Assembly (NCBI GenBank): GCA_963666835.2
Contig: CAXXGO010000001.1
Location: forward strand, 416,001-480,000
DNA from: Phycisphaerae bacterium
GTDB taxonomy: Bacteria; Planctomycetota; Phycisphaerae; UBA1845
Direction of reading: 5' to 3'
DNA length: 64,000 nucleotides
In this document: in pieces, positions 1 through 64,000 of the stretch
Position numbering within the stretch: position 1 is the stretch's first letter
Layout: every line of letters begins with the position of its first letter
Notes under the pieces: model-generated
Databases searched by the model: none
What the model saw: only the letters and a program-made list of their open reading frames with translations
Told to the model about the DNA's origin: nothing
Position numbers and translations under genes: made by a program

Positions 1-1
1 G

Positions 2-1885
2 TCGGCGGCGAGCACGATTGCCACGGCCGACTTGAACGGCAACATGATATACGCCAACCCGGCCTTCCTCGCATCCTGGGGCTATGATGACTTTGACGAA
101 GTACGGGGTCGGCCGTTCCCAGAATTCTGGATGGTCGGCGATCAACTGACCGAGATCCGCGAGGCGTTGCTCGGCAGAGGGGGGGGGAAGTGGTTCGGTG
201 AGATCAAGGCGAAGCGGAAGGACGACTCTCTGTTTGATGTGCAAGTCTCTGCCGCAACCGTTTACGACGGCGAAGGCGAGCCGGTGGCCATGATGTCTAC
301 CTCCATCGACATCTCCGAGCGTAAGCAAGCGGAGGAGAGACTAGTCGAGAGTGAGCGCCTCTTCCGGGCCGTGTTCGATCAGGCGGCTCAGTTTATGGGC
401 GTGCTCACTCCGGACGGAACCGTCATTAATATCAATAGGGCGGCTCGGGAGTTCATCGGACGTGATGAGCCGGAACTGGTCGGAAATCCCTTCTGGGAAA
501 CGCCGTGGTGGGCACACGCGGTAGAGTATCAGGAGCAATTGCGTGCCGCAATTCAGGATGCGTCCCACGGAGGGTCCGCGCGGTTCGAAACGACCCATCC
601 GCGCACGGATGGCAATCTTGCGTATGTGGATTTCTCCCTCACCCCGGTGAAGGACGAGGACGGCGAGGTTGTCTTCCTTATTCCCGAGGGACGCGATATC
701 ACCGAGAGCAAGCGCGCCGCCCAGGAGATGCAACGCCTCCGCAACCTCTTGAAGGACATTATAGACTCGATGCCCTCTGCGATCGTCGGCGTGGACCATG
801 AAGGCTGTGTCATGCAGTGGAATCGTGAGGCCGAGAACATTACCGGTGTGACCCCGTCGCAGGCCCACGGACGTCCGCTGGGCGACGTGTTCCCGCAATT
901 GGAGGGACAGTTGGACAATGTCTTCCAGGCTATCGCAACACGTAAGGTCCGTCAGAGCGTCAAGACCGCCCATAAGGTGAACGGCGAGAACCGCTTCTCC
1001 GAGGTTACGGTCTTTCCGCTCATTGCCAACGGCGTGGAAGGCGCCGTTGTCCGTGTGGATGACGTCACCAACCGGGTCCGCATCGAAGAGATGATGGTGC
1101 AGACCGAGAAGATGATGTCGGTTGGGGGGCTTGCGGCCGGCATGGCCCATGAGATCAACAACCCCTTGGCCGGTATTCTCCAGGGAGCGCAGAACATCGA
1201 GCGCCGGGTATTGCCGGACCTGCCCGGCAATGTTGAAGCCGCTCAGGCCTGCGGTACTTCAGTTGAGACGGTTCGAGCCTACCTGGAGAGGCGCGATATC
1301 CTGAAGTTCCTTACGGGCATTCGGGAATCGGGCGGGCGGGCCGCGAAGATCGTGGCCAACATGCTCCAGTTCAGTCGGCAGAGCGATTCCCGATTGGTAC
1401 CGTCGAACTTGGCGGAACTGATCGACCGTGCCGTAGATCTGGCAGAAAACGACTACGACCTCAAGAAGAGGTACGACTTCCGGCACATCGAAATCGTTCG
1501 CGAGTACGATGACGAGCTTCCGCCGGTTCCCGTTGTAGCGACCGAAATCGAGCAGGTCCTTCTGAATCTTCTGAAGAACGCCGCGCAAGCCGTGCAAAAC
1601 CGGGAAGCCGGCGAGAGTCCGAAGTTGATTCTGCGTGCCAGGAATGACGGGGACATGGCTCGGATCGAAGTGGAAGATAACGGCCCTGGTATGCCGGAAG
1701 ACGTGAGAAAGCGGGTGTTTGAGCCGTTTTTCACGACGAAGGAAGTAGGGGTAGGTACGGGGCTGGGTCTTTCGGTATCATACATGATAGTCACCAACAA
1801 CCACGGCGGGACAATGAGCGTGGAATCGGCGCCCGGTAACGGTGCCCGATTCATTGTTCGTTTGCCCGTAACGGAGAAGCGCTGA
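2..1885 (+). CDS. Multi-PAS sensor histidine kinase (5'-truncated by window edge)
   Basis: Frame open from position 2. Three PAS/PAC repeats, H-box AHEINNPL, N-box [26 protein letters not shown]. Confidence 0.93.
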   Translation, partial: SAASTIATADLNGNMIYANPAFLASWGYDDFDEVRGRPFPEFWMVGDQLTEIREALLGRGGGKWFGEIKAKRKDDSLFDVQVSAATVYDGEGEPVAMMSTSIDISERKQAEERLVESERLFRAVFDQAAQFMGVLTPDGTVININRAAREFIGRDEPELVGNPFWETPWWAHAVEYQEQLRAAIQDASHGGSARFETTHPRTDGNLAYVDFSLTPVKDEDGEVVFLIPEGRDITESKRAAQEMQRLRNLLKDIIDSMPSAIVGVDHEGCVMQWNREAENITGVTPSQAHGRPLGDVFPQLEGQLDNVFQAIATRKVRQSVKTAHKVNGENRFSEVTVFPLIANGVEGAVVRVDDVTNRVRIEEMMVQTEKMMSVGGLAAGMAHEINNPLAGILQGAQNIERRVLPDLPGNVEAAQACGTSVETVRAYLERRDILKFLTGIRESGGRAAKIVANMLQFSRQSDSRLVPSNLAELIDRAVDLAENDYDLKKRYDFRHIEIVREYDDELPPVPVVATEIEQVLLNLLKNAAQAVQNREAGESPKLILRARNDGDMARIEVEDNGPGMPEDVRKRVFEPFFTTKEVGVGTGLGLSVSYMIVTNNHGGTMSVESAPGNGARFIVRLPVTEKR

Positions 1886-2313
1886 TGACTAGCCAAGCCC
1901 TCAAGGTCCTCATCGTGGATGACGAAGCGGTAGTCCGTCAGAGCCTCGCGGCTTTCTTCGAGGATGAGGGTTTCGAGGTGGCGATGGCCGCCGACGGGGA
2001 GGAGGCGTTGCGCCTTGTTGCGGATCGCCGATTTGATTTCGGCGTCATCGACATGCGGTTGCCCGGTATCGATGGTAATGCCGTGATCCTGGAATCCCAC
2101 GAGATACAGCCGGACATGCGATTCCTAATTCACACGGGATCTGCCAGCTACCAGCTTCCGCCCAATCTCAAGGAGCTGGGGATCGCCGCATCGGACGTGT
2201 TCAGGAAGCCGATAAAAGACATGACGGCGCTGGCCGTAGCGGCCCAGCGCATTCTCGACCGCAGGATCGCGTCGAAGGCGGCTGTGGGTGAGGATCGGGA
2301 ATCGGCGGATTGA
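1885..2313 (+). CDS. Single-domain response regulator (REC)
   Basis: LIVDDE...VIDMRLPG...RKP receiver motifs. Start overlaps the upstream stop (TGATG). Confidence 0.9.
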   Translation: MTSQALKVLIVDDEAVVRQSLAAFFEDEGFEVAMAADGEEALRLVADRRFDFGVIDMRLPGIDGNAVILESHEIQPDMRFLIHTGSASYQLPPNLKELGIAASDVFRKPIKDMTALAVAAQRILDRRIASKAAVGEDRESAD

Positions 2314-2469
2314 TGCGACGCTTCAGCCCGAACGGTGGGGCGACCTGGCCGGCGGATCCGCTCTGCGTTCGACAGTGCAAGGGACTGGTCGTCGCGTTCA
2401 AGCCGGGCGGCGCGAAGACATTGCGGGCTACCCGAAAGAAGACCGGAATAGAACGGAATTCCGGTCTAC

Positions 2470-2660
2470 ATGGGGATTGTCGCAGCAGTACGCGCGTACG
2501 GGACCGCGAACAACCGGGAGTCGAGCAGAAAGCCCTTTACATCAGAGCCTCGGAACCGGATCATCAGGGTATCGGTGGGAAACCAGTTCGAGCCCACCAT
2601 TGCAGAGGCACTCCTTCGCCGCGTGGATCACATGTTCGCGGTGAAGGAGCCCAGGGTTGA
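2470..2660 (+). pseudogene. Possible remnant of an HD-GYP phosphodiesterase C-terminus
   Basis: Translation IIRVSVGNQFEPTIAEALLRRVDHMFAVKE resembles the G-x-QFDP-x-(I/V)-x-A-F-L tail of HD-GYP proteins. No HD or GYP motif is visible. Confidence 0.3.
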
Positions 2661-2732
2661 GCCGAGCGGAACCGGAGTGCTTGTATCGGCTTGCTGTATA
2701 GGCGACCCGGCAATCAGAGGAGTGGACAGCGT

Positions 2733-4439
2733 ATGCCCAGGGACTCCCACGCGACCGTGCTGACGATTGAGGACGAGGCGGTGGTTCGTCAGAGCATCGT
2801 CGCTTACCTCCAAGATCAGGGTTACATGGTTCTCGAAGCGGCCGACGGTCGTGTTGGGTTAGAAGTCTTTCGAAGGGAGCTACCCGACGCGGTCTTGGTT
2901 GATCTGCGCATGCCTGAGGTAGATGGGCTCGAAGTTCTCAAGACTATCGTTCGAGAGTCGCCCGATACGCCGATTATTGTGGTCTCGGGTACGGGAGTGC
3001 TGGCTGATGCTGTTGAGGCCCTTCGCGCGGGAGCCTGGGACTTTGTGCTCAAGCCGATTATGGAGATGGCGGTGCTCCATCATGCCATCCGCAACGGTCT
3101 GGAGCGCACTCATCTTCTGCGGGAGAACCGGCGGTATCAGGAACGCCTCGAAGACCAGGTGAAGGAACGGACGGCTCAACTCGAGGCGACCAACGATGCC
3201 CTCACTCGGGAAATCGAGGATCATCAGCGCGCCGAGGAAGAACGTCGGAGCCTCGAGGCCCAGCTACGGCACTCGCAGAAGCTGGAGGCGGTCGGGCAAC
3301 TAGCCGGTGGCGTTGCCCACGACTTCAACAACATCCTCACGACCATCTTCGGCAATATTGAACTGACGATCAGTGCTCTGGGCAAGGAACGTCCTCCTAT
3401 CGCGACGATCCTGGAGCAGGCCCGTCAGATTGAGCAAGGTGCCCAGCGGGCGTCGGCGCTGACTCGGCGGCTTCTGGCATTCAGCCGGCGACAGGTCTGC
3501 AAACCCGAGATAGTCGACCTGAATGCCACGCTCAACGATGTGTCGAAGATGCTCGGCCAGTTGTTGGAAGAGAACATTCACGTAACCATGAACCTGTCCC
3601 CCGTGATCCCTCGTATCCGCATCGATGCGGGGCAGATGGAGCAGATTGTCATCAACTTGGCAGTTAACGCTCGAGATGCCATGCGGGATGGTGGACGACT
3701 TACCATCGAAACCTCGGAAACCGCGTTCGATGACGGTGATATCGCAGCCCATCCGGAAGTCCAGCCCGGCGCCTACGCGATGCTCTCTGTGCGAGATACC
3801 GGAGTCGGGATGACGCCCGATATTGTGGAGCGGATTTTCGAGCCGTTCTTCACGACTAAGGCCTTGGGCCAGGGAACCGGGCTCGGCTTGTCCACCGTCT
3901 ATGGAATCGTCAAGCAAGCGGGCGGGCATGTTGCCGTTGAAAGCCGGCCGCAGGCGGGAACGACGTTTCGGGTCTACTTACCGGCCGTGGATGCTCCGGT
4001 TTCCCGCCGCGCCGAGACGCGGTTCTCGGACGATGCGCCGACCGGCGACGAGACGATTCTCTTGTGCGAAGATGACATTGCCGTGCGGGAGCTTACCGAG
4101 CTTCTCCTCGTTGACGCAGGGTATACGGTCCTCACGGCCGCCAGTGGGCGGCGCGCTGTGGCATTAGCCGAGGATCGATCTCGGAAGATTGACCTGCTGA
4201 TAACAGACGTTGTCATGCCCGACATGGATGGCCGGGAACTGGCTCAGGCCTTGGCCGCGGAGCACCCGGACTTGATGGTCCTGTTCGTTTCCGGGTATAC
4301 GGCTGATGTTATCGCTCATCACGGGGTGCTCGATGCGGGCGTCGAGTTCCTCGAGAAACCGTTCAATCGGCGGACTCTGCTCAATCGCGTTCGAGACGTG
4401 TTGGACAAGGCCGCATGCACATCCGATACGACATCTTGA
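2733..4439 (+). CDS. Hybrid histidine kinase REC-HisKA-HATPase-REC
   Basis: N-terminal REC (IEDE, VDLRMP), [27 protein letters not shown]-terminal REC (TDVVMP, EKPF). ATG at 2733 follows GAGGAG. Confidence 0.93.
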
Positions 4440-4555
4440 TGGGTGGTAGATCCCGCAGGCGTTGACCACGGTGGATATCGGACGAGCGGGATAGCTCGAA
4501 GACCGCCCCGGATACGGGCGTACTCCGGTACTGCTGCGGGGCGGCGCCGGTTCGG

Positions 4556-7500
4556 ATGCGTACGGAGGTCTCGTTGGATTCTCACTCTCATACTCCGTCT
4601 GCCACTATTCTGGTAATGGAGGGCGACGCTGAAGTTCGCGAGCGCATGGTGACCTTACTGAGTCACTATGGCTTCGATGTCCTCGAAGCGCGCGATGGGC
4701 ACGAGGGCGTCCGCCTGTTTCACGAGAACCGTCCCGACGCCGTGGTAGTCGACCTGGTATTACCGGGAATAACCGGATTGCGCGTTGTGCAGCGACTCGC
4801 GCGCGAGGCTCCGGGCGTTCCGGTCATTGTGGTTGCTGGGGCCGAGCATGCCGATGAGGCGCTGGCGGCCTTGCGGTGGGGGGCGGCGGACTGTGTTCTT
4901 AAGCCTCTCGGCGACATGAGCGAACTGCGCGATTCCATCAGGAAATCACTGGCCCGTGCGGGTTACGCTGAGAAGGACCGTCAACTTCAGGTTGTCAAGG
5001 AAGCTGCGGGACTTGGCGCGGCGCGCCGCGCCGAAAACGCCCCGCGCGTGGTGGAGGGCAATCTGCAAGCTGTGTTTGATGCGGCGCCGGTTGCCATGCT
5101 TCTTCTCGACGCCGATCTGACCGTTCGGCACGCCAACGCCTGCGCAGTTGAACTGATTGGCGATCCGGTTTCGGAAATCGTGGATCGGAATGCCAGGCCG
5201 GGAATCAACTGCCTGTGCGGAAGGGGCAAGGACGGGTCCTGTGGCCAATCAGCCGAATGTGCGGATTGCTGTTGGCGCGAAATGCTCGATACCACCGTTA
5301 GCACCCAAGAGGTTATCCGGGGGCGGGAGATTCGCTTGCTGGAACCGCGAGGCGGAACGGGCGCCGAGACTTGGCTCAGCGTAAGCACTGCGCCGGTTAT
5401 GATCGACGGTGAACAGCACGTGATTGCATCGTTCGAGAACATCTCCGAACGGCGACGAGTCGAGCAGGAGCGGCGCGCTCGGCTTCAGCGAGTCCGGCAA
5501 CAACAGTGTGCGATTCTGCAACTTACAACTGAGCAGTCTCTCATTCTGGGAGACGTACGTCCGGCTATGCGGGCGATTACGGAGGCGGCGGCGCACGCTC
5601 TCGGAGTGCAACGGGCGAGTATCTGGCTGACGGGTGAGTCCGGCAGAGTCTTCCGCTGCGCACACCTGCACACGTGCGGCGACAATACTCCTGCGGATGG
5701 GACGATTCTGCAGGCGAGTCGTATCCCTACCTTTCTGAAAGCTCTTCGGGAAGAACGCGTGGTAGAGGCCGCCGATGTCAGCGATGACGCGAGGATCCGC
5801 GAGTTTGTGGACGGCTTCTTCATGGAGCCTCGGGCGGTTTCGATATTAGCCGCCACTATTCGTGACTCGGGTGTGTTGGTGGGCTTCATTGTCTTCGAGC
5901 AGACCGGGGAATCGCGCAGGTGGGAAACCGATGAACGTGCCTTCGCCGGGAACATGGCCGACGAGGTCGTCCGTGCGCTGGTCAGCGGTGAGCGCCGGCG
6001 TACGGCGGACGCTCTCGCTGACCGGTTGGCTTACGAAGAAGCCCTGGCGGAATGTTCTCAAGCTCTGCTCGCCGGGCACGACGATGCCCTGGCTACCGCG
6101 CTGGGACACTTGTGTTCGGCGTCCGGCGCCGGTCGAGTCTGTATGTTTGAGAACTTCGAAGATCCTACAGATGGATTGTGTACGCGCCCCACGTGTGAAG
6201 TCTGCGCGCCGGGGGTAGCGACCAAGATCGGCAACTCCGCCCTGTTGCCCATGGCGTACCGCGCAGGGTTTGACCGGTGGCGAGTGGCTCTGTCCAAAGG
6301 ACTCCCGATCGAGGGTGTCGTAGAGTCCTTTCCGGAAAGTGAGAGACGGGTTCTCGAGTCCTTCGATATCAAGTCCCTGTTGGTGCTGCCGACCTGGGGG
6401 GCGGAGCGATGGCATGGTTTTGTTGGAATCGATGACACCGCTGCCGCCCGGGAATGGGATCGCGAGAGCGTCCGAGTGCTGCAGACTGCGGCAGAGATGA
6501 TCGGTGCTTACCTGGATCGCCGCCAGGCCGATCAGGCTCTGCGCGAACAGGCCGACCTGCTGAAGAGTAAGAACCAGAAGCTCAAGGACCAGAGGCAACA
6601 ACTGGAGAAGAAACAGAGCGAATTGGTAGCGATGAACAGCGTTCTGGCCGAGGCCAAGACTCAGGCCGAAGCGGCCAACCTTGCCAAGAGTGAGTTTCTG
6701 GCCAATATGAGTCACGAGATTCGGACTCCGCTGAATTGCATCATCGGATACGCCGAGGTTGCTCTCGGATCCGATTCCATTGAAGCCGTGCACGGGCACA
6801 ACCATGGCATTATTCGCGAATCCGAGCACCTGCTGAGTCTTATCAACGAGGTATTGGACCACGCCAAGATCGAGGCTGGCCGGTTGGAACTGGAGCAGCG
6901 CGTCTTCGACCTTCCCCAAGTGGTGCTGCAGGTCGAAGGTAGCGTCCGAGCCGGCGCCGAAGCGAAGGGCCTCCGGTTGGCGACTTCCGTCGGGGCGGAT
7001 GTCCCGCGCTTCGTGATAGGTGACTCGCTCCGGTTGCGGCAGATTCTCATAAACCTGGTCGGCAACGCTATCAAGTTCACGGAACAGGGGTCCGTCAAGA
7101 TTGGCGCAGCTCTCGTCAAGTCTACCGGAGAGCACGCGAGTATCCGTTTCTCGGTAATCGACACCGGGATAGGGATTCCGCTGGAAAGGCAGGATTCCAT
7201 CTTCGAGAGTTTCACGCAGGTGGATGGCAGCACTACGCGCAAATACGGCGGGACCGGATTGGGGACGACGATCTCCCATCGACTCGTCGGGTTGATGGGC
7301 GGCGAGATCGGCGTGACTAGCGCTCCCGGCGAGGGTAGCACCTTCTGGTTCACCGTTCCACTCAAACTCTGCGCAGAGCAGCCGGAGGCGCTCACGCAGG
7401 TTGCCACAAGTATGGCACAGCCGACCGGCGTCGAGCGAAGACGTTACTGCGGACGTGTTCTTCTCGTCGAAGACTATGCGCCTAATCGCGAGGTTCTGCG

Positions 7501-8221
7501 CATGCACCTGGAACGAGCCGGGTACCAGGTGGACCTCGCCGAGAACGGACGCGAGGCGGTCGAGACCTGCGCCGAACGGGCCTACGACGTCATCCTCACC
7601 GATGTGCAGATGCCCGATATGGACGGCTACGAAGCAACTCGCCGGATTCGCGCCGGCAATTCTCCTTGCCGAAATGCGCCCATTGTCGGAGTCACCGCCC
7701 ACGCCGGGGCGGATGCGCGGGACAAGTGCCACGAGGCGGGAATGGATGATGTAATCACCAAACCGATTCGGAGAGAAGCCCTGCTGGCGGCCGTGGAGGC
7801 GGCCTTGTCACGTGCGCCAAAGAGCGAGGGTATTGCCGGAGGATCATCGGAGGACGCCACGGCTCTGCACTGTCCGATGGACTACGCGCGACTTCTGGAG
7901 GAATTCGAGGACGCCGCGCTTGTGGAGCAGGCCTTGCGGGTTTTTCTGGATAAGGCTGACGAGCAGATGGAGATCTTACGCCGGGCATTGGCCGATGGAG
8001 ATTCAGACGCCCTCCGGCGTGAAGCCCACTCTATCAAAGGAGCGGCCGGCACGCTCGAGGCGCCCATGCTCGCGGACGCCGCCAGGGCGTTGGAGGAACT
8101 TTGCAGGCAGGAGAATGGCGAGGGGCTTCCTTTTGGGCTTGACAAACTGGCCGCAGAATACGATCATTTCAAGCAGTACGCTGTTCAGTGTTTAGACCGG
8201 GGTGCCCGCGGGGGTGGCTGA
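4556..8221 (+). CDS. Unorthodox hybrid histidine kinase REC-PAS-GAF-GAF-HisKA-HATPase-REC-Hpt
   Basis: [39 protein letters not shown], Hpt AHSIKGAA. Confidence 0.93.
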
Positions 8222-8640
8222 TGCGTAGCCTCGTAGTCGATGACGAGTTTGTGGCCCTTACCAGAATGTCGGCCATGCTGGGACGGTACGGCAGGTGCGA
8301 CGCGGCGACTCATGGTTCCCAAGCGGTTGAGATGTACCGGGCTGCGGTCAAAGAGGGCTTCTACTACAGTCTGGTTACTATCGACATTGACATGCCGGAG
8401 ATGAGCGGCATCAGGCTCCTCAAAGCGCTGCGTGACGTGGACGCGGACTTGGATATAGTACCTGCCAAGAAGATCATCGTGTCGGCCACGAGCAGCTCTG
8501 ACATGGTACGCATGGCGGCCGAATCACATTGTGATGGGTATTTGGTCAAACCGGTGAGGACGGAAGTGCTGGATCGTAAGCTCCGGGAGATCGGGTTGGT
8601 CCAGAATCAGACGTGCCCGTCGTCACCCTCAGGCCTGTAA
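8221..8640 (+). CDS. CheY-like response regulator
   Basis: LVVDDE, IDIDMPEM, YLVKP. ATG overlaps the upstream TGA. Confidence 0.9.
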   Translation: MRSLVVDDEFVALTRMSAMLGRYGRCDAATHGSQAVEMYRAAVKEGFYYSLVTIDIDMPEMSGIRLLKALRDVDADLDIVPAKKIIVSATSSSDMVRMAAESHCDGYLVKPVRTEVLDRKLREIGLVQNQTCPSSPSGL

Positions 8641-8757
8641 CGGGTCTTCACTCTGCTCAAGCCCCTCGGGCAGGCGAAATGAGCTGACGTACGTCCGGTT
8701 CGTGCCGGAACCACTCAACGTATCTCGCCAATCCACACGAGCGGAGATCAACTACCG

Positions 8758-10539
8758 TTACGGGCAATCCACCGGGGCGCTGAAGGGATAGGCGTTCCCC
8801 TTAAACCCGCCTACGATCTGCTGAACATCGGTCATGTTGACCACGATGTTGGGGGTCTCGGGATCTACGTCCACCCAGATCAGAGGCGGCGCTATGGCGC
8901 CTCCGTTGAAGCGCTGGATAGCTGCGAAGATGTCGTCCATGTTCACGATGCCATTAGGCTCGGTCCACGTGTTGTCCATCACCGGTCCGACCACGTCGGC
9001 CCAGAACTTCGGGTCGGGCTGCGCGGCCGTTTCGACCAACACCGGATCGCTGAACCCGATTCCGTCCAGGCTGGCGCGAATCTCATAGACGGTGTCGGGC
9101 AGGATTGCGCAGTCGCCGACATGAACCACCTCGGGCCAGGAGTTACTGAAACGGGCGGTATCGACAATACGGGCGATGCCGTCGCCGTCGGGAGCCCCCA
9201 CCCACCCGACCGGTCCGGTGGATCCGGTAAACAGACCGCAGTCGGCTATCGTCACGTGGAATGACACCAGAATGCCACTCGGTGCCGGGTAGAAAGAGAT
9301 GTACCGGTTCTTGCGGATGTCGTGAATGCTCGCCTGGTGGCAATCGCACTTACTGCTGAGCGGATTGCAGAACCAGGTCTGTCCGGGGCAGTCGCCGTCT
9401 TCCGTGCATGAGATATCCAGATCCGCCGGCAGGGTTCCGATGCAGGTTCCGGCGCCGTCGCAGTGATCGTTGATAATGCACTCGTTGGCATTACTGCAGA
9501 CTTGCTCCTCTGGGTATAGCCAATGCTCGGCCTCGCCGGTCGTCTGACACAGATCCCCGCTGCCCCCGGGGCACTCCGAGTCGAGATAGCAGGTGCCGCC
9601 CGTGAGTGTGCATCTCTTCAGGCAGTAGTCGAACGTGCAGTCATTGCCGTCATCGAAGGGAGCCGTAGTTCCGTCCGCGGCATTGCAGCAGTCTACCGCA
9701 GAATTGTATAGCAGGGTGTACTGGCATCCGCAGACCAGGTCGCACGTTTCGCTCGTGCATACGTCGAAATCGTTGCAATCCGGATCCGTTTCGCAATCGG
9801 GGCATCCGCAGTTGGCGCAGGTCTCATCGAACAGCAAGTCTCGGGGAGCGGGCATAGCGTCGCACATTGTCTGCGAGTAGTTGTTTCGACAAGTAGCGGT
9901 CACCAAGCCGATTGAAGCGCAACAACGCCCGATCGGGATCTCTATAGTCGCTGCCTGTCGCACCAGCCCGGGGATCGCCTGCGCAGTCTGATCGTTGAGA
10001 AACGTCTTAATCTCGGACGGGTTCCAATCGACCACATACGTGCCGCCCGCGCCCGCCGGGACCTCGACGATCAGAACTCCGCCGTAATAATCGCCGCCGC
10101 CGTCTGGAAACGTACCGGCGACGCCGCTGCCTCCCCATTCGTAATCAAGCGTAGTGGTCATTACGCCGGCGAGAGGAGTGAGGTCTCTAAACGGAAAGTC
10201 GGCCCGAGTATGGTCGATAAAGGCCCCGTCTTCCGGCGTGCCCGGCCAGCCCTTTGGCACCAGTGGATCGCCCACGCCGTTTTCGTATCCCGCCGAAACC
10301 AGCGTTCCTTGGTAAGCTCCGAGTTCCGGCGCACCGGCAGCGCTACCCCACCCGCTAAGGACAATCTCGAAAGTGACCTCCGCCGGACCGCCCGGCAGGT
10401 GAATCGTCGTGCCGTCGATAGTGTAGGAGCCGGTCGAACTGATCGGCTGCCACCTGATCATGGGATCGGCCGGCGCAGATTCGGCAAACACCGCGCCTAG
10501 CAACACGAGTCCCCCGCCCAGAGCACGAAAGCGCAACAT
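8758..10539 (-). CDS. Secreted Cys-rich protein with C-terminal dockerin-like duplicated motif
   Basis: Signal peptide MLRFRALGGGLVLLGAVFAESA. Cys repeats CNDFDVCTSETCD / DDGNDCTFDYC. Paired PNGIVNMDDIFAAI / PNIVVNMTDVQQIV motifs. Confidence 0.75.
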   Translation of the reverse strand: MLRFRALGGGLVLLGAVFAESAPADPMIRWQPISSTGSYTIDGTTIHLPGGPAEVTFEIVLSGWGSAAGAPELGAYQGTLVSAGYENGVGDPLVPKGWPGTPEDGAFIDHTRADFPFRDLTPLAGVMTTTLDYEWGGSGVAGTFPDGGGDYYGGVLIVEVPAGAGGTYVVDWNPSEIKTFLNDQTAQAIPGLVRQAATIEIPIGRCCASIGLVTATCRNNYSQTMCDAMPAPRDLLFDETCANCGCPDCETDPDCNDFDVCTSETCDLVCGCQYTLLYNSAVDCCNAADGTTAPFDDGNDCTFDYCLKRCTLTGGTCYLDSECPGGSGDLCQTTGEAEHWLYPEEQVCSNANECIINDHCDGAGTCIGTLPADLDISCTEDGDCPGQTWFCNPLSSKCDCHQASIHDIRKNRYISFYPAPSGILVSFHVTIADCGLFTGSTGPVGWVGAPDGDGIARIVDTARFSNSWPEVVHVGDCAILPDTVYEIRASLDGIGFSDPVLVETAAQPDPKFWADVVGPVMDNTWTEPNGIVNMDDIFAAIQRFNGGAIAPPLIWVDVDPETPNIVVNMTDVQQIVGGFKGNAYPFSAPVDCP

Positions 10540-10840
10540 GACAAGGCCCTCCAAACCCGAAACCTCTCGGCATGAACACCACCCAGTTTACCGGATCCGC
10601 CGGCCGTTTTGAAGCGCTATTTCGGCTCGAAATCCGCGGTATGACACCGCGCACAACCGAGCGCCGGCCTCAATTCCGCCTCCAAACGCCCGATCTGCCG
10701 TCCTGACCGCTAAGACGCCGGTGCCGAAGAGGCTGGGCGCATCGCCTGCAAGGTCTGTGAGTTGACCGTGCGGCACAAGAGGTCAACAATCTCGTAGTGA
10801 CCGCGACTGCCGACACTTCAGCGCGGGGGAAAGAAAGCAG

Positions 10841-11833
10841 ATGACGTCCTCGGCTCCTGAATGGGATCTGGTTCCGTTCGAAGTGGGCTGCGCCCGTTGT
10901 GGACAGGATCTGCGCGGGCTTACCGACCCGGCCTGCCCGGCCTGCAATCTGGAGTTCGAATGGACGGACGTTGTCCCGCTCGACGAGCTGCAATGCCTGC
11001 AGTGTGGGTATCAACTTCGTGGTTTGCAGGAGCCGCGATGTCCGGAATGTGGGGAACGCTTCACCTGGCCGGAGATCCTCGAGGAGGTCAGCCGCCGCCG
11101 CCAGCCGCTTTTCGAGTATCGTTGGCGCCGCACGCCGCTGAGGTCTTTTGCGCGGACGTGGCTGTTGGCGCTGCGGCCGCGGAGCTTCTGGCGGCGTATC
11201 GACATCCACCAGCCGCCGGCGGTGGGGGCATTGCTTCTGATGGTCGTTGCGGGGTCCATCGCTACTTGGTTGATCCTAAGCATGGGGCTGGGCATTAGGT
11301 CCTGGCTGGCGGTTGCTTCGAATACTCCTGTGCCCTTGCGCATTTATCTTCCGAGCGATCTTGTCATCCGAATCGGGAGAGTGCTGGCGTATCTGCCGGG
11401 ATGCGACTTCGCCAAGACGTATATGCTCTGGGTGGCCTTCGGTTTAGCGTCGCTATTGGTCTTCCGGCAGTCTATGCGCAAGTATAAGGTGCGCACCGTT
11501 CATGTTGTGAGGGTGTGGGCCTATTCGCATTCGTTCATCGTGCCAACAGTGGCTATCATGTTTGCGGCCGCGGGTCTCGTCGATCTTCTCATTACCGGAG
11601 ACTTGGTTCGGGAAATCTGTAACGTCCTGCCGGTTGTTCTGTTCGGGTTCGCAAGCTGGTCCGTACGGCAGGGATACGCCGACTATCTGCACATGCCTCA
11701 TGCGGCCGCCGTGGCGATTGTGTCCCAGATCGTCGCGATTCTGGCGATGCTGGGGATACTGACCATAATGGGGGACGTGTCGTACGTAGGTATGCTGGTC
11801 CGCGAGGCGTTGGAACTGGTGAGGATCTGGTAG
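10841..11833 (+). CDS. Double zinc-ribbon membrane protein
   Basis: CARCGQDLRGL..CPAC and CLQCGYQLRGL..CPECG followed by about 5 hydrophobic helices. Confidence 0.8.
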   Translation: MTSSAPEWDLVPFEVGCARCGQDLRGLTDPACPACNLEFEWTDVVPLDELQCLQCGYQLRGLQEPRCPECGERFTWPEILEEVSRRRQPLFEYRWRRTPLRSFARTWLLALRPRSFWRRIDIHQPPAVGALLLMVVAGSIATWLILSMGLGIRSWLAVASNTPVPLRIYLPSDLVIRIGRVLAYLPGCDFAKTYMLWVAFGLASLLVFRQSMRKYKVRTVHVVRVWAYSHSFIVPTVAIMFAAAGLVDLLITGDLVREICNVLPVVLFGFASWSVRQGYADYLHMPHAAAVAIVSQIVAILAMLGILTIMGDVSYVGMLVREALELVRIW

Positions 11834-12870
11834 TGGACGCACCTTCGAGCGGGGTCGTAAAGTCAGACGATGCGCCGGGCAGTCCGGCCCCGGATTGGGA
11901 TCTGGTGCCGTTCGACGTCGGCTGTGCCCGGTGTGGTCAGGATCTTCGCGGGCTTACCGAACCGGTCTGCCCGGCCTGTGAGCTTGAGTTCGACTGGGCG
12001 ACCGCGGTTCCGATAGAGGAACTCACGTGTAGAGAGTGCGACTATCATCTGTTCGGTTTGAAGGACGCTCGATGCCCGGAATGTGGTACGGAGTTCACCT
12101 GGTCGGAGGTGCTCGTTGATTACCATCGACGTCGCAAGCCTCTGTTCGAGTATCGCTGGCGCAGCCAGCCGATCCGTTCGCTCGGGGCGTCTTGGGGGCT
12201 GGCTCTGCGTCCGTGGACGCTTTGGCGCAAGGTGGACCTGCACGATCCCCCGGCGGTCAAACCGCTGGCAGCTCTCGCGGCAATCGCCGCGGTGGTGTTT
12301 GCGTTGATCGTCCCCGGAATTGCCCTTGCCACCGCGTCGGGGCTCGCCAGGTTATCCGAGTTGATAGCGGCAAGTGGCGGGATTTCCCCCGGAAGTCTCT
12401 GGGCGCCCGAGCTTACGCTTGCGCTTCCGTGGGTGTGTTTCACGGAGGAGCACGCTGCCATCGTAGCGCACTTTGGAGTATGGATAGCGGCCAGCTTCGC
12501 AGCTCTTCTTGTTTTTCAGCAGTCCATGGCCCATTGCAGGGTGCGGACGGCCCACGTGTTTCGCGTGTGCGTGTACGCTCTGCTGGCAGTGCCAGTGGGG
12601 GAAACGCTGCTAATCCTCCTTATGTTCACGATCGATCTAGGTGGGACGATTTTCGGCTGGCGATGGCCGATGTGGCTGAGTATCGTTCTAAGCTGCGTAA
12701 TGCTCGCCGTCGTGCTCTCGACATTCCTCTGGGTTTTCATGTCGATCGCTCTCGGTTACCGGCTGTACCTCAGGATGAGTCACGCGTGGTACGTGGCCTT
12801 TGCAGCTCAGATCATTGCAGGGCTGGTGTTGGCGATCTCCCTAGCTCTGCGCGTTACCCTGGGGTTTTGA
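11833..12870 (+). CDS. Double zinc-ribbon membrane protein, tandem paralogue of 10841-11833
   Basis: Shares WDLVPF(E/D)VGCARCGQDLRGLT, PLFEYRWR, LLVF(R/Q)QSM and VRT(V/A)HV with the upstream gene. Confidence 0.8.
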   Translation: MDAPSSGVVKSDDAPGSPAPDWDLVPFDVGCARCGQDLRGLTEPVCPACELEFDWATAVPIEELTCRECDYHLFGLKDARCPECGTEFTWSEVLVDYHRRRKPLFEYRWRSQPIRSLGASWGLALRPWTLWRKVDLHDPPAVKPLAALAAIAAVVFALIVPGIALATASGLARLSELIAASGGISPGSLWAPELTLALPWVCFTEEHAAIVAHFGVWIAASFAALLVFQQSMAHCRVRTAHVFRVCVYALLAVPVGETLLILLMFTIDLGGTIFGWRWPMWLSIVLSCVMLAVVLSTFLWVFMSIALGYRLYLRMSHAWYVAFAAQIIAGLVLAISLALRVTLGF

Positions 12871-13417
12871 AGGGAGCGATGCCGGCCGAAGCCTGTTTCG
12901 GCATAAACCGGACCGGCGTTTGACTATCGGTGGAGGCGGGCTAGGATCAGGTGACTGTTGCTGTTTTTGGGAGGGTGTTCGTGTTTGGCCATCCTCCGCC
13001 TGCAAGGGCTGGAGATCCTGAAGTTTCGGATAGGGGCCAGATGGCGCAGGCTTTGGGCCTGCCACAGCGGACCGGACTTCGGCAAGGGCGGCGGGCTTGA
13101 ATGACCCTGCTGTAAAGGGCGCTAGGTTGGCAGCCGTGCCAGGGCGGCTGAGAACGCTGGGCGATGACGACAATGCCGCTGGCAAGCTGTGCCGAGTCTT
13201 AGAGTCCAACAGCGCTGAATCGGTGCTTTCCGGCGTCCTTGAGAATCTAGCGCTGCTTGCCACCGGCGTTTTGGATGCTGCCGGAAGGCGTCTGTTGCTG
13301 AGGTGGCATTGTCGTATTAGAACGCCTTTAGAGCGTTGCGAAGCTGCGATCTGACGATGTTGTAAAGGCCCGGCCTGTGCAGTGAAGTCTGCATAAGGTC
13401 GATGTGTTAGGTACCCC

Positions 13418-13769
13418 GGGGGCGATTGGATTCGACCGGGCGAGAAGAAAGGAACGTTGCGTGCCGAGGTTGTCAGGTGGCCTCGTAAAAAACCTGGCGC
13501 TAACTTTACATGGCAACAATTCGTATGCCATGGCTGCCTAAAAGAAGGTAGCCCGTTGCGCGGAGGACGCCCACTACTCCGTGCAACGACGCTAGTGGGC
13601 TAGTTCCGGCGTGCGGCCAAGTCGCGCCGGAGCGAACCAATAACCTGGCTGGGGAACGCGGAAGCCTGTCGGCCGGCGTCCGCCGCCCCGAGACCCAAAA
13701 GACCGCCTACGCACGTAGAAGCGTCCCCGGATCCGTCGCGGGACGGGGGTTCGATTCCCCCCGCCTCCA
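13418..13769 (+). ncRNA. ssrA: tmRNA
   Basis: 5' GGGGGCGAttggattcgac. 3' T-arm and acceptor GACGGGGGTTCGATTCCCCCCGCCTCCA. Tag frame 13512-13541 GGC AAC AAT TCG TAT GCC ATG GCT GCC TAA = (A)GNNSYAMAA*. Confidence 0.96.
13751..13769 (+). repeat. att core, left junction of element 1 (tmRNA 3' end)
   Basis: TCGATTCCCCCCGCCTCCA, exactly repeated at 57459-57477. Confidence 0.92.
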
Positions 13770-13772
13770 GTA

Positions 13773-13801
13773 CGTAAGTCTCTGTAAACAGACGACTTAC
13801 G
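13773..13801. promoter_or_regulatory. Palindrome CGTAAGTC-N13-GACTTACG directly after tmRNA
   Basis: Perfect 8-bp inverted arms. Same arms and spacing at 45716-45744. Function unknown. Confidence 0.6.
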
Positions 13802-13817
13802 ATCGATCGCCGGAACG

Positions 13818-13838
13818 GCGGGTACTCTCGCGGGTACT
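13818..13838 (+). repeat. Putative integrase arm-type sites (2x GCGGGTAC, 12-bp period)
   Basis: GCGGGTACT at 13818 and 13830. Three matching copies lie at the other end of the element. Confidence 0.7.
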
Positions 13839-13941
13839 TCTTCCCGCTTTTCTGCCGCTTGTTCCGGCGCCTCGATCGAGTACAATCGGCACACTCGGTT
13901 TGCGGCCGACACACCTGAATCAACCCGAAAGGACAGGTGTG

Positions 13942-15138
13942 ATGGCCTCACTCGCCAAAGAAAAAGGCGCGATCTACCGCATCCACTGGAAGTTCAAGGT
14001 CCGCGTCGGCCCCCGGGCCGGCGAGACGATCGAGGGCAGCCACCAGCTCGGCCGCTGCACCAAAGCGGCCGCCAAGTCCCAGCTCCGCGACGTCGAAGAA
14101 TGGGAGGAACGAGTCAAGACCGGACGGCTCGTACCCGGCCGGGATTTCGGCGAGGTCTGCACCGCCTGGCTACGTGAACGGGAGCTGATCTGCACGGCCC
14201 AGACGTTGGAACGGACCGAGCGAGTCCTTAACCTGTACAAACGCTGGCGGCTGGAAGGCGGTCTCCCCTGCGGCACCGTGGTCGACGTGGCCAATCAGAC
14301 CGACCTGATCGCCTGGCGCGATCATCGCCTCGACTCCGAGGCCGGCCGTAAGACCGTCGCCAACGACCTCTCGACCCTCTCCGCGTTGTTCGAATGGTGC
14401 GTTCGCGAGAAGTACCTGCCGGACAACCCGGTCGAGCGGATCGCCCGGCCCCGGTTCATAACCCACAAAGAAGGTACGCCACTGACCCGACAGCAAGCCG
14501 GAGCGTGGCTGCGGTCCATCAAGCCGAGAATCGGCCGGAATGGTCACGGCCCGCGATCATGGGAGGAAGTCCGGCGCAAGCGTCAGCTAATCGTGTTTCT
14601 TCTGAACACCGGCCTGCGGAACGGGGAGCTCTGCGCTCTGAGTATCGAGGACTTGCGGATCGACGATGAAGAGCAGCTCGTCTACGTGATGGGCAAGGGG
14701 CTCAAGGAACGCTGGGTTCCACTCAACAAGTCGGCCCTCGCCGCCGCCCGCCTTCACCTGCGCACCCGAGGATGCCCGAAACGGGGTCCGCTGTTCCACA
14801 CGCGGGCCGGCACCCGGTACAACGTTCGGCAGCTGGCTAGTGAGATCGTCAAGACCGCCCGGGGTTACGACGAACCGATCGAAGCAAACCCGCACAATCT
14901 GCGGCACTCCTTCGCTACTTGGCTGGCGAGGTCCGTACCCGACGTCTCGATTGTCCAGAAGATCCTAGGCCACGAGAACGTCAACACGACGCTGAAGTAC
15001 TACGTCCACACGGGTGACCACGAGCTGGCACAAGCGACGGCCAGCCTTCGCGGTCGACGCCGAGAGAGCGAGACTAGGCAGGACCCCGATAGAGATGCGT
15101 TCCGGATCATCCCCTTTCCCGAGCGCCGCGTGAGTTGA
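13942..15138 (+). CDS. Tyrosine recombinase / integrase of element 1
   Basis: LNTGLRNGEL (R), GKGLKERWVP (K), HNLRHSFAT (H-x-x-R), LGHENVNTTLKYY (H, Y). Confidence 0.95.
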   Translation: MASLAKEKGAIYRIHWKFKVRVGPRAGETIEGSHQLGRCTKAAAKSQLRDVEEWEERVKTGRLVPGRDFGEVCTAWLRERELICTAQTLERTERVLNLYKRWRLEGGLPCGTVVDVANQTDLIAWRDHRLDSEAGRKTVANDLSTLSALFEWCVREKYLPDNPVERIARPRFITHKEGTPLTRQQAGAWLRSIKPRIGRNGHGPRSWEEVRRKRQLIVFLLNTGLRNGELCALSIEDLRIDDEEQLVYVMGKGLKERWVPLNKSALAAARLHLRTRGCPKRGPLFHTRAGTRYNVRQLASEIVKTARGYDEPIEANPHNLRHSFATWLARSVPDVSIVQKILGHENVNTTLKYYVHTGDHELAQATASLRGRRRESETRQDPDRDAFRIIPFPERRVS

Positions 15139-15211
15139 TGCGCAGCAAAACAGCGCCGGCGGAACGCAACCGCCGGCGCTGCCCTCGGTTTGCGGCCAAC
15201 ACAGCCGCTGG

Positions 15212-15646
15212 TTACTCGTTGCTGGATCCCGGACTGGCTCCCCGACAGTCCGGGCCTCTGGCGCCGTTGCCTCGGGATGAGGCGTCGGAGATCGTGGCGT
15301 GGCCAAAGGCAGTTCTTGCAGCCAACCTGCTGATCGCCCTTTGGAGCCGTTCGTAGATCCGACAGGCTCGACTGACGAGCGCGAGATCTTCATCCTCAAA
15401 CATCTTGACGAGACGAGGCTCGATCCTCTCGATAGCTATCCGCAACAGGTGGTTAGCCTCGGCAGGACTGCGCGCGTCGGCGTCTCGGACCACCCAGCGT
15501 GAAAGCCGGTCGATCGAGATGTCCGGATCGGTAAGGTACGCGGGTAACACGAACCCGGGGTTCACGTTGCGGACCGTCCGATTCGGATGCCGTTTCTTCC
15601 GACGCCTTTTGGGCTTGGGGCGTATGGGTGATTTCTTGTCAGGCAA
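15212..15646 (-). CDS. Hypothetical protein
   Basis: 144-aa ORF, TTG start preceded by AAGGAG, co-oriented with the backbone genes. Confidence 0.55.
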   Translation of the reverse strand: MPDKKSPIRPKPKRRRKKRHPNRTVRNVNPGFVLPAYLTDPDISIDRLSRWVVRDADARSPAEANHLLRIAIERIEPRLVKMFEDEDLALVSRACRIYERLQRAISRLAARTAFGHATISDASSRGNGARGPDCRGASPGSSNE

Positions 15647-15736
15647 TATTCTGTGCTCCTTATTAATGTCTCTATATTGTCACTACCCTCCCGCCCTCGC
15701 GGGAGCGGTCTCGTAGGCGGTGGTGCTTCGTTTGCC

Positions 15737-16006
15737 TCACCCCTTCCGGAGTTTCTCCTTCACCCGAGCGTCGAGCCTGGCATTCTGCTCGTGCCGCTTC
15801 CTGAGGAACTCCGAGACGTACTGCCATTGCCATCGGGGACGTCCCCCTTGCCCGATGCATGGCCGGGGAAGCTCGCCGCGATCGACCATCCGGGAGACCG
15901 TGCGAACATCCACGTCCAGTCGGCGGGCAAGTTCGTGCCGGCCGATCAAGTCTGAAGTCTGCTGATCCGTGGCCAACGCCGCATTCTGAACTTTGCTGCT
16001 ATTCAT
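15737..16006 (-). CDS. AlpA/excisionase-like HTH protein
   Basis: LIGRHELARRLDVDVRTVSRMVDRGELPRP..IG...RW pattern. Confidence 0.82.
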   Translation of the reverse strand: MNSSKVQNAALATDQQTSDLIGRHELARRLDVDVRTVSRMVDRGELPRPCIGQGGRPRWQWQYVSEFLRKRHEQNARLDARVKEKLRKG

Positions 16007-16131
16007 CCGTACAACTCCTCTTCCACGGCTTGGCCGTGATTGAAATATTCCCTCGACTCACGACCCCGTGAGGCGTTTAGCCGCCACAGACCGCGCCAAA
16101 CAGCGCGGCAGGCTGATGTTTGCGCGGACGG

Positions 16132-16341
16132 ACGCACGTTCGCCATAACTCGAGTGGGCCCAGCTACTTGCGCGTGCATCGCCATATGCACGGTTTGCAC
16201 GAACGTGAAACCGCACCATGGACAACGCGGCCAACGCGGGTGATACGAGTGCCGCAAGGACCCAAACCCGTATCTCGATCGTGCATTGACACCATGCACG
16301 CTCAAACCGCACCCAACGCGAGGGTTACGTTCGGTGTGCGT
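16132..16341. repeat. Inverted pair of a 47-bp motif (16132-16178 minus, 16295-16341 plus)
   Basis: TGCACG-C(T/G)CAA-N16-G(A/G)GTTA(C/T)-N7-GTGC(A/G)T. Further copies at 21886 and 56891. Confidence 0.65.
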
Positions 16342-16523
16342 GGCCGACCAGGCGAAATAGCGCGATAGACGACCAGCAGTCGGATCGATCCCCTTCCCGT
16401 AACAACGCCCGGATGCCGACTGGATCGCGCCGAACGTGCAGTATCCGAAGGATGGCCGATCCGCCCGATCGCTGCTCCGGAGTGGCCGCGCATTATTCCG
16501 GAGGTTTGAGTACGTAATCCCGT

Positions 16524-18146
16524 TCATGCCTGATCACCCTCCGCCGGACGTGCATCTGTGCCGTCCTCAACACCCAGGCGCGCGCTGGGGTCCACGTCTG
16601 TTTCCGGGTTGGCGACCGGGTCTAAGCCGGGCGACCGGGCTGGCGACGCCCCGTCTTCGCCGTCCTCCCCCGGGCATTCAGGGGCTTCGGGTATGTCTTC
16701 CGGGTCGGGTAGCGTGAGGACGGTCACCTCAGCGATCTGCGTCTCGGTCCGGCTGTACCGGTGGGGTCGACGGCTTTCGTCCTTATCCACCAACCCGCAC
16801 GCCACCAAGGGCTTCACGCGGCGACCGGCTTGCTCTGGGCCGACCCCTAACGCCAGGGCCAAGTTGTCGCGCGTGAACAGTTTGGCAGGGAACTTCTGGT
16901 CAATAGTTTCCAACGTGGCACGCATCTGCCCGTCGATGAGTTGGAACGCATCCGCCAGCGGTTCGCGCATCAGATCCAGGAAGATCTGATAGTCGGTCCG
17001 GTCGGCAAGGACCGTCTTACGGCCATTAGAACACCGGATTCGTTTCTGTTTCTGCCGAAGGAAGGCCACAGCCTGGATGAAGCTGCCGACGTGGCCCATC
17101 GCCCGGCGCGCCGCCACTTTGTCGCATGGCAGTTTGAGCATGTGAGCCCAGGGGATGATCACCTCGACCTCCGGATCCAGAAGGCGCTGGGCCGTTTGGT
17201 GCACGAGCCGGATCCGTTGCTGTGCGGCGACGTCAGGGCCGCGCCCGGCAAGGCGGTCCTGCTCCGCACGGATGACCTGCTCTGTTTGTCGTTGTGCCTC
17301 GTTGACGGTCAGCATCAAGAGCCGAGTACGGTCTTCCTCGTGCACCGTGCCGGCCGTGGAGGTTTCGACGAACGCGATCGGGCCCTCTTGTGTAATCAGG
17401 ACAGTCGCGGGTCGTCCGTCCTCGCCTTTGATCGTTACGCATTTCTTCAGCTCGCCGTCGGCGATCATCTCCCGGAACGCTTTCGATCCGAATCTCGCCC
17501 GGTCGTGGGTGGGGTGCTCGCGCTCACGCTCCCCGCACGCTACGAACTTGTGCCGGAGCGAGCCCGCCGGAAGGTAGTAGAAGGACTGATCGGTAATATC
17601 GTGAGCCTTGAGGACGCCTTCCTCCGGCATCATCGAAGCGATAGTGTTGACGATGAAGCTCTTGCCCCCGCTGGACGCGCCGTGGACGTGAGCAGCCAAC
17701 GGATTCCGGAGGAATCGGCTGGTGCCGATTATGTAGATTGCCAGAGCGAGCCGAGGTTCACCCGCGACTCCGAGAAGTGCGACGTCAGCCGCGATACGGT
17801 CCATCAGGTCAGGCGCGCGAAGCATCGCCTCCGCTTCCTCGAGTACCTCCGGCGGCGTCTCGGCAAGAGCGGCCTCTCGTGGATCGGCGGAATCGTCGGG
17901 CTTCTTGGCGGCCTCCGTGGCCGCGTCCATCGCCTCGGCGGCTTTCTCCAGGACGACCGCGTCCACGTCGGCTGGTGGGCAATCGATAATCGGCGCGACG
18001 CGGTTCACGTACTGCGCGCGAGCTCTAGCGCTTCCCACGTTCAACTCGTCAATATCGACGACCTTTCCCTCGCGCTCGGCAGTCAGCCGGATCTTGAGAC
18101 TACCGTTGAGGCTGAGGACCTCCGGCGTGATAGTGGGGGTGCTCAT
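16524..18146 (-). CDS. P-loop NTPase (primase-associated helicase-like) with probable C-terminal wHTH
   Basis: Walker A HGASSGGKS. Translationally coupled to the Toprim gene. Confidence 0.72.
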   Translation of the reverse strand: MSTPTITPEVLSLNGSLKIRLTAEREGKVVDIDELNVGSARARAQYVNRVAPIIDCPPADVDAVVLEKAAEAMDAATEAAKKPDDSADPREAALAETPPEVLEEAEAMLRAPDLMDRIAADVALLGVAGEPRLALAIYIIGTSRFLRNPLAAHVHGASSGGKSFIVNTIASMMPEEGVLKAHDITDQSFYYLPAGSLRHKFVACGEREREHPTHDRARFGSKAFREMIADGELKKCVTIKGEDGRPATVLITQEGPIAFVETSTAGTVHEEDRTRLLMLTVNEAQRQTEQVIRAEQDRLAGRGPDVAAQQRIRLVHQTAQRLLDPEVEVIIPWAHMLKLPCDKVAARRAMGHVGSFIQAVAFLRQKQKRIRCSNGRKTVLADRTDYQIFLDLMREPLADAFQLIDGQMRATLETIDQKFPAKLFTRDNLALALGVGPEQAGRRVKPLVACGLVDKDESRRPHRYSRTETQIAEVTVLTLPDPEDIPEAPECPGEDGEDGASPARSPGLDPVANPETDVDPSARLGVEDGTDARPAEGDQA

Positions 18147-19033
18147 CTCTTACGGGTCCTTTCCGGTGCATACCAACGGTGGCGTAGTGACAGGGGTGGA
18201 GAAACGATGCTCGGCGGTCGTTGGCATGGAGCCTCCGCGACGCGTTGCAGCAGTACGTCCCGGGTCAGCCCAGATCGGACTTCCTCGCGAATGTCATTGA
18301 ACGGCGGGCCGGGGAAAATGATCTTCACGGTGCCGGCTTTGGAGAGGAGCGCATCGCGTAACGACTCGGCGCCCTCGCGGCCGGGTCGGTCGTTGTCGGC
18401 GACGATGACGACGTCGCGGCCGCTGACCAAGTCCAGGCAGAAATCGATGCATTGCCCGCATCCCGGTCGGCCGATTACCGTCACACCCAAGTCGAGCAAG
18501 GCGGCGGTGTCCGACTCACCCTCGGCGATGAACAGCATCCCCTCGTCGGGTCTGTTGTTCGGCAGGAACAGGCCGTTGCGCGAACCCTTGACCGCTCGCT
18601 TCCGGCCATCCGGGAAACGTCGACGAATGCCAATGATGGCACCGCCGGCGGCTCTCATGGGGAAGGTGTAGGCGTGTCCGTCCCAGCCGACGCCAAGATC
18701 AAGTAGAGAGGATTCACAGACTCCAAGCTGTCCCGCAAGCATCGCCAGGCGGCCCGGTCGCAGGTTCTTGGTGAACCTCGAATACATAGCCGCCCAATCC
18801 GGTGGGGTGATTCGAGGGCGTTCTTTGGGCCGGGCGCTATGGGGAGGGCGCCGGTTACGGTCGAGCGGGCCAAACACGACGCCACGATCGCGGCATCGCT
18901 TGACAATCCGCCAGCCGGGCGGCGGTTCGCTGACCTTCATGCATCGAACCACATCACCCGATCGGCTGCACCATTTGGTGTACCCACAGATCTCGCAGGG
19001 CTCCGTCCGACAGACTGCTTTCCATTGGCTCAT
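18143..19033 (-). CDS. Zn-finger + Toprim DNA primase-like protein
   Basis: CEICGYTKWC...C at the N-terminus. Toprim motifs FIAEGESDTAAL and VIVADNDRPG. Confidence 0.85.
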   Translation of the reverse strand: MSQWKAVCRTEPCEICGYTKWCSRSGDVVRCMKVSEPPPGWRIVKRCRDRGVVFGPLDRNRRPPHSARPKERPRITPPDWAAMYSRFTKNLRPGRLAMLAGQLGVCESSLLDLGVGWDGHAYTFPMRAAGGAIIGIRRRFPDGRKRAVKGSRNGLFLPNNRPDEGMLFIAEGESDTAALLDLGVTVIGRPGCGQCIDFCLDLVSGRDVVIVADNDRPGREGAESLRDALLSKAGTVKIIFPGPPFNDIREEVRSGLTRDVLLQRVAEAPCQRPPSIVSPPLSLRHRWYAPERTRKR

Positions 19034-19274
19034 AGTAGACTCCGCACAAGGAGAGCCGCTAGCCCTGGGCGATCCAACACGCCCCGTCGAATTACGGGTC
19101 GCGGTCTCTCTCGCTTGTCTGAGTGAAGTCTACGGCGCTTTCTGTACTGAATAATTACGGGCAGTTATTCAGGATCGGCTATCTGCAGTGGGCAGGCATG
19201 GAATGGCGTAAAACGCCGGAAGAAGTCGTCGATGGGTATTTCTTGCTGAATAATCCCAACCCCTTGACAGGGAA

Positions 19275-20024
19275 TTATTCAGCAGGCTTCACCTCGCGTT
19301 TTCGCATCCGGTTCTTGGCTTTGGCGATCTCGCGGTGATCAATATTCCGCTCTCGGGCGAAATCTTTCTGTGACATCCCGCTCGACTTCCAGTCATTGTA
19401 GAGCTTCGTATCTTTGACGGGATCCGTTGTCTGCGGCCGTCCAGCTCGCTTCTTCCCTTTGGATGCTGCCCTGCGTTTGCGCGGGGTCTTGGCGTCTTGG
19501 GCTGCCTCCAGACGCTTCTTCTCCCCCCAGTCTCGGACGGTCTGTACTATCAGGATCAACAGGTTGTTGGTTTCCGAGAGGATACGTCGCCCATACACGG
19601 CGACATCTTCTTCGTTCGCGTCGAGGGGCCTCGCTGCCTTGACCCGAAGTTGGTCCCAGGCCTCTCTGGCCAGAAACGCGCCGATCCCCTCGATCTGCCG
19701 AACCGTGTTTTCGATGGCATCGGCGTCCATCGGCGAATCGTACTCCTCCAGGAACTTGGCAAACCAGCGGTGAAGGTCTGGTATAGTATCCAGAACCCAG
19801 CGGTTGATCTGGACGAACAAACGGTCGATGCCAAGGTCCGCAAGATAGGGCGGTTTCGTGGGATGAAAAAGCTCGGACAGCTCGGTCCGCGATTGGTTCA
19901 TTACCGCGAAAAACGTCTCCCGACGGTCATGCGGGATTATGTTGGGCACCTCATACACTGTGGGGAGATCTGCAAACTCGGTCTTGTCGGCCGGGAACAT
20001 GGTGTTTCTAACCTGCCGATCCAC
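19275..20024 (-). CDS. Hypothetical protein with probable C-terminal HTH
   Basis: 249-aa ORF ending GRPQTTDPVKDTKLYNDWKSSGMSQKDFARERNI. Confidence 0.6.
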   Translation of the reverse strand: MDRQVRNTMFPADKTEFADLPTVYEVPNIIPHDRRETFFAVMNQSRTELSELFHPTKPPYLADLGIDRLFVQINRWVLDTIPDLHRWFAKFLEEYDSPMDADAIENTVRQIEGIGAFLAREAWDQLRVKAARPLDANEEDVAVYGRRILSETNNLLILIVQTVRDWGEKKRLEAAQDAKTPRKRRAASKGKKRAGRPQTTDPVKDTKLYNDWKSSGMSQKDFARERNIDHREIAKAKNRMRKREVKPAE

Positions 20025-20278
20025 TCGTCCCCGTGAAGAACACGAAAACCGATCGTCTTAACAACTGGGCCACAGCGTTGGAACGAAGCCACATCACGAT
20101 TAACTGGTCGGCCGGAGGACACGTCGAACCGGACAACACAATCCCGGTGCCCCTCTCACGAAACTAGATCGCCGGGCGACCCTCGTAGTAGTAATCGCCG
20201 CAGGGCGATCCCGGCGGCTAGACGAACCCGAAGCCGTCTCCTTCCGAGCCGGCGGAGCGTCGGCGAGTTTCCGCGTTC

Positions 20279-20629
20279 CTACACCTCATCAAGCCGCTTC
20301 TCTTCCTCCTCTCGAGCTTCCAGCCACGGGGGCTTCGGGCTTGCCCGGCCTTCGACGGCGGCATAGATCGCATCCGCCAGCGGTTTGGCATTCTTCAGCG
20401 GGATGACGAAGAAACGCCCCGGGCGAGACCGTCGCTTCGGTCGGCGATACTTAGAGCAGCTTTGAAGGCGTACATAGGCGCGCCCGCCATGCTCTCGCCG
20501 ATGCACAAGAACCGCATGTCGATCGTCCCAAGGCACCACATCCACCAGCCGGTCGATCGTGTCGAGGATGCTCGGCATAGTCATTCGTTCGGGAATGTGC
20601 ATGCTGGCGTCCATGCCTCGGATAGCCAC
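20279..20629 (-). CDS. PC4-like (ssDNA-binding fold) small protein
   Basis: VLVHRREHGGRAYVRL...RFFVIPLKNAKPLADAI. Paralogue of 21254-21625. Start uncertain. Confidence 0.55.
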   Translation of the reverse strand: MAIRGMDASMHIPERMTMPSILDTIDRLVDVVPWDDRHAVLVHRREHGGRAYVRLQSCSKYRRPKRRSRPGRFFVIPLKNAKPLADAIYAAVEGRASPKPPWLEAREEEEKRLDEV

Positions 20630-20884
20630 CTCCTATTCGCCCAAGTGTACGCAGCCCGGGCGATCTCGCAATGTGTCCCCCATACCCCAAAGGGTATTTC
20701 TGCGCGCGAACGTCGCGACGCCCAGAACCCATTATCCCGACCTTCCTAATGACATCACTGGAATTCGTTGCTGGATGTGGCGTGAGTGTGGACGCAGGCG
20801 GCAGGCACCCTCATACCCCAGGGCGCAACCGTATGGGGTATTCTCCCCAACCCAGAGGCATACCACCCGGCCGGGCCGCGGAGA

Positions 20885-21253
20885 TTAGCCCCCCGTGGGC
20901 CTCTCGAAATCCAACGGCCCCAACAACTGCTCGACCTGCGGGATGGATCGAAGAGCCCCGCGCGATTGCCGGTCGGCGCGGACCCTTGCAGCAAGGTTGC
21001 CGCCGTCGGACAGTTCAGCACGTCGGTGTTCGATGTCCTCGATAAGCTGCTCAACCGCCTCTCGGTCCGCCTCGTCGGTCGCGGACGCTCCAAGCTGGCG
21101 GGCGCGACGCAGGTGTTCGGTCAGCTCCCCGCATGTCTTCAGACGGCCCCTGGCCGTACGCCGGCGGGCAGCTTTGGGCATGGTCTGGCAGAGCAATCGC
21201 AAACGCGCGTGCAGGTGCTCGTTCTCCTCGGACATCACCCAAACCTCCGTCAC
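20885..21253 (-). CDS. Hypothetical helical protein
   Basis: ORF abuts the stop of the upstream PC4-like gene. Confidence 0.4.
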   Translation of the reverse strand: MTEVWVMSEENEHLHARLRLLCQTMPKAARRRTARGRLKTCGELTEHLRRARQLGASATDEADREAVEQLIEDIEHRRAELSDGGNLAARVRADRQSRGALRSIPQVEQLLGPLDFERPTGG

Positions 21254-21625
21254 TTACGTAAACGGCCACGAATCCATGTCGTCAACATCGTCTGCCGCGT
21301 CCTCATCATCCTCCGACAGATCGAACCACTCTTCCTCCCAGGCGTAGAGCCTATCGGGGCTGGGATTCGTCACGCCTTCGGCTGCAGCCCGAATCGCGTC
21401 TGCGAGGGCCGCGGCGTTGTCGATCGGGATCACGAAGAACCGGTCGGACGGATACCATACCAGGAGCTTGCGGTGCTTGTTCCACGTTCGAAGGCGGATG
21501 AAGGTACGTCCCTGGTACTGACGACGATAGACGAGCACCGTCCGCCACTCCCCCCACGGAACCGCAGCCATGAACTCCTCGATCGTCTCGGAGCTGCTTG
21601 GTTTCGTTGTTTCGACGTGTGCCAT
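21254..21625 (-). CDS. PC4-like (ssDNA-binding fold) small protein with acidic tail
   Basis: VLVYRRQYQGRTFIRLRTWNKH..WYPSDRFFVIPIDNAAALADAI, then an acidic C-terminus. Confidence 0.62.
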   Translation of the reverse strand: MAHVETTKPSSSETIEEFMAAVPWGEWRTVLVYRRQYQGRTFIRLRTWNKHRKLLVWYPSDRFFVIPIDNAAALADAIRAAAEGVTNPSPDRLYAWEEEWFDLSEDDEDAADDVDDMDSWPFT

Positions 21626-21885
21626 ATGCGAGTCCCTTCGCCCGGCCAGCTTGCGGCGCGATGACGCGTGCTGTCCGTGGCCCGCGTTCGCGTGATCCAA
21701 GGGCATGTTATCCCAGCTACCCCGGACGCAAGCAATAAGCCGCGAGCGCGGCCGGCGATTACTCTCCACAGGACGACATCGCCGCCGGCATGGACGCGGC
21801 GGGACCAAAGCTCGCCACGCGCCGAGCCGGGACTTACGCACAGCGGCGGTGCGTGATTAGTGTGCATGACCGTGCACGCACCGAA

Positions 21886-21932
21886 TGCACGCTCAAGTGC
21901 CTGTATGTGCGAGAGTTACATCAATCGTGCAT
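21886..21932 (+). repeat. 47-bp motif copy at the left edge of the cargo
   Basis: 38/47 identical, ungapped, to 56891-56937 (counted by eye). Confidence 0.7.
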
Positions 21933-22376
21933 GGGTCTCGAAGAATAAGCGGCTCCGGCGAGTTTGGAAGCACGAGGCGCGTTCCTGCAAACCCGGGCGG
22001 TCAAAGACCAAGCCGCAAACCGCCTATCCCGGAAACGCCGGAGGCACCGAAGTGGTTGTCGGGCTTGGTGTCGCTGCATCCCATCGCCACGTACGCCTAG
22101 ACGGCGCATGCCGGCTTCGGGGGCATGGATGGCCCACCCAGCCGAGATCGTTGAAGGACGCGTGTTCTGACGCGTCTAACGCATGTAGGAGGCGACGCCG
22201 TTCTTGGTGAGATCCGGCCGCGAAGCGAGCGTCCCGATGTCCTCAAAACGCCTCCGAGTTGAGCAGATGCCCCCGGAGGACCTGCTAGACTCCGGTTGAC
22301 TCCCCGAGTCGAATCCGCTAAAGATTCAATCTAGCTGACATCGGCGCAATTCATTCCCTCGACGGAGGAGCAGACG

Positions 22377-23045
22377 ATGAAGTGGAAAGTCGCGGCAGCT
22401 GCTGTTCTGGCGGTTCTCGTCCTTGGCGCTTCACCCGCCCGGGCCGGCAAGCCGATAGCAAACCCCTATCCGTTCGGCAAGGCCGAGGTACAGGGCAAGT
22501 CGATCGAGTACGTAGTGGAGTTACTCGCCATCGGCGACAAGTACCGCCGCCTCTGCCTCAACGCATGCTACGTCCAGAACTCGTTCGGTATCGCGGAGCA
22601 CAATGGCCGCGAGTCCAAGAACTGGTATCGCGCGGCCCTGGACCGGGAGCCCGGCAATGCCTACGCGAGCGTCTCGATCGGGTACGTCGATCTGATCCTC
22701 GGGCGCGCCGCACGCACCACAAGCGACCGGGACAGCTACTTTTCGGCGGCCATGGCTCGATTCCGCGAGGCTCTGGAGAAACGCCCGGGTTATGGCCGGG
22801 CCTATCTGTACATGGCCCAGGTCCAGGCCCTTCGCCAGGAGTACACCAAGGCCGAGAAGAACCTCGAGCTCATCCTCAACTCCGACATCGCCGAGTCGGA
22901 AACGCACTCGTGGATGGCGTACGTGCTGATCAAGACGAACCGCAAGAAGGAAGCCCAGAAACACATCGCCCGGGCTATTGAGTTGGATGACCCCTCCGAG
23001 TCGGCACGCTGGTGCCGGGACAACAGAAGAAGGGCGGAACGCTAA
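22377..23045 (+). CDS. Secreted TPR protein
   Basis: Signal peptide ending ARA. TPR-like units (YRAALDREPGNAYA, FREALEKRPGYGRAYLYMA). GGAGGA RBS. Confidence 0.85.
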   Translation: MKWKVAAAAVLAVLVLGASPARAGKPIANPYPFGKAEVQGKSIEYVVELLAIGDKYRRLCLNACYVQNSFGIAEHNGRESKNWYRAALDREPGNAYASVSIGYVDLILGRAARTTSDRDSYFSAAMARFREALEKRPGYGRAYLYMAQVQALRQEYTKAEKNLELILNSDIAESETHSWMAYVLIKTNRKKEAQKHIARAIELDDPSESARWCRDNRRRAER

Positions 23046-23046
23046 G

Positions 23047-23850
23047 ATGAGATTGCCGCGCACCTACGGATTCTGGTTGATTGCTCTGGCGACCCTGGGG
23101 ACGATCGGTTGTGCCACTATGGGCCCTCCACCCAGCGTCGAACCCCTCATGCCCCGACGCGGGATTACGCCGCGGTCGTACAAGATGAAACTCGCCGTGT
23201 TCAACCTGCAGGATCCGACCGGGTCCGGTGGTAAGCTGTCGGAGAGCGTCGCTGAGGTTCTGCACATTTCGCTCTTCGAGACGAATCGGTTCGAGCTGAT
23301 GCAGCGCGCCGAACTTCGCGGGATTGACCCGGGCGACACGAAGCGTATTCAGGAACAGTACCGCGACCGGCTCGACGCCCTCGTTGTGGGGAGCATCACC
23401 CACTTCGACACCGTCAAGAAAACCGTGGCGTTGAACGTCAACGTGATGAATCCGTACGGCACGACCATGGCCGCCAAGCACTTCGTGGTCAAATACAGCG
23501 GAAACATCAACGTCGACGCCGACCGCGACGATATCGACCGCATCGCCGAGTGGATCGAGAGATCGTTCCCGAAGCTTGCCACGGGCGAAGTCATCTCACG
23601 CTCCTCCGACCGGATTACGGTGAACCTCGGCACCGATAGCGGAGTACAGGTGGGGATGTGGATGCTCGTCGCTTCCCGCGGAGATATCGTCAGAGATCCC
23701 CAGACGGGCGAGTTCCTCGGCAGCGACATCTACGTTGGTGAAGTCTATGTGGTGGCCATCAACCCGGCCACGTGCGACGCTCGGCTCGTGCGGAACGTCA
23801 ACAAGCGAATCCCGCAGATCAAGGTCGGTGACAAGGTCGTGTTCAAATAG
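23047..23850 (+). CDS. CsgG/FlgT-like lipoprotein
   Basis: Lipobox-like TIGC. LAVFNL...NRFELMQRAEL...ALVVGSITHF (CsgG-like). C-terminal VNLG..SGV.VG...DPQTGEFLG (FlgT C-like). Confidence 0.75.
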   Translation: MRLPRTYGFWLIALATLGTIGCATMGPPPSVEPLMPRRGITPRSYKMKLAVFNLQDPTGSGGKLSESVAEVLHISLFETNRFELMQRAELRGIDPGDTKRIQEQYRDRLDALVVGSITHFDTVKKTVALNVNVMNPYGTTMAAKHFVVKYSGNINVDADRDDIDRIAEWIERSFPKLATGEVISRSSDRITVNLGTDSGVQVGMWMLVASRGDIVRDPQTGEFLGSDIYVGEVYVVAINPATCDARLVRNVNKRIPQIKVGDKVVFK

Positions 23851-23863
23851 GAGTTCCCCTGCG

Positions 23864-24286
23864 ATGTTGTGGAAGACTCTTGGACTCGGATTGTTGGGGT
23901 TGATTGCCCTCGGCCAAAGCGAACCAACCCGGCCCGGCGAACCCGCGCACGCCGGCGCCGAACAGGCTCGCTCGGATCTTCTGGTTACGCTGGAGCATGT
24001 CGGAGGGAGGATCGAGGTCTTCGGCGACGAGGTCTATCGCCTGGAGCTGATTCTGGATGCCTCCGGGAAGCTCGACCAGGTGCACCTGATCATCCGCTCC
24101 GCCGAGGAAGTCGACACGCACGTCTGGTACAACGTCGACAACCTGGTAAGCGTGCGCTATCGATTCGTGGAGATCACCGGCAAGGGGAAGGTGATGGTCC
24201 GCACCGTCACCCCGCCCAAGATAAAACCGCCCACGGTCACCCACAAATCCGAGGTTCCTGCTCTGGAACCGGAAGATTACCGTTAG
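23864..24286 (+). CDS. Small exported hypothetical protein
   Basis: Hydrophobic N-terminus MLWKTLGLGLLGLIALG. Third gene of the operon. Confidence 0.6.
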   Translation: MLWKTLGLGLLGLIALGQSEPTRPGEPAHAGAEQARSDLLVTLEHVGGRIEVFGDEVYRLELILDASGKLDQVHLIIRSAEEVDTHVWYNVDNLVSVRYRFVEITGKGKVMVRTVTPPKIKPPTVTHKSEVPALEPEDYR

Positions 24287-24302
24287 CCCGGTAAGTGGGT
24301 GA

Positions 24303-27300
24303 CTACTCCGAATAACGCAGTCTGGACTCGAGCTTGCGCTTGACGGCCGGCGGCGGATCGCACTGACGCCCCTGGCGGAACGAACGGATTGCAGCCGCGA
24401 CCTGCTCGCAGGCGAGCTGGGCGTCGCCGAGCAGTAGCCACGCTTCGGCATTCCGCGGCTCGTACCTCGTGGCCGAACTTGCAGAAACCACCGCGGCGGC
24501 GAATTCACCCTGGGCGAGCTGCACCCGGCCCCTCACAAACCAGGCGTGTCCGTACCCCGGGAACACGTCCGTCGCCCGCTTCGCGTAATCCCCGGCCCGG
24601 TCAAGCCTCTGGGCCCGCTCGTGGACCAGAGCGGCAAGGACGAGGGCCTCGCCGTTGTCCGGATTGTCCTCGAGAACATCCTCCAGCCATGGAAGGGCCT
24701 TCTCCGCCGAACGGCGGTCCCCGGCGAGCATTGTCCGAGCCAGGCCTAGCCGGGCCGCGGTGTGGTCTTCGTCGACCTCAAGGGCCCGCTCGAAGTCTTT
24801 CCGGGCGGAACGCGTCCAGCCCTTCTTCCGCAGCTCGGCGTAGCCGCGAAGAACGAGAGTCTCCGCGTCGCGCGGATGGGCGTCCAGAATCTCCGTGCAG
24901 GCCTCGATGGCCGCATCGATCTTCCCGTCCTCGAGGTCGCGACACGCTCTGGCGAACAGATCCCGCTCGTTCTGCGGACGGGATTCGGCCGGTGGAGTAT
25001 CTCCCCGCAGCCCAGCCGCAATGTCGCTCGCCATGTGATCGGGAATCCCGGAGACGTGGCCGGACCACCGGGCTTGCCGCACCATGTTCCCGGTGGAAGC
25101 ATCGACAATCCGGACGAGGATCGAGACCATGCCCTCATCGAATCGGAACTCGCCATCGATCAACAGCTCGGCGCCGACGTGGCGAGCAGCGTCCGCCTTG
25201 TTCCCTCCGGCCGTCTCCAGAGCCCCAGCGACAGTCGCCCGCTCGACCACCGTACAAAGGTCTGCATCCCGCAATCCCAGGTAGAGTGCTTGATCGACAA
25301 GCGTCCCGAGGTGCCCGGATGGTGGCACCCCGGCGTCGTTGTTGACGGAGAACAACGCGCAGGTCTGCGCTGTGTAATCCACCGCTTCTTCGGACTCGAC
25401 CGCAGGCTCACCGGTCGCGACCGGCTCGCCCGCGCCGGCCTCTTCCGTCGATGTCACGTCGGCCGCGACATCCGTCTCCGCCACAACCCGGAGCCCGTAG
25501 GTGTAGCCGCGGAAGCCCGGCCTGCCCCTGCTTCGATACGCACAACGGCAGAAGCTCGCAAGGTCGAACCCCGAGCCGCCCCGGTGAACACGGTACATAC
25601 CGCTGTCAGGACCGGTCGGATCCCGGTCTGGAGAATCGGCATAATAGTCCTCTCCGTACCAATCACCGCACCACTCCCAGACGTTGTCGTGCAGGTCATA
25701 TAGGCCCCACGGGTTGGGCTGATTCACGCCCACTGAATGAATCTCAGACGCGGAAATACCCCGACACCAGGCGTGGTCGTCCAGACGGCCCTTCGAGTCG
25801 CCGAATGAGTACGCCGTCGTAGTGCCCGCTCGGCACGAGTACTCCCACTCCGCCTCCGTAGGTAGCCGGGTCGTTCGACCAGTCCGCGCCGACAGCTTCC
25901 GGCAGAATTCCTGGCAGTCACTCCACGATACCTTCTGTACCGGATGATCGGCGCCCGTGAACCCGGACGGAACGCCTCCCATAACCGCCCGCCACTGCGC
26001 CTGCGTTACCTCGTACTTGCCCAGGTAGAACGGCTGGCTGATTCGGACGCGATGCAGCGGGTCCTCGTCACTATCGCTGTTGCTCGACCCCATCAGGAAC
26101 TCGCCCGCCGGAATCAATACCAGCTCCATCGTCACCCCGCTGCCCAAATCGAGGGTGAGCGTCGAGGCGGGATCATACTGGCGTCCACTCTCCTCCCTCA
26201 GCCGATCGGACACCTCCGGTGTGCTCACAGCCTTCTCAGGTACCCCCGCCGCAACCCGAAACCCGACGCTGCAGTTCCGTTTGTCCGGCGTGCCTATGAC
26301 ACGATACGCCGAGCGCAGGCTCACACCGTGGATGTCCAAGGCCCCGCCCCTAAAAGCGCTTCCTCCGGTGTTTCTCGACCCCACCGGATCCACCTGGACA
26401 CCGGACGGGTAAGCGCCCAGCCAGTCTGCACACCACTCGTAGACATTGCCGTGCATATCATGCAGACCCCACGGGTTGGGCTGCTTCGTACCCACCGCGT
26501 GCGTCACCCCCCCGGAGTTACCTTTATGCCACGCGTAATCGCTCAGGCGAGCCGTCGAGTCTCCGAACGAATACGCCGTCGTCGTCCCGGCCCGGCACGA
26601 GTACTCCCACTCCGCCTCTGTCGGAAGCCGAATCGGATGCCCCGCGTGCCTGGACAGCCGCCGGCAGAACTCCTGAATGTCATTCCACGACACCCTCTCG
26701 ACCGGACGGTTGTCGCCCTTGAACTTCGACGGATCACTCCCCATCACCGCGCGCCACTGGGCCTGCGTTACCTCGTACTTGCCGATGTAGAACGGGCTGC
26801 TAATCCTGACGGGATGGGGCGGCCTCTCGCCACTGCCTCCGTTGTTCGAGCCCATGGTGAACTCGCCCGCAGGTATCAACACCAACTCCATCGTCACCCC
26901 GCCGCCCAGGTCGATGGTGCGCGTTGGGGCTAGATCCTGGCGACCTCCGATCCCATCCTCCAGTCGAACCGCCTTCGTAGCCCCGACCTCGGGGACCGGC
27001 GGTTCCTCCTTCGCTTCGTCATAATCCACGGTCCCGGCACCATCGGAGACTACCGCCGGATCCTCGATAGCGGTGATACGATCATGCTCGTCTAGCGCCT
27101 CCGGGTCATCAGGGAATAATGCCAGTGCCACGCGGACAGCCCTCAGTCCCCGGTCGCGCTGGGCATACGTTGTGCAATCCCTGGCCGTGACCATGTTCCG
27201 CTCGTATCTCTCGCGCCTCTTCCGTTGCTTAACGACCGCCGGATCTTCGATAGCCTCGATCCGATCGCGCTGGAGCAACGCCTCCGGGTCGTCGGGGTAT

Positions 27301-28763
27301 AGAGCTAGAGCATCCCGTACGGCCGCCAGACCCAGTTCACGGCGGGCGTACGTCGTGCAACCGCGGGCCCTGCCCATCAGTTGCTCGTAGGTCCGTTGCT
27401 TCTCGCGGTCGGCAGCAATCGCGGGGTCGACCATATTCCCGATACGCTCGCGCTCGGCCAGCGCCTCCGGGTCGTCCGGGATCAAGAGCAAGGCCTCCCG
27501 CACCGCCGCAAGACCCGCCGTGCGATCCGCATACGATGTGCACCCTTTCGCCACAGCCAGCAGCTCATCAAACCGGGCGAGCTTCTGTTGGCCGGGATCA
27601 ACGGCCGCCGGTAGCTGGTCAGCTTCTTGCCCTTCGTCAGGAAGCGTCGCCACCGGGCTTGTTACCGGGGCAGGACTCACCTGCGAGCCGGGAGTACCTG
27701 ACCCGCCCCCCGTAATCGCCCAGATCCCGACGGCGGCCAGGACGACCACCGCCGCCAGGCCGATCCACCAGGCCGCGCGGGACGGCGAGTGGCCGGCTAT
27801 GGCGCTCAGACTCGCGCGGGCCTCGGCGGCTTCTTGGTACCGACGAGACGGATCGGCTTCCAGAGCCCGGCTGATCCAAGCATCCCACGGGGAAAGCTCG
27901 GCATCTTCTTGTCCCGGCAGACGAGTGATGCCCTCCGGCAATCTACCCATCAGCATGCGATAGGCCATCAGACCGACGGCGTAGAGATCCGTGCGGTGGT
28001 CCACGGTGGTCCCGGGCTTCTTCTGTTCGGGGGCCATGTACGACCACGTGCCGATCAGCGCCTGCGTGCTCGTACCGGCCGGAGAACCGCCCTCGTCGGG
28101 CATATCCGACCCGGCTTGGCCGTCGATGGTCGGCGCCGAGCCGATCGAAGTATCTCGCCCGCTCTTGACATCCATATCGCCCGCCGCACCCGGAATGGTC
28201 GGAGCGGAACCCAGCGAGAGGGACTCGCTGATACTGGTGAAGATCCGGTCGCGAAACATCGCCTCGCCGACGATCCGCACCAGGCCGAAATCCGCGATCC
28301 GGGCCATGGGGCCGGACGGGGTCTGCTCTATCAGCACGTTGGCCGGCTTGAGATCGCGGTGGACAACACCCTCGTCGTGGGCGTAGCTGAGCCCGTCGAG
28401 GATTTGCCCGACCAGCCGAGCGGTCGTGCGACTGTCGAGTTTGGCGCCGTGGTCCTTCAGGTAGCGGTGGAGGTCCATCGGGCCGTCGTCGTCGCCGACG
28501 TAGGCCATGACGACATACGGCCGACCGTCCTGGTCGAGATCGCTGTGCTCGATCTTGAGCAGATGGGGGTGGTCCAGCTCGGCCTGTACTTGGGCCTCTT
28601 TCTTGAACCGGTCGAGGGCCGACTCGCTGCCGTCGGTGTGCAGTACCTTGATCGCCCGGCGAAATCCGAGGTCACGGTGCTGGCACAGATACACCGCGCC
28701 CATCCCCCCACACCCCAGCCGCCGCAGGACCTTGTACGGACCAATCTGTTGCGGGTCAGTCAT
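24303..28763 (-). CDS. Ser/Thr kinase (type A) - TM - helical repeats - 2x FGE-sulfatase - CsgG/FlgO-like - TPR
   Basis: GCGGMG, HRDLKPAN, DFG, YMAPE. TM WWIGLAAVVVLAAVGIWAI. Two RLPTEAEWEY..RAG / NPWGL.D..GNV.EWC domains. TPR tail. Confidence 0.92.
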   Translation of the reverse strand: MTDPQQIGPYKVLRRLGCGGMGAVYLCQHRDLGFRRAIKVLHTDGSESALDRFKKEAQVQAELDHPHLLKIEHSDLDQDGRPYVVMAYVGDDDGPMDLHRYLKDHGAKLDSRTTARLVGQILDGLSYAHDEGVVHRDLKPANVLIEQTPSGPMARIADFGLVRIVGEAMFRDRIFTSISESLSLGSAPTIPGAAGDMDVKSGRDTSIGSAPTIDGQAGSDMPDEGGSPAGTSTQALIGTWSYMAPEQKKPGTTVDHRTDLYAVGLMAYRMLMGRLPEGITRLPGQEDAELSPWDAWISRALEADPSRRYQEAAEARASLSAIAGHSPSRAAWWIGLAAVVVLAAVGIWAITGGGSGTPGSQVSPAPVTSPVATLPDEGQEADQLPAAVDPGQQKLARFDELLAVAKGCTSYADRTAGLAAVREALLLIPDDPEALAERERIGNMVDPAIAADREKQRTYEQLMGRARGCTTYARRELGLAAVRDALALYPDDPEALLQRDRIEAIEDPAVVKQRKRRERYERNMVTARDCTTYAQRDRGLRAVRVALALFPDDPEALDEHDRITAIEDPAVVSDGAGTVDYDEAKEEPPVPEVGATKAVRLEDGIGGRQDLAPTRTIDLGGGVTMELVLIPAGEFTMGSNNGGSGERPPHPVRISSPFYIGKYEVTQAQWRAVMGSDPSKFKGDNRPVERVSWNDIQEFCRRLSRHAGHPIRLPTEAEWEYSCRAGTTTAYSFGDSTARLSDYAWHKGNSGGVTHAVGTKQPNPWGLHDMHGNVYEWCADWLGAYPSGVQVDPVGSRNTGGSAFRGGALDIHGVSLRSAYRVIGTPDKRNCSVGFRVAAGVPEKAVSTPEVSDRLREESGRQYDPASTLTLDLGSGVTMELVLIPAGEFLMGSSNSDSDEDPLHRVRISQPFYLGKYEVTQAQWRAVMGGVPSGFTGADHPVQKVSWSDCQEFCRKLSARTGRTTRLPTEAEWEYSCRAGTTTAYSFGDSKGRLDDHAWCRGISASEIHSVGVNQPNPWGLYDLHDNVWEWCGDWYGEDYYADSPDRDPTGPDSGMYRVHRGGSGFDLASFCRCAYRSRGRPGFRGYTYGLRVVAETDVAADVTSTEEAGAGEPVATGEPAVESEEAVDYTAQTCALFSVNNDAGVPPSGHLGTLVDQALYLGLRDADLCTVVERATVAGALETAGGNKADAARHVGAELLIDGEFRFDEGMVSILVRIVDASTGNMVRQARWSGHVSGIPDHMASDIAAGLRGDTPPAESRPQNERDLFARACRDLEDGKIDAAIEACTEILDAHPRDAETLVLRGYAELRKKGWTRSARKDFERALEVDEDHTAARLGLARTMLAGDRRSAEKALPWLEDVLEDNPDNGEALVLAALVHERAQRLDRAGDYAKRATDVFPGYGHAWFVRGRVQLAQGEFAAAVVSASSATRYEPRNAEAWLLLGDAQLACEQVAAAIRSFRQGRQCDPPPAVKRKLESRLRYSE
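25497..25568 (-). repeat. Internal VR-like segment in the second FGE domain (no hairpin)
   Basis: TTC GAC CTT GCG AGC TTC TGC CGT TGT GCG TAT CGA AGC AGG GGC AGG CCG GGC TTC CGC GGC TAC ACC TAC fits the VR consensus apart from CGA for CGC. Confidence 0.7.
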
Positions 28764-28819
28764 GCTACTCACTCAACCTCGCATGCCGCACTCATTGGCG
28801 AGCGGTGAAGGAAACCGGG

Positions 28820-31417
28820 CTAGGGGGCCCCGGCTACAACACGGAACCCGACATCGAAGCGGCAGAAGTCGGGCGGGACCCCCACGCGGTCCGCAGAACG
28901 GGAAGTGTGGATTCGGCCCGCGAATTGGCCGCCACGCGCCACAAAGCGGCCCTCGCCATACTGCGGTCCGCGCGGGTCGATTTGTGAATCGGACGGGTAC
29001 CGGCCGTAGATATCCGCGCACCACTCGCACACGTTCCCGTGCATGTCATACAGACCCCAAGGATTCGGTTGCTTCTCACCAACTGGGTGAGCCTGGTTGC
29101 CGCTGTTGCTGTCGCACCATTCGAATGAGTCAATCCGATCGGGGGTGTCGCCAAACGAGTAGGCTGTCGTCGTGCCGGCCCGGCAGGCGTACTCCCACTC
29201 CGCTTCCGTTGGAAGACGAAACTCACGTCCAACCCGCCGCGAAAGCTCTCGACAGAAAGCCGTTGCGTCTTCCCACGAAACGGCGCGCATCGGGTGGCGA
29301 TCACCGTATCCCCTCAACCCCCAAGCCCCTTTCTTCTTGGCACGTTGCTGACGCAAGGTCGTGCCTGTAACGGCCTCCCATTGCGCCTGCGTCACTTCGT
29401 ACTTACCCATGTAAAACGGCCGGCTAATCCTCACCCGATGTTGCGGGCCTTCATCATCCTGACGGCCTGCTTCCGACGACGGCGAACCCATCATGAACTC
29501 ACCCGCCGGGATCAACACCAGCTCCATTGTCACTCCGCCACCGAGGTCGATCGTCAACGTCGGATCGGGACCATAGTACCCTTGGATCTTCTCCTTCAAC
29601 CGAAGGGCCTCGGAGTGGCCGGGATCGAGCACTAACAACTCCTTGAGAGCCTGCAACGCCGCCCTCCCGGTGGCTTCGCTATCGTTCGCCTTCGCCTCCC
29701 GCAACAACCCGGAGACCCGCTCACGCCGATCCCGGGCCGCACGCTCCTGAGGGGACTCTAGCGACTCCAAACGCCCACGCTCAGCCAACGCCGCCGAATT
29801 GGAAGGGTACAGTTCCAGGGCCCGACGAATCGCCGACAATCCCCTGTCACGATCCGGGTACGTCGTGCAGCCTCTGGCAGTGGTGAGTAGCTGGGAGAAC
29901 CTGCCCCGTTTCTCCCGTTCGGCAACCACCGCCGGATCCTCGATTCCGGCGATACGGGTTCGCTCCGCCAACGCCGCCGCGTCGTCAGGGTACAGAGCCA
30001 GAGCCTCACGCAAGGCCGTCAGACCCCGATCGCGGGAGGAATACGCCGTGCAACCCTTGGCCGTGGCAATTAGCTGCTCGTACTGCTGCCGCTTCTCGCG
30101 CTCGGCAACGACAACCGGATCCTCGATCCGCCCGATACGCTCCCGCTCCGCGATCGCTTGAGGGTCATCGGGGAACAGAAGCAACGCCTCCCGCACCGCG
30201 GAGAAACCCCTGTCACGATCCGAGTAGGTCGTACACGCCTCCGCAATGGCCAGCAGTTCATCGAATCGCGCAAGCTTCTGTTGGCCGAGATCAACCACCT
30301 CCGGGGGAGATTCAGCTTCTCGCCCGTCGTCAGGAGGAACCACCGCCATCTTACTAGATACCGGTGGCGAATCCGCTAGCTTCTCGGAAGTGCCCGACCC
30401 AACGCCCGAAATCGCCCACAACCAAACGGCCGCAAGGACCACCACGGCCGCAAGGGCCAGTATCCGACGACGGCCGCCGCGGCCGGTCGCGCGGAGGTCG
30501 CTCAGTAGTCCGGCTGCCGAGGCGTAGCGTTCCCTGGGGTCCTCGGGGAGACATCTGTCGACGACAGCGTCCCATCGCGTCGGCAGGGCGCGAACGACCC
30601 GGGACGGGGGCTTCGCCCTCGCCGTGGGCCGCTTGCCCGTGAGCAGTCGGTACACCACTACCCCGAAAGAGTAGATGTCCGTGCGCTCGTCAATCTGGCC
30701 GGTGCCTTCGCCGCGCTGCTCCGGGGACATATAGTCGTAGGTGCCCAGAATGCTAGAGGCGCTGCTCGTGCGGCGGCTGCCGCTTCCTTCCGCGGGGATC
30801 GTGGCCGCGGCGTCGAGGGAATCTAACGCGCCGTCCGGGGATGGCGAGTGCAGCGTCGGACCGCTGCCCAGCGAGTGCTGCATCGTCGAGTGGATCTGCG
30901 AGAGAATGAACTCGCTCCCGATCGCCTTGGCCAGGCCGAAGTCGGTCAGCTTCGCATCGCCATCGGCGTCGATCAGGATGTTGGCCGGCTTGAGATCACG
31001 GTGGATCACGCCCCGCTCGTGGGCGTACTGCAGCGCCTCGGCGATCTGGATGGACCACTTCCGCACTTTGGCCTCGGGCAAGCGGCCGTCCGGCTGCTGC
31101 TTGAGGTGCTCGTGCAGGCTCAGCGGCTTGCCCTCCGGTCCGGTCACGTAGTCCATGACCAGGAAGTACACCCCCTCGGCCTGGCTCATCTGGTGAACCT
31201 GCACGATGTTCGGATGATGCAGATCGGCCATCACCCGGGCCTCGTCGTAGAATCGGGCGACGAACCCCTTATCCTGCGCCAGCCCGGCCGGCAGGATCTT
31301 CAGCGCGTACTTCTTACGCAGGTGAACGTGCTCGGCCAGATAAACCTCGCCCATCCCACCCGCGCCGATAGATTCCACGACCCGATAGTCGCCGAGTTGT
31401 CTGTCGATGAACGTCAT
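28820..31417 (-). CDS. Ser/Thr kinase (type B) - TM - helical repeats - FGE-sulfatase with divergent C-terminus
   Basis: Start MTFIDRQLGDY. Kinase motifs intact. The FGE end (RGGQFAGRIHTSRSADRVG) departs from the VR consensus and no intact hairpin follows. Confidence 0.92.
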   Translation of the reverse strand: MTFIDRQLGDYRVVESIGAGGMGEVYLAEHVHLRKKYALKILPAGLAQDKGFVARFYDEARVMADLHHPNIVQVHQMSQAEGVYFLVMDYVTGPEGKPLSLHEHLKQQPDGRLPEAKVRKWSIQIAEALQYAHERGVIHRDLKPANILIDADGDAKLTDFGLAKAIGSEFILSQIHSTMQHSLGSGPTLHSPSPDGALDSLDAAATIPAEGSGSRRTSSASSILGTYDYMSPEQRGEGTGQIDERTDIYSFGVVVYRLLTGKRPTARAKPPSRVVRALPTRWDAVVDRCLPEDPRERYASAAGLLSDLRATGRGGRRRILALAAVVVLAAVWLWAISGVGSGTSEKLADSPPVSSKMAVVPPDDGREAESPPEVVDLGQQKLARFDELLAIAEACTTYSDRDRGFSAVREALLLFPDDPQAIAERERIGRIEDPVVVAEREKRQQYEQLIATAKGCTAYSSRDRGLTALREALALYPDDAAALAERTRIAGIEDPAVVAEREKRGRFSQLLTTARGCTTYPDRDRGLSAIRRALELYPSNSAALAERGRLESLESPQERAARDRRERVSGLLREAKANDSEATGRAALQALKELLVLDPGHSEALRLKEKIQGYYGPDPTLTIDLGGGVTMELVLIPAGEFMMGSPSSEAGRQDDEGPQHRVRISRPFYMGKYEVTQAQWEAVTGTTLRQQRAKKKGAWGLRGYGDRHPMRAVSWEDATAFCRELSRRVGREFRLPTEAEWEYACRAGTTTAYSFGDTPDRIDSFEWCDSNSGNQAHPVGEKQPNPWGLYDMHGNVCEWCADIYGRYPSDSQIDPRGPQYGEGRFVARGGQFAGRIHTSRSADRVGVPPDFCRFDVGFRVVAGAP

Positions 31418-31563
31418 GGGCAGTTTCTGCCTTTTGGTCTTTGGCACGACAGTCGCAAATCGCCTCTGGGACCGCAAGATGTCGAGCGGGCGACACATCC
31501 CATCCCGCCGCGACCCAATCGCCACAGGACCTTGTACGGACCGATCTGTTGCGGGTCAGTCAT
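31414..31563 (-). pseudogene. 49-codon leader ORF: type A kinase 5' fragment coupled to the type B kinase start
   Basis: MTDPQQIGPYKVLWRLGRGGMG then unrelated sequence. Its TGA overlaps the downstream ATG (ATGA). Confidence 0.75.
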
Positions 31564-31601
31564 GCTTGCCACTCAACTTCGCACGCCGCTATCAGCGGCG
31601 A

Positions 31602-31620
31602 CCAGGGGCTCCGCCCCTGG
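31602..31620 (-). promoter_or_regulatory. DGR-type target hairpin
   Basis: CCAGGGGC-GGA-GCCCCTGG (8-bp stem, 3-nt loop) after the VR and pyrimidine tract. A second hairpin CGCCGCT-GAT-AGCGGCG follows. Confidence 0.8.
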
Positions 31621-31642
31621 ACCCCGGGAAAAGAGAAAAGAG

Positions 31643-34216
31643 TTAAGGGGAAAAGGGTAAAGTCCCCGCCACAACCCGGAACCCGAGGCTGCTGCTGCGG
31701 AGGCCCGGCCTGCTCCTGATGCGATCCGCACAACGGCAGTAGTGAGCGAGGTAGATCCACGAGCCGCCCCGGAGAACACGGTATTTGCCACTACCAGGTC
31801 CGGTCGGGTTCGTACCCGGAGAGCTCGCATAATAGTCCTCTCCGTACCAGTCACCGCACCATTCCCAAACGTTCCCGTGCATATCATGCAAACCCCACCC
31901 GTTAGGCTGTTTCGCTCCCACCGAATGCGTCTGCTTCCCGGAGTTGCCCGTGTACCAAGCATGGTCGCCCAAGCCCCCCGAAGAGTCTCCGAACGAGTAC
32001 GACGACGTCGTTCCCGCCCGGCACGAATACTCCCACTCAGCCTCCGTAGGTAAACGGATCGTTCGACCAGTACGCGCCGACAACTTCCGGCAGAACTCCT
32101 GAATCTCGTTCCACGACACGCTCTCGACCGGCCGGCTGTCGCCCTTGAAATGCGACGGATTACTCCCCATCACCGCACGCCACTGCGCCTGCGTTACCTC
32201 ATGCTTGCCCATGTAAAACGGTTTGCTGATCCGTACCCGGTGTTGCGGGCCTTCATCGTCGTCGCGTTTCGCCTCTGACGACGGCGAACCCATCAAAAAC
32301 TCGCCCGACTCGATCAAAACCAGATCCATCGTCACCCCGCCGCCCACGTCCACGGTCAGCGACGGCTCCGGACCGTAATAACCTTCGATCTTCTCCTTCA
32401 GTCGAAGCGCCTCAGAGTGATCGGGTTCGAGCGTCAGCAGCGCCTCGAGAGCCCGCAAAGCGACCTTGCCGTTGGCCTTGCTGTCATTCGCCCTCGCATC
32501 CCGCAACAACCCGGCTATCCGCTCACGCCGGTCCCGGGCCGCACGCTCCTGAGGGGACTCCAGCGACTCCAAACGCCCACGCTCCGCCAACGCCGCCGAA
32601 TCGCCGGGGTACAATTCCAGAGCCCGACGAATCGCCGACAATCCGCGGTCACGCTCGGAGTACGTCGTGCAACCTCTGGCGGTAGTGACTAGCTGAGAGA
32701 ACCTGCCCCGTTTCTCCCGTTCGGCAACCACAGCCGGATCCTCGATTTCGGCAATACGGGCTCGCTCCGCCAACGCCGCCGCGTCGTCAGGGTACAGAGC
32801 CAGAGCCTCACGCGCGGCCGTCAAACCCCGATCGCGGCAGGCATACGCGGTACAACCGTTGGCCGTGGCAATCAGCCGCTCGTACTGCTGCCGCTTCTCG
32901 CGCTCGGCAACGACAACCGGGTCCTCGATCCGCCCGATACGCTCCCGCTCCGCGATCGCTTGAGGGTCATCGGGGAACAGAAGCAACGCCGCCCGTACCG
33001 CAGAAAAGCCCCTGTCACGATCCGAGTACGCTGTGCAGCCCTTCGCCGTAGCCATCAGTTCATCGAATCGCGCAAGCTTCTGCTGGCCGGGATCAACCAC
33101 CTCCGGGGGAGACTCAGCTTCCTGTTCTTCCGCAGGAACTGCCACCACTGGACCCGATACCGGGGACACGGCCGGCTCTGTATCGGGCGGACGCGACCCA
33201 GCCCCCAGAACCGCCCACAAACCAACGGCGGCCAGTACGACCACGCCCGCGACGGCCAGCGTCCGACGATGGCCGTTACGGCCGACCGCGCGGAGATCTT
33301 GCAGCAGCCCCGCTGCCGAGGCGTAACGGCTGGACGGCTGTCGGTCCAGGCATCGTGCCACGACCGTGTCCCATTGCTTCGATAACCCACGGACAAGCTG
33401 CGACGGAGGTTTGGCCATCCCGGCAGGTCTTTCCCCCGTCACGAGTCGGTACGCGACCACTCCGAACGAGTAGATGTCCGTCCGTTGGTCGATTTCGCCC
33501 GTGCCCTCGCCACGCTGCTCCGGAGACATGTAGTCGTATGTACCCAGGATGCTCGACGCGCTGCTCGTGCGGCGGTTGCCGCTCCCACCCTCGGGGATGG
33601 TGGCCGCGGCGTCGAGCGTGTCCAACGCGCCGTCCGGGGACGGCGAGCGAAGCGTCGGCCGGCTGCCCAAGGAATGTTGCATCGTCGAGTGGATCTGCGA
33701 AAGGATGAACTCGCTCCCGATCGCCTTGGCCAGGCCGAAGTCGGTCAGCTTCGCATCGCCATCGGCGTCGATCAGGATGTTGGCCGGCTTGAGGTCGCGA
33801 TGGATCACGCCCCGCTCGTGGGCGTACTGCAACGCCTCGGCGATCTGAATGGACCACTTCCGCACTTTGGCCTCGGGCAAGCGGCCGTCCGGCTGCTGCT
33901 TGAGGTGCTCGTGCAGGCTCAGCGGCTTGCCCTCCGGACCGGTCACGTAGTCCATGACCAGGAAGTACACCCCCTCGGCACAACTCATGGCGTGAACCTG
34001 GACGATGTGCGGGTGATGCAGGTCGGCCATCACCCGGGCCTCGTCGTAGAATCGGGCGACGAACCCCTTATCCTGGGCCAGCCCGGCCGGCAGGATCTTC
34101 AGCGCGTACTTCTTACGCAGGTGAACGTGCTCGGCCAGATAAACCTCGCCCATCCCACCCGCGCCGATAGATTCCACGACCCGATAGTCGCCGAGTTGTC
34201 TGTCGATGAACGTCAT
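31643..34216 (-). CDS. Ser/Thr kinase (type B) - TM - helical repeats - FGE-sulfatase; DGR target
   Basis: Kinase motifs, TM helix, FGE domain ending RGGSWIYLAHYCRCADRIRSRPGLRSSSLGFRVV. Confidence 0.93.
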   Translation of the reverse strand: MTFIDRQLGDYRVVESIGAGGMGEVYLAEHVHLRKKYALKILPAGLAQDKGFVARFYDEARVMADLHHPHIVQVHAMSCAEGVYFLVMDYVTGPEGKPLSLHEHLKQQPDGRLPEAKVRKWSIQIAEALQYAHERGVIHRDLKPANILIDADGDAKLTDFGLAKAIGSEFILSQIHSTMQHSLGSRPTLRSPSPDGALDTLDAAATIPEGGSGNRRTSSASSILGTYDYMSPEQRGEGTGEIDQRTDIYSFGVVAYRLVTGERPAGMAKPPSQLVRGLSKQWDTVVARCLDRQPSSRYASAAGLLQDLRAVGRNGHRRTLAVAGVVVLAAVGLWAVLGAGSRPPDTEPAVSPVSGPVVAVPAEEQEAESPPEVVDPGQQKLARFDELMATAKGCTAYSDRDRGFSAVRAALLLFPDDPQAIAERERIGRIEDPVVVAEREKRQQYERLIATANGCTAYACRDRGLTAAREALALYPDDAAALAERARIAEIEDPAVVAEREKRGRFSQLVTTARGCTTYSERDRGLSAIRRALELYPGDSAALAERGRLESLESPQERAARDRRERIAGLLRDARANDSKANGKVALRALEALLTLEPDHSEALRLKEKIEGYYGPEPSLTVDVGGGVTMDLVLIESGEFLMGSPSSEAKRDDDEGPQHRVRISKPFYMGKHEVTQAQWRAVMGSNPSHFKGDSRPVESVSWNEIQEFCRKLSARTGRTIRLPTEAEWEYSCRAGTTSSYSFGDSSGGLGDHAWYTGNSGKQTHSVGAKQPNGWGLHDMHGNVWEWCGDWYGEDYYASSPGTNPTGPGSGKYRVLRGGSWIYLAHYCRCADRIRSRPGLRSSSLGFRVVAGTLPFSP
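31685..31756 (-). repeat. DGR variable region core
   Basis: NNC-type variation relative to the sister VRs. Confidence 0.9.
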
Positions 34217-34362
34217 GGGCAGTTTCTGCCTTTTGGTCTTTGGCACGACAGTCGCAAATCGCCTCTGGGACCGCAAGATGTCGAGCGGGCGACACATCCC
34301 ATCCCGCCGCGACCCAATCGCCACAGGACCTTGTACGGACCGATCTGTTGCGGGTCAGTCAT
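34213..34362 (-). pseudogene. 49-codon type A kinase leader fragment (copy 2)
   Basis: Appears identical to 31414-31563 (offset 2799). Confidence 0.75.
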
Positions 34363-34400
34363 GCTTGCCACTCAACTTCGCACGCCGCTATCAGCGGCGA

Positions 34401-34419
34401 CCAGGGGCTCCGCCCCTGG
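34401..34419 (-). promoter_or_regulatory. DGR-type target hairpin
   Basis: CCAGGGGC-GGA-GCCCCTGG, perfect stem. Confidence 0.8.
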
Positions 34420-34441
34420 ACCCCGGGAAAAGAGAAAAGAG

Positions 34442-37552
<3,111 letters not shown>

Positions 37553-37740
37553 GCTTACTTTGCGACGTCAAAGCGGCACCTACCGTGTTCAACGACGTCA
37601 TCCACCTCGGTAGTTGTTGCTCAATAGAACTCCGACAGCATCACCACGTAGCGGCTTCTTCGCAAGGTCCGCCGGAAGATCTTCCAAGTACGAAGAGACT
37701 CCAAACATCACGCGAAGCAGATGGAGACCTCGGGGCTGAT

Positions 37741-40386
37741 CTACTCCTCTACCCAGTTCTTGATGTCGTCGCTGCCTTCCTTGCCACCGTCGTCCTTCCC
37801 GTCAGGTCCACAACTCCACAGGTCGAATGCGTGCTCATTCACTTCGCCTGGGCAGCGATACTCGTACGGATTTTTCCATGGATCAACAAGCTCATCCGAC
37901 TTCCCCTCGAGATAGGGCCCTCGGTACCGCTCGTCAGAGGCGAGATTCACCGGAGGAAACAACGCTGCGAGGCCCTGATTAGTGTCCGGGAACACCATCA
38001 TATCCCATCTGTAGGCGGACAGGGCCTTGGCGATTCGACCACTTCGGTGCACAGCAGCTTTGGCCGTATCGATGCGCGCTTCCTCCGACTCGCGCGCCAC
38101 GGTCACGACGGCACCATGACCGGCACGAGGGAAAGCCACAGGGGTTGCAGACTGGCCGCTCCCTGAAACGCGGTGCGGATCACGAGATTGGACATTAGCC
38201 ACAACGCGGAACCCGATGTAGTTGCTGCGGATGTCCGGCCCGGCCATGGCGCGAAACGCACAACTGCAGTAGAGCGCATAGTTGGCCCACGAGCCTCCCC
38301 GGAGAACACGGGACGTTCCTCTACCAGGACCGGCCGGGGCCGTGTCCAGAGAGTTCGCATAGTAGTCCCAGTCATGCCAATCACCGCACCACTCCCAGAC
38401 GTTTCCGTGCATGTCATACAGACCCCACCCGTTAGGCTGTTTCGTACCCACCGCATGCGTATTCCGCCCGGAGTTATCCCAGTACCAAGCATGGTCGCCC
38501 AAGCCCCCCGCCCAGTCTCCGAACGAATACGCCGTCTCCGTGCCCGCTCGGCACGCGTACTCCCACTCTGCCTCCGTAGGTAACCGCATTGTTCGACCCG
38601 CACGACGAGCCAACCACTCGCAAAACGCCGTCGCGTCGGTCCAACTGACGCATGCCACCGGGTGTTCATCGGTCTGGCTGTAACCCGGATCCCGCCAGCT
38701 CAGCCCAGCAACCAACTGCCACTTCCCGTCCTTCCCCGCCCTTGCGTCGCCGTATTTCTCCGCGTCCGTTACGTGCCCCGTGGACTCCACGAAACACCGA
38801 AACTGGCCCACCGTGACCTCACGTGTCGCCATGTAGAACGGCTTGCTGATCCGAACGCGTTGGCGTGGCTTTCCGTCGAAATCTTCGTTGTGCCAGTCCG
38901 TAAACACCAGCTCCACCGCGCGCGAGACCGAGGAGTAGTCGTACGCCTTGGTCGAAAATTCGCCCGACTCGATCAAAACCAGCTCCATCGTCGACCCGCT
39001 GCCCAAGTCGATGGACAGTGTGTTCGAGAGATCGCTTGCCGCGGCCGCATTCTCATGCGTGGCGGGTCGAGAAGCCTGCGTCGATTGCTCGGGAGGAGAG
39101 TCCGTTGCTCTTGGCTTCTTGCCCTGCGATGATTGCGTCATTCCCGGAGAAGGGGTCTCGCGAGTCCTTGGTGCGTTCGATGAGTACTGCTTGGAGAGTC
39201 CTCCGGAATGCCAAACCAGCAACGGGATGACAAACGACGCGACCAGCACCAGAATGTCCCCAAATTCAAGAGTCCTACGGCGTCCTTTCTTCGCGCCAGA
39301 CCGTACCGGCTCTCGCACGACCGCTTCCGCCGCTAAAGCCGGCTCTTTCTGCCCAGTGGGCGCCGTGGCGTCGACCGCAGGCGGTCTCGGCTCTTCACCG
39401 GTCTTCGAAGGTAACTGGACGGGCCTCGCGAACTTCGCCGGCGACTCGAACAGTTCGACAAGCCCCTGCGCGCTGGTTGGGCGATCCTGTTGATCCTTGG
39501 CTAGCCCTCGTCGAATCGCGGCATTAACGTGCGGCGAGACGTCCTCGATCTCCGGGGGCTCAAGGTGCAGGAGTTGATGCCCGATCGAGCCCTGATAGAA
39601 CGGCGGGTGGCCGGCTAGGCATTCGTACAGCGTCGCGGCGAAAGAGTACACGTCCGATGCCTCCGTCGGCGGTTTGCCACTGAACTGCTCCGGCGACATG
39701 TACAGCAGGGTCCCCGACGTCTCCTGGCCGGTGACCCGGGTCATCGAGTCCTTCAGTTCCCGGGCGATTCCGAAATCCAGCACCAGCGCGTGCCCGTCGG
39801 GTGTCACCATGATGTTCGACGGCTTGATGTCGCGGTGCAGCACCGGCGGGGAGCTGCTATGGGCATGGTCCAACGCTTCGGCCACGTCCCTGGCGATCGG
39901 CAGCAGCTCGCCAAGGGGCATCAGGCGATCGGCTTTGCCGTCCAGCAGCTCCTCCAGCGTCTGCCCCTGAATGTACTCCATCACGAGGAACTTGACGTCA
40001 CCGTCGGCGTTGAACGTGTGCAGCCGGCAGATCCGCGGATGAGTGAGCCGCAGGGCGATGGCCGCCTCGCGCTTGAGGCTCTTGATGCTGCGGGGGTTAC
40101 GAGCCAACATCGGCGGCAGGACCTTGATGGCGACCGGCATGTCATCCAGCTCGGTATCCACGGCCTGCCACACTTCGCCCATGCCGCCCGAACCAAGCCG
40201 ATTCCCCACGCGATACCGCCCGGCCAGCACGCGACCCTCGCACAGCTCACCGGCATGCACGGTCCTCGCCCCGTCGAGCGTATCGCCGGCACCCGGCGCG
40301 GCGAGATCATCCAACACCGAGCCGCAGTGCTTGCACTTGACGGCTTGGTCCTGGATCTCCTCGGCGCAGAACGGGCAGGTCTTCAT
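37741..40386 (-). CDS. Zinc ribbon - Ser/Thr kinase (type C) - TM - FGE-sulfatase - GspG-like pseudopilin domain
   Basis: MKTCPFCAEEIQDQAVKCKHCG, HRDIKPSN, DFG, TM, FGE. C-terminus QGLAAL..YRGPYL..DPWKNPYEYRCPG..FDLWSCGPDGK..DDIKNW. Confidence 0.9.
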   Translation of the reverse strand: MKTCPFCAEEIQDQAVKCKHCGSVLDDLAAPGAGDTLDGARTVHAGELCEGRVLAGRYRVGNRLGSGGMGEVWQAVDTELDDMPVAIKVLPPMLARNPRSIKSLKREAAIALRLTHPRICRLHTFNADGDVKFLVMEYIQGQTLEELLDGKADRLMPLGELLPIARDVAEALDHAHSSSPPVLHRDIKPSNIMVTPDGHALVLDFGIARELKDSMTRVTGQETSGTLLYMSPEQFSGKPPTEASDVYSFAATLYECLAGHPPFYQGSIGHQLLHLEPPEIEDVSPHVNAAIRRGLAKDQQDRPTSAQGLVELFESPAKFARPVQLPSKTGEEPRPPAVDATAPTGQKEPALAAEAVVREPVRSGAKKGRRRTLEFGDILVLVASFVIPLLVWHSGGLSKQYSSNAPRTRETPSPGMTQSSQGKKPRATDSPPEQSTQASRPATHENAAAASDLSNTLSIDLGSGSTMELVLIESGEFSTKAYDYSSVSRAVELVFTDWHNEDFDGKPRQRVRISKPFYMATREVTVGQFRCFVESTGHVTDAEKYGDARAGKDGKWQLVAGLSWRDPGYSQTDEHPVACVSWTDATAFCEWLARRAGRTMRLPTEAEWEYACRAGTETAYSFGDWAGGLGDHAWYWDNSGRNTHAVGTKQPNGWGLYDMHGNVWEWCGDWHDWDYYANSLDTAPAGPGRGTSRVLRGGSWANYALYCSCAFRAMAGPDIRSNYIGFRVVANVQSRDPHRVSGSGQSATPVAFPRAGHGAVVTVARESEEARIDTAKAAVHRSGRIAKALSAYRWDMMVFPDTNQGLAALFPPVNLASDERYRGPYLEGKSDELVDPWKNPYEYRCPGEVNEHAFDLWSCGPDGKDDGGKEGSDDIKNWVEE
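38215..38286 (-). repeat. Internal VR-like segment (no hairpin)
   Basis: Fits the VR consensus except AGT for CGT and ATG for NGG. Confidence 0.72.
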
Positions 40387-40411
40387 CAGGGATCTCCTCC
40401 CAAGAGCCGGG

Positions 40412-42259
40412 CTACTGTTTCTTCCCGCACGCGGTGCAGAAGTTGCCGCCCGATTCTAGCGGGGCGTTGCAGTGCGCACAGCACGCACCCGCCTTTCCGC
40501 CCGATTGGGAGTTGACCATCACGTGGGCTCCGCCGCCACCACCGCCCGGGGTCACGATGGTATCCGGCGGCTCCACCGGCCGGGCGCGGGTACCGGCCAC
40601 GTGCCCCATCTGCTGCAGGGCGGTCTGCATAATCCGCTCCATCCGATCGGCGGTATCCGCGGACGCCTCCTTCTGCTCGGCGACGCGCTTCTCGAGCAGC
40701 TCGCGCATCTCGTCGGAGAGACGGCCGTCGGCCTTGTACTTCTCGGCGAGGGCCTGGGCGGCGGCCGGGGAAGCCTCGGCCGTGATCGCAAGGATCTGCT
40801 CCGGGGTGAGGTTCTTCTGACGCTCGAGCTTGGTCAGATCCGCGATCCGGTCACCCGCGGGACCGTCTACAATAGAGAGAAGCGCCTCGACCGTCGCATT
40901 ACTTCGCTCGGCGAGCCGCTTGGCCTCGACCTGCTGGGTCCACTCTTCGCGTTTGCGATCGCGATCGTCCATGCGATCCAACAGATCCTGACCGGCGAGC
41001 GCCTCGGTCATGTCCTGCTCGTGGTCCTTCGCCCGGGTCTCGCGCTGGATGTCGTCGATCTTCCCATCGGTCGCGGCCTCTTCCACGCGCCGCGCTCTCT
41101 GGCGCCGGTGGGCCTCGTCGAGCGCGTCCTCATCGGCCAGTTGTTGCTTGCGCGCCTCGTCGCGTAGGGCGTCTTGAGAGATACCTTCAATCTCGATACG
41201 CCGCAGGGTCTGCTCGCGGTCGCGCTCGTGCTCGAATCGCGACTTCAAGCGGATCATCTCGTCGTCGCGGATGACGTCCTTGAGACCCAGCTCGTGTTCG
41301 GTCTGGCGGATGAAGTCCTCGAGGTCCTTCTCGCTGGTGAACTCGTCCATCTTGTCGGTGGTGAGCACGTCGCGGAGGCGGCGGGTGAGCTGGGCTCGCT
41401 GGTCCTGCAGGTCGATGTCCTTACCGAAGGTCTGCAGCTCGCCCTCTTTGGCCCGTAGTCCTTCGTATGCCTCCCCGCAGAAGTCGACGAAACGCAACTG
41501 GATCAGACTCAACCCGAACCGCGAGAACGTCGTGCGCAAATGCTCGCGAAGCTGGGCCTCGATCTCATACCGGGCGTCGATACTGCCGAACAGTTGATCG
41601 GCCTTGTACTTGAGCACGATGCCCTCGAGCAACATCTGGACCTCTTCGGCAAGGAGGCACTCGAGCTGGTCGAGGGTAACCTGGCCGCGGCCTTTGATGA
41701 GGTTCTTGAACAGGCTCTCGGGATCCTGCACCTGGATCACCAGACGCAAAGACACGCCCACCTCGAACTTGTCCGAAGTCCACAGCCGGCCGTTCTCCAG
41801 ATCGCAGGTGGTGTCGCCGGCGTCCATGATGACGATACTGGCGGGGTTATCGATCATGAAGTTGGTAAGCCGCTGGGCGAACCCGCCGACGTCGTAGCGT
41901 GATTCCTGCAGTTCGCCGGCGAACTTGCCGGACTGGAACACAAGCCCGGTCGTTCCGTGCTCCACGATGAGCGGCTTGACCAGCCACCCCTTGACGTCGT
42001 CCACATCGATCCGGATGGCGAAATCCTCGGGCTGGCGGGCCCAGCGGTTGTGGTCGAACTTCGGCTTGACCGACACGGCCATGTCCGCCCCGCACTGCGG
42101 GCAGAACTTGGCGCTGCTGCGGACGTTGGCGTTACAGCTACCGCAGGGGACCGTTCCTTTCGGGGCGCCAGCGCCGCACTTCGGGCAATAAGTGGCGCCC
42201 TTGCGGACGCGCTGGTCGCAGTTCGGATTGATACATTTGTTCGTTCGAAAACCCATCAC
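40412..42259 (-). CDS. SPFH/band-7-like protein with N- and C-terminal zinc ribbons and a coiled coil
   Basis: Double zinc ribbon. LIVEHGTTGLVFQSGK..L...Y and FGLSLIQL pattern of SPFH domains. Long charged helix. Terminal CAHC...FCTACG. Confidence 0.72.
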   Translation of the reverse strand: MMGFRTNKCINPNCDQRVRKGATYCPKCGAGAPKGTVPCGSCNANVRSSAKFCPQCGADMAVSVKPKFDHNRWARQPEDFAIRIDVDDVKGWLVKPLIVEHGTTGLVFQSGKFAGELQESRYDVGGFAQRLTNFMIDNPASIVIMDAGDTTCDLENGRLWTSDKFEVGVSLRLVIQVQDPESLFKNLIKGRGQVTLDQLECLLAEEVQMLLEGIVLKYKADQLFGSIDARYEIEAQLREHLRTTFSRFGLSLIQLRFVDFCGEAYEGLRAKEGELQTFGKDIDLQDQRAQLTRRLRDVLTTDKMDEFTSEKDLEDFIRQTEHELGLKDVIRDDEMIRLKSRFEHERDREQTLRRIEIEGISQDALRDEARKQQLADEDALDEAHRRQRARRVEEAATDGKIDDIQRETRAKDHEQDMTEALAGQDLLDRMDDRDRKREEWTQQVEAKRLAERSNATVEALLSIVDGPAGDRIADLTKLERQKNLTPEQILAITAEASPAAAQALAEKYKADGRLSDEMRELLEKRVAEQKEASADTADRMERIMQTALQQMGHVAGTRARPVEPPDTIVTPGGGGGGAHVMVNSQSGGKAGACCAHCNAPLESGGNFCTACGKKQ

Positions 42260-42260
42260 A

Positions 42261-42929
42261 TTAGCTCCGATTCGCGGTTCCGGCCGGCCGGAAAGCGCGC
42301 CTGAGTTTCGCCAGGAAGATCAAGAGGATCATGAGAAGGAAGAAGAGGGCCAACACCAACATCGGGAATTGCCAGAACCGGGCGACTGCGTCGCTCCAAT
42401 GGATGAGCGCCTCGGCGGCCTGCATTCCGCTGGTCCAGATGTTCTCGCCGGTTTCGACAACGCCCATGTTCACGATGGCTTTGACGTGCCCCCGCGTACC
42501 CCACAAGTTGGTCGTGTGGTCCCAGATATCGCCGTAGATAATCGCGTCTACGCCTTCCAGCTCTCCGAAACGCTGGACCGTTTCGGGCTTCATGATGTCA
42601 CCCTTACGATCGCCGAACTCGATCTCTCCGGCCAGCAGGTCGAGCCTGGCGTCGCGGACGTACAGCTTGAACGGGCTGCGCGTCACCGCCGCCTCCAAGG
42701 CCGCCGTTACGTAGCCGTCCTCGTCCCCGCGCACGGTGACGACCGCCACGTTCACGACACCCTCTAAACTGGCCTTGTCCAGGTCCGCGGCGATCTGCTC
42801 GACGACTTTGTCGGTGGCCCGTTGGAGAATGTCGTTCTCGTTTGCCAACGCCGGGCCGGCCAGGAGTATCAAGCCCAGCGCCGCGAGGGTTCCCGGTCGC
42901 CGAAGTCTCATAGTTTGGAATCTGCTCAT
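42261..42929 (-). CDS. Exported CsgG/LpoB-like protein with C-terminal TM anchor
   Basis: Signal peptide ending ALA. VQRFGELEGVDAIIYGDI...VETGENIW. Hydrophobic C-terminus. Confidence 0.65.
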   Translation of the reverse strand: MSRFQTMRLRRPGTLAALGLILLAGPALANENDILQRATDKVVEQIAADLDKASLEGVVNVAVVTVRGDEDGYVTAALEAAVTRSPFKLYVRDARLDLLAGEIEFGDRKGDIMKPETVQRFGELEGVDAIIYGDIWDHTTNLWGTRGHVKAIVNMGVVETGENIWTSGMQAAEALIHWSDAVARFWQFPMLVLALFFLLMILLIFLAKLRRAFRPAGTANRS

Positions 42930-42977
42930 CGTTATGTCCTTGTGTACTGCCGGACGAGGGCGCGCCCTCACCGGGGC

Positions 42978-43988
42978 CTAGTCAAAGAAGTCCTGATCTG
43001 CTTTGATCACCTTGCCGTGTCGCTCGACGCTTTCGATGCGTACGCGATCACGGCGCAGCTCATCGACGTACGGCGCCAGGAATCGCTCGACATCGAAGCG
43101 GCAGAGCACGTCGTACTCCGCCGTATCCGATCTGTCGTCCCAACGCTCCAGCGAGACATAGTAGATCCCCACGCGTCGCTGCAACCCGACCCGTAAGTCG
43201 TCCGCCTCTCGAAAGTGCCTCAACCCCGAAACCGCGAGCCTCATCCGGACGAGGCTCGTTGCCTCCCACTTGCGGGTGACTTCGTCCGTCAGGTACGCGG
43301 CTAGGTCTTCGGCCGCCTTCTCCAGGGCGTCCTCGCCGGCTTCGGCCTCGTCGAGATCCCGCTGGCCCTTGCGGCGGACGGTCTTCGTGGCAATCTGCTG
43401 GTGCGTCGTGAGGTTGAGCACCTTGCCCCGGAGCTTGCACTTGAACAGGTAGTAGTTGCCGTGTTTGTCGAACTGCTCCGCCTCGCCGTCCATCAGGAAC
43501 GCGAGGTTGCAGTCGTTCTCCGTCCGGAACCGGTCCTGCTGCGCTTCGGACGGCTCGAAGGGCAACCGGTCTGTCATCTCGATCACGTTGAAGCTCAGCT
43601 CGGCCATCTTGTTGGCCAGGACATCTCGCGCGACGGTGGTCGTCTCGACTCCGTCGGGCAGGGCGATCCGCTCGCGGCTGCTGATCATCATCCGCTGCAG
43701 ATTCAGCAGTGCCTTGTGCACGATGTCATGCTTCTGGGCATTCGTATAGGTCGGGCGGATCGGGGCATCGTCGTCATCCGCGATACGATCATCCGGCCTC
43801 GGTTCGTCCCGGTCGGGCTCGGGCGTCGGGTCGGGCTCAGGTGCGGGGTTGGGCTCCGGTTCAGGGGTTCGCCCCTGGTTCTTCTGGTAGTCGTCACCGT
43901 ATCCGATCTGTTTTCCGCTGCATCCGGGCAGGGCGAAGGCGAGAACGACGATCACGCCCCAAGCCGGCCATCGTAGTGAGCACTTCAT
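42978..43988 (-). CDS. Lipoprotein, unknown function
   Basis: Lipobox FALPGC. PEP-rich linker. Confidence 0.75.
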   Translation of the reverse strand: MKCSLRWPAWGVIVVLAFALPGCSGKQIGYGDDYQKNQGRTPEPEPNPAPEPDPTPEPDRDEPRPDDRIADDDDAPIRPTYTNAQKHDIVHKALLNLQRMMISSRERIALPDGVETTTVARDVLANKMAELSFNVIEMTDRLPFEPSEAQQDRFRTENDCNLAFLMDGEAEQFDKHGNYYLFKCKLRGKVLNLTTHQQIATKTVRRKGQRDLDEAEAGEDALEKAAEDLAAYLTDEVTRKWEATSLVRMRLAVSGLRHFREADDLRVGLQRRVGIYYVSLERWDDRSDTAEYDVLCRFDVERFLAPYVDELRRDRVRIESVERHGKVIKADQDFFD

Positions 43989-44327
43989 GTCTGGCTATCT
44001 CCAATCAACATGGCTGGTTCGTCTCTTATTGATTAGCGGGGGCGGCTGCCACCCGCGAGTCATTACCGAGAACAGGTCTTTCCGGTGGCGGTCTACTTGT
44101 CTTCCGCCGGGGGAGTTACGGGCTCGTTCGGGCCCGGGTGAACCGGTCCATCGCGGGGCGGATCATAATCCACCTTCTCACACCGCTGGTGCGTGCAGCA
44201 CCCGGAAACCGCGAGCGTAGTCACAAACACGACGGCAAGTCTGCCAAGCCGGGCAATGACGTTCATGATCTTGACCCTTCCAAGAGCTCTACGTGGTCAT
44301 TCGTATTCGTTCGGGAGCTGCATCGAA

Positions 44328-45575
44328 TCACGCCAACGGACGCGACAGCATCAGGCCCTTACCGGCCCGCTCCCGAACATCGTATTGGCCCGTTCGGTGC
44401 AACTCGTCGAACGCGGCCCGTAGCCAACTAACGTGGCCGCCGCACTCCTGCGCGGCGTAATCGAGCGAAACACAATCATAGCGACTCACCAGCTCCGTGA
44501 GCTGCTCTCGGATCCGGGTCAACTCGCGGGCCAGCCGCGCCGGAGCCAATAGTGGCCAAAACGCCAGGAGCCGATCGTCATTCTCGTCAAGGTGTACGTG
44601 GTCGGCGTGCAGATCCCACAGGCCGATACCCAGCCGCTTATCCCTGAACGCCGAGCCGTGGTCTGCTTGGGTGATGATCTTGACGGCGGGCTCGCTCCAA
44701 CCGGTCGGCGATCCGATCGACACGACGTGGAACCGATCCTCCTTCCCCGCGCGCTTGCGCAGGTCGTCCAATACCGGGTTCAGCTCGACTTCCCCCAGCG
44801 GCTCTCCGTCGTAGCCTTGAGTCTCGAGTACGTCGGTCCGTGCCAGGAACCTCGCCTCCAACACGAGCCCGCCCTTGGGCTTGCCCCATCCGCCGATCCG
44901 GAGCGTGAACCGGCTGATCGTATTCGCCGGGCCGTGCACCGCCCCGCGAGTGCCGGCCTCCATCACGTGCTTTACCCGCGCGAGGCGCAGGGGTACTGCG
45001 AGCCCGGCGAGGGGATCCGGCAGCTCATTCACGTGCTCCAGCCGCTGGGCGAACGCTCGAACGAACGCCTCTTCCGCCAGCTTGGCCTCGTCCGCCGTAA
45101 CCACCGGCCGACCCTCCCGGCGAAGTCGCTCGACCATCGACCCGAGATGAGGGCGGCTCGGCTCGACCGGAACACCATCTACGCCATCGTCGGCATCCGA
45201 TCGGGTGACGGCCGCGGTGGTCTTACCCGCCCCGTGCGCGGCACACCGCCGGATCTTGCGGACGGCCCAGCAAGCCTGGCAGATACTCAACTCGCATAAC
45301 TCGCACTTGCCCGCGATGGAAAACTCGCTCACGAGACTGGCGCCGCAAGCCCCACACCGCCGCCCTTCACCGGAGGTGAGCCCGGTCCGTCTGGTCTGGA
45401 CGGCGAGCTGCTCTTTCTGCCGTTCGAAGTACTCGTCGAGATCCTCTTCGCGAATCCGGTAGATCCGACCGACTTTGCCGGCCGGGATATCGCCGGCGCG
45501 AACCAGGCGGTAGATGGTCTTGTACTCAACCCCCAGCCGGTCAGCAGCTTCTTCAACCGTGAGAAATTTGCCCAT
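44328..45575 (-). CDS. Excisionase-type HTH (HTH_17-like) + Cys/His zinc finger + unknown domain
   Basis: MGKFLTVEEAADRLGVEYKTIYRLVRAGDIPAGKVGRIYRI. CGAC..CELCELSICQACW..CAAH. Confidence 0.8.
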   Translation of the reverse strand: MGKFLTVEEAADRLGVEYKTIYRLVRAGDIPAGKVGRIYRIREEDLDEYFERQKEQLAVQTRRTGLTSGEGRRCGACGASLVSEFSIAGKCELCELSICQACWAVRKIRRCAAHGAGKTTAAVTRSDADDGVDGVPVEPSRPHLGSMVERLRREGRPVVTADEAKLAEEAFVRAFAQRLEHVNELPDPLAGLAVPLRLARVKHVMEAGTRGAVHGPANTISRFTLRIGGWGKPKGGLVLEARFLARTDVLETQGYDGEPLGEVELNPVLDDLRKRAGKEDRFHVVSIGSPTGWSEPAVKIITQADHGSAFRDKRLGIGLWDLHADHVHLDENDDRLLAFWPLLAPARLARELTRIREQLTELVSRYDCVSLDYAAQECGGHVSWLRAAFDELHRTGQYDVRERAGKGLMLSRPLA

Positions 45576-45715
45576 CAGCATCGCTCGGAAAGTGGTCCAG
45601 CATCGGAGCATCCTGGCTCCCAACGCTCCTGAATCATAACGGATTCCCGGGCACCCTACAATACTTTTTTGTACCACAATTACCCCCTATTACCTTCCAT
45701 GTTCCCAGATGACTC

Positions 45716-45744
45716 CGTAAGTCGTTATAAGACCCGGACTTACG
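45716..45744. promoter_or_regulatory. Palindrome CGTAAGTC-N13-GACTTACG upstream of the HTH gene
   Basis: Same arms and spacing as 13773-13801, in an AT-rich intergenic stretch. Confidence 0.6.
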
Positions 45745-45984
45745 AATCCTCGAGTTTCAGCGTTTTTTTGAGGTTTGGTGGCCGGATTCCGGTGGGGCTG
45801 GGGGCAAACCGGCCGGTTGGGGGCCGCCCGGCGGGCGCGACCGCGTCACGTGGGGACAGCTCGGACCGGACCCCGCGGCCGACCCCGGCAAGGCACTCCC
45901 GGGATCCCCAATCCTATGAAGTGCCGACGACTTGGCACCAGAGGTGCAAGAGCGTGGTTCCGCCCTGTCGGGCAGCGTGGGCCG

Positions 45985-47553
45985 TCACATCCCGACTTGG
46001 GCAAGTTCCTCAACGCTCCCTTGCAGCCCGCCGCCGAGCTGAAGACCGGGCGACAGCGGAAACGCGCTGCCGGCCGCGATCGGGACACCGTCGGCCACGA
46101 GGTTGTTCTCGTCGGCTTGGCTCTCTACCCAGAGACGCTCGCCGAGTCGCAGGACCCGCAACTGCCGGCGATCCGCACCGGTCCCGGATACGCGGATCTC
46201 GTTGTCGACACCCGCCCCACAGCCGGCCCAACGGTACACCACTACGTAACGTTCCTCGTTGGTGAGGTTGTCCACCCGCTCGATGAGCAGGGAACGCAAG
46301 CCGAGGCTCTCGGAAATCTGCCACAGAGAGTCGGGCGGGCCCAGCCGGGCGTACCGCTCGGCGGTCACGGCCGCCTCGCCCGCGGCATCGCGGTAGGGAG
46401 TCATCCGCAGCCGCAAGGTCGAGGCCACGTCCACCTCCGCCGGTCTATCCAACGGCAGCTTCACTTCGCCGGTAACGGGTTGCCCGTCCACCCGCGTCCC
46501 GTTCACGGTCTTGCGGTCGGCCAGGTACAGACCGTCGCGCCGCAACGCGATCACGAGGTGCGATTGGCCGATCATCCGAGTCGAGTGATCGTGTTCTTTC
46601 GAACGCGGAACGAGCCGGAGGATTACGTCGTTCTGCTCGCGTTTGCGGCCCATCCGGATCTTGGACTGCCCCAGCAGCAACGTTCGCGTCTCGCCGCCGG
46701 CGCCGTCCCGCAGAATGATCGAGGCCTTGTCGAGCTGCCGCTGAGTCCTGGCCAGCTCGTCGACCAGCCGGATTCCCGCGTCGCGGCGCAGCAGGCTCAC
46801 GCCGTTCCACTGCGCGGGGTAGACCTGCTTGATCAAGTCGTTGACATCGCGGATCTGGCCAGCGGCGACATCTTTGGTCACCTGGTCGCGGACGCTGAGC
46901 CCATAGCCGATGTTGCCCCCGGCGTGCATGCTCGCGTCGATGTTGATCGTCGAGGGGTTCTCGTTTCTGGCCCAGACCTTCAGGAACGGCTGGGCGGTCC
47001 AGACGTGAATCTCGCCGCCGATTCGGAAGCGCAGGGTGATGTCGACCACGTGCTCCCCGGCCAGCTCGGGGACGATCTGAATCCGGTCGTGCCCGTCACG
47101 ATACTCGTTCACGCGAACCACCGGGAACCGGCGCTCGTGCGTCGTGCCCAGCAACTGGCTGGATACCGAGAAAGACACGTCCTCGATGTTCCCCCCGCTG
47201 CGGTTCAGAAGACGAAACTCCAGCGCGCAGGCGTACTTCTCCATGTAGAAGTGGTTGTCGTTGATCTCCAGCTCGATAGGGGGAGTCTCGACGCCAGCTC
47301 CGGGAGTCGCCTCTACCCCGCAGCACGGGTCCCCGGGCTTTCGCGACGCTGCCGGCGCGTCTCCGGGGTCCGGCCGGACGCCCGCTGCCTCCGGTGGGGC
47401 CGGGTCCGTCCGGTCCTCGGCCGTTGCGGGTCCACCGCCTGGTGCGGTACTATCGATTCCGTCGTCCTCGGCCGCCATCAGCTTCTCGCCGCATTCCGTG
47501 CAGAAGCTCGCGGTGTCGTCTTCCGCCGCCGCTCCGCATCTCGGACACTTCAC
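45985..47553 (-). CDS. Zinc ribbon - shared beta-rich domain - FHA domain protein
   Basis: CPRCG..FCTECG. FHA-like RMGRK..ND...IGQSHLVI...DRKTVNGTRVDG. GTG start overlaps the stop of the avd-like ORF. Confidence 0.8.
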   Translation of the reverse strand: MKCPRCGAAAEDDTASFCTECGEKLMAAEDDGIDSTAPGGGPATAEDRTDPAPPEAAGVRPDPGDAPAASRKPGDPCCGVEATPGAGVETPPIELEINDNHFYMEKYACALEFRLLNRSGGNIEDVSFSVSSQLLGTTHERRFPVVRVNEYRDGHDRIQIVPELAGEHVVDITLRFRIGGEIHVWTAQPFLKVWARNENPSTINIDASMHAGGNIGYGLSVRDQVTKDVAAGQIRDVNDLIKQVYPAQWNGVSLLRRDAGIRLVDELARTQRQLDKASIILRDGAGGETRTLLLGQSKIRMGRKREQNDVILRLVPRSKEHDHSTRMIGQSHLVIALRRDGLYLADRKTVNGTRVDGQPVTGEVKLPLDRPAEVDVASTLRLRMTPYRDAAGEAAVTAERYARLGPPDSLWQISESLGLRSLLIERVDNLTNEERYVVVYRWAGCGAGVDNEIRVSGTGADRRQLRVLRLGERLWVESQADENNLVADGVPIAAGSAFPLSPGLQLGGGLQGSVEELAQVGM

Positions 47554-47942
47554 CACCGCGTATCTCCCCTGTATCTCGGGCATGTTGCCCGGTTCTCCCA
47601 ATGCCCCGCCCGGGGCAATGACTGCATGAGCCGGGCGGGATCACAATGTGCATTCGTCTCTTGTGCATTATAGCACGAATGAATCCTCAGCTCGTTGGCC
47701 AGCCGGGTAAGCATCCGGACAACCTGGAGATCGAGATTCGTTCCCGTCAGTAACGCCGCCCGAGTCTCCCTCGGGCTGTACTTGGCGCGAATCAGATCCT
47801 CCAAGACGGTGTACAGACCCTGCTTGAGCCGCGCTCCGATCCCGTAACGGCGACATCGCGGGAACTTCGCCAGCCGATCGATGTACCATCGAACAAGCTC
47901 GCACATACGGTCAATGACGACCAGCTCCTCGTATTTAGCCAT
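47550..47942 (-). pseudogene. avd: 3'-truncated DGR accessory variability determinant (copy 1)
   Basis: ELVVIDR..ELV.W..RLAKFPR..RYGIG.RL...LY..LE.LI.AKY...LL...NL.L...R.L.RLA.EL matches Avd for ~88 aa. The terminal EIG(R/K)xxGGW helix is absent. Confidence 0.8.
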
Positions 47943-47966
47943 TTTCTTCTCCGCTGTGCGCCGCCT

Positions 47967-49508
47967 TCAGCGGCGGCCAGGGGCTCCGCCTCTGGACCCC
48001 GGAAAAAGAGAAGAGGGTGAACTCCCCGCCACAACACGAAACCCGCTGCTGGAGAGGCGGCCGTCCGGCCAGTTCCTGCCGCGATTCGCACAACGGCAGT
48101 TGTGCGCATCGATGCTCCACGAGCCGCCCCGGAGAACACGGCACTGCCCACTACCCGGACCGGTCGGGTCCGTGCCTGGAGAATCCGCATAGTAGGCCTC
48201 TCCATACCAGTCACCGCACCACTCCCAGACGTTGCCGTGCATATCGTACAGGCCCCACGGGTTAGGCTGTTTCATGCCCACCGCGTGCGTCTTCTGCCCG
48301 GAGTGCTTGTGATACCAAGCATGGTCGCCCAAACGTCCCGTCGATTCTACGAACGAATACGGCGTCGTCGTCCCCGCCCGGCACGAGTACTCCCACTCCG
48401 CCTCCGAGGGAAGCCGTATCACACGTCCACTATGATCAGACAATCTCTGGCAGAATTCTCGGCAGTCCTCCCACGATACGTTCTCTACCGGACGATCGTC
48501 GCCCCTGAAATGTGACGGATTGTCGCCCATCACTGCCTGCCACTGAGCCTGCGTCACCTCGTATTTGCCCAGGTAGAACGGCTGGCTTATCCGGATGCGA
48601 TGGGGAGGCTTCTCGTCACGGTCTCCGTTGTTCGAACCCATGACGAACCCGCCCGCCGGAATCAGAACCAAATCCATCGCCAGACCGCTGCCAAGATCCA
48701 GCTTAGTGGGCTCAGGGTCGACAATCGCTTCCTGGATGCGCTTCGTGTACTGGGCAATGTCTGCACCACAGCTTCCACAGTAAGCATGGCCCATCCGATT
48801 CTCTTCACCACACGTGGGACACGTCCTCGTTCCAGCCTCCCGGCCTCCCGCATGGCGACGCAGCAGGCTCACGCGGCTCCACTGCGCGGGGTAGACCCGA
48901 TTGATCAGGTCGTTGACGTCGCGGATCTGGCCAGCAGCGACATCTCTGGATACCTGGTCACTGATCTTGTGTCCGTAACCGATGCTGCCCCCGGCGATCA
49001 TGCTCGCATCAAAGATGATCGTCGAGGGGTTCTCGTTTCTGGCCCACACCTTCAGGAACGGCTGCGCGGTCCAGACGTGGAGCTCGCCGCCGATCCGGTA
49101 GCGCAGCGTAATGTCGACCACGTGCTCCCCGGCTAGATCGGGGACAATCGCAATCCGGTCGTGCCCATCACGGTGTTCCTTCAGCCGGATTACCGGGAAT
49201 CGGCTTTCGTGCGTGATGCCCAACAGCTTGCTGGACACCAAGAAGGACACGTCCTCGATGTTGGCACCGCTGCGATTCAAAAGACGGAACTCCAGCACGC
49301 ACGCGTACATCTCCATGTAGAAGTGATTGTCGTTGATCGCGAGCTCGATCGGGGGAGTCTTGACCCCGGCCCTCGGGTGATGCAAACCCGACTCGTCTTC
49401 GGCCGCGACCAGTCCACCGCTCTCGACCGCCACAAGTTGCGCGCCGCATTCCGCGCAGAAGCTGGCGGTGTCATCTTCCGCCGCCGCTCCGCATTTCGGG
49501 CACTTCAC
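47967..49508 (-). CDS. Zinc ribbon - shared beta-rich domain - zinc ribbon - FGE-sulfatase; DGR target without kinase or TM
   Basis: N-terminal ~200 aa homologous to 45985-47553. FGE end RGGSWSIDAHNCRCANRGRNWPDGRLSSSGFRVV. The ORF reads through the hairpin. Confidence 0.88.
   Translation of the reverse strand: MKCPKCGAAAEDDTASFCAECGAQLVAVESGGLVAAEDESGLHHPRAGVKTPPIELAINDNHFYMEMYACVLEFRLLNRSGANIEDVSFLVSSKLLGITHESRFPVIRLKEHRDGHDRIAIVPDLAGEHVVDITLRYRIGGELHVWTAQPFLKVWARNENPSTIIFDASMIAGGSIGYGHKISDQVSRDVAAGQIRDVNDLINRVYPAQWSRVSLLRRHAGGREAGTRTCPTCGEENRMGHAYCGSCGADIAQYTKRIQEAIVDPEPTKLDLGSGLAMDLVLIPAGGFVMGSNNGDRDEKPPHRIRISQPFYLGKYEVTQAQWQAVMGDNPSHFRGDDRPVENVSWEDCREFCQRLSDHSGRVIRLPSEAEWEYSCRAGTTTPYSFVESTGRLGDHAWYHKHSGQKTHAVGMKQPNPWGLYDMHGNVWEWCGDWYGEAYYADSPGTDPTGPGSGQCRVLRGGSWSIDAHNCRCANRGRNWPDGRLSSSGFRVVAGSSPSSLFPGSRGGAPGRR
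47977..47995 (-). promoter_or_regulatory. DGR-type target hairpin (1 mismatch)
   Basis: CCAGAGGC-GGA-GCCCCTGG. Confidence 0.7.
48045..48116 (-). repeat. DGR variable region core
   Basis: NNC-type variation relative to the sister VRs. Confidence 0.88.
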
Positions 49509-49897
49509 CACCGCATATCTCCCCTGTATCTCAGGCACCTTGCCCGGTTTTCCCAATGCCCCGCCCGGGGCAATGACTGCATGAGCCGGGCGGGATCGCA
49601 ATGTGCGTTCGTCTCTTGTGCATCATAGCACAGGTGAATCCTCAGCTCGTTGGCCAGCCGGGTCAGCATCCGAACAACCTGGAGATCGAGATTCGTTCCC
49701 GTCAGTAACGCCGCCCGAGTCTCCCTCGGGCTATACTTGGCGCGAATCAGATCCTCCAAGACGGTGTATAGACCCTGCTCGAGCCGCGTTCCGATTCCGT
49801 AGCGATGACATCGCGGGAACTTCGCCAACCGATCGATATACCAGCGAACAAGCTCGTATGCACGGTCGATGACGACCAGCTCCTTGTGTTTAGCCAT
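49505..49897 (-). pseudogene. avd: 3'-truncated DGR accessory variability determinant (copy 2)
   Basis: Near-identical to 47550-47942, with the same breakpoint after LANELRIH. Confidence 0.8.
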
Positions 49898-49931
49898 CTT
49901 CTTCTCCGCTGCACGCCGCTTTCAGCGGCGG

Positions 49932-49950
49932 CCAGGGGCTCCGCCTCTGG
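49932..49950 (-). promoter_or_regulatory. DGR-type target hairpin (1 mismatch)
   Basis: CCAGAGGC-GGA-GCCCCTGG followed by CGCCGCT-GAA-AGCGGCG. Confidence 0.72.
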
Positions 49951-49972
49951 ACCCCGGAAAAAGAAAAAAGAG

Positions 49973-52560
<2,588 letters not shown>

Positions 52561-52564
<4 letters not shown>

Positions 52565-52710
52565 GGGTAGTTTCTGCCTTCTGGTCTTTGGCACGACAGT
52601 CGCAAATCGCCTCTGGGACCGCAAGATGTCGAGCGGGCGACACATCCCATCCCGCCGCGACCCAATCGCCACAGGACCTTGTACGGACCGATCTGTTGCG
52701 GGTCAGTCAT
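52561..52710 (-). pseudogene. 49-codon type A kinase leader fragment (copy 3)
   Basis: Same as 31414-31563 with two visible substitutions. ATGA overlap kept. Confidence 0.75.
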
Positions 52711-52756
52711 GCTTTCCACTCGACTTTTCTCCGCCGCACGCCGCCTTCAGCGGCGA

Positions 52757-52775
52757 CCAGGGGCTCCGCCCCTGG
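52757..52775 (-). promoter_or_regulatory. DGR-type target hairpin
   Basis: CCAGGGGC-GGA-GCCCCTGG, perfect stem. Confidence 0.8.
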
Positions 52776-52797
52776 ACCCCGGGAAAAGGGAAAAGAG

Positions 52798-55587
52798 TTA
52801 AGGGGAAAACGGTAAAGTCCCCGCCACAACCCGGAACCCGACGTAGTCGTTGCGGAGGCCCGGCCTGCACCAGCGGCGATTCGCACAACGGCAGTAGCGG
52901 GCGAGGCTGAGCCACGAGCCGCCCCGGAGAACACGGTATTTGCCACTACCAGGTCCGGTCGGATCAGCGCCCGGGGAATCCGCATAATAGTCCTCTCCGC
53001 ACCAATCACCGCACCACTCCCAGACGTTCCCGTGCATGTCATACAAGCCCCACGCGTTGGCTGGGAAACTGCCAACAGACGTGGTCTTCTCGCGGTACAC
53101 ACCCTTTCTTCCTTCACCGTACGGGTGATTCCCGTCATAGTTCACCTGATCCGGCGAGATCGTGCTGCCAAAATGGAACGGGGTCGTCGTCCCCGCCCGG
53201 CACGAGTACTCCCACTCAGCCTCCGTAGGTAAACGGATCGTTCGACCAGCTCTCTCAGACAGCTTCCGGCAGAACTCCTGAATACCGTCCCACGATACCT
53301 GCTCCACCGGAAGATCGTCGCCCTTGAAATGCGACGGATTACTCCCCATCACCGCACGCCACTGCGCCTGCGTTACCTCATGCTTGCCCATGTAAAACGG
53401 TTTGCTGATCCGTACCCGGTGTTGCGGGCCTTCATCGTCGTCGCGTTTCGCCTCTGACGACGGCGAACCCATCAAAAACTCGCCCGACTCGATCAAAACC
53501 AGATCCATCGTCACCCCGCCGCCAAGATCGATCGTTTGCTCACGGAGGGCGAGCCAGGGTTCCAGTTTTCGGCGCAGGTCACCCGCTATTCGATTCTCAC
53601 TGTCGAGTGCCAGAGCTGCGTCGATCTCTGCAACCGCGCGGTTCGCCGCAGCCTTCTCGCTCTCCGAGCGTCGGGCCGTCGGCCCAGCATCGAGATTCAA
53701 CCCGACATCGGCAATGATCTTCCGCGAGGCGGACAGGTGCCCCTCGATCTTGCCAACCGCGGTTTCGGTGATCCTGAGAGCTTCCTCGTACTTGCCGGCC
53801 GCCTGCCCGTACAACTTTCGAGCTCCAACGAAGTCCGTTCCAGCGCCCTGAGCCCGGCGCATCAGCTCCTGGGCATCGTCCAGAGCGGTCGAGGCGAACT
53901 TCCAGCCATCGCCAGTATTCGCTCGATCCTGGGCGGCCAGGGCTTCCCTGCGCGCCGCAGCTATGATGGCTTCACCCTGTTGCCGGGTCTCCTCAATCGC
54001 GAGAGTGAATCGCTCGATCGCCCGCCGGAGCAAACTCGTGGCCTCCACTCGATCGGACGTTTCCATCGCCTGTTCTTCGAGCTTCCTGGCCTGCGCGAAA
54101 CGAACGTGTGCCCACGTTTCGACGTCCAATGCAGCGGCCTCCCCCTTGGCCGACTCAAGCTCCTCTTGAGCCTGCCGAAACGCCTCTATCTCCGACTTGA
54201 TCCTCCGTGCGGCCTGCTCGGCTTCGCCGAAGACCCGGCTCGCCTCATCGTACTTGGCGACGGCATCGCCAAAGGAAGTCAGAGTGTCGTGGGCTTCGCC
54301 CTCGGCCAGGAGTTTTTCGGCGTTGGAGAGCACATCGGGTGTGTGAACCTGCGCATCGGCAGCTCGCGCCGCTTGCCGAGCGGCAAGAGCAGCGATCCGC
54401 GCACGGCTGGCTTGATCCGCCGTGGCCGTGGTGGTTTCCTCGGTGGCGGGAGGTTTGTCTTGGATATCCGGTGGTCGTACCGTCGATTGACGATCCGGTG
54501 TGCTACGCGGTGGATCCTGCTGTTGGACAACTCGGGCATTCGATGGTGGCGCAGGAGTACTCGACCCAACACCCGAGATCGCCCAGACCCCGACGGCGGC
54601 CAGTACGATCACCACCGCAAGAGCCAGCATCCGGCGGCGGCCGCTACGGCCGACCGCGCGGAGATCTTGCAGCAGTGCCGCTGCCGAGGCGTAACGGCTG
54701 GACGGCTGTCGGTCCAGGCATCGTGCCACGACCGTGTCCCATTGCTTCGATACCCCCCGGACAAGCTGCGACGGAGGTTTGGCCATCCCGGCAGGTCTTT
54801 CCCCCGTCACGAGTCGGTACGCGACCACTCCAAACGAGTAGATGTCCGTCCGTTGGTCGATTTCGCCCGTGCCCTCGCCACGCTGCTCCGGAGACATGTA
54901 GTCGTATGTACCCAGGATGCTCGACGCGCTGCTCGTGCGGCGGTTGCCGCTCCCACCCTCGGGGATGGTGGCCGCGGCGTCCAGGGTGTCCAACGCGCCG
55001 TCCGGTGACGGCGAACCGAGCGTCGGCCGGCTGCCCAGGGAGTGCTGCATCGTCGAGTGAATCTGCGATAGGATAAACTCGCTGCCGATGGCCTTGGCTA
55101 AGCCGAAGTCGGTCAGCTTCGCATCGCCGGTGGAGTCGATCAGGATGTTGGCCGGCTTGAGGTCGCGATGGATCACGCCCCGCTCGTGGGCGTACTGCAA
55201 CGCCTCGGCGATCTGGATAGACCACTTGCGGACCTTCGCCTCCGGCAGGCGGCCGTCCGGTTGCTGCTTGAGGTATTCGTGCAGGCTCAGCGGCTTGCCC
55301 TCCGGACCGGTCACGTAGTCCATGACCAGAAAATAGACCCCCTCGGCCTGGCTCATTTGGTGGACCTGGACGATGTGCGGGTGATGCAGGTCGGCCATCA
55401 CCCGGGCCTCGTCGTAGAAACGGGCCACGAACCCCTTATTCTGCGCCAGCCCGGCCGGCAGGATCTTCAGCGCATACTTCTTGCGTAGGTGGACGTGCTC
55501 GGCCAGATAAACCTCGCCCATCCCACCCGCGCCGATAGGCTCCACGATCCGATAGTCGCCGAGTTGTCTGTCGATGAACGTTCCCAT
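52798..55587 (-). CDS. Ser/Thr kinase (type B) - TM - distinct helical stalk - FGE-sulfatase; DGR target
   Basis: MGTFIDRQLGDY start, kinase motifs, FGE end RGGSWLSLARYCRCANRRWCRPGLRNDYVGFRVV. Confidence 0.93.
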   Translation of the reverse strand: MGTFIDRQLGDYRIVEPIGAGGMGEVYLAEHVHLRKKYALKILPAGLAQNKGFVARFYDEARVMADLHHPHIVQVHQMSQAEGVYFLVMDYVTGPEGKPLSLHEYLKQQPDGRLPEAKVRKWSIQIAEALQYAHERGVIHRDLKPANILIDSTGDAKLTDFGLAKAIGSEFILSQIHSTMQHSLGSRPTLGSPSPDGALDTLDAAATIPEGGSGNRRTSSASSILGTYDYMSPEQRGEGTGEIDQRTDIYSFGVVAYRLVTGERPAGMAKPPSQLVRGVSKQWDTVVARCLDRQPSSRYASAAALLQDLRAVGRSGRRRMLALAVVIVLAAVGVWAISGVGSSTPAPPSNARVVQQQDPPRSTPDRQSTVRPPDIQDKPPATEETTTATADQASRARIAALAARQAARAADAQVHTPDVLSNAEKLLAEGEAHDTLTSFGDAVAKYDEASRVFGEAEQAARRIKSEIEAFRQAQEELESAKGEAAALDVETWAHVRFAQARKLEEQAMETSDRVEATSLLRRAIERFTLAIEETRQQGEAIIAAARREALAAQDRANTGDGWKFASTALDDAQELMRRAQGAGTDFVGARKLYGQAAGKYEEALRITETAVGKIEGHLSASRKIIADVGLNLDAGPTARRSESEKAAANRAVAEIDAALALDSENRIAGDLRRKLEPWLALREQTIDLGGGVTMDLVLIESGEFLMGSPSSEAKRDDDEGPQHRVRISKPFYMGKHEVTQAQWRAVMGSNPSHFKGDDLPVEQVSWDGIQEFCRKLSERAGRTIRLPTEAEWEYSCRAGTTTPFHFGSTISPDQVNYDGNHPYGEGRKGVYREKTTSVGSFPANAWGLYDMHGNVWEWCGDWCGEDYYADSPGADPTGPGSGKYRVLRGGSWLSLARYCRCANRRWCRPGLRNDYVGFRVVAGTLPFSP
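52840..52911 (-). repeat. DGR variable region core
   Basis: NNC-type variation relative to the sister VRs. Confidence 0.9.
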
Positions 55588-55921
55588 CCGGAACTCTCTA
55601 TCTTAACGATGGTGCGAGGACGAATGCTGCGATCACGCTCCGCCGGGTCTTGCGATCCGGCAGTCCGGTGGTCCCGCCCGCCATGAAGCTGGGCAACGCC
55701 ACCCGATCATGCCCAATCATGGCAGATTCCGCTGCCAATGTAAACCGAAGTACTGGACGTGCGGGGTCATTGATGGTCGTCGATGGGCAGCGTCGGACGA
55801 ACAGGTGGTTGGTATGGCCTCCTGGATACGGTTGGTATCATCGCGTCGATCAAGCTGGGGGCGGTGGAGATACGCTGGTCCGCCGATGGTGGAGCAGAAT
55901 AGCGAGAGAGCGAGTAGGTAG

Positions 55922-56728
55922 ATGCCAGAGAAACCCACCACGCCGCCAACCGCACCCACGGGCTCCGCTTGTCTACCGGTGGAAGACACGGGCAACCGTT
56001 GCGTGCAGTGCGGATACAACCTGACCGGCCTCACCACGGACACCTGCCCCGAATGCGGTTGGCAGATCGACTGGAAGTTGGCCCAGGGGGGAGTGGACGG
56101 TCGGCGAGTAGGCACGCTCGCCCATCGGGCCCGCGGCTGGCGAAAGGTCGACCAGACACTGCTGACGGTTCTGGAGATGCTGTTCACTCCGTGGCGCTTC
56201 GCCCGGCAAGTGCGCAGCGACGAGGCGATCTGGCCAAGCCTGATCGTGGCGACGCTGTGTTACCTGAGCATGATCCTCCCGGACGTGAGCGGTTGGAAGG
56301 ACCTGCTTCCCGAGATTCTGAACTACCTGCCGCCGATATCCGCAGTCATCCTGGGGCAGTCGTTGGTCTTCGCGACCATGTGCTCTAGACCCTCGGCGGA
56401 TTGGCCTCGTTGGTATGCCCGGTTCCGCCTTTGGCTGATCGTTTCGTTCTACTCGACCTGCTTCGTGGCGAGCTGGAGGTCCGTCGGCGAGCCCCCCTTG
56501 GTCTCTTCGCCGTTCTCGACGAACTTCGCTTGGCCGTTGGACTCGACCGGTCTGGTTTGGCGGGAGCTGGGCGTGACGGTCATCTTCTATTGGTGGTGGA
56601 TCATCCTGGCGGCGGTATTGATCATCCGCAACCGCCCCCGATGGCTGGCCGGACTCTTGATCCCGCTCGTTTTCCTGTTCGCCTGGTTGGGGTACGCCGT
56701 CGGCGAGCGTACGGTGGAGATCTTCTAG
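55922..56728 (+). CDS. Zinc-ribbon membrane protein
   Basis: CVQCGYNLTGL..CPECG plus several TM helices. Same N-terminal motif as the genes at 10841 and 11833. Confidence 0.78.
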   Translation: MPEKPTTPPTAPTGSACLPVEDTGNRCVQCGYNLTGLTTDTCPECGWQIDWKLAQGGVDGRRVGTLAHRARGWRKVDQTLLTVLEMLFTPWRFARQVRSDEAIWPSLIVATLCYLSMILPDVSGWKDLLPEILNYLPPISAVILGQSLVFATMCSRPSADWPRWYARFRLWLIVSFYSTCFVASWRSVGEPPLVSSPFSTNFAWPLDSTGLVWRELGVTVIFYWWWIILAAVLIIRNRPRWLAGLLIPLVFLFAWLGYAVGERTVEIF

Positions 56729-56890
56729 CCGAGCACGCCCACACCCCGCAGGAGCTACGGGCAGTAGTTCGCCAACCGGCGATGCCCCGCCGATACGGCC
56801 GTGACGGGAGCTACGCCGACCGGGAGTTGGTCCGTGGACGAGGCGGAACATCCTTGCGTTTGCAGCGTGCGCGCCCATGCATACCCCGCG

Positions 56891-56937
56891 TGCACGCTCA
56901 ATCGCCTGTGGTAGCGGGAGTTACGTCGATCGTGCAT
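56891..56937 (+). repeat. 47-bp motif copy at the right edge of the cargo
   Basis: Imperfect direct repeat of 21886-21932. Confidence 0.7.
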
Positions 56938-57313
56938 AGATTTCGCAGCGCACACGCCCCGGGACGGCTTGAGATTCTCGCCGGTGCTCCCGTCGGTTGG
57001 GCTGGCCGAGGATCAAGCTGTCGGTGCTTCCCCTCCATAGCGCTGGACCTGCCGGCTTCGTTGCTGGCCTCGGCAGGGTCGAGTTCCATCGTCACAGCTT
57101 CAGAGCCGGCGACGGCGGCTCGCGGACCCGAGTAGTGTGTCTTGTTGAATCTGGGGCGGCCCGACGCTCCTCGCGGACACCTCCGAGAACTCACTCCCCC
57201 AGCTCCACCCGATCGTCTCACCTTCCCCGCTCGACTGTCATCACGCGGTCCCCACGCCGCGTCGGTCTCACACTTCGATATGCCCACTCACCAAGCCGGT
57301 CGGCCGAGGCAAT

Positions 57314-57345
57314 GCGGGTACATATGCGGGTACTATGGCGGGTAC
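57314..57345 (+). repeat. Putative integrase arm-type sites (3x GCGGGTAC, 12-bp period)
   Basis: Copies at 57314, 57326 and 57338. Confidence 0.72.
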
Positions 57346-57445
57346 TCTTGTCTTTTTATGTCCCATTAGGTACCCTATTGACGTTCAATGCCCCCAGTCG
57401 ATCGGCGATTGGGGCGAAATACGCCGTGTCGGCCTGCAAATGGAG

Positions 57446-58927
57446 TTACTTAGGGGAGTCGATTCCCCCCGCCTCCATGTTTTGTGACAGTGACGAGTCA
57501 CTGTCACACGATGCCGAAAACGGCCCTGAGAGGTCCAGAACGGACCTTTCGGGGTCTTTTTCTTTGGCCGCTTTTCTCGGCGAAATGTCCTGAGATGACT
57601 GCTTAATACCCTGAGATGAACCGGATCGCGCCATGCATGGCGCCATGCGCAAACGGGGGTCGGCGGCATCGTCCGTGAAGGCCGGCGCGCCGTCGGTACC
57701 GGTTGCGCGTGCCCTTTCGCTCTTGCGATCGTTCGGCTGAATTCGCGGCAGCTTCGCCGATGCGCCGTGGGTGTTGATCAGACGCGGGTCGGTGTACACT
57801 CTTGTCGTCAGCCGCATATCCGTGTGCCGCATCAGCTCCATGGCTTCGCGAATGTCGACCTTGCTTGTGGCCAGCAACGTGCCGAAGGTCGTCCGCAGAG
57901 CGTGAAGGTCGAGCTTGCCACCGTCCACCACGCACTCGATGCCAGCCCGCTTGAGGTCGTTCTTGAACGTGCTGGACTTTGGGATCGACGAGAACACCCG
58001 GTCAGTCGGCCGGAAATCGCCAGGCCGGTGCGCCTCCAAGGCCTCGGCGAGCTCCGGGTTGATCGGAAGCGTGTCCGCTCGCTTGGATTTCGTCGTCGCA
58101 GCCCGCAGGGCGATCCGCGGAGGCGAGCTGTCGAGGAGCACGTCGCGCCATTCGAGGAGCCGAAGTTCCTTGCGGCGAAGGCCGGTAAGCACGGCCGTAA
58201 GGTAGACTATGGAGCGTTTCCCGGACATCTGCAGTAACCGCTGCAGTTCCTCGATTGTGGCCGCCCGCCGTACGCATCGCGGCTCTATGACATTCGCCTT
58301 GGCCACCGTGGCCACCGGATTCCGCTCAAGCCGTCGCTGCGCCACACACCAGTTGCAGAACGCGATCGTTGTCTCCAGATAGTGATTGGCGGTCCGCTCG
58401 CCCAACCCGCGGCGGATGTCGAGCCCCATCCATCGGGTCAGCCCGTCCGGCGTAATGCTGCCCAGGGAGACCCACCGGAGCTCCTTGCAGAGGCGTTTGA
58501 TGCGGCTGCTGACCTTGCGGATGTAGTCGGGGGAACGATTCACCCGCTCCAGGTCCGCGATCCACGCCGCGATGTGCTCTTCAACCGGGGCATTCGTGTG
58601 ATCCACCGACACATCGATGATCCCCGCCCGCTGCCGATCAACTTGCCGCTCGATCTCCGCGAGACGCTGCATCGTCGCCCGCTTATCCGTGTAGCCGGCC
58701 GTCCGCCGAGTTCGCCCCTGGGCGTCCTTGTACTCAATCGTCCAGCGGGACGATTCCCGGTAGACGGGGTTGCTGTGCGCATCGAGCAGAGGTTCGCGTT
58801 GGGGCGTCTTGATCCGGGTACCGGCGTTCTTACCCTTGGTGGCCGTTCGCTCGACCATGACGGGCCGGCCCTTGGCGTCCCTAACGACCCGCATCTTCGG
58901 GTACTTGGCCTTGAAGATCCTGCTCAT
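57446..58927 (-). CDS. Tyrosine recombinase / integrase of element 2
   Basis: LTGLRRKEL, TTKSKR, LHALRTTFGT, MRHTDMRLTTRVY. The C-terminal tail runs across the att core. Confidence 0.94.
   Translation of the reverse strand: MSRIFKAKYPKMRVVRDAKGRPVMVERTATKGKNAGTRIKTPQREPLLDAHSNPVYRESSRWTIEYKDAQGRTRRTAGYTDKRATMQRLAEIERQVDRQRAGIIDVSVDHTNAPVEEHIAAWIADLERVNRSPDYIRKVSSRIKRLCKELRWVSLGSITPDGLTRWMGLDIRRGLGERTANHYLETTIAFCNWCVAQRRLERNPVATVAKANVIEPRCVRRAATIEELQRLLQMSGKRSIVYLTAVLTGLRRKELRLLEWRDVLLDSSPPRIALRAATTKSKRADTLPINPELAEALEAHRPGDFRPTDRVFSSIPKSSTFKNDLKRAGIECVVDGGKLDLHALRTTFGTLLATSKVDIREAMELMRHTDMRLTTRVYTDPRLINTHGASAKLPRIQPNDRKSERARATGTDGAPAFTDDAADPRLRMAPCMARSGSSQGIKQSSQDISPRKAAKEKDPERSVLDLSGPFSASCDSDSSLSQNMEAGGIDSPK
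57459..57477 (+). repeat. att core at the junction of elements 1 and 2 (displaced tmRNA 3' fragment)
   Basis: TCGATTCCCCCCGCCTCCA identical to 13751-13769. Confidence 0.92.
57483..57508. other. Perfect 12-bp inverted repeat next to att
   Basis: TGTGACAGTGAC-GA-GTCACTGTCACA. Confidence 0.7.
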
Positions 58928-58930
58928 GTT

Positions 58931-59161
58931 CTACTTCCTCTTGGATCCGATTGGGCGCAGCTCGAGTTCGAGGACCTCGCACAGCCGCTCGACGTTCGAC
59001 AGGGCGATGTCCCGGTCCGTCGCCATGAAGCGGTGGATGGTGCTGTAGGGAATCCCGGTCCGCTTCGCGAGTTCGTACCGCGTCAAGCCACTCTCGACAA
59101 ACGCCCTGCGGATCCGATCCCCAATCCCGACGTGTCGTTTCTTTTTGCTCATGTCCTTCAT
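58931..59161 (-). CDS. XRE-family HTH regulator
   Basis: IRRAFVESGLTRYELAKRTGIPYSTIHRFM...LSNVERLCEVLELEL. Confidence 0.85.
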   Translation of the reverse strand: MKDMSKKKRHVGIGDRIRRAFVESGLTRYELAKRTGIPYSTIHRFMATDRDIALSNVERLCEVLELELRPIGSKRK

Positions 59162-59794
59162 GATATCGCCTTTAGCATACAAATCAAGCCCCTTCCGCCC
59201 GGGCAACCGACGAGGGCCGGTCCGGGGAGAGGCTGGGATCAGAGTCATCATCCGCGTCCCGAATCGACTCATGCTCGGTCGAGCATCCGGCACACGGTGG
59301 CGGAGCCGCCGCTTCCCCGACCCATTCGGGCGGTTGGCGCCGGGCATTCGTCTCCGCACCCTCCAACCGATCGGCCTCTGCGAACAGCCGTGCAGACTCC
59401 ACCTCGTCGATGTCCATGAGCTGTACCGCTTGCTGCCGGAGCGTTCTCGCTGGGCTGGGCGAGCGTAGCGGAACGAGCCGAAGGCTCTCGGCCTCGATGC
59501 CTTGCGGGATGTCCCCCTTCGCCACCACCTCGGCCCGGGATGGGGTAGTCCGGCCTGACGCACGGACACGGCCTGCGGCTATCGCAGCCGTACGGTCTCC
59601 CCCGCAACCCGCGTCCACCGTCGCGTTTCGGCCGGAAGCTCCGGCATGCCCCCGAGTCTTCGAATCGCTGGGGGGATCGTCGCGGGTCATGCGGCCCGGA
59701 TCATCAGCCGACTCGGAACAGGAAGCCCGTGACGTAGCTACGGCTCCTTCGCGCCCAGCCCGCAACATCCGCAATCTTCGTAGCGAGTCATTCA

Positions 59795-62281
59795 TCAACA
59801 GTCTCCCTGCGCAGAATGCGCACAATGCGCAGAATCGCCCACCGAAACCGGATTGTGCGCATTCTGAGTATTGTGCGCATGGGCCACCGGATTCACCTCG
59901 TACGTCGGACTGGGCTTCCTGCCAGGACCAGCACTCTCTCGCGGTCGCTCGCGGATGTAGAGGTGTTCCTCAAGTATTGCCAACGGGGCGTCGGTTTCCT
60001 TGGCCTGACGCACAGTGCCCCGCAAGCGAAGGAAGGCGTCGCGTTTCGTGAACTCGGTTACGCCTTCCTTGACAAGCCAGTCAAGGATGCGACGCGCGAG
60101 CGAGATTGCCGGGTCCGTCCCCATCTCGAAGTAGGCCGCTCGGGCATGCTCGACGGCGTACTCCCCGATGGCTATGGCGCTGCGCATCGTCTCCGCGTCG
60201 ATTTCGAAGCTGGAGGGACTCCCCGTCGACGCATGGATAAGGCCGTGGAAGATACCGGCGATACGGCAGACCGCCCCGGGTAGTTTAGTGCCCCAGTCGC
60301 GTATCGCGGACATCGCTTGTCCCTCACGCAGCTCATTCTCGACTCGTTGCCGGAAGTCATCCAACTCCTCGATCGCGTCCGCGCTGAGGCGGATTATATG
60401 GGCACATGGTCTGCCAGAGTTGTCGGTAGCAGGCTGGAGTCTCAGCGCTGTGCGAATCCCGTCAGCGTACCGCCGAGCAACGCTCGGTGGTACGGGCATG
60501 GCGCGAAGGCTCCGATGCCCTACCCGTGATCGTGGCATCGAGTACAGGAACCGACCCAGAACGCCACGACCTCGAAAGCCCTTCTTCTCCATCAGGCCCC
60601 GGAGCACTTCCGGCTGTACTGCCAGGCCAACAGTCAGGGCCGGATGTTGGACGTACTCGGGGGGGCGGTCCTTGCTGACGCGGTCGACGCGAATGTCGTC
60701 ACCTGCATGGCCCTTGAGGTATACACCGAGATTCGGCTGCCCGCTCGTGCCGTACCTTCCAGCCATCAGGTCGAACGTATCGCCCTCGGGCGAGAGCAGG
60801 GCTATGCGGCCAGCCTGCTCGTGAAGAAGGCGGGAGACCGCTTCCGGCGTCGCGTCATCGGCACAGTACCGCGGTGCCCGCAAGACCTCCAGATTACGGA
60901 GTTCTTCCTTCAGTTCGAAGGCCTTTTTCTTGGCTTCTTCCTGTTCCTCCGGCTTACTCGCCTTGGCCGCCTTCGTCTCGGCGTCCTTGAGCCTATTGGC
61001 GAGAATCACCCGTTCGGATTCGTTCCTTGCGATGTCCGGCGCAAGACGTTCAGCCTCTTCTCGCTCAAACTCCGACAATGGCCTAGTGATGGCGCCGAAC
61101 ACGGCACTCTTTCGTTCACCGGGTTCCATGGCCACGGCAACAAACAGATTCACGGGCTCATGCCAATCGCCCACTACAACGATCTCTACCCGCTTCGCCA
61201 ACGCCGCGGCGCCGACTGCCAGCACCAGCATTCCCGGAAGATCGGGTGGGACCTGATATGATTCGGCAACGGCCGCGCAGTAATCCCGCAGCCACTCCAA
61301 CTTAGAAGGGAACTCCTCAAGCGGAAACTCCGGGAGATCGAAATGGCCAAGTGGAACGGGAGGTTCCCACGAAATTGGCCCTACGACCTCCGCCTCCACC
61401 TCGTCGACTAACTTCAACAGCTCAGCACGGATCGCCTCGTTATCGAGGCCGGCCTCGCGGCGGGCCGCGATGAACTCCACGGCGTCCCCTTTCTCGGGCA
61501 GACCGGGCAACGTGATCTCCTTGATCACGGGGCGAGGTTCCAGCTCGTTCAACAGCCGGAAAACGTCGTCAGCATACCGTTCGCCCGAGCTGTCGTTGTC
61601 TGGCGAGAGCACGACCTCTTTGCCACGTAGCGGTGACCAGTCCGTTTTGCCTGCCGCCTGGCTACCACCCGCACACGTGGTCGCCACCAGGCCCAACTCG
61701 CGCAACGCATCGGCCGCCTTCTCGCCCTCGGTCACGAACACCAGATCCGCATCTGCCAGCTCCGACAGAGCGTACAGCGGGCGGGGCACCGGCATTGCGC
61801 CGATGCCCCAGCCCTTGCCGTTCCGGGCGACGGGGCGAATCTCCTTCCCGCCGTCGCGATCCCAGCGAACCACTACGCCCACCGGCTTACCTTGGCTATT
61901 CGTATAGGTCCACGTCCGTGACCTGGGGCCGAGCTGGCCTTCAAGCGTCTCGACCACTGCCTCAGCGGTCTCGTACGCACGTGCGGATCGCACGGCCCGG
62001 GCCGCCCTACCGTGTGCGTCACTGGGATCGTCGGGCATCAGGTCGGACATCTCCAAACCGAGGGCCTTTACGACCTTTTCCGCCGGGCAGCCGGCGTGGC
62101 AGCGAACCAGCACCCGCCCATCGTCACCGGCTGCAATCGAGAGGCTCGGGTGATTGTCGTCGTGAGCCGGGCAACACGACTGCCACCCATCACCGCACGC
62201 CTTCGGCTTACGGCCGGTCACCTGCTCGATCGCGGCCAGCACGTTGTCCACGGCACTACTCATACTTGGCCTCTCTGTCAT
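59795..62281 (-). CDS. Primase-helicase-like protein: Zn finger - Toprim - DUF3987/YfjI-like NTPase
   Basis: CCPAHDDNHPSLSI..VRCHAGC, FVTEGEKAADAL, PDNDSSG, MEPGERKS, DDATPEA, IRVDRV. Confidence 0.85.
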   Translation of the reverse strand: MTERPSMSSAVDNVLAAIEQVTGRKPKACGDGWQSCCPAHDDNHPSLSIAAGDDGRVLVRCHAGCPAEKVVKALGLEMSDLMPDDPSDAHGRAARAVRSARAYETAEAVVETLEGQLGPRSRTWTYTNSQGKPVGVVVRWDRDGGKEIRPVARNGKGWGIGAMPVPRPLYALSELADADLVFVTEGEKAADALRELGLVATTCAGGSQAAGKTDWSPLRGKEVVLSPDNDSSGERYADDVFRLLNELEPRPVIKEITLPGLPEKGDAVEFIAARREAGLDNEAIRAELLKLVDEVEAEVVGPISWEPPVPLGHFDLPEFPLEEFPSKLEWLRDYCAAVAESYQVPPDLPGMLVLAVGAAALAKRVEIVVVGDWHEPVNLFVAVAMEPGERKSAVFGAITRPLSEFEREEAERLAPDIARNESERVILANRLKDAETKAAKASKPEEQEEAKKKAFELKEELRNLEVLRAPRYCADDATPEAVSRLLHEQAGRIALLSPEGDTFDLMAGRYGTSGQPNLGVYLKGHAGDDIRVDRVSKDRPPEYVQHPALTVGLAVQPEVLRGLMEKKGFRGRGVLGRFLYSMPRSRVGHRSLRAMPVPPSVARRYADGIRTALRLQPATDNSGRPCAHIIRLSADAIEELDDFRQRVENELREGQAMSAIRDWGTKLPGAVCRIAGIFHGLIHASTGSPSSFEIDAETMRSAIAIGEYAVEHARAAYFEMGTDPAISLARRILDWLVKEGVTEFTKRDAFLRLRGTVRQAKETDAPLAILEEHLYIRERPRESAGPGRKPSPTYEVNPVAHAHNTQNAHNPVSVGDSAHCAHSAQGDC

Positions 62282-62765
62282 TCCTGGACCGCCGCGCCGC
62301 CGGTCGGCCATCAAACCACCCGGCACCCCAGCTCGACTTCCCGCGATCAACGCCGCCGCGCGGGAACGGCGAGTGCTTGCTTGCGGAGGCTCGGGGAAGC
62401 GGCGACTTGTGGGCCCAATGCCTGGGCGGAACCGTTTTGGAGCTGGCGGGGCGCATATGGAGACACTCTGTGGCATCTTCCTGGCACTGCTGTGCCGCCA
62501 AGAGGCGGTCGAGCAGCCTTTGCAGGGACCTCCCGAAGAACGAAATACGCAGGTCATCGCCATGCTCCAGGGCGCGGGACAAGCGGTCGATGAGCATACC
62601 TGCGAGACGTTCATCACTGCCTGCCCAGCCATCCGAATCTTCCAGATGCTGCCGGGCTAGGAGTAGCACGCTCCAAGGGCTTCTGGTACAGTTCGGTTGA
62701 TTGGTATTGCCAAGGCCCTGACCCGCCGTGCCACCGGCGACAGGGCCGTTTTTTGTGTCATTCAA
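62256..62765 (-). CDS. Hypothetical protein
   Basis: ORF (MLNDTKNGPVAGG...) between the AlpA-like and primase genes, overlapping both. Start uncertain. Confidence 0.4.
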   Translation of the reverse strand: MNDTKNGPVAGGTAGQGLGNTNQPNCTRSPWSVLLLARQHLEDSDGWAGSDERLAGMLIDRLSRALEHGDDLRISFFGRSLQRLLDRLLAAQQCQEDATECLHMRPASSKTVPPRHWAHKSPLPRASASKHSPFPRGGVDRGKSSWGAGWFDGRPAARRSRNDREAKYE

Positions 62766-62994
62766 CATCTTCTTGGTCCTTTCGAATTCTGTCCCATGTT
62801 GCCCGATCCGGCGCACCGGCCCGGATCCAGTCTTTCACCTCTTGAACCGAGAACCGCACCGACCTGCCGAAACGCAGAGCCTGCGGGCCGAGCTTTCCGT
62901 TGCTCTGCATCCGGCGAAGGTGTCGTAGACTGATGCCCATGGCGTCGGCTAACTGGCTCGCGTCCATGGCGAGGGTCTGTTCGTTCTCACCCAT
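62758..62994 (-). CDS. AlpA-family HTH protein
   Basis: MDASQLADAMGISLRHLRRMQSNGKLGPQALRFGRSVRFSVQEVKDWIRAG. Confidence 0.85.
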   Translation of the reverse strand: MGENEQTLAMDASQLADAMGISLRHLRRMQSNGKLGPQALRFGRSVRFSVQEVKDWIRAGAPDRATWDRIRKDQEDVE

Positions 62995-63282
62995 CCCTGA
63001 TCTCCTTGTCTTGTCGCACGTCGTGTGAAACCTGTTGCGTTGGAGTTTGTTCCCGACAGCCGTGAGTCCCGACTGGGCCGCGAGGTGGACTTCGACCGCG
63101 GGAACCGGAGTCAGGGCGGATGGAGGTCGAGCACGATGCCGAAGCCTGCCGGTCTTGCCCGTTCTTCGTGAACGCGTTCGCAACGAGGTTTGCGGAGATA
63201 CCGTCTGTTCGGTATGATGTATCCATCTTGATTCTCCTTACGACGGCCGCACGCTTTGCCTGGGCAGCGGCCGTCGTAGTAT

Positions 63283-63582
63283 CTAAAGTCCCATTTTTTC
63301 CAGTTGCTTGTCCGCTCTGTCGATCGCGCGGCGCCGTTCGGCGCTCGCCCGTCCAGCTGGTGTCGGTTGCGGCTTGGTCAGGCCGTCGCAGAACCGCTGC
63401 AGGGCCTCGAGGCTGGTGCAGAGAACCCCGCCGACCTGGATGGTCTCGAGCACCTCCCCGCGAACACCGCGCTGGGCCCAGCGGTAGAGTGTGGATACGT
63501 GCGGCTTCTTCCCCCGCCGGGTGGGCAGGTGCTTCGTGGCCTCGGTCAGCGACATTACGGTTTCGGTCTTCAGGTCGATCAT
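63283..63582 (-). CDS. DUF1580-like HTH protein
   Basis: SLTEATKHLP.RRGKKPHVSTLYRWAQRGVRGEVLETIQVGG..CTSLEALQRF, a pattern I associate with planctomycete mobile elements. Confidence 0.78.
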   Translation of the reverse strand: MIDLKTETVMSLTEATKHLPTRRGKKPHVSTLYRWAQRGVRGEVLETIQVGGVLCTSLEALQRFCDGLTKPQPTPAGRASAERRRAIDRADKQLEKMGL

Positions 63583-64000
63583 GTTTTTTCCTCGCACGGT
63601 CAGGCTGCCAAGCCTTCTGTAGGAAGTGTGCATCACCGATCCATGTGCGGCCTACGTGTCTTTTTCCGCTCATCTCCGCACAAAACGGGCCCGAAACGCA
63701 CGTGTGCTGGCGCGGAAGACACAGGATGTGCCGAAGATTCGCGAGTCTTGCTGAGAAACGCACAAGGTGAGGCCGGGAGGCAAAAAACGGGCCGGCTCAC
63801 GCACAACCCGAATGAACGCGTGGTTCAACCATGGCGTTCACTGGCAAGGGCATGAACGTGGACCATCGGCGTCGTCGAGTGGATGAGGTATGGCGTGGGG
63901 CGTGGGTTTGTCAGAATCTGGCGAGGGCTACTACTCTTCGATCCGAATCTCCTCTGGTGACAAGTCAAGGCTCACGCCCTGCCCGGGCCTCCTCTGTACG

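Follow-up and report, generated by a model that had tools for sequence, protein, structure and literature searches.

The Legionella element carries a complete diversity-generating retroelement (DGR) with a lipoprotein target, while T. denticola TvpA is a stand-alone, lipoprotein-type variable protein. DGRs carried on Legionella integrative conjugative element(s) (PMC4010831) resemble the locus described here in having DGR components as the cargo of an integrative mobile element, but our island has targets and avd only, a tmRNA integration site, and no conjugation genes were seen in the window (the whole 64,000-nt stretch of Phycisphaerae DNA analysed). TvpA (PDB 2y3c), a DGR variable protein with the FGE-type lectin fold, is the best solved relative of the FGE domain of our protein K3 (E 7.4e-46), with true formylglycine-generating enzymes ranking behind it (1e-30), whereas the FGE domain here is the ectodomain of receptor kinases.

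The survey of Wu et al. 2018 (PMC5758913) lists an FGE-sulfatase target category (b) with a kinase-containing subtype (b12), and a Stenotrophomonas DGR whose eight target genes lie in tandem. It shares with our locus VRs at or near the C-terminus of FGE-sulfatase proteins, a kinase-fused target, tandem arrays and internal VRs, although its entries are complete cassettes defined by their reverse transcriptase (RT). The cyanobacterial DGR variable proteins described by Vallota-Eastman et al. 2020 (PMC7517822) likewise join an N-terminal Hanks-type Ser/Thr kinase to a C-terminal, DGR-diversified C-type-lectin domain, with many paralogues per genome, some of them remote from the RT and template repeat (TR), and conserved 3' features proposed to permit remote targeting. 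The examples given there are mostly predicted to be cytosolic, whereas here six VR-bearing proteins are predicted receptors that cross the membrane once and expose the lectin domain outside, and seven VRs lie within 31 kb with no RT or TR found in the assembly. Thiohalocapsa PB-PSB1 (Dore et al. 2024, PMC10907252) also has multiple DGR target loci, some without RT and/or TR, shaped by duplication and mobile DNA and including a protein kinase among the target domains, which are interpreted in that account as antigen sensors. However, PB-PSB1 retains several complete DGRs able to act in trans, compared with none in the present assembly, and the accessory context described is of STAND or MoxR-vWA systems rather than FHA, SPFH and lipoproteins.

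Earlier papers already describe kinase–lectin DGR targets, tandem target genes, incomplete loci and DGRs borne on islands, and the suggestion in an earlier note on this DNA that the packaging of the set on an island may be undescribed is weak when set against the Legionella, kinase–FGE and tandem-target, and remote-target kinase–lectin reports cited above. The present array is a large and unusual example of an already known type.

A tandem array of receptor kinases

The region holds tandem genes for a family of Ser/Thr receptor kinases that cross the membrane once and carry a TvpA-like FGE domain outside, with F8 as a soluble zinc-ribbon paralogue:

24303..28772, minus strand: K1, class-A kinase with membrane helix, TPRs and a pair of FGE domains, the second of which has an internal VR (core 25497–25568)
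28820..31525, minus strand: K2, class-B kinase with membrane helix, FGE and a helical stalk; VR-like end diverged, without shared flanks
31643..34324, minus strand: K3, class-B receptor kinase; VR core 31685–31756, IMH-like block 31662–31684, conserved GC-rich inverted repeats downstream
34442..37552, minus strand: K4, class-A kinase; VR core 34484–34555; FGE 94% identical to that of K3
37741..40386, minus strand: K5, class-C kinase with a zinc ribbon, membrane helix and T2SSG pseudopilin-like C-terminal domain; its FGE contains an internal VR (core 38215–38286)
47967..49601, minus strand: F8, two zinc ribbons and FGE; VR core 48045–48116
49973..52672, minus strand: K6, class-B receptor kinase; VR core 50015–50086
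52798..55587, minus strand: K7, class-B receptor kinase; VR core 52840–52911

Pfam identified both Pkinase and FGE-sulfatase domains in seven ORFs (K1–K7), all on the minus strand, and the G-loop, VAIK lysine, HRDxKPxN, DFG and APE/SPE motifs are intact in every one. Each also has a single 19-residue stretch of strong hydrophobicity, flanked on its N-side by Arg-rich sequence, which confirms the seven co-oriented genes for a kinase, one membrane helix, a stalk and an FGE-sulfatase domain recognised earlier. F8 was correctly described as an eighth FGE gene devoid of kinase and helix; it lacks a kinase domain, and no stretch of it makes a convincing membrane helix. The earlier inventory is right for genes but not for domains, as there are nine FGE domains in the eight genes because K1 holds two of them (its TPRs are C-terminal). 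The true starts of K2, K3 and K6 are probably 36 codons inside the longest ORF (K3 is 857 aa in the database copy, compared with 893 aa for the longest ORF). We note that the T2SSG pseudopilin-like domain of K5, omitted earlier, is placed after the FGE domain.

Topology was assigned by hydropathy and the positive-inside rule only, and this put the kinase in the cytoplasm, on the Arg-rich side of the one helix, with the lectin-fold FGE domain across the membrane from it, in agreement with the receptor-like layout first proposed. The AlphaFold2 model of K3 (pLDDT 78.9) has the same layout, with the kinase at residues 1–310, the helix at 314–335, helical repeats at 376–613 and the FGE domain at 619–855.

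The island and its accessory genes

The array lies inside one 43.7-kb island, delimited by a tmRNA gene with an integrase beside it and by a 19-nt copy of the end of that tmRNA gene, and the claim that it lies within a single tmRNA-integrated element is therefore borne out. The tmRNA gene was found using Rfam but was not detected by ARAGORN.

13418..13772, plus strand: tmRNA gene (Rfam RF00023, 162.9 bits, full length); 3' end at 13751–13769 is the left attachment repeat
13900..15138, plus strand: tyrosine integrase, island 1 (Phage_integrase E 3.5e-31; PHROG integrase E 4.8e-49)
18143..19033, minus strand: primase-like (Toprim) backbone gene, island 1 (PHROG DNA primase/helicase E 1.4e-13; Toprim_3 weak)
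57459..57477, plus strand: exact 19-nt copy of the tmRNA 3' end that closes island 1 on its right and opens island 2 on its left
57446..58927, minus strand: integrase of the next tandem island (Phage_integrase E 1.2e-15; PHROG integrase)

Other genes lie within the array or at its edge:

22377..23045, plus strand: secreted TPR protein, array edge (TPR families; hydrophobic N-terminus in translation)
22978..23850, plus strand: lipoprotein-like ORF (Cys lipobox-like motif; CsgG E 0.05 and TolB_N E 0.008, both below threshold)
40412..42259, minus strand: zinc-ribbon SPFH/Band-7 protein (Band_7 36.1 bits, cut-off 23.6); homologues adjoin receptor kinases in L024, L142 and L145
42261..42971, minus strand: secreted protein of 236 aa, anchored in the membrane by its C-terminus (LpoB-like only via its L024 homologue)
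42978..43988, minus strand: 336-aa lipoprotein (lipobox-like motif in translation); homologues in L024 and L142
44328..45677, minus strand: DNA-binding protein of the excisionase type (HTH_17, E 4.3e-18) with a long extension at the C-terminus
45985..47601, minus strand: zinc-ribbon FHA protein (FHA 26.2 bits, cut-off 20.7); homologues lie next to kinases in L142, L143 and L145

The array surrounds a conserved module of a zinc-ribbon FHA protein, two putative envelope lipoproteins, a zinc-ribbon SPFH protein and a receptor kinase. Pfam confirmed the FHA and SPFH genes, and in four other genomes (L024, L142, L143 and L145) FHA, lipoprotein and SPFH genes are tied to receptor kinases, as a check for syntenic linkage had sought. 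The 'CsgG-like' assignment does not hold at the Pfam threshold, and the TPR and first lipoprotein genes, previously considered interleaved, are both at the array edge on the plus strand.

A DGR footprint in seven FGE domains

Of the nine FGE domains, seven (the second of K1 and those of K3, K4, K5, F8, K6 and K7) contain a variable repeat (VR) of 72 nt, while the domain of K2 and the first of the two in K1 are without the shared VR flanks. Across the seven VRs, 38 columns are invariant and contain no adenines and 34 are variable, 31 of these falling at codon positions 1–2, and the variable codons are mostly NNC. When the real TR of a relative (G060) was set in register, all 29 adenines fell at variable columns compared with 5/43 variable columns at other positions (Fisher 2e-15), and for each of the TRs of G016 and G473 the coincidence was 25/25. 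The IMH-like block and downstream flank, where there are GC-rich inverted repeats (hairpins), are fully conserved in four targets. The predicted ligand-binding tips of seven FGE domains were thus written by a DGR, as the VRs differ only at columns matching TR adenines.

K3 and K4 have a long block in common. Positions 31278–32317 and 34077–35116 (1,040 nt) are identical but for 21 differences, all confined to 31686–31756 (71 nt, within the VR) and 20 of them at codon positions 1–2, with no substitutions in the 1,019 flanking bases. K3 and K4 were diversified after the duplication, and the duplicated stretch has gained no substitution since.

The array also contains two avd genes which were missed in the earlier note:

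47550..47942, minus strand: avd-1, DGR accessory gene (NF033474 E 3.5e-14); final quarter off the family profile
49505..49897, minus strand: avd-2, copy of avd-1 (31/393 nt differ)

Against the bAvd profile, avd-1 matches positions 1–80 of 107 with 31.7 bits (the 40-bit cut-off is not reached). The last quarter of both copies matches neither the Avd profile nor the C-terminal motif of relatives, and both may therefore be impaired. Their codon changes (14 synonymous, 12 non-synonymous) amount to more synonymous change per site, and a rough estimate of dN/dS is around 0.3, suggesting a purifying-type pattern. The same zinc-ribbon gene start lies downstream of each copy, the copies being 8% diverged, and the N-terminal ~270 aa of the FHA protein are paralogous to F8 (shared N-terminus).

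Search for the RT and TR

Complete cassettes in same-family genomes have the order target–avd–RT–TR, and in one of these relatives, G473, the FGE domain is 59% and avd 48–51% identical to those in the window. No DGR-type RT was found in the window or in the assembly (6.02 Mb, 7 contigs, 92.3% complete). A six-frame PF00078 search of the assembly gave 14 matches, none of them in the window and none a DGR-type RT; from size, copy number and sequence we read them as probable group II intron-type RTs plus one probable RT fusion; tblastn using four DGR RTs from relatives returned only these same RTs and avd. BLAST, motif searches and a genome-wide adenine-bias scan found no TR copy in the window or assembly, and exact scans using degenerate VR/TR patterns gave no matches in genome, metagenome and viral collections, though a diverged template would escape these because the pattern has to be matched exactly. 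The 44328..45677 protein is no reverse transcriptase, belonging to an Atlas cluster of HTH_17 proteins (score 0.94). The description of the ectodomains as DGR-hypervariable therefore stands for the hypermutation footprint of seven FGE domains but not for present activity or for the two domains lacking VR flanks, and DGR diversification is established as history rather than as current activity.

Origin and present state of the array

The best overall explanation, which we consider probable, is of a DGR-written receptor kinase array on an island, whose last homing was most likely in trans and which would work by phospho-signalling. The shared avd junction, the 8% avd divergence and the diversification of K3 and K4 after a duplication still free of substitutions suggest that the RT and TR behind the most recent homing most likely lay elsewhere.

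The RT and TR may have been deleted from the lineage, leaving a frozen relic with seven fixed VRs evolving as ordinary paralogues and avd left over or re-purposed, and we give this a little under an even chance. The lack of either part across the nearly complete assembly and the off-profile avd C-termini are in keeping with such a loss, as are a same-family genome, G016, that also has a TR-like repeat and avd with no RT match, and degenerate, incomplete DGR loci among those reported (PMC10907252). The VRs of F8 (X2, record 9) and K6 (X6, record 28) are letter-for-letter identical in public contigs from two studies, which fits a stable repertoire, but minor variants are masked in contigs, and the source sample itself may be among the runs. 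If the engine was recently lost the repertoire would be frozen; however, the differences within the K3/K4 block, being limited to the VR, mean that any loss must be very recent, and the avd change pattern and conserved IMH-like block and flank also argue against a relic.

These same observations, together with the hairpins, favour a live system, in which the island supplies avd while an RT and TR still act on its targets in trans from DNA that escaped assembly or binning, be it a plasmid, a phage or a gap. The common avd junction at 8% divergence indicates that there was no adjacent RT when K3 and K4 diverged, and diversification of remote targets in trans has been proposed for both Thiohalocapsa (PMC10907252) and cyanobacteria (PMC7517822). 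We give this a slightly smaller chance than the relic; against it, no engine part was seen in a nearly complete assembly, the pattern scans were empty, and the F8 and K6 VRs are identical between studies.

It is very unlikely that the array or its size is an artefact of mis-joined or duplicated metagenome repeats. This is a genome from environmental data, the runs holding it are low-depth metagenomes with contigs broken inside repeats, and exact 1-kb repeats are error-prone in assembly, but every copy comes with a VR, stalk and kinase class of its own, 71–87% of sampled words of 47900–55600 are present in four runs from two studies, and contig C1 spans 2.17 Mb. Divergence of ordinary paralogues or positive selection at binding loops, with no retroelement, could account for FGE domains being more diverged than kinase domains (57–82% compared with 88–96% identity within class B), as expected of any sensor family, but is barely credible given the adenine-free invariant columns, the codon-position bias, the perfect coincidence with the adenines of three independent real TRs, the confinement of all differences in the K3/K4 block to the VR, and the avd genes.

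For a DGR-written array of this kind, each receptor would bind a different periplasmic or surface ligand with its variable tip and so activate its own kinase, and the FHA protein would read the phospho-threonine signal, which, along with the SPFH scaffold and the lipoproteins, would take effect at the membrane. Such FHA signalling may serve self/non-self, phage or prey recognition.

Architecture and predicted topology of the receptor kinases

In Pfam searches of the window, which spans 416001-480000 of contig C1, seven minus-strand genes in 24303-55587 encode proteins (K1–K7) with a kinase domain at the N-terminal and an FGE-sulfatase domain at the C-terminal end, and the product of an eighth gene, F8, combines zinc ribbons with an FGE domain and lacks a kinase. 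K1 has two FGE domains and TPRs at its C-terminus. K5 carries a zinc ribbon at the N-terminus and, at its C-terminus (37741-38100), past the FGE domain and its internal variable repeat (VR), a T2SSG domain resembling the type II secretion pseudopilin G (E = 1.1e-23). The G-loop, the VAIK lysine and the HRDxKPxN, DFG and APE/SPE motifs are kept in all seven kinases, which match the Pkinase profile with E-values of 1e-34 to 1e-47, and by these motifs K1–K7 are predicted to be Hanks-type Ser/Thr protein kinases.

A 19-residue Kyte-Doolittle scan gave a single hydrophobic peak for each kinase protein (2.2–2.6), flanked on the kinase (N-terminal) side by Arg-rich sequence. K3 (857 aa) was modelled with AlphaFold2 (alignment of 20 sequences, mean pLDDT 78.9), and the model has the kinase at residues 1-310 with a disordered insert in the activation loop, a helix between the domains at 314-335 followed by a disordered linker, and then a helical-repeat stalk (376-613) and the FGE domain (619-855). 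The positive-inside rule predicts that the kinase is cytoplasmic and that the FGE domain lies outside. Domain searches, motifs, hydropathy and the K3 model agree with the earlier note, which had read from the window seven co-oriented genes for a kinase, one TM helix, a stalk and an FGE domain plus an eighth FGE gene lacking the kinase, and the prediction of kinase and FGE domain on opposite sides of the membrane (hydropathy, Arg-rich flank and K3 model) is consistent with its view of these proteins as receptors. The fold of the K3 FGE domain is settled by its sequence relatives, as the top solved relative is the Treponema DGR (diversity-generating retroelement) protein TvpA (2y3c, E = 7.4e-46), with true formylglycine-generating enzymes giving weaker matches (E ~1e-30); PMC5758913 describes TvpA as being without formylglycine-generating enzyme activity.

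The kinases fall into class A (K1 and K4, mutually 93% identical), class B (K2, K3, K6 and K7, 88–96% identical) and class C (K5 alone), with ~36–40% identity between classes. The FGE domains cut across these classes, and those of K3 (class B) and K4 (class A) are 94% identical. A remnant of a class-A gene start, ~16 codons in length, is found 3' of the stop codons of K3, K4 and K7 and before the next class-B gene:

Window 31530-31610, class-A kinase-start remnant
Window 34330-34410, class-A kinase-start remnant
Window 52680-52760, class-A kinase-start remnant

These are probably a recombination scar travelling with the duplicated unit. The first ~270 residues of F8 are shared with the FHA protein encoded at 45985-47601, after which one continues into an FGE and the other into an FHA domain. 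The modules of the array have been shuffled by duplication and recombination. The kinase–FGE fusion itself is common: among the 120 top-ranking database relatives listed for K3, 59 have both families (four from this genome), and several of the kinase–FGE relatives among these 120 are named from Planctomycetota MAGs.

A DGR footprint in the FGE domains

An 18-nt anchor, a 72-nt core and a GC-rich block are common to seven of the nine FGE domains, namely the second domain of K1 and those of K3, K4, K5, F8, K6 and K7; K2 and the first FGE domain of K1 have a VR-like frame with the shared flanks absent, and are left out of the VR count of seven. Adenine is missing from all 38 columns that are invariant across the seven VR cores (C 20, G 13, T 5), and 31 of the 34 variable columns fall at codon positions 1 or 2, giving NNC/NNT codons. 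The two 72-nt stretches just 5' of the core have adenine in 2 of 34 and 9 of 46 invariant columns.

Template repeats (TRs) of relatives were placed in register with these VR columns (G060, a genome of the same order, and G473 and the TR-like repeat of G016, both of the same family). G060 has a complete cassette in which the FGE target is followed by avd and the reverse transcriptase (RT) gene and then the TR, and this TR has AAC at exactly those codons which vary in the window VRs. All 29 of its adenines stand on variable columns, compared with 5 of the 43 other positions (Fisher 2e-15), and the adenines of the G473 TR and of the G016 repeat are likewise all on variable columns (25/25 each).

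The most direct trace is seen between K3 and K4, where 31278-32317 and 34077-35116 (offset 2,799) are the same save for 21 differences, all of them inside 31686-31756 and 20 at codon positions 1–2. As ordinary divergence does not produce differences confined to the VR, this indicates that mutagenic homing replaced a VR after the K3/K4 duplication. The 23-nt block 3' of the VR (IMH-like) is identical in K3, K4, K6 and K7 and has 2–3 different bases in K1b and F8, and five targets share a conserved flank of ~100 nt in which there are two GC-rich inverted repeats, with none of the 29 predicted pairs covarying. The DGR hypermutation footprint in the window is real and strong. The description of the ectodomains as DGR-hypervariable in the earlier note can be kept in so far as it concerns this footprint (VR columns, TR adenines and the K3/K4 comparison); the engine itself, an RT and a TR, was not found in the window or the assembly, which is the one major correction to the reading in the note.

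Putative avd genes and the search for an RT and TR

Two 130-codon ORFs immediately 3' of K6 and F8 match the DGR protein Avd:

Window 47550-47942, avd-1, putative DGR accessory gene
Window 49505-49897, avd-2, putative DGR accessory gene

They match NF033474 with E-values of 3.5e-14 and 1.1e-15 (53 and 57.7 bits, under the 80-bit equivalog cut-off) and bAvd over profile positions 1-80 of 107 (31.7 and 33.3 bits, under the 40-bit gathering score), and the last quarter of both copies does not align with the C-terminal motif common to the Avd proteins of relatives. Differences between the copies number 31 in 393 nt and change 14 codons synonymously and 12 non-synonymously (dN/dS ~0.3, a rough estimate from few sites). 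Each copy directly precedes a zinc-ribbon gene (F8 in one case, the FHA gene in the other), where an RT and TR would stand in the canonical target-avd-RT-TR order of the same-family cassettes (G473, G474 and G011). The targets of these cassettes are FGE-only proteins or neighbours of a MoxR-type ATPase, and none is a kinase; G473 and the window share 59% identity in the FGE domain and 48–51% in Avd. We note that G016 (93% complete) has an Asn-codon-rich TR-like repeat immediately 5' of an avd with an off-profile C-terminus (contig C17, locus L020 12398-12503), and that no RVT_1 match was found in its genome and no VR matching the repeat.

A six-frame search of the 6.02-Mb assembly (seven contigs, 92.3% complete) with PF00078 (RVT_1) returned 14 matches, none in the window. 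They lie mostly on contig C6 and consist of 12 near-identical ORFs (508 or 451 aa) with one 481-aa variant, and a 958-aa ORF (C6:1808095-1810971) in which the RT domain is part of a larger protein; from size, copy number and sequence we tentatively read the 12 copies and the variant as group II intron-type RTs and the 958-aa ORF as an RT fusion. The sensitivity of the search was adequate, since DGR-type RTs of relatives were detected by the same profile at 65–70 bits. Searches by tblastn with four DGR RTs from relatives found no new RT in the assembly, and none even at E = 50 in the window. A 449-aa HTH_17 protein was considered as a decayed RT and ruled out, as it clusters with HTH_17 proteins and has no RT similarity.

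No copy of a TR was found in the window or the assembly by BLAST of a VR against the genome, fuzzy motif searches or a genome-wide scan for adenine-biased repeats. The last of these covered 305 chunks and returned three weak pairs on contig C6 with 7–9 mismatches; it did recover TR/VR pairs elsewhere, in 3 of the 79 loci fetched and in three same-family cassettes (L132-L134). Degenerate VR/TR patterns had no matches in public collections of genome contigs, metagenome contigs (two patterns) or viral contigs (two patterns), these being exact-pattern scans which miss diverged relatives. The window holds neither a DGR-clade RT nor a TR paired with the VRs, and so lacks a complete DGR cassette.

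Timing and present state of the DGR

The K3/K4 flanks have no substitutions in 1,019 bases since the duplication. As both avd copies have the same zinc-ribbon junction at ~8% divergence, this junction predates the K3/K4 duplication, and the homing which separated K3 from K4 would then have used an RT and TR located away from avd. We infer that the RT and TR were not adjacent to the window avd genes when K3 and K4 diverged.

Two states of the engine are left. It may have been lost very recently, leaving the repertoire frozen, to which we give slightly less than an even chance. The F8 VR (X2, record 9) and K6 VR (X6, record 28) are letter-identical in public contigs of two studies, which leans towards stability, but such contigs, here of low depth, shed minor alleles, and one of the runs is possibly the source sample. 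The public runs compared are low-depth metagenome contigs broken at repeats, in which minor VR alleles, gene order and the engine are invisible; no RNA run is listed among those with the sequence. That the engine is instead located on DNA off the assembly is a tentative alternative, to which we give a little less credence. We consider it unlikely that the island is a mobile target-only cassette, carrying a receptor-kinase repertoire and avd and dependent on the RT and TR of another replicon; if true, engine and receptors would move and be inherited separately, in a division of labour between DGR satellite and helper.

Tandem islands at the tmRNA gene

A full-length tmRNA gene (13418-13772; Rfam, 162.9 bits), missed by ARAGORN, is followed 128 nt 3' by a tyrosine integrase gene (13900-15138). 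A 19-nt exact repeat of the tmRNA 3' end occurs at 57459-57477, where it overlaps a second integrase gene at its end, and there are further repeats of the tmRNA end at C1:514383-514422 (39/40 nt) and C1:605717-605735 (19 nt). The integrase at the start of the third island shares 65% identity with that of the first. Successive repeats and integrases of this kind indicate three islands in tandem at the tmRNA gene, the second of which has, beyond the window, further FGE genes and an avd of full length:

C1:429772-605735 (from window 13772 to past its right end), tmRNA 3'-end repeats delimiting three islands in tandem
L019 (C1:478001-496000), ~5200-16546, second-island genes: 396-aa FGE protein and full-length bAvd-like gene
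L019, ~5200-16546, second-island genes, continued: 1441-aa protein (two FGE domains) and 1554-aa protein (LVIVD repeats)

No RT and no TR/VR pair was found in the second island (L019). The first island is 43.7 kb in length and mostly array, with a GC content of 63.2% compared with 61.2% for the genome, and its backbone includes a primase-like gene and, by PHROGs, no phage structural genes. The intact target gene, integrase and far-side repeat identify the element bearing the array as a tmRNA-integrated genomic island, as the earlier note had proposed. A 268-aa zinc-ribbon multi-pass membrane ORF lies at the right end of the island (55922-56728) and has a 70%-identical paralogue at C1:776151-776945. 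Outside the island and 5' of the tmRNA gene, 2-8640 encodes a cluster of hybrid histidine kinases with PAS/GAF domains and of response regulators that stand alone.

An accessory module linked to receptor kinases

Five genes separate K5 from F8. The first encodes a zinc-ribbon SPFH protein and the last a zinc-ribbon FHA protein; between them lie the genes for a secreted and anchored protein of 236 aa, a lipoprotein of 336 aa and an HTH_17 protein. The FHA protein (45985-47601) carries an FHA domain at residues 316-382 by Pfam (26.2 bits, gathering score 20.7) and is predicted to bind phosphopeptides.

Of the accessory genes which the earlier note had seen interleaved with the kinases, those for the FHA, lipoprotein and SPFH proteins also stand beside receptor kinases in other genomes. 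A Planctomycetota MAG contig (L024, one of 79 loci fetched by kinase–FGE alignment) has the order HTH_17, 336-aa-like, an LpoB-like pair, zinc-ribbon SPFH (40% identity to the window SPFH across 621 aa) and a receptor kinase, the outer part of which is PEGA rather than FGE. Upstream of this module, L024 974-5362 has genes for an AAA ATPase, a zinc-ribbon protein, a protein with weak similarity to Snf7 (E = 4.7e-4) and a further kinase, a set which hints at a membrane-remodelling context. With the FHA protein as query, matches were obtained in four of 200 further genomes from the order. The same-family genome G476 has FHA, 336-aa-like, 236-aa-like and SPFH genes in this order (47–58% identity) adjoining a divergent kinase–helix–FGE gene, whose FGE domain is of the K5 type with C-terminal codons free of the NNC restriction; in G480 the FHA gene adjoins a K5-like kinase, and G595 has the order kinase, kinase, FHA, SPFH. 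The SPFH protein alone was found in one of 400 other genomes of the phylum (E ≤ 1e-20). No homologues of the two integrases or the primase were found near the modules of relatives within the fetched stretches, and at one locus (L142) a tRNA lies 3.5 kb from the module.

The recurrence of the module beside kinases in other genomes indicates that the core of the locus is a conserved signalling module, which in this genome is flanked by expanded DGR-marked kinase paralogues. This supports, short of proof, the view that the kinases are functionally linked with the FHA reader and the membrane scaffold.

Comparison with known DGR targets

Comparable systems are described in print. FGE-sulfatase is the largest DGR target class, with a kinase domain in one subtype, and internal VRs are known, as is a DGR in Stenotrophomonas with eight targets in tandem (Wu et al. 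2018; PMC5758913). In cyanobacteria, multidomain targets are most often kinase–lectin variable proteins, mostly predicted to be cytosolic, and remote paralogues occur (Vallota-Eastman et al. 2020; PMC7517822). Incomplete DGR loci with likely diversification in trans have been reported (Dore et al. 2024; PMC10907252), conflict systems of multicellular bacteria including planctomycetes have been tied to FGE-type domains and DGRs (Kaur et al. 2020; PMC7159879), and a Legionella conjugative element bears DGRs (PMC4010831).

Every ingredient of the locus has been described already, and the suggestion that its packaging on an island is new is weak. It is the combination that is unusual: seven VRs in one island-borne receptor-kinase array, signs of very recent rewriting, and an RT and TR absent from a near-complete assembly. 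It should be noted that the host organism is represented by environmental assemblies only.

The locus brings together seven DGR-written VRs, six of them in membrane receptor kinases, and the adjacent FHA/SPFH/lipoprotein module gives this class of variable receptors a concrete signalling context. It also poses the question of whether a DGR target array can be kept and recently rewritten without an RT of its own. An engine located elsewhere would make engine and targets separable mobile units; if it is gone, the array would be a dated snapshot of a hypervariable repertoire in the course of freezing.

What the first reader, a model, noticed from the sequence alone, without database searches (positions are those of the whole stretch)
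25497..52911. Seven variable regions allow reconstruction of a template repeat that is absent from the window
Seen: I aligned the 72-nt cores at 25497, 31685, 34484, 38215, 48045, 50015 and 52840. Variation is almost confined to codon positions 1-2 of NNC/NNT codons, position 1 of NGG and position 2 of GNC. TGC CGT TGT GCG, CGC and CCG stay essentially fixed. Established: this is the footprint of DGR adenine-specific mutagenesis from AAC/AAT-rich templates. Inferred TR, coding strand: TCG TGG AAC AAC AAY GCN (C/A)AC AAC TGC CGT TGT GCG AAT CGC AAC AGG AAC AGG CCG GAC AAC CGC AAC AAC AAC AAC GGG TTC CGG GTT GTG GCG, with roughly 28-30 mutable adenines. I saw neither this sequence nor a reverse transcriptase in the window, although both island ends are visible. 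The targets would therefore depend on a remote TR/RT or be fossil. Caveat: the third positions of codons 3 and 4 vary without any A being seen.
Basis: partly seen in the sequence, partly recalled or inferred. Interest (0 to 1): 0.86.

Follow-up and report, generated by a model that had tools for sequence, protein, structure and literature searches.

The report
Orphaned hypermutation targets with deletion scar
Seven neighbouring genes, most of them receptor-like kinases, carry binding sites that a known bacterial hypermutation device (a DGR) once scrambled; the device's enzyme and template have since been cut out and a visible scar remains, so this is most likely a frozen receptor repertoire of a known kind.

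Summary
Confirmed. The seven 72-nt cores are DGR variable regions (VRs) in C-type-lectin/FGE domains; six lie in single-pass Ser/Thr kinases, all on a 43.7-kb tmRNA-integrated island. Variable columns match the adenines of real template repeats (TRs) in 14 of 14 relative loci tested (p 3e-8 to 3e-15), and substitutions follow the published DGR bias. The 6.0-Mb assembly (92% complete) holds no matching TR and no intact DGR reverse transcriptase (RT). At 47550-47942 and 49505-49897, avd codons 1-87 join directly to the DGR RNA's 3' end, which lies about 1.35 kb further on in five full-length relative cassettes, so RT and TR were deleted here. Two more DGR relics lie elsewhere on the contig. One VR pair differs at 21 adenine sites between 968 identical flanking bases, suggesting late activity. 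Best reading: recently orphaned, frozen array (0.62). Rivals: an engine missing from the assembly (0.20), or an old fossil homogenised by recombination (0.16). Orphan DGR targets are published, and this scan noted four similar cases in other genomes.

The parts
25497..25568 (-). VR core (T group), internal: 393 aa follow it; no hairpin downstream; 3 off-site changes
31685..31756 (-). VR core (C group), C-terminal; 0 off-site changes
34484..34555 (-). VR core (C group); differs from VR31685 at 21 sites, all inferred adenines, between 561 and 407 nt of identical flanks
38215..38286 (-). VR core (T group), internal: 153 aa with a T2SSG-like domain follow; no hairpin; 3 off-site changes
48045..48116 (-). 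VR core (T group) in the zinc-ribbon/CLec gene; hairpins and avd scar downstream
50015..50086 (-). VR core (C group); hairpins and avd scar downstream
52840..52911 (-). VR core (C group), C-terminal
24303..28763 (-). kinase - TM - helical repeats - two CLec/FGE domains - TPR (1486 aa)
28820..31417 (-). kinase - TM - repeats - CLec paralog whose C-terminal end (about 28835-28945) no longer fits the template
31643..34216 (-). kinase - TM - repeats - CLec target gene (857 aa)
34442..37552 (-). kinase - TM - CLec target gene (1036 aa)
37741..40386 (-). kinase - TM - CLec - T2SSG-like gene (881 aa)
47967..49601 (-). zinc-ribbon - CLec target gene; no kinase and no clear TM; start codon uncertain
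49973..52564 (-). kinase - TM - repeats - CLec target gene (863 aa)
52798..55587 (-). kinase - TM - CLec target gene (929 aa)
31584..31620 (-). tandem GC-rich DNA hairpins with 3-nt loops after a pyrimidine tract (DGR target-site element); further copies at 34383-34419, 47959-47995, 49914-49950 and 52739-52775
   Evidence: 5 copies genome-wide, all in the window; z -3.5 for this copy; -1.35 to -2.0 for three others
47682..47942 (-). 5' part of avd (codons 1-87), scar 1
   Evidence: (PF22296 model 1-80 of 107, below cut-off)
47605..47681 (-). deletion junction (about 47670-47682) and 3' end of the DGR RNA spacer with its terminal hairpin
49637..49897 (-). 5' part of avd (codons 1-87), scar 2
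49560..49636 (-). deletion junction and 3' end of the DGR RNA spacer, scar 2
45985..47601 (-). zinc-ribbon - FHA gene; possible phospho-threonine reader for the kinases (inference)
13418..13772 (+). tmRNA; its 3' end (13751-13769) is the left attachment site
13900..15138 (+). tyrosine integrase of the island (open frame, 412 aa)
57459..57477 (+). right attachment site (19-nt direct repeat)

Best explanation
This is a recently orphaned DGR target array. The island once held a cassette of the order target - hairpins - avd - RT - TR - 3' spacer. Its RT-Avd complex copied the TR RNA with errors at adenines and pasted the cDNA into VRs marked by the hairpins. While that ran, the target end (CLec + VR + hairpins) was duplicated and shuffled onto several kinase genes, giving membrane receptor kinases with different ligand-binding pockets. 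A deletion of about 1.35 kb then joined avd codon 87 to the spacer's 3' end and removed RT and TR. Some engine kept working late enough to separate VR31685 from VR34484 and is now gone too, so the seven pockets are fixed alleles. Shown: VR pattern, hairpins, scar, no engine in the assembly, kinase motifs and one TM. Inferred: order of events, outward-facing CLec, ligand sensing, present inactivity.
For: (1) Variable columns match adenines of real TRs in 14 of 14 loci; deviations from the inferred template are 127 of 203 at adenine sites and 7 of 301 elsewhere (partly circular). (2) Substitutions T:G:C = 57:41:22 fit the published bRT-Avd bias (p 0.48) and not a uniform one (p 5e-4). (3) avd start to 3' element is 310 nt in both scars and about 1650-1690 nt in five full-length relative cassettes (L131, L141, L142, L143, L145); that spacer is a structured RNA, 13 of 40 predicted pairs showing double changes. 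(4) No TR: a fixed-position scan gives 75-81 of 81 for the seven VRs and at most 58 for anything else; AAC-rich and motif scans found none in the printed output; four relative cassettes used as BLAST queries hit only VRs, scars and relics. (5) No intact DGR RT: the 14 RVT_1 hits are 13 group II intron-type RTs and one CRISPR-type fusion (labels from recalled motifs), 27-31% identical to a clade RT; the only clade-like hit is a 36-codon stub. (6) Avd proteins from two other contigs end at the same place (P0006, 90 aa; P0007, 91 aa), so the scar is unlikely to be an assembly error. (7) Where VRs could be compared they were unchanged: P0012 reads VR52840 identically in a shifted frame; X2 contigs span VR38215 and VR48045 with 0 differences (X2 may be the source sample).
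Against: The assembly is 92.3% complete in 7 contigs, so an engine could be unassembled or on an unbinned element. The two scars differ at 20 of 261 avd bases while the youngest VR pair has 0 differences in 968 flanking bases. If the deletion happened once, hypermutation outlasted it, which needs a further engine. Five VRs still have hairpins, and four match one template with no off-site change, as live remote targets would. Only contigs could be laid, they drop rare variants, and 755 difference rows were not shown.
Confidence: 0.62

Rival explanations
1. The VRs are live remote targets. An intact avd-RT-TR lies in an unassembled part of the genome, in a minority strain, or on an unbinned mobile element, and works in trans on the hairpin-bearing VRs.
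For: Four VRs fit one template perfectly and keep their hairpins. The youngest pair diverged only at adenine sites. The assembly is about 8% incomplete. Trans action and minority strains with intact loci are described in Thiohalocapsa (PMC10907252).
Against: No TR or RT in 6.02 Mb. An exact 24-nt template motif found 0 matches in genome contigs and metagenome contigs (the own genome or very near ones may be left out). All DGR remains in this assembly are broken. The three VRs that could be compared were unchanged.
Confidence: 0.2
2. An old fossil. Hypermutation stopped when the cassette was deleted, and later recombination between paralogs made the flanks of VR31685 and VR34484 identical while leaving the old VRs in place.
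For: The paralogs are clear mosaics, with identity switching between 0 and about 30 differences per 50 nt. The scars have diverged 7.7%, and the same truncation occurs in other assemblies.
Against: It needs two recent tracts that both stop at the VR edge. The four C-group VRs have 0 off-site changes in 172 positions, which is hard to square with 7.7% drift since the engine died. The scars show a weak excess of silent changes (11 seen, 7 expected, p about 0.05), so part of their divergence may predate the deletion.
Confidence: 0.16
3. Not a DGR footprint: ordinary positive selection or gene conversion on ligand-binding loops of paralogs.
For: Binding loops do diverge under selection (general knowledge), and the array recombines.
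Against: Third positions in the core are nearly frozen (0.058) while those upstream are not (0.390). The match to real TR adenines, the DGR base bias, the avd and spacer remnants and the hairpins are all unexplained without a DGR.
Confidence: 0.02

Closest known systems
Degenerate DGR loci of Thiohalocapsa PB-PSB1 (Dore et al. 2024, PMC10907252; parts 1-4 of 9 of the text read)
   Same: CLec/FGE targets, duplicated and domain-shuffled; loci lacking RT or TR; DGR 7 has VRs with no perfect template elsewhere in the genome; read as ligand or antigen sensors.
   Different: PB-PSB1 keeps one complete locus per class, and its losses are tied to transposons and MITE-like arrays. Here no complete locus is in the assembly, the loss is a clean avd-to-spacer deletion present twice, and seven VRs share one missing template.
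Partial DGRs of DUSEL4 Nanoarchaeota (Paul et al. 2015, PMC4372165; passages read)
   Same: Target, VR and cis elements without an RT, read there as fossils or remote targets; hairpins with GRA trinucleotide loops (the first hairpin here has a GGA loop).
   Different: That genome holds complete DGRs and two partial ones; here there are seven VRs, a deletion scar and no complete DGR.
Cyanobacterial kinase-CLec DGR targets and remote paralogs (Vallota-Eastman et al. 2020, PMC7517822; passages read)
   Same: Hanks-type Ser/Thr kinase fused to a C-terminal CLec domain with a VR; families of paralogs.
   Different: Those genomes have the RT and TR, and most of their targets are predicted to be cytosolic. 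Here all 7 kinases have one TM between kinase and CLec, lie in tandem on an integrative island, and have no engine.
Treponema denticola TvpA and its remote targets; tandem targets in Stenotrophomonas (Wu et al. 2018, PMC5758913; passages read; PDB 2y3c)
   Same: 2y3c is the best structural relative by sequence (E 5.9e-46), with the VR in register; seven remote targets in Treponema and eight tandem targets in Stenotrophomonas are on record.
   Different: TvpA is a lipoprotein without a kinase, and both systems have their RT and TR.

Membership tests
DGR (complete, active element) | VR differing from a template essentially only at adenines | tested here: met
   Against real TRs of relatives, 14 of 14 loci significant. 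The cognate TR itself is missing, so the direct TR-VR comparison is with an inferred core.
DGR (complete, active element) | Template repeat present in the genome | tested here: not met
   the assembly is 92.3% complete.
DGR (complete, active element) | Intact DGR-type RT (GxxxSQ motif, PMC7826257) | tested here: not met
   only group II intron-type and CRISPR-type RTs, plus a 36-codon stub at G000:C1:625664-625771.
DGR (complete, active element) | Full-length avd | tested here: not met
   Both window copies stop at codon 87. A near-full Avd domain at G000:C1:484534-484833 is fused to an unrelated tail and belongs to another relic.
DGR (complete, active element) | GC-rich hairpin downstream of the VR | tested here: met
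   5 of 7 VRs; loops are 3 nt, not the 4-nt GRNA of phage DGRs (PMC3240598).
DGR (complete, active element) | IMH differing from IMH* | not testable with these tools
   The TR end that carries IMH* is deleted.
DGR (complete, active element) | VR in a C-type-lectin fold near the C-terminus | tested here: met
   PF03781 in all seven genes; best PDB match TvpA. Two VRs are now internal. No structure was predicted.
DGR (complete, active element) | Ongoing adenine-site polymorphism in the population | tested here: inconclusive
   Only contigs were available; no change seen in 3 of 7 VRs that could be compared.
Orphan or fossil DGR targets | VR and cis elements without RT and TR | tested here: met
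Hanks-type receptor Ser/Thr kinase | Catalytic Lys, HRDxKPxN, DFG, [AS]PE motifs and one TM | tested here: met
   7 of 7 kinase genes (motifs recalled, Pfam PF00069). Activity and topology are untested.
Known anti-phage defence system (PADLOC) | System-specific gene set | tested here: inconclusive
   14 island proteins scanned; 3 had hits, all to generic kinase, HTH or primase parts.

The most novel reading that the evidence does not exclude
A 'diversify, duplicate, freeze' cycle. Planctomycete DGRs of this clade lose RT and TR repeatedly, perhaps at a preferred avd-spacer junction, and a mobile island then carries a fixed multi-receptor repertoire. The intact hairpin-tagged VRs can be switched on again when a matching engine arrives in trans from another element or strain. 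The scar would then be a recurrent off-switch, not chance decay.
Probability: 0.1. Interest if true: 0.72.

Novelty: new member of a known kind. Interest (0 to 1): 0.4.

Why it matters
DGR surveys that start from the RT miss targets like these; Roux et al. say their approach would not detect remote targets (PMC8144416, passage read). This locus shows that an extinct template can be rebuilt from paralogous VRs and checked against relatives, and it shows one physical route by which a DGR dies. It also gives seven natural variants of one binding pocket, six of them on receptor-like kinases, which is a ready panel for asking what cellular DGR targets bind. The mechanism itself is known.

Tried and rejected
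Exact 24-nt template motif: 0 hits in genome contigs and metagenome contigs; with 3 mismatches, 5 of 278 other genomes of the order matched, none with the cognate TR. Avd query in genome contigs: no confirmed relative among 380 candidates. The full Avd domain 4.5 kb beyond the window was checked as a possible engine: no TR or RT follows it. The 14 RVT_1 hits were rejected as DGR RTs. Microhomology as the cause of the deletion: a 9-nt match at the equivalent place in 1 of 5 relatives (chance about 1.6% per locus), so only suggestive. Strain variants of the VRs: protein searches listed no near-identical variant from elsewhere (best 120 shown each; best outside hits 63% and 66%). Read test: contigs only, no RNA holder listed; no listed X2 piece bridges either junction. 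ARAGORN found no tRNA or tmRNA in the window; Rfam found the tmRNA. PADLOC gave no specific system. Literature: 'Phycisphaerae' with 'diversity-generating retroelement' gave 0 papers; two searches listed 2 and 1 papers, and none of their titles or abstract starts describes an avd-spacer scar. Subscription papers and all supplements were not seen, and supplements of PMC10907252 and PMC5758913 may hold similar cases. No structure or complex was predicted.

Full report
Observation. The window is G000:C1:416001-480000 of a 6.02-Mb assembly in 7 contigs, 92.3% complete. Mean pairwise difference by codon position is 0.448, 0.389 and 0.058 in the core, and 0.179, 0.214 and 0.390 upstream. The core therefore varies at positions 1-2 and is frozen at position 3, the reverse of normal drift.

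Is it a DGR footprint? Inferring adenines from the variation and then testing them is circular, so I used real templates. I picked 14 TR loci from the relatives fetched. In 14 of 14, their adenines coincide with the variable columns (Fisher p 3.3e-8 to 3.2e-15; the loci are related, so not independent). The inferred core is 50-63 of 72 nt identical to them. The T>G>C order fits the bias measured for the Bordetella enzyme (PMC7826257, passages read; p 0.48) and not a uniform mix (p 5e-4). One relative TR (L151, 62 of 72) has GCA CAC at codons 4-5, so codon 4 position 3 is probably a 29th adenine. Codon 3 position 3 is T in three VRs and C in four. The four C-group VRs have no off-site difference from one template; the three T-group VRs have 1-3 each. 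This suggests two template versions or two epochs (inference).

The targets. Six VRs lie in genes of the form kinase - one TM - helical linker - CLec; the seventh is in a zinc-ribbon - CLec gene. All 7 kinase genes of the array keep the catalytic motifs and one hydrophobic helix near residues 320-375. The best solved relative is TvpA (2y3c, E 5.9e-46), with the VR in register. Five VRs are followed by a pyrimidine tract and two GC-rich hairpins, which occur nowhere else in the assembly; such hairpins are needed for retrohoming in BPP-1 (PMC3240598, passages read). VR25497 and VR38215 have lost them and are now internal. An FHA gene and a Band-7 gene sit in the same run. I infer receptor-like kinases with outward-facing variable pockets; the ligand is unknown, and PADLOC gave only generic hits for 3 of 14 proteins. 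The array lies on a 43.7-kb island between a tmRNA 3' end (13751-13769) and its repeat (57459-57477), with an open integrase frame.

No engine in the assembly. A scan with the 81 fixed positions scores the seven VRs 75-81 and everything else at most 58. AAC-rich windows and template motifs gave no TR in the printed output, which was cut. The 14 RVT_1 hits are 13 group II intron-type proteins and one CRISPR-type fusion (labels from recalled motifs). Four DGR RTs and a closer one hit them at only 22-32%. That last search was sensitive enough to find a 36-codon stub of a clade RT at C1:625664-625771 (67%), part of a shattered relic. A third relic lies at C1:483.4-485 kb: a different CLec gene and an Avd domain fused to an unrelated tail. 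DGR RTs at E<=1e-40 occur in 5 of 100 other genomes of the family.

The scar. The two 130-codon ORFs at 47550-47942 and 49505-49897 match Avd only to about residue 87. Within about 20 nt the sequence turns into the conserved 3' end of the DGR RNA, found downstream of the TR in relatives. That segment folds with compensatory changes across nine relative loci (13 of 40 pairs). In BPP-1 the spacer binds Avd and primes reverse transcription (PMC7826257); that this clade's spacer does the same is inference. From the avd start to this element is 310 nt here and about 1650-1690 nt in five full-length cassettes, four with an open RT frame and one frameshifted. About 1.35 kb, holding the avd end, RT and TR, was therefore deleted, with the same junction in both copies. 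Avd proteins on two other contigs end at residues 90 and 91, and an X1 contig has a 1-nt insertion at 47669 next to the junction. A 9-nt microhomology at the equivalent place exists in 1 of 5 relatives, which is weak. Other decayed forms turned up among relatives: a VR joined to the spacer (L139, L148), avd and TR without an RT hit (L138, L154), and a target with avd only (L014). This was not a systematic count.

Timing. VR31685 and VR34484 differ at 21 sites, all inferred adenines, between 561 and 407 nt of identical DNA. The scars differ at 20 of 261 avd bases, 11 of them silent against 7 expected (p about 0.05). Either two intact sister cassettes diverged and then both lost the same piece, or one deletion was duplicated and another engine worked on for a long time, or recombination polished the flanks; the paralogs are mosaics. 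I cannot separate these. The absence of off-site changes in the C group (0 of 172) argues for late activity.

Present activity. Six runs from two studies were listed as holding the stretch or part of it, all as contigs; four were laid on 33600-53500. X2 contigs span VR38215 and VR48045 with no difference, but X2 may be the source. A protein on another contig reads VR52840 unchanged in a shifted frame. This leans to frozen but is inconclusive.

Comparison with what is known. Target-only DGRs read as fossils or remote targets are described (PMC4372165, passages), as are degenerate loci without a template (PMC10907252, parts 1-4 of 9), kinase-CLec paralogs (PMC7517822, passages) and up to eight tandem or seven remote targets (PMC5758913, passages). 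This scan noted four orphan or decayed DGRs in other genomes (unchecked). The locus works like a DGR target array but fails membership as a complete DGR. My searches listed nothing on an avd-spacer scar or on DGRs in Phycisphaerae; they cover open-access text only, and no supplements were read.

Verdict. New member of a known kind, unusually well preserved. Recently orphaned and frozen 0.62, remote engine 0.20, old fossil 0.16, not a DGR 0.02. Interest 0.40.

Noticed in passing
G000:C1:623303-625763: Shattered DGR relic: an avd fragment, a 672-aa P-loop NTPase-like ORF (KAP-like by recalled motifs), a CLec fragment, then the avd 3' end and the first 36 codons of a clade RT.
   Followed up: partly
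L011:5200-7271 (G000:C1:483.2-485.3 kb): CLec gene with a different VR-like end, followed by a near-full Avd domain fused to an unrelated tail; no TR or RT. A paralog follows at L011:7546-11871, and several dispersed paralogs show NNC-rich ends, possibly a second orphan VR family.
   Followed up: partly
window 26250-26360 and 28835-28945: Two further CLec ends in the array that no longer fit the template (53 and 55 of 81 fixed positions); probably older targets.
   Followed up: partly
G000:C5:148497-148662 and C1:839291: CLec gene ends with a VR-like codon pattern but only 57-58 of 81 matches.
   Followed up: no
window 57446-58927: A second tyrosine integrase ends on top of the right attachment site, suggesting a second element using the same tmRNA site; short repeated motifs lie just inside both island ends.
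   Followed up: no
G000:C6:1808095-1810968: 958-aa open frame with a central RT that looks like a Cas6-RT-Cas1 fusion (flanking domains judged by eye).
   Followed up: no
G000 C1, C6, C7: Twelve near-identical group II intron-type RT copies, 10 of them on C6; the C1 copy has a shorter open frame.
   Followed up: no
L139, L148, L132, L138, L154, L014: Other decayed cassettes of this DGR clade in relatives, including apparent VR-TR recombinants that removed avd and RT.
   Followed up: partly
window 40412-47601: Band-7/zinc-ribbon, two uncharacterised envelope-type genes, an HTH gene and a zinc-ribbon/FHA gene lie co-oriented in the middle of the kinase array.
   Followed up: no
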